In this document: positions 1-64,000 of the stretch, piece by piece
Layout of the letters: each line of letters opens with the position of its first letter
Numbering within the stretch: position 1 is the stretch's first letter
From: Macrostomum hystrix
Lineage: Eukaryota; Animalia; Platyhelminthes
Assembly (NCBI GenBank): GCA_950097015.1
Contig: CATNEN010000003.1
Coordinates: forward strand, 7,192,001 to 7,256,000
Reading direction: 5' to 3'
Length of the DNA: 64,000 nt
The notes under the pieces: model-generated
Database searches by the model: none
What the model was told of the DNA's origin: nothing
What the model saw: only the letters and a program-made list of their open reading frames with translations
Program-made: the position numbers and the translations under genes

Positions 1-98
1 CCAACATGATGCCGAATGCTATTTTTAGTTTTAGAAGCTGAATGGAAAATTAGCATGCAGAGTAGATTTGAAATGTATATTTGTCTTTGAGAACGTTA

Positions 99-1226
99 CT
101 AGCAAGTTTTGCCCCCCTTCGGGGAGCAGAAATATTTTTAATTCGTCTAGTATATACTTTTTTGCAGCTGCATTTTCAGCTTTTTTATGCTACAATGATC
201 ACCCAGTTGAAAATGATTCCCCAGTTGACAAGGATCACCCAGTTGAAAATGATTCCCCAGTTGACAATGATCACCCAGTTGACAATGATCCCCCAGTTGA
301 CAATGATCCCCCAGTTGAAAATGATCACCCAGTTGAAAATGATTCCCCAGTTGACAATGATCACCCAGTTGAAAATGATCCCCCAGTTGACAATGATCCC
401 CCAGTTGAAAATGATCACCCAGTTGACAATGATCCCCCAGTTGACAATGATCACCCAGTTGACAATGATCACCCAGTTGACAATGATCACCCAGTTGACA
501 ATGATCCCCCAGTTGACAATGATCACCCAGTTGAAAATGATCCCCCAGTTGACAATGATCCCCCCAGTTGAAAATGATCCCCCAGTTGACAATGATCCCC
601 CAGTTGACAATGATCCCCCAGTTGACAATGATCCCCCAGTTGACAATTATCCCCCAGTTGACAAGGATCCCCCAGTTGACAAGGATCCCCCAGTTGACAA
701 TGATCACCCAGTTGACAATTATCCCTTAGTTGACAATGATCCCCCAGTTGATAATGATCCCCCCGTTGACAATGATCACCCAGTTGAAAATGATCCCCCA
801 GTTGACAATGATCCCCCAGTTGATAATGATCACCCAGTTGACAATGATCGCCGAGTTGACAGTGATCCCCCAGTTGACAATGATCCCCCAGTTGAAAATG
901 ATCCCCCAGTTGACAGTGATCCCCCAGTTGACAATGATCCCCCAGTTGAAAATGATCCCCCAGTTGACAATGATCCCCCAGTTGACAATGATCCCCCAGT
1001 TGAAAATGATCCCCCAGTTGACAGTGATCCCCCAGTTGATGATTATCCCATCCATCCCATCGCATCCATGACTACTGACTGACAATTAGTTTAAATGATT
1101 TGACGCAGTGCAGAATCGTACCAGGGACACTTCGCCTAGCCTAGCCTAACCTATTCCTAGTGCCTACACATCGGCTACTCCGACTGTTGGATTGTTGATG
1201 CAAAAATTAGCCTTACGTAGTATAAA
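99..1226 (-). mobile_element. Non-autonomous Helitron related to the large element, carrying an 18-bp minisatellite
   Basis: 99-~160 (ctagcaagttttgccccccttcggggagcagaaata) matches the 3' terminus at 23295 (hairpin + CTAG on minus, followed by T). ~1070-1215 matches 43530-43660 of the large element. The 5' end is uncertain; the candidate near 1226 reads TTTATACTACG on minus. Confidence 0.75.
192..1045. repeat. 18-bp minisatellite (GACAATGATCCCCCAGTT)n
   Basis: Directly visible tandem array; it accounts for the DNDPPV / MIPQLT repetitive ORFs. Confidence 0.95.
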
Positions 1227-1729
1227 CAATCACTTTGCCCATGAAATAGACACCCTGTTAATTGTTTCGCAGGAGTAACTTCAACAGCAAGTCATTGCCA
1301 AAAGCCAAATGACATCCGAACAAAGGGATCTAATGTGTTTGTATCTGAAAATAGCCCCATAAGAAATTCTCTTTAACACCATTAATTTGCTGACATGTAT
1401 AGTGAGATAGAAGAATGCAAAAACGTGTTGTTTCACTTGTGTGAAGATCTAATTGAGCCTATATAAACACATAGAAGTTACTTTGCATTCAAGTCAAGGG
1501 AGAGCTGTCATCTTTTGTGTTGCTACCCATTTTTGACAGCATGGCTCATTGTGAATTGGAATCAAATGCAGAAATAAAGACAATGGCACACATTATATTG
1601 GCAGAAAATGAATGGACAGAAATAGCAAATAAAGACGTTGTAGCACAATGAAACAAATGCTGCACCCCAAATAAACGGAAGTGGACATCAGAACTGCTTC
1701 GCATGGCAGCAGAACTAATATAAAATTTA

Positions 1730-2035
1730 CATGGGGCTCTGGGCAATGGCACATCAGTTGGTGACATTTAGACCTGCAGTCAGCGAGGAGGCAATTATAC
1801 CCATTCCGCTGACTCCGGAGTACACACACACACACAGGACTCGGGCGCCAGTACTCAGGCACACACTCACACAGGTGTGTACATCTGCCTTGACTTTGTC
1901 ATCTGGACATTGGCTCTTAAGGGCGTCAATTGCATGACAAGCATCTTAAGCCTTCTCTCCGCGTCTGCAGCCCTAATGAATGTGGCCTCGCTGCGGAATC
2001 GAGCTCAGTGACCTTGGTGCAATAGCTAGACGCTT
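1730..2035 (-). mobile_element. tRNA-derived SINE, family A, copy 1
   Basis: Homologous to 9865-10125 (opposite orientation) and 56745-57020; shared motifs ggcacatca, gaggcaatt, gtgtacatctgc, tgtggcctcgc..ggaatcgagct. B-box-like GCTCGATTCC on minus. Confidence 0.7.
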
Positions 2036-2329
2036 TTCTCCACAATATACATATCCATGAGAGAAAAGAGCTGGTATATAATTATGAGAACACTAGTTTC
2101 AGCACCTCCCATTTTATGTTCCATTTTATGTAGCCTAGCTTGAGACTTCACTTAATATAAATGAAAAAGCCAAACAATGCCTGATCATTATTTTATGTAT
2201 TATGGCATCTGTAGCCGCACCATGCCACATTAAACTTATTTAGGATTGGAACGTTTTGTAGCAACTCAAGCTTTTTAGGGCCAATACTAAATCAATTTGC
2301 CGCATTTTTCGAACTGTGGTCAATTATCG

Positions 2330-3645
2330 GAAACGTCGCATTTTCGAGAAGACTAGTAGGTCTATTGAGACGTCACGTTGTCAAAAAGTCTAGGTCTGTT
2401 TAAAACGTCGCATTATCGAGAAGTCAGTTGGTTTATTGAAACGTCGCATTGTCGAGAAGTCAGTTGGTTTATTGAAACGTCGCATTATCGAGAAGTCAGT
2501 TGGTTTATTGAAACGTCGCACTGTCGAGAAATCATGCAGTAGGTTTATTGAAACGTCGCATTGTCAGGAAGTCTGTTGGTTTATTGAAACACGCAATGTC
2601 GAGAAGTCAGTTGGTTTATTGAAACGTCGCATTGTCGAGAAGTCAGTTGGTTTTTTGAAACGTCGCACTGTCGAGAAATCATGCAGCAGGTTTATTGAAA
2701 CGTCGCATTGTCAGGAAGTCTGTTGGTTTATTGAAACACGCAATGTCGAGAAGTCAGTTGGTTTATTGAAACGTCGCACTGTCGAGAAATCATGCAGTAG
2801 GTTTATTGAAACGTCGCATTTTCAGGAAGTCTGTTGGTTTATTGAAACGTCGCACTGTCGAGAAGTCAGTTGGTTTATTGAAACGTCGCACTGTCGAGAA
2901 ATCATGCAGTAGGTTTATTGAAACGTCGCATTGTCAGGAAGTCTGTTGGTTTATTGAAACACGCAATGTCGAGAAGTCAGTTGGTTTATTGAAACGTCGC
3001 ACTGTCGAGAAATCATGCAGTAGGTTTATTGAAACGTCGCATTGTCAGGAAGTCTGTTGGTTTATTGAAACACGCAATGTCGAGAAGTCAGTTGGTTTAT
3101 TGAAACGTCGCATTGTCGAGAAGTCAGTTGGTTTATTGAAACGTCGCACTGTCGAGAAATCATGCAGTAGGTTTATTGAAACGTCGCATTGTCAGGAAGT
3201 CTGTTGGTTTATTGAAACGTCGCAATGTCGAGAAATCATGCAGTAGGTTTATTGAAACGTCACATTGTCGAGAAGTCAGTTGGTTTATTGAAACGTCGCA
3301 ATGTCGAGAAGTCTGTTGGTTTATTGAAACGTCGCAATGTCGAGAAGTCAGTTGGTTTATTGAAACGTCACATTGTCGAGAAGTCAGTTGGTTTATTGAA
3401 ACACGCAATGTCGAGAAGTCAGTTGGTTTATTGAAACGTCGCATTGTCGAGAAGTCAGTTGGTTTATTGAAACGTCGCACTGTCGAGAAATCATGCAGTA
3501 GGTTTATTGAAACGTCGCATTGTCAGGAAGTCTGTTGGTTTATTGAAACGTCGCAATGTCGAGAAGTCAGTTGGTTTATTGAAACGTCACATTGTCGAGA
3601 AGTCAGTTGGTTTATTGAAACGTCGCAATGTCGAGAAGTCTTATT
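2330..3645. repeat. ~36-bp minisatellite (GTTTATTGAAACGTCGCATTGTCGAGAAGTCAGTTG)n
   Basis: Tandem array with recurring variant units; gives 12-aa periodic spurious ORFs. Confidence 0.95.
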
Positions 3646-4544
3646 GGTCACTTATTAAACAGCCTCGATAAGTTGTCTAGACAACCTTGACTTATTAACG
3701 ATGTCAAGTTTTAAATTTTGAAATGTCAGCTTATGAAGTTTAGAACAGCGTCTTGGACGATGCAAAATTAACTCGTCAACCACGATAGTTGACCTTCTCA
3801 TTACCACTTAACTCCAATGGTATCTGAATATACGATCACTTTGTAGTCAGTTACAAATATCAAGATAGTACTAGGACAAAGTGTCCAATAATTATACCTG
3901 TATTGACCCGATATTTGGCAATGAGAAACGTGATAAGACAAAAAGAACTAGTCATTTTGTTGCACTTTTTATAGGCCTTTACCGATGCCTGTACTATACT
4001 TTTTCTATCTTAATAACACAAAAGCGAACAGGTGAAAAATAAGTAAGAAACACACTCCAAAGCTTCAAAGCAGGAAATTTTATTTTTCACTTACGTAGAT
4101 ATGATTTTTTTCACCTAGTAGTGTTTGTAGGGCATTAGCACAATTTAAACAAATTTAAGACTTTAGTTTATCTTCGTACTAATACTTTCTTATTTATTGA
4201 TTTACGCATTCGTGTTGAAGACAATGGTTCTTACGCAACCAGGAGAGACAGAACCGCAGAAAACAATAGATGTCAGTTTTTGCACTTTAACGCAAACGAA
4301 GAAGAAAACAAGAACGAAGTGAAATACATTCCAAACCAAATTTATTTGGATTGCTAAAATATTAGGACCAAAAATAGCGTGAATGTCGAAAAGCGGGGCG
4401 GCGTTAGTGGATATTGCGATCGATTCAGCTATGCAACTAGTATTATTTCATAATTAGCTGGTGTGTACAAGCCTGCCTATCAGTGACATTAGACCCAAGA
4501 ATTTGAGACGGACAACAGAGAATACTGTAAAACTGATTTAGGAT

Positions 4545-5045
4545 GGGAGACAAGAGTGAAAGATAGGGGAGGGAGACAGGAGAGGGTGAAAGAAAGAGGG
4601 AGACAGGAGAGGGTGAAAGAAAGAGGGAGACAGGAGAGGGACACGGGAGAGGTATACAGGAGAAGAAAACAAGAGAGGGAGACAAGAGAAGAAGACAGGA
4701 GAGGTAGACAGGAGAGGGAGACAGGAGAGGTAGACAGGAGAGGGAGACGGGAGAGGGAGACAGGAGAGGGAGACAGGAGAGGGAGACAGGAGAGGGAGAC
4801 AGGAGAGGGAGACAGGAGAGGGAGACGGGAGAGGGAGACAGGAGAGGTAGACAGGAGAGGGAGACAGGAGAGGGAGACGGGAGAGGGAGACAGGAGAGGT
4901 AGACAGGAGAGGGAGACAGGAGAGGGTGAAAGAAAGAGGGAGACAGGAGAGGGACACGGGAGAGGTAGACAGGAGAAGAAAACAGGAGAGGGAGACAAGA
5001 GAAGAAGACAGGAGACGTAGACGGGAGAGGGAGACAGGAGACAGA
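4545..5045. repeat. Purine-rich (GGAGAGGGAGACA)-type tandem repeat
   Basis: Visible low-complexity GA array downstream of YME1L. Confidence 0.9.
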
Positions 5046-5778
5046 ACACAGTCAGAAGGACTTGCAGACGCAGTCACGAGCAAGTGAGAGGCAATCGGAT
5101 TACGCAGGGGATCTGGGGAGATATTGAGTCAGACGAAGGAAGACAAAGAACCCGAGTGTGGAAAAGAAGAACAGGAAAATTTGTTTGTAACAGAACTGAG
5201 ACGCAAAGCACTAAAACGAGGCCCAAAAATGAAAACCTCATGAAAAGAAAACACAATTTTATTTGCAAATCAGACAATCAAATTTTAATTAGTAAGGGAA
5301 ACACGAATGCCACTATGAAATTTCTCTCACTAAGATTAGTTACAACAAAGGGCAAGCGGAGAGAATAGTACATTTATATTTCAAACGCACAAGCAATAGG
5401 CTTTGAGTAAATTTAAGTAGTATTTTTTATTAACGACAACTGGATAATAACCAATAGTACTACTTTACTGTAATAGAAGCAAAAACTATAAAACACTGTG
5501 TTTTCTATGCCAAGATCAGTTTTCTATAATCCAATGCAGCTAAGTAAAAATGGCATATTTCGCTCTATTGCTGCACTACTTTAAGTGGTAGTGAAAGCAT
5601 TTTATTCATTTTTTTCAAAACGAAAATATACATTTGTCTTTAATCTCTATAGCTAGCCTGCACTAAACCCAGAATAACGCAACGAACTAATAACCAAACA
5701 GAAAAACAAAGACTTCAATTTCTCAATCAAGACAGCTTTAGTAGCGTCGACAGGAGCGCGTTAGAGTAGATGCCGAAT

Positions 5779-12649
<6,871 letters not shown>

Positions 12650-13159
12650 TTTAAAGCTGAATTTGTATTTTTAACTTGAATCAATGAGGGTTTTAACAAA
12701 ATTCAAAGCATATATAAATTAGGATAAAGAACAGACAGTCTAGTACACATAAGCCTATGGGTATAGAATTTCAATGCAGCTTTAAATTACTAGATCCAAA
12801 ATACAAACCAAAATCCTAAGATCCTAAATCCTAATGCTAATCTTTAAAATTTAATAGCAGGACTAACACAGGTGGTGACTGATTGGTTGACAGACTAGGC
12901 GAGGGTGTCCTGTGGTTGAGCTGCGCCTAATAATTAGACTTTATCTGTGAAATTGGAGAAATTTGCGTCAGGGTGTCTATATGTCTATAGTGGCCTAGTT
13001 CCACCTGTTTCAGCCCTTGAAGGTCCAGCAGTCCATATAGATAAAAATAGGTGCATGAATTACACTAGTGCTTATTGGAAAAAATTTTCTGACCTTCAGC
13101 CAGAACCATTGAATATCTTGATGGTCTAAACACGTGGCGACTTGATTCTTGTTTTAGAA

Positions 13160-13687
13160 CAGGGGTCGGCAAACTTATTAGCGTATGGGCCACGGAGAGA
13201 ACCTAAAAGACGACAGCGGGCCGCATTAACTGTAGGAATATGAGAAAGGGGAGAGATGAGACAGGGGAGAGATGAGACAGGGGAGAGATGAGACAGGGGA
13301 GAGATGAGACAGGGGAAAGATGAGACAGGGGAGAGATGAGACAGGCATGAAATGAGACAGGCGAGAGATGAGACAGGGATGAGATGAGACAGGGGAGAGA
13401 TGAGACAGGGATGAGATGAGACAGGGATGAGATGAGACAGGGATGAGATGAGACAGGGATGAGATGAGACACAGGATAGATGAGACATGGGATAAACTAT
13501 AAACCAGATGAGAGACAGGAAAGATGAGACAGGGGACACGGGAGAGATGAGAATCTCAATCTACAGATGAGAGAGATGAGGCAGGGGAAAGATAAGACAG
13601 GACTATAGGAGTTGGAGGAGCAACAGGCCGGATTTGGGAGCTTTGAGGGCCGCATCTGGCCCGCGGGCCGGAGTTTGCCGACCCCTG
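13160..13687. mobile_element. hAT (Charlie/Buster-like) MITE with an internal GAGATGAGACAGGG repeat
   Basis: Perfect 16-bp TIRs CAGGGGTCGGCAAACT...AGTTTGCCGACCCCTG; perfect 8-bp TSD TTTTAGAA at 13152-13159 and 13688-13695. Confidence 0.93.
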
Positions 13688-15399
13688 TTTTAGAAGATGC
13701 ACAACAAAATTTTGACCTGTGTTCTTGAGTTTAGTGTGCTTGTGCTGCACATTTAAATTTAAGATTTAAGATTTAAATTCAATGTAATTATATGACAATG
13801 TTTATATATCACATTTATCTTGGTGTCATTAGTAAGCATTTTACAAATTTTGTTTTTCAATTTCACTCTTTCATTTTTTACTACATTGCTTTAGAGCTTT
13901 AAATAATTAAACAGGTGTGTTTAAATATGATAGATAGACTTCATACACAGAAGCAACTAACTATGTACAAAAAGGAGGTCTTATTTACTTTTAAGAATTC
14001 TGTTTTAATTAAAGTACTGTTACATTTAAGGTCAGCTTTATACAATATTGTTTTTTGCTAATTAAAAGAAACATTTAAGTTTTATTCAATTAAAAAAATA
14101 ATCCTATTGTTTTACAAGTTTATTTTCAACTGGTTTTACAAATACAATTTTAATGATTTTTATAGTAAAAAATGTTAACCAGGACTAACAGCAAAACAAA
14201 CAACAACTAACAAGCTACTTAGACATTTCAGTTGTAGCAGTTAATATTTTACTAGAATTTGACAATGTTCATTTTTGTTTGAATGATGTCTGCATAACTC
14301 AAAACCATACTATATAAACAAGTCCTAAATGATATTTAGTCTAGAAAATGCAACTTGCTCTCATAGTTCATAGCAAAAAGCTGTTCTAAACAAATAATGA
14401 GTATTCCTTATTTAGCTGAAGTCTATAAGCTAGAATTTATAGGCTATAAGAGAAATAATTTGCATTGAATGAGATACAAAAGATTGGATCTAACCATCTT
14501 TTTTACCTAGAAAGTGATTGAATATTACAAGTCTATAAAGGGAAGTGCATAAAATAAGGAATAATTCTAAAATAAGAAAGATGAAGTGTGTGTGTATATA
14601 TATGTATGTGACTAGACACCCAGACACCCTATGATCCATTGGTAGCCCTATAATTGAACTAGAATTATAAGACTGTGCATACATGCGAGGGCCAAGCAAG
14701 GTAAGTCGCAAAAACCAATCAACCAAGCGCAAAAAAATCAAAGGGGGGACCAAGGGACAAAAAAGGAAGGTGTGCAGAAAAGGAAAGAGGGGAGAGAAAA
14801 AGAGAGCAAATGAGAGCAAACTAAGTAGTAAATAGAGCAAAAACTAAGTCACATGGCTGGCTAAGATTTGGGAGGTTGCGCATGTATGAGACTGTGTCAA
14901 AGTAGCAAAAACCAGTGAAGATAATACATACATATTATCTTCACTTTGAAGAGTTATTCAAATTAATATGCTAAACAAGTGTCTTGCTGCTTGGCCACTT
15001 ACATGCTACCATAAGAGTAAATTATACTCTAAATTTAACAAAAATGTTTTATATTGGTTACAATAAATATAGCAGAATTTACATAATAGGCCTAAGAAAA
15101 GAGCCCTATGTCAGTGTGCGGTTGTTTCATCTGCTGCCTTTTTGTCTGTTATATAGTATTTTGGTTGAAATAATGACCATTTTCCATAGGCATAGTGTTA
15201 AGAAAAAAATTTCCTATCATAATATTTAATGTAAGGTTTATTCATAAAGTAATATCAGTTTATATGCATGTTTCTTCTACTTTTGCAAAAGAAAGAACTT
15301 TAAACGTTTGTTAGTAAGTGTAGCTAACTTGGTGCATTCGCGAAAACACAATAAAAGTGGTTCAGAAAGCACTAAGTAATATATTAGTGCTTTCACAAA

Positions 15400-15580
15400 C
15401 ACAACTGCATGCTCCACAATTTGATTCCCGACTCCACTGAAACAATTTGTGTCCTTTAGCAAGACACTTAACTCTGCATTGCTTCAGTTCACCCAGCTGT
15501 TAAATGGGTAGGCCTACTAGCATTAGCTAGGATAATTGAAAGTGGGTGTGGCGTCCCCCTAGTCCATGGACTGACAGCCA
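15400..15580 (+). mobile_element. SINE family B with a MIR/CORE-like central domain
   Basis: gtgtcctttagcaagacacttaactctgcattgcttcagttcacccagctgttaaatgggta resembles the CORE domain; a homologous inverted copy lies at 50880-51035. Confidence 0.65.
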
Positions 15581-17452
15581 TACGCAGCCTAAAAATAGGC
15601 CTAAACAATAAAGACGTGTTTACTGCATTGTTACTGTCAAAGTTAGAAGTGAAAAACGAAAATGAAAATGTGGTGCAACTGGCAAGTTGAATTCCCGCCA
15701 AGTAATAAAATATGTATCATGTAAGTAATTAAAGTTACAGTGCATCTAATTGCACCCAGTTGACAAAAATTCAACATTTCTCATTGATAGTTGACAAAGA
15801 TTGCATTGTTCCTATTGGTAGTTGACAAACATTCCAACTACCAATGAATTTTCAACAACTCTCAGTTGACGAAAATTCTAGGATCCAATCAAACCACCCA
15901 AGACATAGAACAGCCAAAAACTCAGAAAATGGTCACATCATTAAAAAAACTGACACTATGCTTAAAGTATTTGCTTAGGGCCTATAGTAGCCCTAGCTCA
16001 AACAGTTGTTAGCTTTTGTAAAATAATTAAATGTAGAGGATCATCCAAAAATCATGGCCATGGGGTGTAGTTAGTGTACATGGTGGTGTGCATATGGCTA
16101 GGCTTATACAGTATAGATTTGAGTCACAGCAACTTTTAATAGTAATAACACACTTTAAAATAGCTACTTTAGCGATTGCTTGACTAGGCCTACCTTTGTC
16201 CTTTGTCTAAGTCCAAACCAAATGCCAATGGACCCGCCCATGTACAAATTAAAGTGTGTGTCAGTGTGCTGAACATGAACATGAAAACTCAGCTTAACAA
16301 TGTGTTCGCTCATGTGATAGATAGCCCTTTAAGTTTATTTCTAGCTAGTTTATTGATACAAAACACATGATTAAAAATAGCCATAGATAGTAAGGCTGGC
16401 TTGCGTCACGTATCTGCTAATCAATGGTAAATATTTTATTTATTAAAATTATAAAATTATAAAATATAGCATTCATGGTCTAAGTAATAAAACTTCTCTT
16501 AATTAGACATCGAAATAAATAGTAAGTTGCTAACATGACTTGCTAACTGTTAATAAATGTTAATAACTGTCTTTATCGATCGTGATACGTTACGAATTCA
16601 CTTCTAGGAAAGAATAGGTTATTTAAACAAAAAATATTAGCAACTGCATTGCAACAGATCTGTAAACAGGTATCGAAAAGTTTTTTAATTAAAAAAAACG
16701 TATTAAATAAATTTATTTGTTATACGCTTAGCTAAAAAAATTCAAATGCAAATTAGACGCGCGTACGGGCTCACCATGAACGATCTGTACTAGATAAGAC
16801 GTGTGATGCGCAGGTGCTCAGTTACAAATTTATAGTCGTTTAGTTTCTTAAGTGGTTCTTGGCTCAGCATACACGCACTGATGCCTCTAATTCACTGTTA
16901 TGAATTGTAGACCTTACTACGAGTGCATAATAGCAATTTGACAAAAAGTTTCACAAGAAAGGAAGTCAGTAGAAATAATATGCCATTGCACATTAGCCTC
17001 GTGTGAATTTAATGCTAGGACCACTAGGAGTAGATTACTCCTACTCTACTCCTATAGTGATCCTTTATTTAATGCTGCAGGGTTATGCAAGACAAAGTGA
17101 CTAAAGCAGCTCGTGTGATAGAAAATACTCGTAATTTGCACGTTTACAATTACTTTCAATACATCTATAATTGAATTGCAATAAGCTAATTGTTCTCTAG
17201 TGATATCTAGAAATGTTTAAACAAATAAAGGAAACTAATGGCCCAGATGACAAAATGCACTCTGTCACATGGTTATGGACTATAACTGTATAAATAGAAG
17301 CGAGCCAATGACAATAAATTCACACAGAATTCAAAAGCTAGTTGTAGAAAATAGCTAATCGAGGTAAAATCTAAGACTGCTGCAAACGAATATTATATAT
17401 CTGTATTATATATTATATATTATAAATTGCTTACTTAACTTGTGGAGTACAG

Positions 17453-18214
17453 ATGAGCTACTGCAGCAGGCTAATCCTACTTCTGGCAATAATTGAAATT
17501 AACTCACCGTTGGCTCTCACTCAGCAAGAAGTTGGATCCTACAAAAGTATCGAAGCCTCACTCTGCATCAACATTCAGTATATCCAGAGATTCATAAACG
17601 TTTATTCACTGACAATATGTGCCTACTGGTGCAGCAGCGACCAGCGCTGCCAGGCCTTCACCATGGCTGACGGTCCGTGTCAGCTGTTCGTGTTCGACAA
17701 GTGCAGCAAGTCGGTGAGGAACTGCAGCTGCTCCAGGAGAGGCCAGGTGTTTGTGAAGCATCAGCCGGGACTCGAGGCTGGCCAGCTGTGTCCGACTGGC
17801 TACGGAGACGACCTGTGCGGAGTGAAGTACAAGCTGTACTCTGGCACCGGGAACTGGTCGATGAGTAGGCAGAAATGCGAGTCGGAGAGCGGTCTGGTGA
17901 TCATGGCCGATGTTACCAACACCGATGAGATGAGAAACGTAGACATGATTTACGATCGTCGTAGCTCGACCGTCAAAAATTTCTATCTGGGCGGCTTTCA
18001 GCAACCGATGAGCCCGGAGCCAACCGGCGGTTGGTACTGGGTCGGCTGCAACAACAGCCTGGACAGCAGCCTCTGGGGCAGCAGCGAGCCAAACGATTTT
18101 GATAAGCTGGAAAATGTGGTTTCGCGATTCGATAGTCCATCGCTTACGGATGTTAATGAAGCTCACCACTTGATCACTTCTGTGCTGTGCGAATGTTTGG
18201 CGCCTTTCAACTGA
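17453..18214 (+). CDS. Secreted C-type lectin domain protein with an N-terminal PAN/apple-like Cys module (253 aa, intronless)
   Basis: Hydrophobic signal peptide; CAYWCSSDQRCQAF PAN-like motif; CTLD features (W..SRQKC, FYLGG, WYW, WGSSEPND with the EPN motif, terminal VLCEC). TATAAA near 17421 and AATAAA near 18305. Confidence 0.85.
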   Translation: MSYCSRLILLLAIIEINSPLALTQQEVGSYKSIEASLCINIQYIQRFINVYSLTICAYWCSSDQRCQAFTMADGPCQLFVFDKCSKSVRNCSCSRRGQVFVKHQPGLEAGQLCPTGYGDDLCGVKYKLYSGTGNWSMSRQKCESESGLVIMADVTNTDEMRNVDMIYDRRSSTVKNFYLGGFQQPMSPEPTGGWYWVGCNNSLDSSLWGSSEPNDFDKLENVVSRFDSPSLTDVNEAHHLITSVLCECLAPFN

Positions 18215-18384
18215 AATGCGAGATGAAAAAGACCTTCAAATTAGGCCAGGCAACTAAGATTGATGCTAACTTATTACAAAATAATACATTGCAAAATAAT
18301 TTGAATAAATAAATAATGTGGACAAGAGAGCCGATTACGCTGAATGAAAGTGAACGGTATGACGACTAAGAAATATTTATATGA

Positions 18385-19215
18385 GTCTTCTCTCCCCTGT
18401 CTCATCTCTCCTGTGTCTCATCTCTCCTGTGTCTTATCTCTCCCCTGTCTCATCTCTCCCGGTGTCTCATCTCTCCCGTGTCTCATCTCTCCTGTGTCTC
18501 ATCTCTCCTGTGTCTTATCTCTCCCCTGTCTCATCTCTCCCACTGACTCATATCTCCCTGTCTCATCTCTCCCCTGTCTTATCTCTCCTGTGTCTTATCT
18601 CTCCCATGTCTCATCTCTCCCCTTTCTCATCTCTCCCGGGTCTCATCTCTCCCACTGTCTCATCTCTCCCCTGTCTCATCTGTCCCGTGTCTCATCTCTC
18701 CCACTGTCTCATCTCTCCCGGTGTCTCATCTCTCCCGTGTCTCATCTCTCCTGGTGTCTCATCTCTCCCGTGTCTCATCTCTCCCGGTGTCTCATCTCTC
18801 CCGTGTCTCATCTCTCCTGTGTCTCATCTCTCCTGTGTCTTATCTCTCCCCTGTCTCATCTCTCCCACTGACTCATCTCTCCCTGTCTCATCTCTCCCCT
18901 GTCTTATCTCTCCTGTGTCTTATCTCTCCCATGTCTCATCTCTCCCCTTTCTCATCTCTCCCGTGTCTCATCTCTCCCACTGTCTCATCTCTCCCCTGTC
19001 TCATCTGTCCCGTGTCTCATCTCTCCCACTGTCTCATCTCTCCTGCGTCTCATCTCTCCCCTGTATCATCTCTCCCCTGTCTCATCTGTCCCGTGTCTCA
19101 TCTCTCCCACTGTCTCATCTCTCCCGTGTCTCATCTCTCCCGTGTCTCATCTCTCCCGTGTCTCATCTCTCCCGTGTCTCATCTCTCCCCTGTCTCATCG
19201 CTCCCACTACCTCAT
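18385..19215. repeat. Pyrimidine-rich (TGTCTCATCTCTCCC)n-type repeat
   Basis: Same unit, reverse-complemented, as the repeat inside the hAT MITE at 13240-13590. Confidence 0.9.
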
Positions 19216-20550
19216 CACTCCGTGTAGATTAATGGCGGGCTTATTCCACTATATATGTTAGCAGCTATACTTTAAAGTATCCCATTAATTAAAGCTTTGC
19301 AAATAATCAGCACTAATGAATTTCTAGTCAGGATAGAGAAAACTATAGTTGCTAAACAAAGTTAATTCTAACAGAAAAAAACTTGTATAGCTTGTACCTA
19401 GTGATTGCCTAGCAACATCTAATCGACGAGGCAATTAAGTAGTGAAATGTAATGCTGTCAGGTAAGAAACATGAAAGGTCCTTATAAGGGCTAATGGGCA
19501 GTAGTCCTGAATAAAGGCGGGGCAGTCGCAAATGAAATGAGAGCGGATTTGGCTTTGAAGTAAAGCGATATATGCCTAGCGAAACATCCAGTTTGGTCTG
19601 AAAGGGCCATATGGTGAGTGAGCGCCCTATAGTCCCTGCCATTGAGTTTCCTTATTTTTCGTTAAGAGATCCGCTCGTGGTGGACATTAGCTGTATTACT
19701 TTCATCGCTTTTAATTTATAGGCAAATATAAACATAGTTGCCTTTTATATTCGGGACTTTGGGAATCGTAAATTGCAACGTTTATCGTCCAACTGTTGAC
19801 TTTAGCGTTCATCCGCAAACAGAAGCAAATTCCAACTAGGAAACCATCATTAGCATCCGTGTGCATGGCAACTTGATTAGACAATTATACGTGTATCATC
19901 GTTTGTCAAGTCTGTCCCTCTATGCATCAAAATATGGACGACGCTGTGACGATTAAAACACAAAGGACGAAGTCGAAGTCAGAGCAGCGGCAATTGTAAG
20001 TTCGGCAATTCAGAGTCAGTAATGTCTGTGATGTAGCGGTAGCACTTTTATTCTGGGTGCACTGGGACGTCGACAAGCAGGGCGTTATGTAAGGCGTAGG
20101 AGCTCGTTAATGGTGATTGTTGGACACGAACAGAACCGAATGTAGTGGAGTGTAGTGAGAGAATGGCACAGCACGAAAACGTAGAAGGGCGAGAGTGAGG
20201 CGCGAAGAGTGCAGGAAGAGTGAAGCGCGAGCGAAGAATGACCGGAAGAGAAGGACCGAAGGTGAAGGACCGCAAGTGAAGCGCGAGCGGGCCTGAAGCC
20301 CTTGATTAAGTAAGCTAGGCTAACTGAAAAACATAGCGATCGATACTTCCGGCCAGCCAGAGCTCGCACGCTCATTGGCCGGGGGGAAATACATTAAGAT
20401 ACGCGTAGGAAATAGCTAGAATGGCGCGATATGCGTTTATGGTTACTAACAGTAGCGCCCTAATACTTTGACTTAATAATATAAATTAACAGAATTGGAT
20501 GATATTATACGATGAGTTAAAACGGCCCAAGCTAGTTAGGTCGAAGTGCA

Positions 20551-20623
20551 GTCCGGAAAAATTGCCAACGAGGAGCGAAGCGAGCGAAGCGAGCGTAGCT
20601 CCTCGTTGGCAATTTTTTCGGAC
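20551..20623. repeat. Inverted repeat with a ~26-bp stem around a GCGAAGCGA repeat
   Basis: gtccggaaaaattgccaacgaggagc ... gctcctcgttggcaattttttcggac. Confidence 0.85.
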
Positions 20624-21036
20624 AAACGAGACCGAGATAAGATGTGCTTGAGACTCCACCAACGTAAAATCAACGTTTTAGAAAATAAAATTGATGCAGA
20701 ATTAAAACCACTTGAGATGAAACCATGTGTGACCCCTCAATGGACGTAAAACATTTAGGGCTACAAGATGAGCGACTTGAAAGTTCCATAGCAACGCGTC
20801 TTGGTTGCCATGGCAACAAAAAAGTGACTTTTTTTAGACCCGTCCAAATCTTGAATCTCAAAAAATAAGGATTCACAATATGGAGTCAAAAATTGATTGA
20901 ACCCAACTTTTGGCGAATTTTCAGACCTTCAAGACACTGATTGGTTATTTTCCGCTAAATGCTTACCTTGATAGGTAATTCTGTAAAAGTGTGTTTTTTA
21001 AGTGTCAAAAAATGCGCATTTTTATCAACTTTCAAC

Positions 21037-21084
21037 TGACGCAGCTCAAAGGTCGCGCGTCAGCGCGACCTTTGAGCTGCGTCA
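21037..21084. repeat. Perfect hairpin with a 22-bp stem and 4-nt loop
   Basis: tgacgcagctcaaaggtcgcgc-gtca-gcgcgacctttgagctgcgtca. Confidence 0.92.
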
Positions 21085-21609
21085 TTCTAACGATGGCACC
21101 TGGGACTCTTACATGACGCACGACTTTAACCAAGATACTCACTTTAACTGTACATTCGCACCTGTTAATTACATTCGAATATTCGACGGGTAGGTATTCG
21201 AACCGAAATAAAGGAAATTCAACCTTGTTGCAAGACTCTAAAAAGTACATAAATGCGGTCATTTAGGTAAGATCTACATGTTTATAATACATTTTGAGCC
21301 GTTTCGTTGCACTGACTCTGAGCCATACACTGCTAAAGTCGATAAACGTGATTTAGGCTATTTTTATGCATTTTTCATGATACAAATGTACAAAAAATAA
21401 GAAACCACGACATGCTAGGAAAATCAGACTTTTTAGGCAAGGTGCACAACTAAATTGCGCACAAGATGTATATCTTGAAATTTCGTCTTAGTTTATTGAA
21501 GTCGCTGCCGGTACAGAAATGTACTTTAACGACGGTACGGGGGGCTTGCATATCGAACATACTTTTTAGCCTGTAACTTTTGAGCGGATTACCGGAGCGC
21601 GACGCGCTT

Positions 21610-22697
21610 GGTGTCATTGAACTACATTTTAGATGTACTTTAATTTGAATGTATGTTCGCTGTCATTGCATGATGCGTTGTACACCTCAGGCCAGGTCAC
21701 GTGACTTGCTGGAAATGAAATAATTACTTTGTACCTATACCAAGGATAGGTGAAGCATAAGAATGAGCCAAAGTTTGTACTTATTAGAAACACCTAGATG
21801 ACTACTCTCAGAAAAAATGATATTCACGTCTGTCAGTTGCAAAATTTTGTTATAATTGACTTTTAAAATCGAAAAACGTGATTTTGTGCAAAAACAACCC
21901 ATATGAGCACACATAGGGTGAAAAATTTATTGATTTTTGCTATGAGGTTCTTAGCTTCCAAGAGCAGTATTGTGCCCAGTAAACACGTACAGATGACTGC
22001 TATCTTCGTTAGTATGCGAAAATTCGTATTTTTACGCTAATAACAATTACCGAATTACGAGGTTCCGGTGTTATGCGTTTTTTTGCTATATTTCACGCTG
22101 CCATTTATTAACGATGCTACGCCAGGCCTTCAGTGTGGTGTCAATAAATAGCATTTAAAAAGTGCTTTAATTTGAGTGTATGTTCGCTGGCATTGCACGA
22201 TGCGTTGTACACCTCAGGCCAGGTCACGTGACTTGCTGGAAATGAAATAATGACTTTGTACCTATACCAAGGATAGGTGAAGCATAAGAATGACCCATAT
22301 TTGTACTTATTAGAAACATCTAGATGACTACTCTCAGAAAAAGTGACATTCACGTCTGTCAGTTGAAAAAAAAATTTATAATTGACTCTCAAAATCGAAA
22401 AACGTGATTTTGTGCAAAAACAACCCATTTGAGCACTACATAGGGCGGAAAATATATTTATTTTCGCTATGAGGTTCTTAGCTTCCAAGAGCACTATTGT
22501 GCCCAGTAAACACGTACAGATGACTGCCATCTTCGTTAGTGTGCGAAAATTCGTATTTTGACGCTATTAACATTTTACCGAATTACGAGGTTCCGGTACT
22601 ATGCTTTTTTTGGCTATATTTCACGCTGCCATTTATTAACGATGCTACGCCAGGCCTTCAGTGTGGTGTCAATAAATAGCATTTAGCAAGTGCTTTA
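21610..22697. repeat. ~528-bp tandem duplication (two diverged copies)
   Basis: ~21610-22136 aligns with ~22137-22665, e.g. tacacctcaggccaggtcacgtgacttgctggaaatgaaa at ~21680 and ~22208. Confidence 0.88.
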
Positions 22698-23807
22698 AGA
22701 TGACATCATGCGCATTGCGTTGCGTAAAAGTGTGGGTCCACAGTTTCGTAATAAGTTAAAAAGACCTGATTTCGCAAAAATCTTTAAAAGAAAAAAATAC
22801 CAAATAGGTGACTTAAAAGCCTTTTGACACTGAATAAAAAATGCACATAAAAGTGCTATTTTGTAACGTAAAAAGTCTTGCGTCCTGCAAAAATCTTCTA
22901 TGGTGACTTTTTGGAGCCGTGAAGTGAAAAAACGTGCGCATTTTTAAAGCTATTGAACTTACTTTTTAAGTGGATATTTTGAAAATAAGCATTTTATGAA
23001 TTGTATAACAAAATGTAATTGAAGAAAGAAATAAGTTGCTTTAGAAACTAAATTAAAATAATTTTTAAATAAATAAATTGTACATTTTAGTCGCTCTGTT
23101 CCATATGGTTTCAACAAGAAAAAAAATTCAAATCGGCTATGCTAACAGTAGCATGAAATTTTTGTCGTACGGCAAATTTGACATAAAAATTTCAAAGCAA
23201 CTTAACCAAGCAATCACTATCTAAATCTGAATTTTTTTCAAGCCTTTAATGTGTAGCTATTATATTCGCTTTTTACTTTATTTTTAGTAAAGTACTAGCA
23301 AGTTTTGCCCCCCTTCGGGGAGCAGAAATAATTAATATTCGTCTAATATATACCTTTTAGCAGGAGTACATTAAGTGTCTTTCTTAAGCTTAAGGTTAAA
23401 ATATGAATTTTTGGAGATCGTTAATAACGCATTTTAGGTAAAACAAAACTATAAACTTTTTACAGTTTTATAGTTTAGAGCTCTGTATATGTCAACGTGT
23501 TTGATAAAAATATCTTATTTATTTTATTCATAAATCTGTTAAGAGCACTTTTTTACTTAAAATACTTAAAATAAATTAAATGTTATTCCAAGAATTTGCG
23601 ACTTTCCGAGAAATGACTTGCTTTATTCCGATTTTCTTGTTGCTTGTATTGCTCATGTGTACTACAGTTTTATACACATCCCGAGAAATTTTTTACTTTC
23701 TTCATTAGTAAGTGAATTTCTTAGCCCTGCTCATCGTACTAACTGCGACTGCAATGTTCCGAACAATAAGTAGCTCAGCATTGCAACTATTGCCCTTGAT
23801 TGAGGCA

Positions 23808-25028
23808 ATAAATGACTTAAAGAGTCAGTTCAATGCAGCTATCTCATTGTGAATGGACTTTGCAAAAGCAACTGGAGCTACATCCTTCGACCTTTGGTTT
23901 GACACTTTAAATAAAGCTAACATAGGCTATATATAGGCATGATATATGATATATATTATCATGCTAAATTCCCCCTTTCTTTTCTAGTCGCACTCCTCAG
24001 CAGACTTCTCTTTTCTTATATGCCTCATACACATTGTCAAATCTTATTTTTAATCAAATCCTATATGACATAAAAGTCTATTTCAAATTAGATCCCGTTT
24101 TGATAGTTCAAAATGGTTAGCTAATATCAATGGCTAATTAAGTATCAATGGAATGGATCAATTTCTAATCTCCTTTCTTTTTCTTAATGATTCCAGTTCT
24201 GATCAGATCCTATTTCTTATCTGACCTCTTTTCTTAGTAATCCATTTTGTATCATTCTTCATTATAAATGCATGCCTGACAATTTATCTTTTAAAATAGA
24301 ATAAGGCAGGTACCAGGTGTGCAGATTCATGAATCATGGGACTGGTCTTTGTCCACTGAAACATTTTTTGTATTTCTTCAATTGCAAAACACATTGAAAA
24401 CAACAAAACAACAACAATTGAGTGAGCATCTGACAAATTTATTATTATACAAATACATATCATTATGACGTTATAAGAAAACAAACTCCAAATGTAGAGA
24501 ATTCAGTTCAATGAAAAAAGAAAAAATTGCATTGCACCTAAAAATATTACCCACAAACAGTAAACATGATGAACTTGCAGAAGGCTCCGCCAACAAGACA
24601 GTATCATTGCACAGTTCATTGCATTTGACTGCAAGAATAATGGTGTCAATCCTACTGCTTGTTGGCTTGCTTTACTCTGCACTGCTGGTCAGAGGCATTC
24701 ACTGGGGCAAGTTAAATTCACGCACTCAACGTCACACAAAAAGCTTAGCTATCACAAGTCTCTAGGTTTGCTGAAGCTGCTTCAAACCTCTCATGGCTGC
24801 ATACCCTCAGTTTTAGAGTGGAAGAACCTCTGAATCGTGAAAAAGCAGCGAACACGTTATTTCAACCACAATCTCAAGGCCCATTGATATGCAGCCAACC
24901 TGCTATATATTCACCTAATATTTACCTACATTAATTTCACTATTACTTATTAACTTTCATGGCACAACTAAATTGGGATCCGATTGTATCCGATCCTATT
25001 CTGGCTTGCCTTGATCCCAATCTAGTTA
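23808..25028. repeat. ~1.2-kb direct repeat 'A', copy 1 (Helitron-internal)
   Basis: Near-identical to 28697-29917, offset ~4889 bp; identical spurious ORFs 24284/29173 and 24511/29400. Confidence 0.93.
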
Positions 25029-25029
25029 T

Positions 25030-25515
25030 TTAGGATTTAGGATTGGGATCTAAGAGATTCTATGAATTTAGGATTGGGATATAAGAGATTCTATGAATTT
25101 AGGATTGGGATATAAGAGATTCTATGAATTTAGGATTGGGATCTAAGAGATTCTGTGAATTTAGGATTGGGATTCAAGAGATTCTATGAACTTAGGATTG
25201 GAATCTAAGAGATTCTGTGAATTTAGCATTGGGATCTAAGAGATTCTGTGAATTTAGGATTGGGATCTAAGAGATTCTGTGAATTTAGGATTGGGATCTA
25301 AGAGATTCTGTGAATTTAGGATTGGGATCTAAGAGATTCTGTGAATTTAGGATTGGGATCTAAGAGATTCTATGAATTTAGGATTGGGATCTAAGAGATT
25401 CTATGAATTTAGGATTGGGATCTAAGAGATTCTGTGAATTTAGGATTGGGATCTAAGAGATTCTGTGAATTTAGGATTGGGATCTAAGAGATTCTGTGAG
25501 TTTAGGATTGGGATC
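25030..25515. repeat. 31-bp satellite (GAATTTAGGATTGGGATCTAAGAGATTCTRT)n, short array
   Basis: Same unit, and same order of variant units, as part of 30520-33738. Confidence 0.95.
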
Positions 25516-25831
25516 TGTTATGCTCAGTTCTGTTATGCCACAAACACAATTTAGCTAAGCAACGATCTCAGTTCTGTTATGCAATGAACCCAATTTAGCT
25601 AATCATTTTGCCTAGGTAATCCCTGATCTCAATTCCATTATGATCCCATCTAATTTGAATTTATTAGGTGAATAAAGCAGGATTTGCCTGATATGTCTCA
25701 GCGGGCCATTTACATATCAGGATAAACTACTTGTGATCACTATTAAACACAGATACCAATGCGACACTGGCAGACAAACATGTACACAAGCAATACTCAC
25801 GTTAATTGCATCTTCATTAGTCTTTCAAGTC

Positions 25832-27225
25832 TTACTCGTCCATGTAATCATGTGATGGTCCAGGCTTCTCGGACACATTGGGCGCCTTAGGGGTTGACAT
25901 AGCCGGTATCTGCTGACTCCTGTAGATTTGATCTCGAGAAAAAGTCACCTGTGAAAGGAAATTTATATATACCTAATTAATTTTTTTTATTATTGTTTTT
26001 TAAATGCATAAACGTAATCTTTAGAGACAAAAGGCCTCATCGAACCAGTTAATAATGAATCTAAGCAGTCAATCACTTAATGCTTCTTTAGTAGGTTCTC
26101 TGACATCATGTTACTATTTAACCCACACGAAATAAAATTAACTTACCTCTTTGTCCCCAAATCGCACTCTAATTCTTCGCACCTCATCGAATTGGTTGAA
26201 CATTCGCTCTGGGTACTGCAATACCATTTCGTCGTCACGGATAGCATTTTTCTCCCGCTGGGAGCTTTGCGTCACGCGTAGCTCCTCGAAGCACTGTTGG
26301 CTAGAAACCGCATCCTTGTACCACTGGGTAATGTCGGAGACATCAGCAGAGTCTTCTGGCCAATGCTGAATTTCCGCTTTCGAACATCCGAGACTGATTG
26401 TCTGAGAATATTCCTGGACTTGAGCACCATGAATCGCTAGAACGTCGCCCACAGACCAGTCATTCACTTGGGCAGTAGAGCTGGACCAAAATGTGCACGA
26501 CACGGAGGACCCAGACTGATCAACAAGCGTCACTTTCGCCAGGTTGACAAGTTTTCCGGAACCGGTTTTAACTTCCGTTGGTTTCTGGACAGCAGAAATC
26601 GTGCCATAGACGTTAACATTCCTGAGATATGTGAGGCAAAGGGTGAATTTACAAGAATGCATTAACTCATTCACTAAGCAACTTCACTGACTGATTTAAA
26701 TAAGTTTTCCTAGAAATAATTGGCTAACCTAACAATTAGTGCGAATATATATTCCAAATCCTTACCATTTATTTTTAACAATTGCAACAAGTTAACTTAC
26801 ATTTTCATTTCACAGTCCGAAATCTCTTTTATCTTCTTATAGCCCGGTGCACGTCGAGTGACGGTCTCGAGGGTCCTCACAATGGTTCCACTTTGGTCAA
26901 TTGAAACTGTTAGCTCGTGCTCATTGTCCGTAGTGCTGTACCTGGGATCCGCCTTCTTCACCCAGCCGCCGGATATGCGGACGGCGACGCCCTCACGACA
27001 CACCTCCAGGAAAGGCTTAAGATCCTTTCCGAACACGCTTACACGTATATCGCCGGTGTCGTCACAGAGGATAAAGGAAAACACTTGGCCTGGTCCTCTT
27101 TTGCCTTCAAAGTCCTTGATTTTGGACAGCCTCATTACGAGGCCAACGATTGCAGCGTGCATCAGGCCCGGAAGCAGAGCAGAGATACACGCTTTGCTTT
27201 TCTTGGCTCCTTCGGTTGACTCCAT
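25832..27225 (-). CDS. Helitron-borne RPA70-like ssDNA-binding protein (two OB folds), 338 aa, 3 exons
   Basis: Exons 27225-26801, 26621-26147, 25948-25832 (1017 nt, GT-AG, in phase). KIKDFEGKRGPGQVFSFILCDDTGDIRVSVFG resembles RPA1 DBD-A; VNVYGTI...VTLVDQSGSSVSCTFW...VLAIHGAQVQEY resembles DBD-B. Confidence 0.85.
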
Positions 27226-27961
27226 ATTGCTCGATTGATAGTTGTCAAAAATATGGATTATAAAAATTTCACTGATAAGGTCTTTACGGCTTGTGGTTTG
27301 ATAGTTTTAGCATCAAGGCCAATTGTGCCTGTCTATATTGCAGCATTTCGGACAACCCCAACTGTGATGACTCATGCCAATAGAGGGTGCCATGTAAAGA
27401 TCAATAATTAGATCTGGCTAACCAATCAGAAAGAGTTTTGTTCTAACATTTCTAATCCACCCACTGGGCTACTTGTTGTGGATTGCCTTAGCCTTTACGT
27501 TCTTTCTTTATGTACAGTGTGGGGTGTCAAAGTCGAGTGTGGTGCGACTTGTTATGTAATCTGTTTTCGACACACTTCATTCAATAATAGGACACCAAAA
27601 ACATCTTATATCTACAGTGTTATTGGGGTGCAAGTGCGGCGTGTGGCTATAATGTGGCTAAAAATAGAGGGTTTCAAGTCAGCCAATAGCAGTTGACTGC
27701 ATTCAATAAAAGTTATTTCATTAAAGTGCCACCGCAAGCCCCAACCTAGCGAGACTTTTCAGTAATCATCACAAACAGCTAAAGCCTCATGAAGCTCACC
27801 AATGAAGCCTTACCCGATTTTAACTGGAGTTGGGGTGGCCCTAAGCTGGAATTCATTTTTGACCAATAAGAAACGGGCTTTAATAAAAATGAAATGAGTT
27901 TCGTTTGGTTTGCAAGGCTTTCAAACCAATCTCGCTAATCCTTGCTTCGCATGAGTGAGCG

Positions 27962-27969
27962 TATATAAA
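27962..27969 (+). promoter_or_regulatory. Candidate TATA box for the zinc-knuckle/poly-Q ORF
   Basis: TATATAAA ~115 nt upstream of the ATG at 28080; CCAAT at ~27926. Confidence 0.5.
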
Positions 27970-28079
27970 TAAACCAGAGCCTAAAATCTGAAATCTAACC
28001 TAAAATCAAGCACTATACAACGCTTACAACGTTTACAAAGTTTATTACAACGCTATACGCTAAGTTCGCTTTCGCTAAC

Positions 28080-28418
28080 ATGAAGTTTACGCAAAACGTC
28101 TTCTCCGGCGGCGACAGGCGGCGAGGCCGAAGTGGAGGCCAGCGCAGACCTATGGCCTGCTATCTCTGCGCGGGACCACACCCTGTGGCCCGCTGTCCTG
28201 TCGTCGCCGGAGTGCGGCAGCAGCAGCAGCCGCAGCAGCAGCAGCAGCAATTAGAGCAGCAACAGCTTGAGAGACTACAACATGCAACTATGCTGCGACT
28301 GCAGCAGCAGCAGCAGCTCCAGAACCAGCAGCAGCTCCAGAACCAGCAGCAGCTGCAGAACCAGCAGCAGCTCCAGAACCAGCAGCAGCTCCAGAACCAG
28401 CAGCAGCAGCAAAAATAA
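28080..28418 (+). CDS. Small Helitron-borne protein: RG-rich + CCHC zinc knuckle + poly-Q tail (112 aa)
   Basis: ATG start; GC-rich coding-like island in AT-rich DNA; CYLCAGPHPVARC = CX2CX3HX4C; (LQNQQQ)n tail; upstream TATA and downstream AATAAA at ~28428. Confidence 0.6.
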   Translation: MKFTQNVFSGGDRRRGRSGGQRRPMACYLCAGPHPVARCPVVAGVRQQQQPQQQQQQLEQQQLERLQHATMLRLQQQQQLQNQQQLQNQQQLQNQQQLQNQQQLQNQQQQQK

Positions 28419-28696
28419 TATTTACTTAATAAATACTTGATAAATTACTCGATAAATAAATTATATCACTTACTGGACAAATAAAAGTTTCGTGTTGCCT
28501 TCTCTTATTTCTTACTGTAAATGAGAAACTTAATTGACACAGCTCATTGAAATGATCAATTTAGAACCTAAAAATGTATAGCCATGATTCAAACTCTTTT
28601 TTTGGCATGATTCAAACTCAGATTTGCTATGATTTATGATATTGTATTTACGAAATGAAAAAATAAATTAAAATAATCTTCAATCACTACTGACTT

Positions 28697-29917
28697 AAAT
28701 GACTTAAAAGAGTCAGTTCAATGCAGCTATCTCATTGTGAATGGACTTTGCAAAAGCAACTGGAGCTACATCATTCGACCTTTGGTTTGACACTTTTAAT
28801 AAAGCTAACATAGGCTATATATAGGCATGATATATGATATATATTATCATGCTAAATTCCCCCTTTCTTCTCTAGTCGCACTCCTCAGCAGACTTCTCTT
28901 TTCTTATATGCCTCAAACACATTGTCAAATCTTATTTTGAATCAAATCCTATATGACATAAAAGTCTATTTCAAATTAGATCCCGTTTTGATAGTTCAAA
29001 ATGGTTAGCTAATATCAATGGCTAATTAAGTATCAATGGAATGGATCAATTTCTAATCTCCTTCCTTTTTCTTAATGATTCCAGTTCTGATCAGATCCTA
29101 TTTCTCATCTGACCTCTTTTCTTAGTAATCCATTTTGTATCATTCTTCAATATTAAATGCATGCCTGACAATTTATCTTTTAAAATAGAATAAGGCAGGT
29201 ACCAGGTGTGCAGATTCATGAATCATGGGACTGGTCTTTGTCCACTGAAACATTTTTTGTATTTCTTCAATTGCAAAACACATTGAAAACAACAAAACAA
29301 CAACAATTGAGTGAGCATCTGACAAATTTATTATTATACAAATACATATCATTATGACGTTATAAGAAAACAAACTCCAAATGTAGAGAATTCAGTTCAA
29401 TGAAAAAAGAAAAAATTGCATTGCACCTAAAAATATTACCCACAAACAGTAAACATGATGAACTTGCAGAAGGCTCCGCCAACAAGACAGTATCATTGCA
29501 CAGTTCATTGCATTTGACTGCAAGAATAATGGTGTCAATCCTACTGCTTGTTGGCTTGCTTTACTCTGCACTGCTGGTCAGAGGCATTCACTGGGGCAAG
29601 TTAAATTCACGCACTCAACGTCACACAAAAAGCTTAGCTATCACAAGTCTCTAGGTTTGCTGAAGCTGCTTCAAACCTCTCATGGCTGCATACCCTCAGT
29701 TTTAGAGTGGAAGAACCTCTGAATCGTGAAAAAGCAGCGAACACGTTATTTCAACCACAATCTCAAGGCCCATTGATATGCAGCCAACCTGCTATATATT
29801 CACCTAATATTTACCTACATTAATTTCACTATTACTTATTAACTTTCATGGCACAACTAAATTGGGATCCGATTGTATCCGATCCTATTCTGGTTTGCCT
29901 TGATCCCAATCTAGTTA
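28697..29917. repeat. ~1.2-kb direct repeat 'A', copy 2
   Basis: Near-identical to 23808-25028. Confidence 0.93.
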
Positions 29918-30519
29918 TGCAATGATCTCAATCTAGTTATGTGAGGATCTCAATTTAGTTATGCAATAATCCCATTTTAGTTACGCCAAAAGATCCCAAT
30001 TTAGCTAAGCAATGATCTCAGTTCTATTATGCAATGAACCCAATTTAGCTAAGCAATGATCTCAGTTCTGTTACGCCACAAACAAAATTTAGCTAAGCAA
30101 TGATCTCAGTTCTGTTATGCTATGAACCCAATTTAGCTATTGGGTTGGGAACCCAATTGGCTATTGGGAACCCAATCCGATCCTATTCTGGTTTGCCTTG
30201 ATCCCAACTCGTAGCAGAAAATTTTCATTACCTTACGGACGCCCCTCTTACTAATCATAATTCTGGTAAACAATGAATCCAATTTTCCATTCTTCAATGA
30301 TCCCATTCGTATCATGCCATGAGCCCAATTTCATTATGCGATAATTCCAATTCTGGTTTGCTATGATCCCAATTTAGTATGCAAGGATCCCAACTTAGTT
30401 ATGCCAAATGATCCCAATTACGCTAAGCAATGATCTCACTTCTGTTATGCCACAAACACAATTTAGCTAAGCAATGATCTCACTTCTGTTATGCCACAAA
30501 CACAATTTAGCTAAGCAAT

Positions 30520-33500
30520 GATTTAGGATTGATATATAAGATTCTGTGCATTTAGGATTGGGATCTAAGAGATTCTATGAATTCAGGATTGGGATCTAAG
30601 AGATTCTATGAATTTAGGATTGGGATCTAAGAGATTCTATGAATTTAGGATTGGGATCTAAGAGATTCTCTGAATTTAGCATTGGGATCTAAGAGATTCT
30701 GTGAATTTAGGATTGGGATCTAAGAGATTCTGTGAATTTAGGATTGGGATCTAAGAGATCCCATGAATTTAGGATTGGGATCTAAGAGATTCTATGAATT
30801 TAGGATTGGGATCTAAGAGATTCTATGAATTTAGGATTGGGATATAAGAGATTCTATGAATTTAGGATTGGGATCTAAGAGATTCTGTGAATTTAGGATT
30901 GGGATTCAAGAGATTCTATGAATTTATGATTGGGATCTAAGAGATTCTATGAATTTAGGATTGGGATCTAAGAGATTCTGTGAATTTAGGATTGGGATAC
31001 AAGAGATTCTATGAATTTATGATTGGGATCTCAGAGATTCTATGAATTTAGGATTGGGATCTAAGAGATTCTGTGAATTTAGGATTGGGATCTAAGAGAT
31101 TCTGTGAATTTAGGATTGGGATCTAAGAGATCTCATGAATTTAGGATTGGGATCTAAGAGATTCTATGAATTTAGGATTGGGATATAAGAGATTCTATGA
31201 ATTTAGGATTGGGATATAAGAGATTCTATGAATTTAGGATTGGGATCTAAAAGATTCTGTGAATTTAGGATTGGGATTCAAGAGATTCTATGAACTTAGG
31301 ATTGGAATCTAAGAGATTCTGTGAATTTAGCATTGGGATCTAAGAGATTCTGTGAATTTAGGATTGGGATCTAAGAGATTCTGTGAATTTAGGATTGGGA
31401 TCTAAGAGATTCTGTGAATTTAGGATTGGGATCTAAGAGATTCTGTGAATTTAGGATTGGGATCTAAGAGATTCTATGAATTTAGGATTGGGATCTAAGA
31501 GATTCTATGAATTTAGGATTGGGATCTAAGAGATTCTGTGAATTTAGGATTGGGATCTAAGAGATTCTATGAATTTAGGATTGTGATATAAGAGATTCTG
31601 TGAATTTAGGATTGGGATCTAAGAGATTCTATGAATTTAGGATTGGGATATAAGAGATTCTCTGAATTTAGCATTGGGATCTAAGAGATTCTGTGAATTT
31701 AGGATTGGGATCTAAGAGATTCTGTGAATTTAGGATTGGGATCTAAGAGATTCTATGAATTTAGGATTGGGATCTAAGAGATTCAATGAATTTAGGATTG
31801 GGATCTAAGAGATTCTGTGAATTTAGGATTGGGATCTAAGAGATTCAATGAATTTAGGATTGGGATCTAAGAGATTCTATGAGATTAGGATTGGGATCTC
31901 AGAGATTCAATGAATTTAGGATTGGGATATAAGAGATTCTATGAATTTAGCATTGGGATCTAAGAGATTCAATGAACTTAGGATTGGGATATAAGAGATT
32001 CTATGAATTTAGGATTGGGATCTAAGAGATTCTGTGAATTTAGGATTGGGATCTAAGAGATTCTGTGAATTTAGGATTGGGATCTAAGAGATTCTATGAA
32101 TTTAGGATTGGGATCTATGAGATTCTATGAATTTAGGATTGGGATATAAGAGATTCTATGAATTTAGGATTGGGATCTAAGAGATTCTGTGAATTTAGGA
32201 TTGGGATCTAAGAGATTCTGTGAATTTAGGATTGGGATCTAAGAGATTCTATGAATTTAGCATTGGGATCTAAGAGATTCTATGAATTTAGGATTGGGAT
32301 ATAAGAGATTCTATGAATTTAGGATTGGGATCTAAGAGATCCCATGAATTTAGGATTGGGATTCAAGAGATTCTATGAATTTAGGATTGGGATCTAAGAG
32401 ATTCAATGAATTTAGGATTGGGATCTAAGAGATTCTATGAGATTAGGATTGGGATCTCAGAGATTCAATGAACTTAGGATTGGGATCTAAGAGATTCTGT
32501 GAATTTAGCATTGGGATATAAGAGATTCTGTGAATTTAGGATTGGGATCTAGGAGATTCTATGAATTTAGCATTGGGATCTAAGAGATTCCATGAACTTA
32601 GGATTGGGATCTAAGAGATTCAATGAACTTAGGATTGGAATCTAAGAGATTCTGTGAATTTAGCATTGGGATCTAAGAGATTCTGTGAATTTAGGATTGG
32701 GATCTAGGAGATTCTATGAATTTAGGATTGGGATCTAAGAGATTCTATGAATTTAGGATTGGGATCTAAGAGATTCTGTGAATTTAGGATTGGGATCTAG
32801 GAGATTCTATGAATTTAGGATTGGGATCTAAGAGATTCTATGAATTTAGCATTGGGATATAAGAGATTCTGTGAATTTAGGATTGGGATCTAGGAGATTC
32901 TATGAATTTAGCATTGGGATCTAAGAGATTCCATGAACTTAGGATTGGGATCTAAGAGATTCAATGAACTTAGGATTGGAATCTAAGAGATTCTGTGAAT
33001 TTAGGATTGGGATCTAGGAGATTCTATGAATTTAGGATTGGGATCTAAGAGATTCTATGAATTTAGGATTGGGATCTAAGAGATTCTGTGAATTTAGGAT
33101 TGGGATCTAGGAGATTCTATGAATTTAGGATTGGGATCTAAGAGATTCTATGAATTTAGGATTGGGATCTAAGAGATTCTGTGAATTTAGGATTGGGATC
33201 TAAGAGATTCTGTGAATTTAGGATTGGGATCTAAGAGATTCTATGAGATTAGGATTGGGATCTCAGAGATTCAATGAACTTAGGATTGGGATCTAAGAGA
33301 TTCTGTGAATTTAGCATTGGGATCTAAGAGATTCTGTGAATTTAGGATTGGGATCTAGGAGATTCTATGAATTTAGCATTGGGATCTAAGAGATTCCATG
33401 AACTTAGGATTGGGATCTAAGAGATTCAATGAACTTAGGATTGGAATCTAAGAGATTCTGTGAATTTAGCATTGGGATCTAAGAGATTCTGTGAATTTAG

Positions 33501-33738
33501 GATTGGGATCTAGGAGATTCTATGAATTTAGGTTTGGGATCTAAGAGATTCTATGAATTTAGGATTGGGATCTAAGAGATTCTGTGAATTTAGGATTGGG
33601 ATCTAGGAGATTCTATGAATTTAGGATTGGGATCTAAGAGATTCTATGAATTTAGGATTGGGATCTAAGAGATTCTGTGAATTTAGGATTGGGATCTAAG
33701 AGATTCTGTGAATTTAGGATTGGGATCTAAGAGATTCT
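30520..33738. repeat. 31-bp satellite, long array (~100 units), inside the Helitron
   Basis: Directly visible; period 31. Confidence 0.97.
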
Positions 33739-34063
33739 GTGAGTTTAGGATTGGGATCTGTTATGCTCAGTTCTGTTATGCCACAAACACAATTTAGCTA
33801 AGCAACGATCTCAGTTCTGTTATGCAATGAACCCAATTTAGCTAATCATTTTGCCTAGGTAATCCCTGATCTCAATTCCATTATGATCCCATCTAATTTG
33901 AATTTATTAGGTGAATAAAGCAGGATTTGCCTGATATGTCTCAGCGGGCCATTTACATATCAGGATAAACTACTTGTGATCACTATTAAACACAGATACC
34001 AATGCGACACTCACAGACAAAATGACACAAGTAATACTCACTTCAATGACGCCTGGAAATCGC

Positions 34064-37000
34064 CTAATCTCCAGTGAGCACTTCTGGATACACCACGTTT
34101 CTGGTCTTGGTGCCACAGATCCGGACGCGAACATTCGCGGCGTTCTTCGCCCGTGACAGCGCCGTGTACAGCTGACCATGAGTGAAGCAACCGACAGCCA
34201 GGTCAACTCCAACGGTCTCCAGGGATTGTCCTTGTGCTTTGTGTATTGTAAGGCAGAAGCTCGGCTTCACCGGAAACTGCAGCCGCTTGAAACTCACTGG
34301 TAGATCCGCATTGTTTGGAATCAGCGGAATTCGCGGCAGCAGGATCTCGTCTCCAGTGAACTGACCGGCGGCAATCTTGCAGCGCAGCACATTATCGCCC
34401 ATCGTGAGAACGATGAGCCGTGTACCGTTGCACAGCCGCGGCGGGTTGATATTCCGAAGAAGCACCAGCGGCATGCCCACCTTGATCCTGAGCAGATAAG
34501 TTGGAAAATTCGGGGCATCCAGCTGGTTTAGCAACTCCGTCGGGAAATGCGTAGCGGCCTCCTCATCAGCCAGGCTGTCTACAGAGCGATACTCTCGCAG
34601 GCAACCCGGGAAAATGCCCAGACACGTCTCGTTGATGGCATCAACAGAGTCGTTGTACGGCGCCAGTATCGCTCGACTTGCAAAATAGTCGTCCCGCTCC
34701 GCTGATTCTTCAAACGACGGGTACACGAACTTGATCAGGTCATTCAGCGGAGCCTCTGCAGAAATCACCATCTCAGCGGGAAGGGACACCTTCTCCTCAG
34801 CATCCTGCTCGATTGTCCCGGTTCCGATCTGTGAAAAGAAAAGCAATAAAAACATGAAACATAATATTCGCAATGATTCGCGAGAAAAAATGATTTTTAC
34901 ACCCCATTCTCACCTGCATGAGTAGCTCCGTGAACTTCTGGTACATCGCTGGCTCGGAGCTGCACAGCAGACGAATGTTTCTCGTCAAGCGATGTCGCTT
35001 GAAAAGTTTCCACAGCGAAGATCTGCAGACACACGCCATGACGCTGTTGGCGCGGGTTCCATTCACTACGACAGGCAGGAGCTGGCGGAAGTCACCGGAA
35101 CACACCAGAGTGACTCCTCCAAATGGCTTGTCCTGCTTCCGAACGTCTCGCAGACACCTGTCCACGGATTCCAGATCCTTTCGATTGGTCATGGAGATCT
35201 CGTCCCAGACAATCAGCCGAACTCTACGAAACACTTCCGCTTGCTTGGACTGCGCGCCAACAGCGCAGACATCCTTGTTGGATCGGAGCAGCCGGACTGG
35301 GATCTTGAACCTAGAGTGAAGTTGTCATAGGTAGAATCGATTAGAAACGCGACTCTATAAAATTCAGAAGCATTCCCCTAATCTAAAAAACTTACGTGGA
35401 ATGCGCAGTCTGTCCGCCTGGCAGCAGAGTCGCTGCGATTCCAGACGCCGCAACGGCCAGGGCGAGTTCACCGCGGCTGCGCACGAAGGCCAGCAAAACC
35501 TCCAGCAGGAAGGTCTTGCCAGTGCCAGCGGGCGCGTCCAGGAAGTGCAAACCGCCCGAGCCGGCCACAAGATCCGCAGTCACCGACTCGTACACCGCAA
35601 TCTGCTCCTCCGTCAGCATTGACAGTCTCGCTTCCCGGATCTCGGCCTGTTCAACCGGGTCGAACTGCATCGGTCCGACTTGAGGCGGCACGGAGGCCGC
35701 AGGCAAGCCGTACTCGGGCAGGCTGTGACCGCCCATGGAGGTCAGCATGCTCTGCAGCTCGCGCAGCGCCAGGTCGGTGATTTCCTCAGCGCTCAGATCT
35801 CGGTGGTGAAACCGCAGGTCCTCGCACAGATCCTCGGCGAATGTGCACCACAGATCGCTGCCATCCTCAGGGTTGCCCCAAATCAGAATGACAGCCAGCA
35901 GGTGCCTGAGAGCTCTCGGCATTCGCGACTGGACTGCCTCGGCTAGGCAGCGCCGCCAGTGGTCGTCTCGTTGCAGCAGACCCAGGGCCGTGCAAGCAGC
36001 CTTGGCGCTGGGACACAGCACTCCGTCCACAGTGTGCAGCGCCTCGAAGCTGGTTGGCCCTCTAACCTGCAGGAGGAGCATTCGCATATAAAACAGATCC
36101 CCTGCTCTCGGACTCACCGTGTACATTCGGGCAATGTTCGTGTTGTGCACAACACCAGGGTGGCCCTCAACTCTCGAACCCTTCTTGGCGCGGCGCCACT
36201 CCCTCTCGCTGTGGTGCCACACGAAGTAGGACGGCACCTCGGTGTACACCAGGCCTCTAGCGAATTCATCAGTGCGGCACAGCTTGAAGAAAGCCGTCAG
36301 CGTCGAATCTCTGGGCGCCCTGGCCTTTGTGCTCGCATTTTGCTCGTTGAAATACACGAGCTGCTCGTTAGACTTGTGCACGCACAATCGGATCACAGCC
36401 GGAAATCTGTTGTGCACCTGTTGTGTTTTAGTTTAAAAACCAAATTATTATTTTCCCATTCTTTGCTCCTAGCACTGCCTTGCAAACATCTATGACTTAC
36501 TTCAAAGCCCAAGATGGTATTCACGGCTTCCATTGGGCCTATGTAGCGCGCCAGCAGATACTCCTTGATCTCATTTCGCCCCTCCTTCTTGGCTTGAGTC
36601 GGAGCCTTGCTAGCTGAACCTTCCTGTCGTTCGCCATCCGCAGCCTGCTCTCCTGGCCCGCTCGGCTTCTTGTTTGCCTCGAACTTGAACGACGCCATGT
36701 CGCCGCCTTTTAGCAAGTACTTGATCACGTACTTGACCGACTTGACGGTGGCACAAACTTCAAAGTTCATGTGGCATTCGAAAAGGAGCAGCAGGCCCGG
36801 GTTGTATGGTACAACCCACCTGTATTTGTGCCAGGAAAAGAATTGCTAATTAATGATTTATGTATTCTAGCAATGGTAAATTAAACTTACAGTAAATAAA
36901 CAATTTAGCAATATAAATAAACTAAACACAAGGCTAAACTAAGTACTTTGCTTTCGTATTAAAGAATCAACCTTTCAATCAAGTCTGAAAAAACACCAAC

Positions 37001-40000
37001 ACCTCCTCACTCACCTGTTGTCCATGCGAATGCTGCGGCCTTTGAATAGTTTGTCCACCGTGAATCCGCCCATCTCAGGGGACAGCCTGCGATACAATGG
37101 GTAGCCAGTATCGCTGGTTAGGGTCGCCTGCTGGAACTCCTTCGGGAAGCCCTTGCTGCACTGGCCGTCCACCATGCACGGGCAGGCTGGATTTACCACG
37201 CCGCAGGGGCCATGGATCATGTGAGTCTTCACCAGCTCGTGCAGCCTCGGCTGCTGCTGTGGGTCCGGGATCTCAGCGGACACGATTTTGTCGTAGCGGT
37301 CCGGAGTCACTCTCTGTCCACTGACCAGCCAGAGCAGAAAGTGCACATGGGGGAGACCTGCGGAAGACATAAATAAATAAGTGATTCAAAGCAACGTATG
37401 ATTGCGAAATCCCTTGCATAAAAATATGGATAGCTAAACCTGGAATGTATAGCAATGCAATCCTTGAACTCAAAAGTCTGTAATTACAGAAAGAAAATTG
37501 AAACCGCAAATCGCTCACTTACCGCGCTTCTGATACTCCAGAGAGCAAACATGTGCGGCCTCCTTTCCAAAGCGCTTCCTCAGCTCGGCAAGCAGAGCCT
37601 TCTTCTTCAGCTCGAAAACGCGCGTGACAATATCCGGCCGGTCCTCAGGTCGCTGTCCAGGTAGCAGCTGTGCGCTGATTTCCGTCCACTTAGGGTTGCA
37701 CGTCGCCGTGACAAACAGGTCCGGCTTGCCAAACTTTTGTACGTAGGTCATGGCGTCTTGCAGCCTCTCCATCAGGTACCTTGGCCCGCCAACGAAGCTG
37801 GAGGACAGGAATACGTGCGCAGGCTTGCCAATATCAGTCGGATTTGTGTCGGTCGACCTGCCATCAGCAGCGAATAGAGCGTCTCGCAGACCGCTGTACG
37901 TCTCACTGCGCAGGTCGCTCTGATGGGTCCGCAGATAGAGCAGCCTCTCTGACTCAATCTTGGCGCACATATCCACCAGGTACTGCTGGAACAGCCTCCG
38001 TCCGTAGTGCAGCAAGCTGCTCTGGCCAGCTCGCACCATGATTTCGCTGGCATAGTACTTCATCGGCGTCAGCTTGCGGCCATTGCTCATGCGCAGCTCA
38101 GGGTGCCAGCCGTCCTCGCCATGGGGGAACAGCAACACGTACTCCAGTGCATCATACGATCGGTGCGTTTTGCTAATCCTCTTGTAGCCGCCACCCCGCA
38201 GTTGAATGACAACATCTCGGCTAGTTGCTGGCTCATCACCGTCTTCAGGGGCCTCAGTATCCTCAGTGTCCTTAACAATGAGGATGCCGACCTCGTTTGC
38301 CGTGGGCAAATTGTAGCGCCTGATTTTGAACGGTAGTAACAAATGCTTTTAACAAAACTCTTTACAACGGTAAACATTTCTGTGTACACAGGCACAAAGC
38401 TTTAAAAGACAGGTTTTAAAATGTGTTCGAATCCCTTTTCAGTTATTGTTAGCTCACCGAATGTGTTCCCCAGAAGGCCTCCGGTCCGGGTGAATCACGA
38501 TTCGCGCATCCACAAGCTCCGGATCCTCCATGATCCGCTGTGCTGCAGCCTTCAGGCTCCGAACGTAAAGGTTGCACTCGTGAAGCAACGTCTGTAGCAG
38601 CTCATGTAGCTCTGGCTTCACCCTATCGCTCAGACTCTGCTGGCTTTCGAGTTCGCGGTCAGTGAAGTACACCTGCCAGCCGCGAGGAACAGCAGACGCT
38701 TCAGCAAACAGCGGCATAGCAGTGTGGTGCAGCTGACCGCTGATGATGTAGCTGGGATTCCAGCCTGGCACCAACCGCGGCTTGGCACTCAGCGAGGTCA
38801 GGTGCAGCACAGAGTTGTAGCTCCGGATGTTGGTCAGGAACTCTGAGCTCATGCCATGCCGGCCCATGTACAGGTCAGCCAGCAGCTGTGGCACAGTCCG
38901 GGTGGGCAGCTTCACCTTGCCGCCAGCACAGCAGAAATTGCCCGTCTCCATGCGGAACAGCTTGGCACCGCAATGGTTGCATGCCCAGTCCATTGGCCCG
39001 CAGTCATGGGCTGGGGCTTCTGGCCTCGCCATCGTCTCAGGCCTGATAAAAAATGGAATGTATCTCTTAGTAACTGTTAAATGTAAATGTAACTGTTAAT
39101 TGTGTGTCAGTTTACCTTGCAGTAGCGGGTCCGTCTTCAGCGCGGCCCGCAGTCTCATGTTCCGCCGGCATCGCGCTGGGGCCCTTGGCCTTTTTGGTCT
39201 TCTTGGCAGGAGTTCTGCTTGCTGCCAGGCTTGGGAACTCAGCATCTGTAAAGGCTTGCAAAGGCTCTCGAAGTCTCAGTGACTCGTAATGTTCATGGCG
39301 CAAAAGCACACGCACAATGGCATTAGGAGGGCGCAAATTAGCCCTGAAATATTGCATCACACTACCATTGGCCTGGTAAATGACCAGGTCCACATTAAAG
39401 CAGCGGCTCAACAAAGAGGCAACTTCATCTGAAACATAAATTCCTGCTTGAAAAGAGGAATTCACGATCTCATCAGCACTTTCAGGTGCAATAAGGCCAT
39501 CTGCAACCAGCTGTGGCATGAGTTCTGCAACACGGCAAGACAAGTCCTGCCGCAGGGAGGCTGCGTCAGTTTCCAGCGGGGTTCCACGCAGCTGATCACA
39601 CACAGCATAAAAAAAGCAATTGCCATCACCAACAATGGGGATTACCTGCAACTGCTCAAAGGGTACAATAGATTCTGTACCTTGCTGCTGAGTGTCCGAC
39701 CTAAGGGGCAATGGGTGAACGTAAGCACAGCTGCCTTAATTGGCTTTTTAAGACAATTCATTCCTCAAAAATCGCTGTCCGCTTAATTTATACAGAATAA
39801 AATGGATACTACAAATTATCCCCTTCAAGGCAATTCAGAAAAAAAAGAAAAATAAAGACTTGTTATAAAACGGCCATAAAACTCACCTAGAAACCACAGC
39901 TCCACGGCGACGAATGCGATCGGCTTCCAATCGGGCAGCCTGCTCTGCCTCAGTCTCAGCATGTCTGCGCTGAGCATCCCGCTGCCGCTGTTCTTCCAGT

Positions 40001-40641
40001 CGGGCAGCCCGCTCTGCCTCAGTCTCAGCATGTCTGCACTGAGCATTCCGCTGCCGCTGTTCTTCCAGTCGGGCAGCCCGCTCTGCCTCAGTCTCAGCAT
40101 GTCTGCACTGAGCATTCCGCTGCCGCTGTTCTTCCAGTCGGGCAGCCCGCTCTGCCTCAGTCTCAGCATGTCTGCACTGAGCATTCCGCTGCCGCTGTTC
40201 TTCCAGTCGGGCAGCCCGCTCTGCCTCAGTCTCAGCATGTCTGCACTGAGCATTCCGCTGCCGCTGTTCTTCCAGTCGGGCAGCCCGCTCTGCCTCAGTC
40301 TCAGCATGTCTGCACTGAGCATTCCGCTGCCGCTGTTCTTCCAGTCGGGCAGCCCGCTCTGCCTCAGTCTCAGCATGTCTGCACTGAGCATTCCGCTGCC
40401 GCTGTTCTTCCAGTCGGGCAGCCCGCTCTGCCTCAGTCTCAGCATGTCTGCACTGAGCATTCCGCTGCCGCTGTTCTTCCAGTCGGGCAGCCTGCTCTGC
40501 CTCAGTCTCAGCATGTCTGCACTGAGCATTCCGCTGCCGCTGTTCTTCCAGTCGGGCAGCCCGCTCTGCCTCGGATTCTGCCTGTCGCCGTCGCTTGGCA
40601 TCGCGGCTCTTCTTTAAACTGCTGGCGCCGCGTCGAACCAT
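34064..40641 (-). CDS. Helitron RepHel transposase: STPR-like repeats, OTU protease, Zn finger, Rep (HUH/Y2), PIF1 helicase; ~1855 aa, 9 exons
   Basis: Exons 40641-39887, 39700-39116, 39042-38458, 38319-37523, 37357-37015, 36819-36501, 36417-35396, 35310-34914, 34828-34064 (5568 nt, all GT-AG, in phase, no stops). Motifs: GDGNCFF...HY (OTU), CNHCGA...FCC, PDLFVTATCNPKW, EYQKRGLPHVH (HUH), KYVIKY (Y2), DAPAGTGKT, WDEISM, GDFRQLLPV, TIHKAQGQS, HGQLYTALSR. Confidence 0.95.
39940..40578 (-). repeat. 69-bp coding tandem repeat (23-aa ETEAERAARLEEQRQRNAQCRHA, 9 copies plus a partial)
   Basis: Visible in exon 1 of RepHel. Confidence 0.95.
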
Positions 40642-41129
40642 GATTGAGAAATGAGAAGCGAAATGAAATAGTTGAGAAAGAATGATATGGTTTGAAAGAT
40701 GAAAGTTTGTGGATTTGGATGTCTGAAGAATCAGATAAGGCGCCCTTTAGCCAAACTAATTTGCAGGCTATTTATCATCCAGTGGGCTGAATTGGAGCTT
40801 ATCTTAAGACGCAGGGTAAAAACTGAAAAATCGATAAAGAAATAGGGGTCTAAATCTAAAACCTATGATTTGGCGTGTGGGCTCTCCAGGCCCGTGCGTC
40901 CACATTCCGGGGCAGAGGGCTCACAATGTACACTGGTCTGCGCCAGTCAGTGAGAAAAGCTGTGATGTGTCTCGCCAGTGGGGTTGACACAGTTATCTAG
41001 TTATCTACATTTGACACACTGCAATTCTTATCAGTGTTATAACCAGTATCACTGATATCAGTGATATCATCAATATCAGTGATAATCAGTATCACTTTTA
41101 ACAAAACTGGCTTTGGAAAACTGCTTTTG

Positions 41130-43445
41130 CCATTATTCAAACTCTGGTTGGCTATGATTCAAACTCTGGTTGGCTATGATTCAAGCTCTGGTTTAGCCAT
41201 GATTCAAACTCTGGTTTAGCCATGATTCAAACTCTGGTTTAGCCATGATTCAAACTCTGGTTTAGCCATGATTCAAACTCTGGTTTAGCCATGATTCGGA
41301 CTCTGGTTTAGCCATGATTCAAACTCTGGTTTAGCCATGATTCGGACTCTGGTTTAGCCATGATTCAAACTCTGGTTTAGCCATGATTCAAACTCTGGTT
41401 TAGCCATGATTCAAGCTCTGCTTTAGCTATGATTCAGACGCTGGTTTAGCCATGATTCAGACTATGGTTTAGCCATGATTCATACTATGGTTTAGCCATA
41501 ATTTAGACTCTGGTTTAGCCATGATTCAAACTCTGGTTTTGCAATGATTCAAGCTCTGGTTTAGCCATGATTCAAACTCTGGTTTAGCCATGATTAAGAC
41601 TCTGGTTTATCCATGATTCGGACTCTGGTTTAGCCATGATTCAAACTCTGGTTTAGCCATGATTCAAACTCTGGTTTAGCCATGATTCAAACTCTGGTTT
41701 AGCCATGATTCAAACTCTGCTTTAGCCATGATTCAAACTCTGGTTTAGCCATGATTCAGACGCTGGTTTAGCCATGATTCAAACGCTGGTTTAGCCATGA
41801 TTCAAACTCTGGTTTAGCCATGATTCAAACTCTGGTTTAGCCATGATTCAGACTCTGGTTTAGCCATGATTCGGACTCTGGTTTAGCCATGATTCAAACT
41901 CTGGTTTAGCCATGATTCAAACTCTGGTTTAGCCATGATTCAAACTCTGGTTTAGCCATGATTCAAACTCTGGTTTAGCCATGATTCAAACTCTGGTTTA
42001 GCCATGATTCAAACTCTGGTTTAGCCATGATTCAAACTCTGGTTTAGCCATGATTCAAACTCTGGTTTAGCCATGATTCAGACTCTGGTTTAGCCATGAT
42101 TCAAACTCTGGTTTAGCCATGATTCGGACTCTGGTTTAGCCATGATTCAAACTCTGGTTTAGCCATGATTCGGACTCTGGTTTAGCCATGATTCAAACTC
42201 TGGTTTAGCCATGATTCAAACTCTGGTTTAGCCATGATTCAAGCTCTGCTTTAGCTATGATTCAGACGCTGGTTTAGCCATGATTCAGACTATGGTTTAG
42301 CCATGATTCATACTATGGTTTAGCCATAATTTAGACTCTGGTTTAGCCATGATTCAAACTCTGGTTTAGCCATGATTCAAACTCTGGTTTAGCCATGATT
42401 CAAACTCTGGTTTAGCCATGATTCAAACTCTGGTTTAGCCATGATTCAAACTCTGGTTTAGCCATGATTCGGACTCTGGTTTAGCCATGATTCAAACTCT
42501 GGTTTAGCCATGATTCGGACTCTGGTTTAGCCATGATTCAAACTCTGGTTTAGCCATGATTCAAACTCTGGTTTAGCCATGATTCAAGCTCTGCTTTAGC
42601 TATGATTCAGACGCTGGTTTAGCCATGATTCAGACTATGGTTTAGCCATGATTCATACTATGGTTTAGCCATAATTTAGACTCTGGTTTAGCCATGATTC
42701 AAACTCTGGTTTAGCCATGATTCAAACTCTGGTTTAGCCATGATTCAAACTCTGGTTTAGCCATGATTCAAACTCTGGTTTAGCCATGATTCAAACTCTG
42801 GTTTAGCCATGATTCGGATTCTGGTTTAGCCATGATTCGGACTCTGGTTTAGCCATGATTCAGACTCTGGTTTAGCCATGATTCGGACTCTGGTTTAGCC
42901 ATGATTCAAACTCTGGTTTAGCCATGATTCAAACTCTGGTTTAGCCATGATTCAAACTCTGGTTTAGCCATGATTCAAACTCTGGTTTAGCCATGATTCA
43001 AACTCTGGTTTAGCCATGATTCAAACTCTGGTTTAGCCATGATTCAAACTCTGGTTTAGCCATGATTCAAACTCTGGTTTAGCCATGATTCGGACTCTGG
43101 TTTAGCCATGATTCAAACTCTGCTTTAGCCATGATTCAGACGCTGGTTTAGCCATGATTCAGACGCTGGTTTAGCCATGATTCAAACGCTGGTTTAGCCA
43201 TGATTCAAGCTCTGGTTTAGCCACGATTCAAACTCTAGTTTAGCCATGATTCAAACTCTGGTTTTGCCATGATTCAGACTCCGGTTTAGCCATGATTCAG
43301 ACTCCAGTTTTGCCATGATTCAGACTCTGGTTTAGCCATGATTCAGACTCTGGTTTAGCCATGATTCAGACTCTGGTTTAGCCATGATTCAAACTCTGGT
43401 TTAGCCATGATTCAGACTATGGTTTAGCCATGATTCAAACTCAGG
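41130..43445. repeat. 23-bp satellite (AGCCATGATTCAAACTCTGGTTT)n, ~100 units, inside the Helitron
   Basis: Period 23; a variant block recurs at ~41413, ~42241 and ~42586, indicating higher-order duplication. Confidence 0.97.
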
Positions 43446-46400
43446 TTTTCTATGAGAAACTCAGCTTTGCTATGATTTATGATATTTTATTTACGAAATG
43501 AAAAAATAAATTAAAATAATCTTTAATCACTACTGGCTGAAAGTTAGTCTAAATGATTTGACGCAGTGCAGAATCGAACCCTAGCCTAGACTAACCTATT
43601 CCTAGTGCCTACACATCGGCTATTCCGACTGTTGGTTAGTGGGTGCAGAAATCAGCCTTATAAAATGAATTCTCAAAGTTCTGGCTTTGTACAATGAAGT
43701 AAGAAAATAGACTACACTCAGTCTCGCGGTTGGTTGTGTACATTTATTTCAAATTTGTCTCCAGAGTGCAGGCTTCTAACTCAGTCAGCGAGGGGGTGTT
43801 GCGCAATTTGACGATGCAATTCCAATTCAGCGGCAGTGAGTAAAATTCTCAATAGGCCAAGATGGTTTGACCTTTGAAAAAGGTCATGTTTTTCGAATAT
43901 TTAATCCCCTTAGCAATAAAGTTAAGCTTAATAAAAATACGTGTATAATTGTCCCCATATTTGGCATCTTTTGGTGAAGAAATGGTGAAAATCGGTTGAG
44001 CCGTTCGGAAGAAAATCAATTACAACCAACCAACCAACCAACCAACCAACCAACCAAGCATTTCATTTTTAGTATAGTGGATTCTACTACCTTATAAATA
44101 CTTGTTTTACAATATATTGTATGCTACAAGTACAAGTTTTACTTGTAAATAATTCAATTGTTACATAGACCTATTTTACATTGTAAGTGTAAGCTTATAG
44201 TTTTCTTTTAAATACTAACTGATGTATAGTATTTGAATAATATTTTATTATTCAAACATTATTTACTTATAGAAGGCGTAGATAATTAAGCAGAAGTGTT
44301 TATGTATTAGGGTAATGTATCATCAACTGAAAAGTGTATCTTCAAAACCGAACAAGAATTTTGACTCCTTCCTTGGTCTCATGCAAGACAGAAACAAGCT
44401 ATTGTGTTTCACAGAACAACTAATTTGAAAGTTGAAGAAATTATACGTTGGCGACATTTTACCGCGCGGTAAAAACCGCTAACTTTACCGCATAGTAATG
44501 TCAACACATTACACATTGTGAAATTATCTACAATCTGAGGCATGATGTGCAATGAAGCATTAAGAGGAAAGAAAGATATTGATGTTTCAGTAGAAATTTT
44601 TATTGCAAAAGCATACTTTTTAACAACATTTTTCCAGTATGTACTTTAGACAAAGATTGTATGTGGTTGCTTGCCAATTAAATGACCATAAATGTAGTTA
44701 TTTATAGAGCATGAAAAATGCTTTCAAATGACATTATTCATGATAGTTCACTCCTTAAAATAAGATTAAACCACTCACTCAAATTGTAAAACCAAACATC
44801 GAATTCTCTGTTTGGTTTGAAGATACATGAAAATCATTGTTCAGTTTTAGATAAAAAGCAAGAATAACTTTTTTTCTATTTGATAAAATAGCAAAAGCAG
44901 ATACTTTTTAGAAAGATGTAACTGTTTTCTATAACTTGGCTTTTGATTTATCATCATATCTTAAATAGAAAATCTGTAGCTTAGGTTTGAAGTAAAAAAA
45001 ATACACATTCTTGTTTGGTTGATGATACATTACCCTAAACAAGATTCTTAGCAGTTTAATGCAATAATGCAGTTTTTTGATTGATAGTTGCTAAATTTTT
45101 ACCAAAGCAAAGCTCTTGAAATGCACCATTTGCATTTTTGCAATTAATTGCCTTTTGGCGATTTATAGTGCAATTTGGGCTGCAATGGCTGCAGAATTAT
45201 TATAAGCAAAGCACTTACAAAACAAACCATTTGCCTGTTTGGCAATTAACTGCCTTTAGGCAATAACTACTGTGAGATTAGTTAAATGCTCAATGCTTTT
45301 TGTTTTAGGCATGGCAGTACTTTTCTCTCAACATTGATTTGGATATTGATTGATTTATTTGATTTGTTTTGCATTTTTAAAGCTACTATGTCTAATTATG
45401 GACTTAGCTAAATAATTAGCCTAGGCCTAGGCCCTACCTAATGTTGGGTAACTTGTATTGAATGGCAAAGCATTTCACTGCAAAGGCATATCTTGTGATT
45501 TCACATGGGTGTTAAAATATACATTTAAAATGCTTAATTTATTGGAAAATCTCATTTTAATATAAAGACACAGTGAACAGAATCCGAGTATTAAAAAGTT
45601 TTTAAAACCTAACTATGTTGTTAATTATAAGACTTTTTTTACAGAAATTTTCAATTTATTAAGGTAGCATGTTCACTTTCAACTTTGTAAATTTATTACC
45701 ATTGTTAGCTATTCTACTTAGCCCATTTGTAGAATAACTAATAAACAATATTTAGTTTTTTTAATCTAATTTTAAATATATAAATTATTATTTAGTATTT
45801 TTCTACCAATAGCATAAATTGTATTGTTCAGATTTTCTTTTTAGAATTCCTAACCCAAATATACAGAATGTCCAAGATTTTCTATTATGAGTATTATTTA
45901 TTGGACTTTAGTATATGATGTTAATTCATGTGGCTCACTTTGATTTTTAAGTCTATTTAATAGAACTTTGTGATAAAAAATTAATGAATGGTAAATTATA
46001 ATTAATTAGTCACACAGGACATCTGTAACTAAAAAAACTTAGCATCTAAGTAGTTTACAATATTTTAGCATTTTTAGGGTCTTTTGTGTTGCAAAACTGT
46101 TTGCTTTCTACAGTATTTGGTTTAGGGCTGCATCTATAATTGGAAACAATAAGCTTCTGGATATCTACATTTCAGGCTTCAAAACATTATTATTTTTTAT
46201 CGGCGGCAAAACTATAAGACACAGCTCAAATACTACAGTGGCAGTGGCAGAGGTCGCAGCGGTGGCAGTGATCGCGGATGTGGCAGAGGCGGAGGCACTT
46301 GCTTTTGCAACAAAGGGGCGGCTACTGCTAGCGTGGCGAGTGATTTTTGCAACCCAAACCAAGGGGCGGCTGCTACGATCGCTAACAATATTGAGAGGGG

Positions 46401-47508
46401 GCTGGTCGGGAAGTCCAGTAGCTGCTGCTGCAGCTGACTGCTAAACCGGGCTTCATCTCGCTGCTTTTATATATTTTTTGTTAATTAAAAGTAAAGTACT
46501 TGTCTTCGTTCCTCGAACCCAGTTTCTGTTTAAGGCAGTGTTTTCACAGTGTACTCTTTGAGCACTCTTAAGTACTCGTACTCTGGTACTCTTTAAGGGC
46601 GTAGCAATAGAGTACTCTGGTATTCATTTAAAGTGCGTACTTTGAAGTGGGCGAGTACTTTTTAAAGTGCAATGCATTTCAGTCTGTCATCATCAATCCT
46701 AATTTTGTACTATATGAAAGTGTCAATAATCGCTGGTACATTAGTACATTCTCGCAACGTAAAATTAGTAGATTTATTATATGCATTTTAAAGATACGTT
46801 GCTTAGGAAATAACAGATGTTATCAGTCCCATTAATTATACCCTACGTACTGAAGTAACACAACATAATATATATAGTAACGTGGCTTGATGGCACCGCT
46901 CATGTGTGTGTCTGCCCATTCGTGTTGTTGCATGTACAAAACAAGTGCTGTTTGGATAAATCTTTCCTTTAATTATGTTTTACGTTTTTTGACAGATGGG
47001 CATTGATAAATAGGTAGATAGATCTCATACTGTCTCTCTCACTCTCCGATTCTCCGCGCTCCCTCCCGCTGTTTTAATTTTGTTTATTTTGTTCCCTAAT
47101 AAAAACAAAAATTCAGCCTCTCCCTCCATATGTGGATCCCACATTCGGCTGTCAGTCAGTCAAGGAGATATTAGCGCTCATCAAGATTTTGATACAGGAG
47201 TCAATGATGCAGTAGTCTGCTCTATTAAAGTGCTTCAGTGAGTATCCTCAGTACAAAGGCCGCTAATGAATATTTATTAAGTTTTTTGTTCATTTTATTG
47301 GGTGACATGATCAGAAGTAAAAAATAATTTCGAAATATTGAGCAATTAATGCACTTCGACCTGCTAAGGTGGCACACCTTCAATCTAGTACATAATTAGG
47401 AAATTAAGCATGTAATCAACGCATAGAGTAATATTGCAGGGGCGCCTTCAACAAGTGACAACGTCACAACGCTTTCAAATGTGAGAGGATCGAGCTGGTA
47501 GCATCGGA

Positions 47509-47573
47509 GCATCAGCGAGCCAAACGATTTCGATAAGCGTGAAAATGTGGCTTCCCGATAGTCCATCGCTTAC
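47509..47573 (+). pseudogene. Isolated fragment of the C-type lectin EPN region
   Basis: cagcgagccaaacgatttcgataagcgtgaaaatgtgg...cgatagtccatcgcttac matches ~18082-18147. Confidence 0.75.
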
Positions 47574-48611
47574 ACAGACTTGTGTGCCCCACCTAGTCAA
47601 TTTTAGAGTTGGCGAAATTAAGCAATTCAGGTTAATAAATGTCGATAGTTAGCGATAGAACTCGTAGTTAGCGATATTTAATATCAATTAACAATAACAG
47701 CCTGCAGTCATGTATGGCAATCCACGGCAACTTTGTAAATCTTCATACTCCACGCAGTTATCTCGGAGCTTTAAATTGGTCGGAGTGGACTTAATGCAAC
47801 TATAACTGACGAACTTGTAAGTAGTAAAGTACGAGTAGTAAGAGTGCTTTTTAGTATTACGATGTGCATATAGTTTGTCTCAGAAAATGCGCTAACTTTA
47901 TCTAAGACTTCATCCAAATTATTGTCTGCGCGGTTGAGAATTTTGGTTTTTAGCAATGAAGAGTCGCAGACAGTATCTCGATAATTTAATTTATTTATAA
48001 AAGTTTTACACGCGGATGCGAATTCGGAAGGTGCAGCTATAAATGAGATTTTTAGTTTATTAGAACATTTACATTTAGTCAGTTTATAAAATAAAATAAT
48101 GAATATTCGAAGCGATTAGTAAAATATATTATCTAGAAAAAATAATTAATAAAAAATTGATGAAAAAACTGCCGATAGGCGTACGAGTTAACCACAAATG
48201 ATTTTTACGTTAAAGTAAAACATATATATACGCTTAAATGAAAAATTTACACTTCAATTTATTATATCTTTGATAAATGGAGGCGCAACACAAAATATAT
48301 TCAATTTAGAAATAAAAATGGGTAAAGTTACTCGCATTCAACAAAAAAAAATATAATTTTGTTGTTTCGGTATTATCTACTCGCTAAATCTATATAAGTC
48401 AACAATATTCGAGCTACTTTTGTGTTCGTGTGTGAGCAAAAAACTGTTTGCGAATTAAATGTAAAAGGTGTGCGCTACAAATTTAGGTGATTTGTGGCTT
48501 TGTGGAGTAAGTAAAACCGCATTCCAAAAAATCAAAGTTTTCAAATTCAACCCAGTCGTTTCAGTTACAGATCGTGTCTACCGGTAGGCAGACGTTTTGC
48601 TCGCTGCCAAT

Positions 48612-49520
48612 TTAGCGGGAGAGCAAATGAGCAGCTCCAGCAATCGGACTGGCGGCGATCGCTCCCAAAGCGCTGCCAACACCAGACAAGAATTCAGTCA
48701 CTGGTCCGTAGCCAGCGTGGTGAGTATTGGCAGAGTTGTCACGTCGCTGTAGCTCACTTTTCATGGCTTTCAATTCAGCAGTTGCCGAGATCAAGTCAAT
48801 TCTCAGTTGATTTTCAGCCCGCTGCTTCTCCCTCTCCATTCTCTCGGTTTCTTCCTTCTCGTGCTTCCGCTGCTCCGTCTGCTTGTCGAGGTCGCTCTGC
48901 TCGTACTTCTTCGGGTTAAGCCGGCCGACCTCGTCCACCAGACTCAGCAGAGCGACCACCTGCTTCTCCGTGAACTCTTCATCGCATTTCTTTCCGGAAT
49001 CCAACAAGACGAAACGATTTCCAAACTTGTTCATCATCTCGTCCAGTCCAGGAATCGCGGATCGGCTTTCCTTCAGCTCTTTCTTAAACATGTCCACATC
49101 ATTGTCGTAGTGGTCTCCATGGCTGAAGACAACGATGGCCCTCTTGAAGGCCTCGGGTCCGAACACTTCCACGGCGTCCTTCAGAGCGCGACACTCTTCG
49201 TCAGTGAATCTGCAGTCTCCGCGAATCACGAGCAGAAACGCATCAACTCCGTTCGGGCATGTGTTCAGGGCGTGAAGCAGCTCCGCCTGAGGCATGGTCG
49301 GGTCCTTGACGTCCATCGTGCCGGGCGTGTCGACCACCAACAGGTTGCGACCTCGAATGAACTTCATCTGTCCCTGGCACTGTGAGGTCTCCGATTTCAT
49401 GCCTCTGCCAACAGCAAAGTCGTTGGAGCGGAATAATTTATTGGCAGTGGAACTCTTTCCACTTCCCGTCTTGCTCATGAGTACCACGGTAGTCAGCGGG
49501 GCCGTTTTCGAGTGAGACAT
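48612..49520 (-). CDS. AIG1-type GTPase (GIMAP/IAN family), intronless, ~302 aa
   Basis: G1 SKTGSGKSS, G2 SET, G3 VVDTPG, GVDAFLLVIRGDCRFTDEE, IVVFSHGD, coiled coil and hydrophobic C-terminus. ATG at 49520; CTATAAA on minus at ~49640. Confidence 0.9.
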   Translation of the reverse strand: MSHSKTAPLTTVVLMSKTGSGKSSTANKLFRSNDFAVGRGMKSETSQCQGQMKFIRGRNLLVVDTPGTMDVKDPTMPQAELLHALNTCPNGVDAFLLVIRGDCRFTDEECRALKDAVEVFGPEAFKRAIVVFSHGDHYDNDVDMFKKELKESRSAIPGLDEMMNKFGNRFVLLDSGKKCDEEFTEKQVVALLSLVDEVGRLNPKKYEQSDLDKQTEQRKHEKEETERMEREKQRAENQLRIDLISATAELKAMKSELQRRDNSANTHHAGYGPVTEFLSGVGSALGAIAASPIAGAAHLLSR

Positions 49521-50879
49521 TGCGCTTGTCAGCAGCAGCACTTGAAATTGATGCCACAATGAACTGTGCTATTTTCTGCTGAATGCGAAAAGGTTTTCTT
49601 CGGCTTTGTCTGTATGCACAGCTAGAGACCTGCTTGCATTTATAGACACGAATATATGCATGGGGAACTTCCATTTTTTGTTTATTCATTAGTTAAATTC
49701 ATTACTTCTAAACAGCCAAATTACTGAACCATTTCAACTGGGAATTTAACAATAACAGTAGGCAATTTTCTATTTTCGTTTTTCTGTTTTTAAGTTGCAG
49801 CATCTTTGCATATGCTTATTTACGCACGGAGATATGTACATTGAAAAGGTACTGCATTGTGTTCTACCTTATAGTTTTCAAAAAGTATGTTTTCTAAATA
49901 GTGAATTTTCGTTAACCAGTCTGTGTACATTTAAATAGGCTATAGTTGTGGACAAAACAAGCACCCTAAATGAAGTTCCACTTTTCTTCGACTGCATGAG
50001 AACATATTATGGCTAGTTGCTTTACATTGGTAACCGAAACTCGAAAACAAAGTCTGCTTGATGAAAAGACAAGAAATAACAAGCATTTCCATGCCTGTCT
50101 GACAAAAATTCTGTCAGACGAGACAAGAGAAGCAAAGAGATTGTAAATAAAACAGTTTGAAATAGCGACTGCGATATAGGACACCCACGTCAGACACCAT
50201 TTTTCTTCTTTATGTAGTCTTGAGTTGCCACACGTCTAAGTCTGGTTGCCATGCCAGACTATGAATAAGGAATGTCGCGATGCTACTATACAACGTTCCC
50301 AATTTAATTTAAATACTTATACTGTGTCGTTTTGCTTTGCTTAAACTCCAAGTCAGCTACTAGCTTTGCATCCCGTTTTCGTGTCGGTCTTCCACCCTCT
50401 GTTGTGTCTATATTGTCTCGTGTCGTATAGCGCTAACGCGTTCAAATTTAGCATCAAGGTTCCAGAGCTCGAATTCTCTGCATTCATTTGACAGTTAATA
50501 AACAGCAAGGAAAAACCCGTTTCATTGAAAAAAAACTATACTTTTGGGTCTTTTCAGTGGTCCTCTCTGTTTTTTGTCGTAGCATTGCAGGTGTATCTTT
50601 TGTCGAGTTGGTCATGAAAGTGGATAAATCTTCTAGAAATTTATACCCTAGAAATATTTATTTTGTCTATGGCTATAGCTAGGCCCTAAAAGTCTGTTTT
50701 GTCTATGTGCCAATGCGAACCATGACGAAATATCAAACTCACTTTTTCTTGTGCCTAGCTATTGCCATTGACTAAAACGATGTAGCGAATAATTCACTAC
50801 ACCAGCCCTTTAGTTGAACCAAATCTACAGCTGACAGCACAGCTGCATCTACGCTCGTATTGCGCAGCGCATGTGAAAG

Positions 50880-51035
50880 CCTGTTCAGTCCATGGACTGG
50901 GGGGCCACTCGCCACACTCATCCTCAATTACCCCCAGCTGATGCTGGTACCCATTTAACAGCTGGGATGCATTGACTCAGCGCAGCGCAGCTAAACTCAG
51001 CGCAGAGTTTAGTGTCTTGCTAAAGTACACAATCT
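50880..51035 (-). mobile_element. SINE family B (CORE-like), copy 2
   Basis: Reverse-complement homology to 15445-15580 (agtccatggact, acccatttaacagctggg, agtgtcttgctaaag). Confidence 0.65.
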
Positions 51036-51399
51036 TTTCCGCTGATGTCTTCAAGTCGTGAGTACGACGGTCTATATCACCAGACTACAACTCCGATCCC
51101 TACTATTTGTCCTATGAAATAGTTAAAAGTTAGGTTACCGTTGTCTAAAATAGTATTTGCTTGATGAACTATGCATTACCTGCAAACAAAAAACAAAAAA
51201 CTCAATTCTAATACGCTCGTGTTTATAAGATTTGCGTCCATTCATTATCAAGTGTATTTGTCGAGTGTATTTATTTCTGTCAAGACTATGTGTCCATGCG
51301 AGCTAGTTATCAGCTTGACAAGGGAATTGCGAAATCTAGTAGGTAGTTAGTAGAAATCTAGTTAGTAGGAATCTCATTTTTCAGACCATGGGTTTTGGT

Positions 51400-51593
51400 G
51401 ACTCGAACAGCTGACTCGAACAGCTGACTCGAACAGCTGACTCGAACAGCTGACTCGAACAGCTGACTCGAACAGCTGACTCGAACAGCTGACTCGAACA
51501 GCTGACTCGAACAGCTGACTCGAACAGCTGACTCGAACAGCTGACTCGAACAGCTGACTCGAACAGCTGACTCGAACAGCTGACTCGAGCAGC
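51400..51593. repeat. 13-bp perfect minisatellite (GACTCGAACAGCT)n
   Basis: Directly visible. Confidence 0.95.
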
Positions 51594-51859
51594 TTTGAAA
51601 GTTAGTTCATCATTAAAATTTGATCCATATCTTGGACTTTTACGAAAAGCGGTAATTCGGCTTGGTAGCTGTCGTGAAGTAGGCAGTGGGTACTTAAAAT
51701 ATCCCCGTGGTCTGTCCCCAGGTGAAAGAATAGCGTGTCTTTTTACTGTTAAACAGTTTTCTTCGGTTTGAATCAGTTGAACGGTGACAAGCACTCGCAC
51801 AGTACGGATTTGACCAGTTCAGAGGCTTCGTAAATATCTGTTAGCGATTGAGTGAAATA

Positions 51860-52445
51860 GCTCACAATGACATTTTCATTGTTGTCTGCATTGTTTGGCT
51901 CACCGCTACCCCAGAGGCTGCCGTCCAGGGTGATGTTGCAGCCGACTCAGTACCAACCGCTGGCGGGCTCCGGGCTCATCGGTCGTTGAATGCCACCAAG
52001 AAAGAATATCTTACCAGAGCTGTGCAATCTGTTGATCGAATCAATATTTCTCATCTCATCGGTGTTGGTAACATCGGCCATGATCACCAGACCGCTCTCC
52101 GACTTGCACTTCTGCCTGCCCTGGTGCCAGTTCCCAGTGCCAGAGTACAGCTTGTACTTCACTCCGCACAGGTCGTCTCCTTAGCCAGTCGGACACAGCT
52201 GGCCAGCCTCGAGTCCCGGCTGATGCTTCACAAACACCTGGCCTCTCCTGGAGCAGCTGCAGTCCCTCACCGACTTGCTGCACTTGTCGAACACGAACAG
52301 CTGACACGGACCGTCAGCCATGGTGAAGGCCTGGCAGCGCTGGTCGCTGCTGCACCAGTAGGCACACCTGGTCATTTTAGACTCACCCAAGAGGCCTTGA
52401 ACATAGCTTTTGTCAATGCACAAGTATCCTTCAATGTTTCGGTAC
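51860..52445 (-). pseudogene. C-type lectin pseudogene, paralog of 17453-18214
   Basis: Long near-identical blocks to the + strand gene; nonsense changes TAC>TAA (52181-52183) and TGG>TGA (51947-51949); no signal peptide found. Confidence 0.85.
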
Positions 52446-53145
52446 GTATACCATTGTGAGTTGCTAACTTCAAATAATATAGCTAACAGAATAGTAATAG
52501 AAATTCGCTCCTTTTTTATTTCCTAGGCATGGTAACTGACTTCTGAATTCGAAGCAAAATTTTTTTGCTTGCGTACTAGAGCAGTGTTTAGTTTTAATTT
52601 TTTCGTTGGTTGATAGCAGCGCCTTGATCCCTCCCTTCAGCAACTTTTTTAGCATCTTCTTCTTCTTCCCTATTGGCTCCAACTTTGGATTCGCTTATGA
52701 CGCTTTTGTATTTTATTTGCAGCTACTACTACAATTGCTAGTAGTAGTAGTACTAGTCGTACTCATTTGACAATTTTGAACGAAGTGTAAAAATTCGTAA
52801 TTGGCTACTTAGAAAAGTAGCGTACCAGAGTAATGAGCAATATTCTTTAACTCCAGAAACTAATTTAACTCCTTTGCTTGCTACACCCTACTTATTAACT
52901 TCGCAATTAATTGACAAAAACTGAAAACGTTTACCTAGGCGTAATGTTGGCCCTACATTCGAAACACTTGCAGACCCATCTAGTCTTTATTTAAGATTAG
53001 AACCAAATAGTGTACTCTTCGTTGTTAGATTTTTAATGCCATTTAAAACTGGTCTTTTGTATAATTTAACTGTTCATCATGAATAAAAATAGTTGTACTA
53101 ATACTGGACAATCTGTTTTTTTAATAATACTGATTAACTTATTCG

Positions 53146-53200
53146 ATCATTGGTAAACCTCACATCGCAGTGAAGCCACCAATAGGAAGGCATCGATTTC
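53146..53200 (-). pseudogene. Degenerate GIMAP fragment
   Basis: Minus strand reads IDAFLLV/(frameshift)LHCDVRFTND, matching IDAILLVLRCDVRFT and VDAFLLVIRGDCRFT of the neighbouring copies. Confidence 0.6.
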
Positions 53201-53691
53201 ATTCTCCCTGAATGATAGAAGGGGACAACAAACGACTTTGTGTTAGTTGACCACATTAAATAGGCCAATCGCCAATCATAGATGACGGGTCTTACTCGGG
53301 ACATCGGGCAACCGATGCGCAACTCTGCGGACACACGTCTCTGAGCTCATTCAACGACTAATTACTCGTACCATGCCAATTGTCATGCCTAGCAATGCTA
53401 CAGCGATAGGTCAGATCCGCTAGTGCGTGCCCATTGCCATTTCATGCGCAATTTTTTATGTCAAGCAGTCCGCCAAGTTTTTTTACTGTTTTCTTGAAGT
53501 TACGAGCACGAGTGTTTTACGATAGCGCGGAGTTCACTTTCGGTGCTTGTTTTGATGTACTATCATGGCTCAAAACAATTGCATATACGAGCGTATATAG
53601 TAGGTTCGTTCGCGTTCGCAGTAACTTTTCAAAGTTAAAAATAATTTTCTCGTTAATCGAGGCAAAACTGATAAAACAATCAGAACTGCAA

Positions 53692-54545
53692 ATGGCTGAA
53701 GGCGAGGAACCTATTCCTGACGAATCTTACATCACGATGGCGCTGTCAAGCAAAACCGGGCACGGCAAGAGCTCCCTGGGCAACGCGCTGTTCCAGAACG
53801 ATTCATCTTTCGTAATAAGCTCCAGGATGACCTTCGAGACGGATCCGTTTGTAAAAGAGTCAGTGGCTTTGCTGCTGGAAGGAATGTCACTATAGTTGAC
53901 ACGCCTGGTACAATGGATGTCCTTAACCCGGATGCTGCACTCAAAGAGCTGTGTCACATGATCACCTGCAGCCCTATCGGTATCGACGCAATTCTGTTGG
54001 TGCTTCGCTGCGATGTTAGATTTACCGCAGCAGAGCGGATGGCCTTCAAGCTGCTTGACAAAATGTTTGGAAAAGAGATCTTCGAGTTTAGCATCATTGT
54101 GTTCACGAATGGTGATTGCTTCGATAACAACGAAGAAGAGTTCAAGAAAGGCCTTGAATCAAGCAGAAGCAGTATCAGCTTTTTCAGTGACTGGCTGGAC
54201 AAGTGCGGAAATAGAATCATTTTAACGCCGATTCCGAGCCGCGACTCGAGACGGTCGTCACTGTTGACCGAGGTGTCACGCGACGTGGCCTACTGGCTCC
54301 GTTCACCCTGAGCGGCTGCATCGTGGTCGACGGTGCGTGCCGCACCGCTGGTCGCACGCCCTTCTATCGCCCGTCGGCGACTTCTGGCAGCTGGCTCCGT
54401 CAGTTGCCAAAAACTGGAACCGTTAGACGCTGTCACGACGGCGAAGAAAAGTCAGATTTTTCTGCAAGCACGTACTGCCATCGCTGCGCTGGCTCAAGGT
54501 GGACGGCTCCGAGATGGTCAAGCGAATTCCAGCCAATCGAGGCGT
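53692..54545 (+). pseudogene. AIG1/GIMAP GTPase pseudogene (frameshifted)
   Basis: ATG 53692; SSKTGHGKSS; frameshift at ~53850-53862, after which GRNVTIVDTPGTMDV...IDAILLVLRCDVRFT...IIVFTNGD resumes. A second disruption follows ~54225. Confidence 0.8.
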
Positions 54546-56332
54546 TAACTATTGAAACTTTTGAAACTATTGAAGCTTTACCGTGCAGACGCAGCAGTAG
54601 TTTTGGACTTTGGCTCAATAATTTCGAATTAATAAGCTTAAACAATTACTACCTAGTTAGTAATTGTTTTTACGATTTTTACGATGGAACAAAAAGTGAT
54701 GTTGGGCACGCGAATTTTATACAATTTATTTAGCTGCTGTGTAGACTGTAGAGCTTGCGCTGTAGTCATATTTACAATTTGCCTCAGTAAATATCATTTA
54801 TGTAAAAAAACGTATAACTCCATTGCTTTCACCTTCTATCTCACAAAAGTGGGCTTGGTAAGGATTCCGAAACGCCAGCCTAATTAGTTTTTTTATTAGT
54901 TTTTTTTCAGTTTTTTGTGCTAAAATATCCTTGCTATTTTTTTAAATCCTTTTTGGCATCGTTTTTTTAATTTATATTCAACTTATATTTTAGAATGCTC
55001 CAGTATTAGTATGCGGTTCAGCGTGTTGCTAAGAATTATTCAGAATTCCTAACGGTATTGCTGGTTGAAAGCTGAAATTTATAACTGCGTTCAACTTTAT
55101 CAAGCTATACACGTTCGTTACTCCCAAAACTTTAAAACAACTAACAAAATAAAATGAAAAGTCGTTATAATTTCCTGCGCGAGATTTCTTAATCCAATAG
55201 TTTGGAAAAAGTTTCGTTCAATTGCAAACATAAGCTGACATCCACGTAGTGCTCTAAATAATATACGGCCGTATTTGACATGATCACTATAGAGCAAAAC
55301 AAAACAAAGCAGTAAGACCTAATTATTGAATTGAGGTGACAAATATCTAGAAATCCTTTCAAAATGACAAGCAGATTTCGGACTAGAATTAAAATAAACA
55401 ATGCGGCGACGAACTAGATTGAATTTAAATTACAAAAATGAATAACACGGTACAAAATAAAAACTGCGAAAATAAATCACTGTGCATGCACGCAACACAC
55501 TACTGCTCTGCCATCATCTAATAAGTAGTCGATTTTTGTGTCTTAAAACTAAAGTGAAAAGGGGCACGCAAAAAATGCTAAGGAGATTCGCAAAGTTGTT
55601 AATGAAGCCATTCACAATGGTGCCAGAGCTACAGAATTCTGTAATAAACTACATACTGTCATGACACTGGATGGGATAAACTAGCTTGATTCGCATTTAA
55701 AAATGTATAATTGGACTAGTTTGTTTCAATAAAAATAAATAAGAACATGCAGATAATATTAGAATAAGCAATATTACCAGTACGGTACAACAAATGTTTC
55801 AATACTAACACAATGACCAATAAAAAAACAAACTAGTTTTCTAATGAAATCGCAAGGATACCAATTAGCAAAATTGTTTTAAGCTTTTAATTCTAAGAAA
55901 TGACACTGATAAACAAGTTCAACTAAATACAGAACACTTAGGTTAGGTTAAGATGAGCACGTTGAAGACAGAAATTTCAATGTTAATAAAGCTTTGAGGT
56001 ATAAGTCAATCGCAAGGAATGAAGGACAAAAATAGTTTATTAATGACAAAGGACAGAAGAGACAGAGAGGTAAAATGTTAGTTAAGCATTCGTCTTACAT
56101 GTAGCATATGTATTAAAAAGTTCCTGGAAGAATTAGTTTTCCATTTCTCAAATAGCTACGAGTAATAATGCCAATTCAAAAGATGAAAACATTATTAAAA
56201 CATAAAAATATGTGCAGTTTGTTAGTACTTACTGACAATGCCCTGTTTAGTTTAAATATCATAGCTTTGTACTCTGAAAATGTATTGTCAGATAGTTAAT
56301 CCAGAGTTAAAACTGTGTTATCAGCAAATCTG

Positions 56333-56359
56333 ATGCTGCTACTACTGCTGCTGCTGCTG

Positions 56360-56430
<71 letters not shown>

Positions 56431-56452
56431 ACTACTGCTGCTGCTGCTGCTG

Positions 56453-56484
<32 letters not shown>

Positions 56485-56509
56485 ACTACTACCGCTGCTG
56501 CTGCTGCTG

Positions 56510-56540
<31 letters not shown>
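56333..56540. repeat. Interrupted (CAG)n/(TAG)n trinucleotide tract spanning the FARP stop codon and 3'UTR
   Basis: (gct)n/(act)n mosaic on the plus strand. Confidence 0.92.
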
Positions 56541-56541
<1 letters not shown>

Positions 56542-59500
56542 TGCCAGACATTTGGTAGCGGTTTATCTCGCGAGACTTGGCAGCCGAAATGGCACTGTTG
56601 ATTGATTCGAACCACCTATTGTTTAGAAAGACAATGAAGTATTTTTTTAACCGAGGCGTCCATGGACTGAACTGTTTTCTATGAACTGTAGGCGACCTCC
56701 AGATTTCTATGCATCTGGATAATTAATAATAATTATAATATTTGCAGGGCCCTGGCACATCACTGTTGATGACAGCCAGGAGGCAATTCAGCCCATTTTG
56801 CTGACTACTGAGCACAGACGCACGCTCACACAGGGGTGTACATCTGCTCTGACTTTCTCATCCTCAGGCAGTGTACACTCTTACTGTGTCTAGGAGGTTG
56901 GCCCTCAAAGGCGTAAATTGCATCTCTGAGCCCCAAATAAATGTGGCCTCGCCGTGGAATCGAGCTAAGGGACCTTGCATGGTGCGAGAGGCAAACGCGT
57001 TAGACCGCTAAGTCACTAATCCCTCCCAATCTGAACAATTAAAGAGCCCTTCAAGAGTGAGCCTGAGTGACATTCAATGACCCATCTCACCTCTCAAACG
57101 TGTACTGACAGTCAGTGCGAAAGAAATACTCGTGATGCTTCCATTGCAATTTGAATACGTTGCTCTTGCCCTGGGTGAGGTGGGCGTCGGATTCATCCGG
57201 CTGGTTAATCCGGTAGCCAATCAGAGGCAGCGTAGCCATGGGTGCTTCGTCCTGATTGGTTGGTAATGAATGCAGAGATTTTGATTTTGAAAAATTATTT
57301 TAAAATGTGATCAGGCCAAGCTTACGTGATAAGATTTGTAGAAGAACAGCGAGAAATGGCTGAACACAACCCACAGGCGTTGCCAGCCGCCCGAGTTCTT
57401 GAACTTTCTCAGAAGATGACCGCTGATACGACAGTCGTGACACCGAAGTACATCCTGGAAGCCGACGGTGGCGCAACGGTGCCAGCAGACGTGAGCGGTG
57501 AAAAAGCTGCGCTGCTGAATGTGATGCCGATCGCTTCCTGCGGCCGCTGAGGCAGCCAGCTGCGATGGCTGGTTGATCGGTGAAGCGAGGGACGGACTGT
57601 CGACGCCGGCTGAGTTGGCGCTCGCCACCCAGGCGATGTCGCGCAGCCACAGTTGACGATCGGCTTCGCTTCTGGCAGCCAGAACGAAGGCTCGACGAGG
57701 CCGGCCGCCGAACACAGCGAAGGCGTGTGGCTCCGAGTCGCAGGCGGCCAGAGAGGCTGCGTCGAGCATAGCGCGGTGCTCGCCGTCAGCATCGCCGGGA
57801 TCGATGGGCGCGGCTGCCACGGACTCAGGCGGTGACATTGGCAGATGGCCGTGCAGCTTCAGCAGCTGCAGGGAGCCACGGCTAGCGTAGAGCAGGCAGT
57901 CACTGGTGAGGAAGAACAGGCGAGCGGCGAAGCCACGACGGGAGAGCTTCTTCAGCCAGCCGAGGCGGACGAAGGCTGCTGGGCGCTCGGCGAGAGGGTT
58001 CAACAGAGCGTCAGCACCGTGGACATCGCGCTGCAGCTCGGCCAGCTGGTTGAGCTGCTCGGCCCGAACGCAGGCATCGCGATGCTGCGTCAGGGCGTCC
58101 AACAATTGCGCCTGCAGTAGCCGGCTGTCCTGAGCGTCTGGCGACTCTGCGTCTTCACCGTTGCCATAGTGACACAGCAGGAGGCCGCAGAGGCGGCGAT
58201 AGTGCAACAGGCGATTAGCAGGGGCCAGCAGCAGACAGGCCAGCGGCAGGTAGCACAGCTTCTGGGACTCGAAGCCTCTGATGGCGTCCTCGAACTGTCG
58301 CGAGTCGCGCAATGCCCTGAACAGGCTCAGCAGCATCTCGGGCGCCCCCTCCATGTACTTTCGGTACCAGGGCAGCAGACGCAGATGCCGCAGTAGTACC
58401 TCGGCTACTCGATGTTGCTCAAGCGGCGGAGGCGCCTGACCGTTGGCTAGTGCGGTTGCTATGGCAACGGCTGAGCGTTCCCAGGCGTGGAGGCGTTGTT
58501 CTAGATCTCGCAGTAGGTGTGCATGCTCTTCGCGCAGCTGGTCTAGGACGCTCCAGGCCGGGCCGAGGGCAGCTTCGGCATCCGGCAGGTGAGCCACCGC
58601 CCTACGCAGGTGGTCGCACAGGATCTCCAAGTCTCTCCTATAGGCTCGCTCAGTCATGAGCAGCTCTTTGCAGAGATAGTAGGGCCGCTCCGTAGGAAAC
58701 TGCTGCTTGCTCCGACGACCTCGATAGCCGCCGGCGCTGCTGAATGCGCTAGACGCCGTGGATCTAGCGTCGGCGTCGGAGTCGGCGTCGGTGGAGACGC
58801 CGCAACCGCCGCCGCCTCCACCGCCGCGGGCTGAGCTGCTGCCAGCGCCGCTCAGTGCCAGCGTGTGCGACGCCACAGACTGGGCGCCGCCGCCCATTTG
58901 ACGAGATTGTCGGTCATCGTAGTCTTCGTAGTCTTCGGCTGTGTGACGCCCGTGCGGCGGCGGTGGCGGCGGTGGCGGCGGCGGCGGCGGCGGCGGGGGC
59001 ATCGGCGGCGGCGAAGATGAGAGATCGTTGATTGGGGCGCCATTTTTGAGGCCAACTTTGGAATTTGGCTGCAAAATGGATTGAATTAAATGCGAATTTT
59101 TAATACACATCCTCAAAGGAAATGATTCTCAAAATCGAAGGGAAAATGAAATAGGGATTAAAATCCCAGTTTAATTAATTTATCAGATGAGAACATATAA
59201 AAGTCGTACTATGAGGACCTTGTGTTGAGGGATAAATATCCCAGTTTGAGGATCTGATGAGAAGGGATAAATATCCCATTTTGAGGACCCAGTTTGAAGG
59301 TACGAATATAGTTTGTAATGCAAAAAGCAAATAGGATTTAAAATCTAGGCATTGTTACTAAGAGTAGCAATAAAGAGCTAAAATGTTGTTTTAAAATGAT
59401 TCTAGTCCAGTTTTTGAAGATCATAAATTACAGTTTGACTCCGGAAGAGAAGCCAGTTTAACAGGGGCCGGTTAGTTTGCGTGGAAAAATTTCTAAAAAT

Positions 59501-62500
59501 TTCTAGAAATTTCTATCTACTTCACGAAGAGAAGATTGATTGATTATAAAATATAAAGAGAGCTTTCTGTCACAAATGGCGTAGCCAAAGGATTTCTATA
59601 TCCTCTCATTTTCTCTTCACTTATTCTTCTTTTTCTTCAGAAAGGGGTCAATGAGAGTTAGCAACAGCTGCGGCCTCTTTATTCTTCTCTTAATCTTTTG
59701 ATTTCTCAGGCAATTTTTTCCTGACGTCGAGGTGTCCTGCCTGACACTGTAAAATCCCAGCTAATATTTTTAAAGTACTTTTAAAGTGAACAGGCGATAA
59801 ACAGGTGAATGCTGCTGCTTGCTATAGACAGGGTATAAATTTGAACGGGACTTTACTAGTTAAGTGCTCAGAGTCTCATAGCCTCTAGTTAACTAGTTAA
59901 GTGCTCAGAGTCTCATAGCCTCTAGTTAACTAGTTAAGTGCTCAGAGTCTCATAGCCTCTAGTTAACTAGTTAAGTGCTCAGAGTCTCATAGCCTCTAGT
60001 TAACTAGTTAAGTGCTCAGAGTCTCATAGCCTCTAGTTAACTAGTTAAGTGCTCAGAGTCTCATAGCCTCTAGTTAACTAGTTAAGTGCTCAGAGTCTCA
60101 TAGCCTCTAGTTAACTAGTTAAGTGCTCAGAGTCTCATAGCCTCTAGTTAACTAGTTAAGTGCTCAGAGTCTCATAGCCTCTAGTTAACTAGTTAAGTGC
60201 TCAGAGTCTCATAGCTTCTCGCTGTATAAGGGTCAAATTTATGATTACAAATATTTTTACGGTCATAAAGAGGCTTAAAATGAGGATTATACTAACAAAA
60301 TTGTAACCAAAGATTGCGAAGGTCCAGTGGAATAGCCGTTGGGAATAGGAAGACTCATATAATCGGTCATTGAGTGGACGATTTAGATAGGTCATAGAGA
60401 TAAAGATTGCAGATGGCTATTGAATTAAGGAATGTGAAGGGTCATAGAAATGGTCATAGAGCTGAAGATAGTGAATGGTCATTGAGATGGTCAAAGAGCT
60501 CCCGATAGTGATGGGTCATAGAGATGTTCATAGAGCTGAAGATAGTGAAGGGTCATAGAGATGGTCATAGAGCTGAAGATAGTGAAGGGTCATAAAGATG
60601 GTCATAGAGCTAAAGATAGTGAAGGGTCATAGAGATGGTCATAGAGCTGAAGATAGTGAAGGGTCATAGAGATGGTCATAGAGCTGAAGATAGTGAAGGG
60701 TCATAGAGATGTTCATAGAGCTGAAGATAGTGAAGGGTCATAGAGATGGCCCTTAGAATAATACTGAGGTTACTGAGTATCTTCATAGAGCTGAAGATAC
60801 TAAGTGGTCATAGAGATAAAGAAATTGAATGGTCAAATAGATGGTCATACTATTGAAGATGACGAAGCGTCACAAATAAAAGTACAAACCTGATGACCTC
60901 CATCCGCATAGTCCTGAATGATGGCCAGTTCCTCTCTATCTCCCAAAATGGTGCTGGCTCGATCTGCGGAGCCTGAGACCCTGGTCCCGTAACTGGCCAG
61001 GTAAGCAGGCTGTGGCGGCGGCTGCTGCTGTTGCTGAGACGCTGGCAGACCGGGACCAGCGTCCGACTCCGACAGCGGAGGCGGTGGCAGGTCAACTCCA
61101 TCTGGAATCGTTGTTTTCAAAAAAATAATGAGACTCAAATCTCAGCCCTCGAGATAGGGAGCAGAAATCAAAATCTAACCCCATGAAACTGGATACTATA
61201 GAATCAAAATCTCACCCCTGTGAGACTGACAGCTAGTATCAAAATCTCACCCCTGTGAGACTGACAGCTAGAATCAAAATCTCACCCCTGTGAGACTGAC
61301 AGCTAGAATCAAAATCTCACCCCTGTGAGACTGAAATTTAGAATCAAAATCTTACCCCTGTGAGACTGACAGCTAAAGTCAAAATCTCACCCCTGTAAGA
61401 CTGAAATTTAGAATCAAAATCTCACCCCTGTGAGATTGACAGATACTATTAAAATCTCAACCCTGTGAGACTGACAGCTAGAGTCAAAATATCACCCCTG
61501 TGATACTGACAGCTAGTATCAAAATCTCACCCCTGTGAGACTGAAATTTAGAATCAAAATCTCACCCCTGTGAGACTGAAATTTAGAATCAAAATCTTAC
61601 CCCTGTGAGACTGACAGCTAAAGTCAAAATCTCACCCCTGTAAGACTGAAATTTAGAATCAAAATCTTACCCCTGTGAGATTGACAGATACTATTAAAAT
61701 CTCAACCCTGTGAGACTGACAGCTAGAGTCAAAATATCACCCCTGTGATACTGACAGCTAGTATCAAAATCTCACCCCTGTGAGACTGAAATTTAGAATC
61801 AAAATCTCACCCCTGTGCGACTGACAGCTAGAATCAAAATCTCACCCCTGTGAGACTGCCAGCTAAAGTCTAAATCTCACCCGTGTAAGACTTGAAATTT
61901 AGAATCAAAATCTTACCCTTATGATACTGACAGCTAGTATCAAAATCTCACCCCTGTGAGACTGACAGCTAGTATCCAAATCTCACCCCTGTGAGACTGA
62001 CAGCTAGTATCAAAATCTCAACCCTGTGAGACTGACAGCTAGTATCAAAATCTCACCCCTGTGAGACTGACAGCTAGTATCAAAATCTCAACCCTGTGAG
62101 ACTGACAGCTAGTATCAAAATCTCACCCCTGTGAGACTGACAGCTAGAGTCAAAATCTCACCCCTGTGAGACTGACAGCTAGTATCAAAATCTCAACCCT
62201 GTGAGACTGACAGCTAGTATCAAAATCTCACCCCTGTGAGACTGACAGCTAGAGTCAAAATCTCACCCTTATGAGACTGACAGCTAGTATCAAAATCTCA
62301 CCCCTGTGAGACTGACAGCTAGAGTCAAAATCTCACCCTTATGAGACTGACAGCTAGTATCAATATCTCACCCCTGTGAGACTGAAATTTCGCAGTTTTT
62401 GTTTTAAAAGTCGAAAATTTTCTGCCGAAAGTAAATTTGCATTTCCGAAAATAAACTGCCAACTTTTTGTTCGGTCAAAAAACAGTTTGATAATCAAATT

Positions 62501-64000
62501 TTCTAAATTATTCTCAACCCATAGTGGCAACTATCATAAATGTTGCATAAGTCCATACTGCCATATCGACCTTAATATACAGGAATGCATAATGAAACAA
62601 AAAAGACTGGGGGTGGGTAGTTCTAGATCGAACTGGCAAAGTTCCGTCACACATAGGATACAGCAACTCCACCCAATTTGCATTAATCAGAGTCAGCCGC
62701 AGAACCGCAGCGCGAGGCGATTGCTGGGGACGAGTAGAGTAGAGATGACTAGTTGAACTAACTGCCTAAGCTATAGCTAAGATGGCTGCACTGTATGACG
62801 ATAATAACTGTTTGGCATAGCGGTCACAAGCTACGCACTATATAGTATGTGAAGCTTATTCTCGATAGAAACTTTCGGTTTACAATTATTATTGATGAAA
62901 TTTATTACGCCGTGTATACAGCAGTTTATATAATATAATTTTATTTTAATTATCGATCCTTATCTACTTGTCATCGTCTGTGCGTTTCGTTTGTCGATTC
63001 ATGTACTTCGGGGTATGAAATTATCGATCGTCTCTATGAATGTTAATTTCCTTACGTAAGCTAGTCGATCCATTAACATAACTCTTATCTATGTTATCGA
63101 TCGTCCATCAGTGTACATTGTCTTTAATTAAATTATCGATCGTCTGGTAGTGATGTACACTGTCTTTCGTAAATTATCGATCGTTTGGCAGTGATGTACA
63201 CTGTCTTTCGTAAATTATCGATCGTCTGGCAGTGATGTAGATTGGTTTTCGTAAATTATCGATCGTCTAACCATGATGTACTTTTGACTTTCGCAAACTA
63301 TCGATCGTCTGGCCATGATGTACATTGTCTTAAATAAAATATCGATTGTCTAACGGTGATGTACACTTGACTTTCGCAAATTATCGATAGTCTGGCAATA
63401 ATTGTACACTTATATATGCACTTTATCGATCACATGTTAGCGTAGAATGCGCCTAATGTGCATTAGTGATCAGCTTTCAGTGCAAACTGTTCTGTGTACA
63501 TTAAATTAACCTACCAGGCGGCAGAGGTGTCTCTTCGGGGCCGTCCAGTCTGTTGTCGTCCAGTGCAGCGGCCGATTTAGGCGACGATCGACCGCGTCGC
63601 CTGTCGTCATTGTCGCCTTCGCCACCGTCGGGCAGCGAGCGAGCTCGACTATGCGGCGCCCGACCGCCTGGCGTAGGCGACGCTGACACGGAGCGATGAT
63701 TGCCATCGGAATTAGCGACCACAGATGCCGAAGCCGACGCAGCTGCGTTATTGTTACCATGGCGACCGTGATGATGCAATCGGAAATGATGCTGCTGATG
63801 ATGCTGCTGAAGGCCAAGCTCCCTGCTGGAGGCCAGTTCGCCAAGAAGAAGCAGCGTGTGCGAGCCGGACGAGGTCGATGTCGCTGATCGAGCTGAACTG
63901 CTGTTGATCGCGTGCGGCTGCCTGTGCTGATGCTGCTGCGAAGACTGCTGCAGGTGAGGCGCCCGCCTGGCTCCGGGTGACCGGCTGGGCAGGGATCGAG
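56516..64000 (-). CDS. FARP: FERM/RhoGEF/PH domain protein (FARP1/2-like), 3' portion; the 5' exons (FERM) lie beyond the window
   Basis: Exons >64000-63515, 61101-60890, 59068-57326, 57251-57091, 56615-56516 (GT-AG, in phase). DH start YYLCKELLMTERAYRRDLE; PH1 GWLKKLSRRG..RLFFL; HVCWHR linker; PH2 SGHLLRKFKNSGGWQRLWVVF..DEAPMATLPLIGY..YFFRTDCQYTFERW, all characteristic of FARP. Confidence 0.9.
56745..57020 (-). mobile_element. SINE family A, copy 3 (with tRNA-like head), in the last FARP intron
   Basis: Minus-strand head TAGTGACTTAGCGG (A-box-like) ... GCTCGATTCC (B-box-like); body homologous to 1730-2035. Confidence 0.72.
59856..60215. repeat. 37-bp perfect minisatellite (ACTAGTTAAGTGCTCAGAGTCTCATAGCCTCTAGTTA)n
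   Basis: ~9.5 identical units in a FARP intron. Confidence 0.95.
60430..60848. repeat. 37-bp minisatellite (GATAGTGAAGGGTCATAGAGATGGTCATAGAGCTGAA)n
   Basis: Visible tandem array in a FARP intron. Confidence 0.9.
61135..62390. repeat. 35-bp minisatellite (ATCAAAATCTCACCCCTGTGAGACTGACAGCTAGT)n
   Basis: Visible tandem array in a FARP intron. Confidence 0.95.
63010..63430. repeat. Degenerate ~41-bp tandem repeat (AAATTATCGATCGTCTGGCAGTGATGTACACTGTCTTTCGT)
   Basis: Visible tandem array in a FARP intron. Confidence 0.85.

Follow-up and report, generated by a model that had tools for sequence, protein, structure and literature searches.

Introduction

Helraiser, the main experimental Helitron model, is a reconstruction, and natural, apparently still mobile Helitrons are to our knowledge rare objects of study. 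The main text of the HELIANO survey (PMC11417382, 2024) describes STPRs as almost exclusive to HLE1, the canonical Helitrons, places OTU upstream and RPA downstream of RepHel in this group, and treats DUF6570 as the marker of HLE2. The RPAs of plant Helitrons form their own, plant-only clade (PMC4683698). For head-to-tail Helitrons, one model holds that canonical insertion takes place at an AT whose A belongs to the host and whose T is the first of a resident Helitron (PMC2267711).

Here we describe a single canonical Helitron of 20,787 bp on the minus strand of the window, i.e. the whole 64,000-nucleotide stretch of Macrostomum hystrix DNA that was analysed (Table 1). It is very likely an autonomous HLE1 element belonging to a young, transcribed family, with a spliced OTU–RepHel gene, an RPA70-like gene and a small third ORF. 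The first-pass annotation called this combination unusual, which overstates the case, as STPRs, an upstream OTU and a downstream RPA are already reported for HLE1 in the main text of HELIANO (PMC11417382); the novelty is consequently moderate. Nor do the present results call for its further reading of the element as a self-sufficient, virus-like module. New here are the splicing of OTU onto RepHel, the conserved third ORF, the two-module build and the insertion at resident 5' ends.

Table 1. Positions in the window of the Helitron, its termini, genes and repeat modules, in 5' to 3' order of the element.
Feature	Position	Strand	Remarks
Whole Helitron	23295-44081	-	ends common to many copies; precise empty site on C38
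5' terminus TCCACTATACTAAAAATGAA	44062-44081	-	host A at 44082
23-bp tandem array, ~101 units, between 5' end and RepHel	41121-43448	.	
RepHel exon 1: ATG + 9.4 copies of a 23-residue Arg/Glu-rich repeat, STPR-like	39887-40641	-	
RepHel exon 2: OTU cysteine-protease domain (DGNC...H)	39116-39700	-	RNA contig joins exon 2 to exons 3, 4
RepHel exon 3: N-terminal Cys-rich domain, matches Helraiser residues 115-282	38458-39042	-	
RepHel exon 4: first portion of Rep domain (Helitron_like_N)	37523-38319	-	Helraiser 7lcc, E 1.3e-46
RepHel exon 5	37015-37357	-	HUH motif RGLPHVHFLL straddles exon 4/5 junction
RepHel exon 6: two-tyrosine motif VKYVIKYLLKG	36501-36819	-	
RepHel exon 7: Pif1 helicase start, Walker A AGTGKT	35396-36417	-	
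RepHel exon 8: Pif1 helicase, Walker B VWDEISM	34914-35310	-	
RepHel exon 9: Pif1 2B + C-terminal helicase domains, then stop; no endonuclease	34064-34828	-	
Post-stop module, starts GTGAGT	33760-34047	-	97.6% identical to 25517-25806
31-bp tandem array (~104 units), then 22/44-bp repeats	29901-33759	.	
Module X	28696-29900	-	99.1% identical to 23809-25011
Small ORF, 112 aa: RGG-rich, CX2CX3HX4C, polyQ	28080-28418	+	head-to-head with RPA
Predicted RPA70 DBD-A/B-like gene, 338 aa, three exons: 27225-26801, 26621-26147, 25948-25832	25832-27225	-	
Second 31-bp array, 15.5 units	25035-25516	.	
3' hairpin TGCTCCCC-GAA-GGGGGGCA	23306-23324	-	
3' terminal CTAG	23295-23298	-	host T at 23294
Flank TACTTTACTAAAAATAAAG, resident Helitron-5'-end-like sequence, pre-dating insertion	23276-23294	-	

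Element boundaries and insertion site

The two canonical termini recognized in the first-pass annotation, TC and CTAG, proved to be common to copies with unrelated flanks. The 5' end is TC, with TCCACTATACTAAAAATGAA positioned at 44081, and in at least 40 genomic copies homology starts exactly at this nucleotide while the flank is different in each. The 3' end, ...TGCTCCCCGAAGGGGGGCAAAACTTGCTAG, is positioned at 23295, and the 8-bp stem of the 3' hairpin finishes 11 nt short of the CTAG element end. A genome-wide count gave 438 exact occurrences of the 3' 17-mer and 0 of its reversed control. No terminal inverted repeats were found: the first 60 nt, compared with the reverse-complemented last 60 nt, gave a score of 5 against a shuffle mean of 6.4.

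An empty site was found on contig C38 (L035 2435-2484), where both flanks are joined (...GGTAGTAGAA|TACTTTAC...) with 99.9% identity to the flanks of the element over 2.5 kb. The site confirms the AT target proposed earlier, and the insertion was precise, at A|T, without target-site duplication. Because the empty site is precise, the 20,787 bp came in together as a single unit; the C38 site may be paralogous rather than allelic. The window copy landed exactly on the host-A | T boundary of the resident Helitron-like 5' end.

The RepHel gene and its N-terminal exons

The RepHel model comprises nine exons separated by GT-AG introns (5,568 nt, 1,855 aa) with 0 internal stops, and carries the HUH, two-tyrosine, Walker A and Walker B motifs given in Table 1. 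Helitron_like_N (1.9e-45) and PIF1 domains were matched in the exons, and exons 3 and 4 matched Helraiser (7lcc) at 4.8e-5 and 1.3e-46, respectively. No AP endonuclease was found at the RepHel C-terminus, where the last exon holds Pif1_2B and UvrD_C_2 only, in agreement with the earlier remark that this domain is absent. The joints of spliced RNA contigs matched introns 2-8 to the base (7/8 introns); three studies contributed these contigs, one of them with a run recorded as RNA. Conversely, splicing of intron 1 was not seen, as the contigs of two RNA runs read through it. The uninterrupted nine-exon gene that had been proposed is hence upheld in its open frame, its catalytic motifs and introns 2-8, but not in intron 1, and the joining of the repeat exon to the OTU exon was not confirmed by the RNA contigs. 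Given this read-through, the main RepHel protein may be made without the repeat exon, in which case the OTU exon has no ATG ahead of the catalytic Cys.

The repeats of exon 1 are 69-bp units (39924-40572) with a period of exactly 23 residues, and their number ranges from 2 to 12 among copies; in an intronless relative, similar 23-residue repeats lie in the same ORF as RepHel. Their designation as STPR fared less well. The STPR family (PF21107) scored 9.9 bits against a Pfam threshold of 27 (E 1.4), and FMBP-1 (PDB 5d23) was matched at E 0.25, which leaves the 23-residue period and an ET..ERAARL motif in register with FMBP-1. The top PDB match was the DC-SIGNR neck, another 23-residue repeat, and thus much of the score is driven by the 23-residue periodicity alone.

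For exon 2, Pfam OTU (PF02338) likewise remained below its gathering threshold (13.6 bits vs 23.3, E 0.1), and the exon alone matched OTUD3 at 0.0016. A phmmer search of 1.8 billion proteins returned 21 matches at E<=1e-3. In an alignment of 20 sequences, consisting of 19 of these 21 matches and the query exon, Pfam OTU was matched by 13, the query itself not among them, and the resulting profile matched OTUD3 at 1.6e-40, with the catalytic columns D25 G26 N27 C28 and H137 nearly invariant. Judging from these alignments, the OTU domain is real, as had been annotated, with its catalytic Cys and His retained.

The RPA-like gene and the small ORF

The three-exon RPA70-like gene of the first-pass annotation was recovered as an open predicted model. 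The predicted protein matched REPA_OB_2 (39.7 bits) and tRNA_anti-codon (35.9 bits), both with a threshold of 27, and its OB folds matched human RPA70 residues 176-283 (DBD-A) at 4.3e-8 and DBD-B of 1jmc at 0.016. The two folds correspond to RPA70 DBD-A and DBD-B; the N-terminal OB fold and the zinc-containing DBD-C of full RPA70 were not found in the 338-aa model, in which the two folds are followed only by a 110-residue tail that lacks a Cys4 motif. Across copies the splice sites are conserved and the introns rich in indels, and changes in exon 3 are mostly synonymous.

The small third ORF is likewise present and conserved among copies. However, the name zinc knuckle given to it reflects the motif alone, as the spacing in all variants is CX2CX3HX4C instead of the canonical CX2CX4HX4C and no Pfam family was matched at E<=1. 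It is somewhat doubtful, albeit a serious possibility, that the Helitron has two genes and that this ORF is not a gene but a reading frame left open across a CAG-type microsatellite and the promoter region of RPA. In keeping with such an origin, no homologues were found among 5.8 billion proteins, and the gene is a prediction modelled from sequence alone. The ORF is also short and half low-complexity, this half being polyQ from 6/18-bp repeats, and it diverges far faster than its neighbours: the region is 68-73% identical among copies with flanks 92-97% identical, and dS is ~0.6 where that of the adjacent RPA in the same copy pair is 0. Still, a Met-initiated open frame was found in 6/6 copies that retain the region intact, and RGG, C-x2-C-x3-H-x4-C and polyQ are retained in this frame across three sequence variants. 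Differences are concentrated in third codon positions (16 of 31-37; 30/56), with dN/dS ~0.3-0.4, and the same head-to-head position beside RPA is occupied at ~20 loci, including families in which RPA is 52-99% identical. These observations argue for a third gene.

Recent mobility and insertion at resident 5' ends

A sister copy matches the element with 100% identity over 6.1 kb, and dN/dS between copies is 0.08-0.18 for RepHel and 0.28-0.33 for RPA, well below 1, which points to selection while the copies spread. Together with the 99.9% identity at the empty site and the spliced RepHel transcripts, these values indicate that the Helitron has very probably moved recently, consistent with the original suggestion that it may still be active. 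That it is an immobile relic of intact appearance, its near-identical copies stemming from segmental duplication and not from transposition, is improbable: segmental duplication does happen in this genome, since at least 3.8 kb of flanking sequence is common to C38 and C3, and some copies are clustered on C1, but the exact TC and CTAG ends with unrelated flanks among copies, the duplicated C38 segment that precisely lacks the element, the signature of selection during spread and the existence of spliced transcripts all stand against it.

Insertion next to resident Helitrons was not confined to the window copy. A Helitron 5' signature adjoins 137/438 (31%) of the exact 3' ends and 8/9 autonomous copies. 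Resident 5' ends are thus frequent insertion sites for this family, which is a new observation.

Two-module architecture and class

The element consists of one scaffold present twice, in the order array, gene, post-stop module, 31-bp array and X. The first scaffold copy carries RepHel and the second the small ORF and RPA; the module at 25517-25806 comes after the RPA stop just as its counterpart comes after the RepHel stop. The length of the 23-bp array varies among copies. Single-module forms exist as well, with a RepHel-only copy on C29, and loci on C35 and C1 with RPA and the small ORF and no RepHel match nearby. The sequences suggest that the two-module element most likely originated by fusion of two head-to-tail Helitrons, with ~1 kb lost at the inner junction, where ~540 bp are missing from the 5' end and ~514 bp from the 3' end.

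Two Helitrons that are still separate, one with RepHel and a non-autonomous neighbour with the small ORF and RPA, would account for the doubled scaffold, the single-module forms and the very common head-to-tail Helitrons of this genome. This is highly improbable, as there is a single 5' end and a single 3' end in the window, the inner junction lacks the corresponding terminal sequences, the C38 site implies entry of all 20,787 bp as one unit, and six other copies with different, unrelated flanks show an identical gene order between the shared termini. Two neighbours fit the origin of the element and not its present state. RPA and the small ORF accordingly lie inside the element, where the original annotation had placed them.

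Assigned by its ends, its A|T target, its match to Helraiser (the sole PDB match for the Rep exon) and the absence of DUF6570, the family is HLE1. The Helentron-group marker DUF6570 was found neither in the RepHel exons nor in the family, while a genome-wide scan found it at 18 other loci, which serve as a positive control and on this account support the HLE1 assignment. Membership of the Helentron/Helitron2 group (HLE2), or a proto-Helentron-like intermediate, as might be read from the coding capacity for OTU and RPA, long described chiefly in Helentrons (PMC4067079), and from HLE2 elements of this genome with an OTU 36-39% identical to that of the window element, is hardly credible in view of the 5' TC, 3' CTAG, hairpin at the 3' end only and A|T insertion, the lack of terminal inverted repeats, endonuclease and DUF6570, the position of RPA downstream of RepHel, as given for HLE1 in the main text of HELIANO (PMC11417382), and Helraiser as the best solved relative.

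Proposed mechanism and significance

By analogy with Helraiser, Rep would nick at A|TC, the helicase would peel off one strand as far as the hairpin and CTAG signal, and the peeled strand would circularize and be pasted between A and T. The spliced mRNA of gene 1 would supply the OTU protease, the Cys-rich N-terminal domain, the HUH/two-tyrosine Rep and the Pif1 helicase, with the 23-residue-repeat exon probably joined to its front. The two-OB-fold, RPA70 A/B-like product of gene 2 may coat the single-stranded intermediate, and the small RGG / CCHC-like / polyQ protein of gene 3, divergently oriented from RPA, may be a nucleic-acid-binding helper; the latter role is the least certain part of the scheme.

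A more far-reaching scenario is put forward tentatively and is, taken as a whole, rather unlikely: that the left boundary (A|TC) of resident Helitrons, the Rep nick site, is a homing target of the family, that arrays form in this way and end-bypass fuses them into multi-gene composites, and that the RGG / CCHC-like / polyQ protein is a third transposition factor. The two-module element of the window would then be the product of a fusion between array members, and the small protein, paired with RPA, could be e.g. an ssDNA chaperone. No third Helitron-specific factor of this type was described for a Helitron in the literature searched.

The family combines exact ends, an empty site and spliced transcripts with graded members (RepHel only, RPA and small ORF only, or both). 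With it, three points become testable: the contribution of the accessory OTU and RPA proteins to rolling-circle transposition, a possible helper function of the small third protein, and the origin of head-to-tail arrays and composites. For annotation, OTU–RepHel fusions made by splicing can escape ORF-based surveys.

Comparison with described Helitrons

The element resembles Helraiser (HLE1; PDB 7lcc; PMC4778049, PMC5876387) in its 5' TC, its 3' CTAG with hairpin and its A|T insertion without duplication, and it is colinear with Helraiser residues 115-590 and beyond across the Cys-rich N-terminal domain, the HUH/YY Rep and the Pif1 helicase. Helraiser is a single ORF, whereas the window RepHel has eight introns and an added N-terminal OTU and repeat exon, and the element also contains two more genes and tandem arrays of kilobase scale. 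HELIANO (PMC11417382), whose main text makes no mention of zinc-knuckle/CCHC domains or flatworms, treats OTU and STPRs there as separate ORFs, whereas the RNA contigs for the window element splice OTU onto RepHel.

In the mite and other Helentrons (PMC4067079), the RPA ORF is of comparable length (358 aa) and likewise comprises DBD-A and DBD-B, and the OTU cysteine proteases retain their catalytic residues; the T|T insertion, subterminal inverted repeats and C-terminal AP endonuclease of Helentrons are missing from the window element. The rice Helitron family Mothra (PMC4683698) likewise carries an RPA gene of its own and tandem-repeat blocks, includes RPA-only semi-autonomous members and RepHel-bearing sisters, and shows recent polymorphic insertions. 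In contrast to the plant Helitrons (PMC4683698), the present element resides in an animal, its 338-aa RPA is limited to DBD-A and DBD-B, and a conserved small ORF is paired with this RPA. Finally, the exact CTAG|TC junctions are like those of the head-to-tail Helitrons of maize and bat (PMC2267711; cited in PMC5876387). Beyond these, the empty site of the window copy gives direct documentation of the AT-insertion model in one case, and such an arrangement is frequent in this genome (137 of the 438 3' ends).

Ends, target site and insertion

Both the canonical termini and the AT target claimed in the first-pass annotation were confirmed for the Helitron at window 23295-44081. Read along the minus strand, the element runs from TCCACTATACTAAAAATGAA at 44081 to TGCTCCCCGAAGGGGGGCAAAACTTGCTAG at 23295. 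When the 5' end and its flank were searched against the genome, homology began precisely at position 44081 in at least 40 copies with unrelated flanking sequence, and the 3' end is likewise common to many copies, its exact 17-mer occurring 438 times in the 220-Mb assembly as compared to 0 for the reversed control. Folding of the last 60 nt revealed an 8-bp hairpin at 23306-23324, 11 nt ahead of the terminus. No inverted-repeat relation was found when the two ends were compared, and a search for a second family's 3' end within the window gave none.

An empty site was identified on contig C38 of the same assembly (segment L035), where the left flank of the window (20754-23294, 99.92% identical) is directly joined to the right flank (from 44082, ~99% identical). 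The sequence at L035 2435-2484, ...GGTAGTAGAA/TACTTTACTAAAAATAAAG..., is an exact match to the predicted empty site. Consequently, the whole 20,787 bp came in as a single unit between A and T, without duplication or loss. Whichever C38 represents, allele or young paralogue, the insertion is younger than 0.1% divergence. The genome search gave no C38 match for window 50000-58000, so the segment shared between C38 and the window's contig is local. The C38 segment also carries ~1.16 kb (L035 731-1889) absent from the window near ~44648, a second indel between the 99%-identical segments. Host-like ORFs in the window, all on the minus strand, encode an AIG1/GIMAP-type GTPase (48612-49559, 7e-36), a RhoGEF-PH protein (57311-59116, 1e-12 and 2e-10) and an AAA+ lid fragment (8252-9049).

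The flank at 23276-23294, TACTTTACTAAAAATAAAG, is Helitron 5'-end-like sequence; the 12-mer ACTAAAAATRAA is confined to this site and the 5' end of the element itself (0.08 expected), and the empty site on C38 shows that this flank predates the insertion. In eight of the nine autonomous copies, Helitron 5'-end sequence lies immediately past CTAG. As these neighbouring ends come from different subfamilies (TCCACTATAC..., TCTAATATAC..., TCTTATATAC...), concatemers of a single element do not account for the arrangements. Across the genome, 137 of the 438 3' ends (31%) abut a Helitron 5'-end signature, again of several subfamilies. For head-to-tail Helitrons in maize, insertion has been proposed to occur at an AT made up of the host A and the first T of the resident element (PMC2267711), and the insertion in the window documents this model. 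Long head-to-tail arrays with periods of 3.7-5 kb were also observed, e.g. at C14:695499-720898 and C1:25816461-25848518.

Structure and splicing of RepHel

The Rep-helicase gene (RepHel) comprises nine minus-strand open frames with Pfam matches to Helitron_like_N (1.9e-45), PIF1, Pif1_2B and UvrD_C_2. Its eight introns were chosen by splice-consensus ranking of GT-AG pairs; choice by local alignment to an intronless guide was dropped, as it favoured introns that deleted coding sequence. Database searches were run exon by exon, and the joined coding sequences served for frame checks and dN/dS only. The computed joined frame (5,568 nt, 1,855 aa) is without a stop and retains the HUH motif RGLPHVHFLL, the two-tyrosine motif VKYVIKYLLKG, and AGTGKT and VWDEISM as Walker A and B, respectively. 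An endonuclease domain is absent from RepHel. Exons 3 and 4 match residues 115-282 and 318-590, respectively, of the reconstructed Helitron Helraiser (7lcc). An intronless 1,783-aa RepHel from another family in the same genome is colinear, with similar N-terminal repeats and no OTU.

The gene model was compared with assembled contigs over 34000-39920 from four runs in four studies, of which three were presumed to be RNA and the fourth, a wastewater metatranscriptome, is on record as such. On the minus strand, the GT..AG-bordered joints of these contigs coincide exactly with introns 2-8 of the model (see table), and the contigs, being spliced, represent RNA. Of the nine-exon RepHel described earlier, the catalytic motifs, the lack of an endonuclease and introns 2-8 are upheld. 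In one contig of 1.9 kb the OTU exon is spliced to exons 3 and 4, which places OTU and Rep in one protein. Intron 1 (39886-39701) is read through by contigs of two runs. Its donor AG/GTGAGT and acceptor CCCCTTAG/G are kept in all nine copies, and its interior varies by indels of -1, +2, +10 and -13 nt, the pattern expected of an intron. The link of the repeat exon to OTU via intron 1 is putative; without it, no ATG precedes the catalytic Cys of the OTU exon. The wastewater metatranscriptome runs X13 and X14 contain 27-29% of RepHel words (34000-39920), and X13 includes three spliced RepHel junctions at 95-99% identity, indicating that the worm or a close relative lives in that wastewater and that the Helitron is expressed.

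Coordinates of RNA-supported RepHel introns and predicted accessory genes in the window
Feature	Position	Strand	Remarks
Intron 2	exon ends 39042 / 39116	minus	contig joint
Intron 3	exon ends 38319 / 38458	minus	contig joint
Intron 4	exon ends 37357 / 37523	minus	contig joint
Intron 5	exon ends 36819 / 37015	minus	contig joint
Intron 6	exon ends 36417 / 36501	minus	contig joint
Intron 7	exon ends 35310 / 35396	minus	contig joint
Intron 8	exon ends 34828 / 34914	minus	contig joint
RPA-like gene model	27225-26801, 26621-26147, 25948-25832	minus	338 aa; predicted from copy alignment
Small ORF	28080-28418	plus	112 aa; 855 bp from RPA start, divergent from RPA

OTU domain and N-terminal repeat

Searched alone against Pfam, the OTU exon scored below threshold (13.6 bits, E 0.1), and the assignment was rescued by phmmer against a whole library of 1.8 billion representatives, which returned 21 matches at E<=1e-3. 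Nineteen of these were aligned with the query exon; 13 of the 20 aligned sequences are Pfam OTU, the query exon not among them, and one also carries Helitron_like_N. A profile of this alignment recovered OTUD3 (1.6e-40) ahead of OTUD5 and nairovirus OTUs, and its DGNC and His columns are nearly invariant.

The predicted exon 1 carries 9.4 units of a 23-residue repeat in 69-bp units that are 98% alike, the count ranging from 2 to 12 units among copies. ET..ERAARL of the repeat aligns in register with FMBP-1. The STPR label given to it earlier found no comparable rescue, as matches to Pfam STPRs (E 1.4) and to the solved FMBP-1 STPR (E 0.25) are both under threshold; the repeat is described as STPR-like, not as an established STPR.

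RPA-like gene and the small plus-strand ORF

The open frame at 27225-26797 resembles RPA70 DBD-A (human residues 176-283, 4.3e-8) and that at 26674-26138 DBD-B (1jmc, 0.016; Pfam REPA_OB_2, 39.7 bits). Alignment of the RPA copies showed retained GTAAGT donors and CAG acceptors with AT-rich, indel-rich sequence in between, and in the 38-codon third exon five of the first seven differences are synonymous, at third positions. The proposed uninterrupted three-exon RPA70-like gene stands as a prediction; it would contain just two OB folds and lack both DBD-C and the N-terminal domain of RPA70. Its dN/dS relative to a 92%-identical subfamily is 0.28-0.33 (338 codons). A homology search with the RPA exon yielded two unspliced Logan ORFs only, uninformative on splicing.

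The small ORF encodes, in order, MKFTQN, an RGG-rich stretch, C-YL-C-AGP-H-PVAR-C and polyQ. It occurs as three sequence variants among copies; the Met-initiated frame and the RGG / CX2CX3HX4C / polyQ plan are kept in six, and a seventh, deleted copy retains only the motif and polyQ tail. About half of the differences lie at third codon positions (dN/dS ~0.3-0.4, 45 codons), and the genome search located the ORF head-to-head with RPA at ~20 loci, in families with RPA 52-99% identical. On balance, it is rather more likely than not to be a real gene. Of the third gene named by the first-pass annotation, the conserved open frame beside RPA was confirmed; the zinc-knuckle label was not supported, as the CX2CX3HX4C spacing is non-canonical and the ORF has no Pfam match. 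Residues 1-56 gave zero homologues in the protein database search.

The small-ORF region is a mosaic. Between the window copy and the C1 12.99-Mb copy, dS is 0 for RPA and ~0.6 for the small ORF, which points to recombination between co-resident lineages; the small-ORF region of the window belongs to a lineage other than that in copies with window-identical RPA.

Copies and two-module architecture

Nine RepHel copies were found, with the Rep exon 98-100% identical and dN/dS of 0.08-0.18 between them. The eight examined span 13.6-20.5 kb and differ mostly by array length and deletions. The copy at C1 16.44 Mb (C1:16434001-16464000) is 100% identical to the window over 6,164 bp and has a frameshifting indel in exon 8. 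It is a mosaic, with RepHel identical to the window, the first 600 bp at 92% and a TCTAATATAC-type 5' end. Given the 438 exact 3' ends, most family members must be non-autonomous.

Self-comparison showed the element to consist of one scaffold present twice. Past the stop of RepHel and again past that of RPA come the same ~290-bp module (34047-33760 and 25806-25517, 97.6% identical), a 31-bp array (104 units on the RepHel side, 15.5 on the RPA side) and module X, which spans 1.2 kb (29900-28696 and 25011-23809, 99.1% identical). Each post-stop module opens with GTGAGT, 24-31 nt past the stop codon (25806 and 34047, minus strand), a start resembling a splice donor; a single RNA contig continues unspliced through 34047 to 34000. 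The 86 bp ahead of the 5'-end-proximal 23-bp array recur directly past the first X. With the scaffold duplicated and these 86 bp recurring, the inner junction looks like a head-to-tail Helitron pair minus ~514 bp of 3' end and ~540 bp of 5' end. The C29 copy is RepHel only, and loci on C35 and C1 carry RPA, the small ORF and the 3' end, with no RepHel match nearby (from search coordinates).

Comparison with known Helitrons

The TC/CTAG ends, 3'-only hairpin, A/T target and lack of inverted repeats and endonuclease fit the canonical group HLE1. In the 2024 HELIANO survey (PMC11417382), DUF6570 is proposed as the marker of the Helentron-type group HLE2, STPRs are almost exclusive to HLE1, and in HLE1 OTU lies upstream and RPA downstream of RepHel. 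The earlier premise that OTU belongs mainly to Helentron-type elements is consequently out of date. DUF6570 is absent from this element and was found at 18 other loci in the same genome, long-ORF elements with a distant OTU. HLE2 loci at C38:21970604-21977818, C8:3072724-3087180, C7:1973896-1975653 and C38:3039598-3053982 (DUF6570-positive from search coordinates) have long intronless ORFs of 1,418-2,100 aa, with OTU 36-39% identical to that of the element. Both Helitron groups of this animal thus have OTU.

The literature search found no OTU joined to RepHel through splicing, no conserved RGG / CCHC-like / polyQ ORF paired with RPA, no two-module build with single-module relatives and no account of a flatworm Helitron. 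A parallel to the two-module architecture and its single-module forms is offered by the rice Mothra family, which has "levels of autonomy" and tandem-repeat blocks (PMC4683698).
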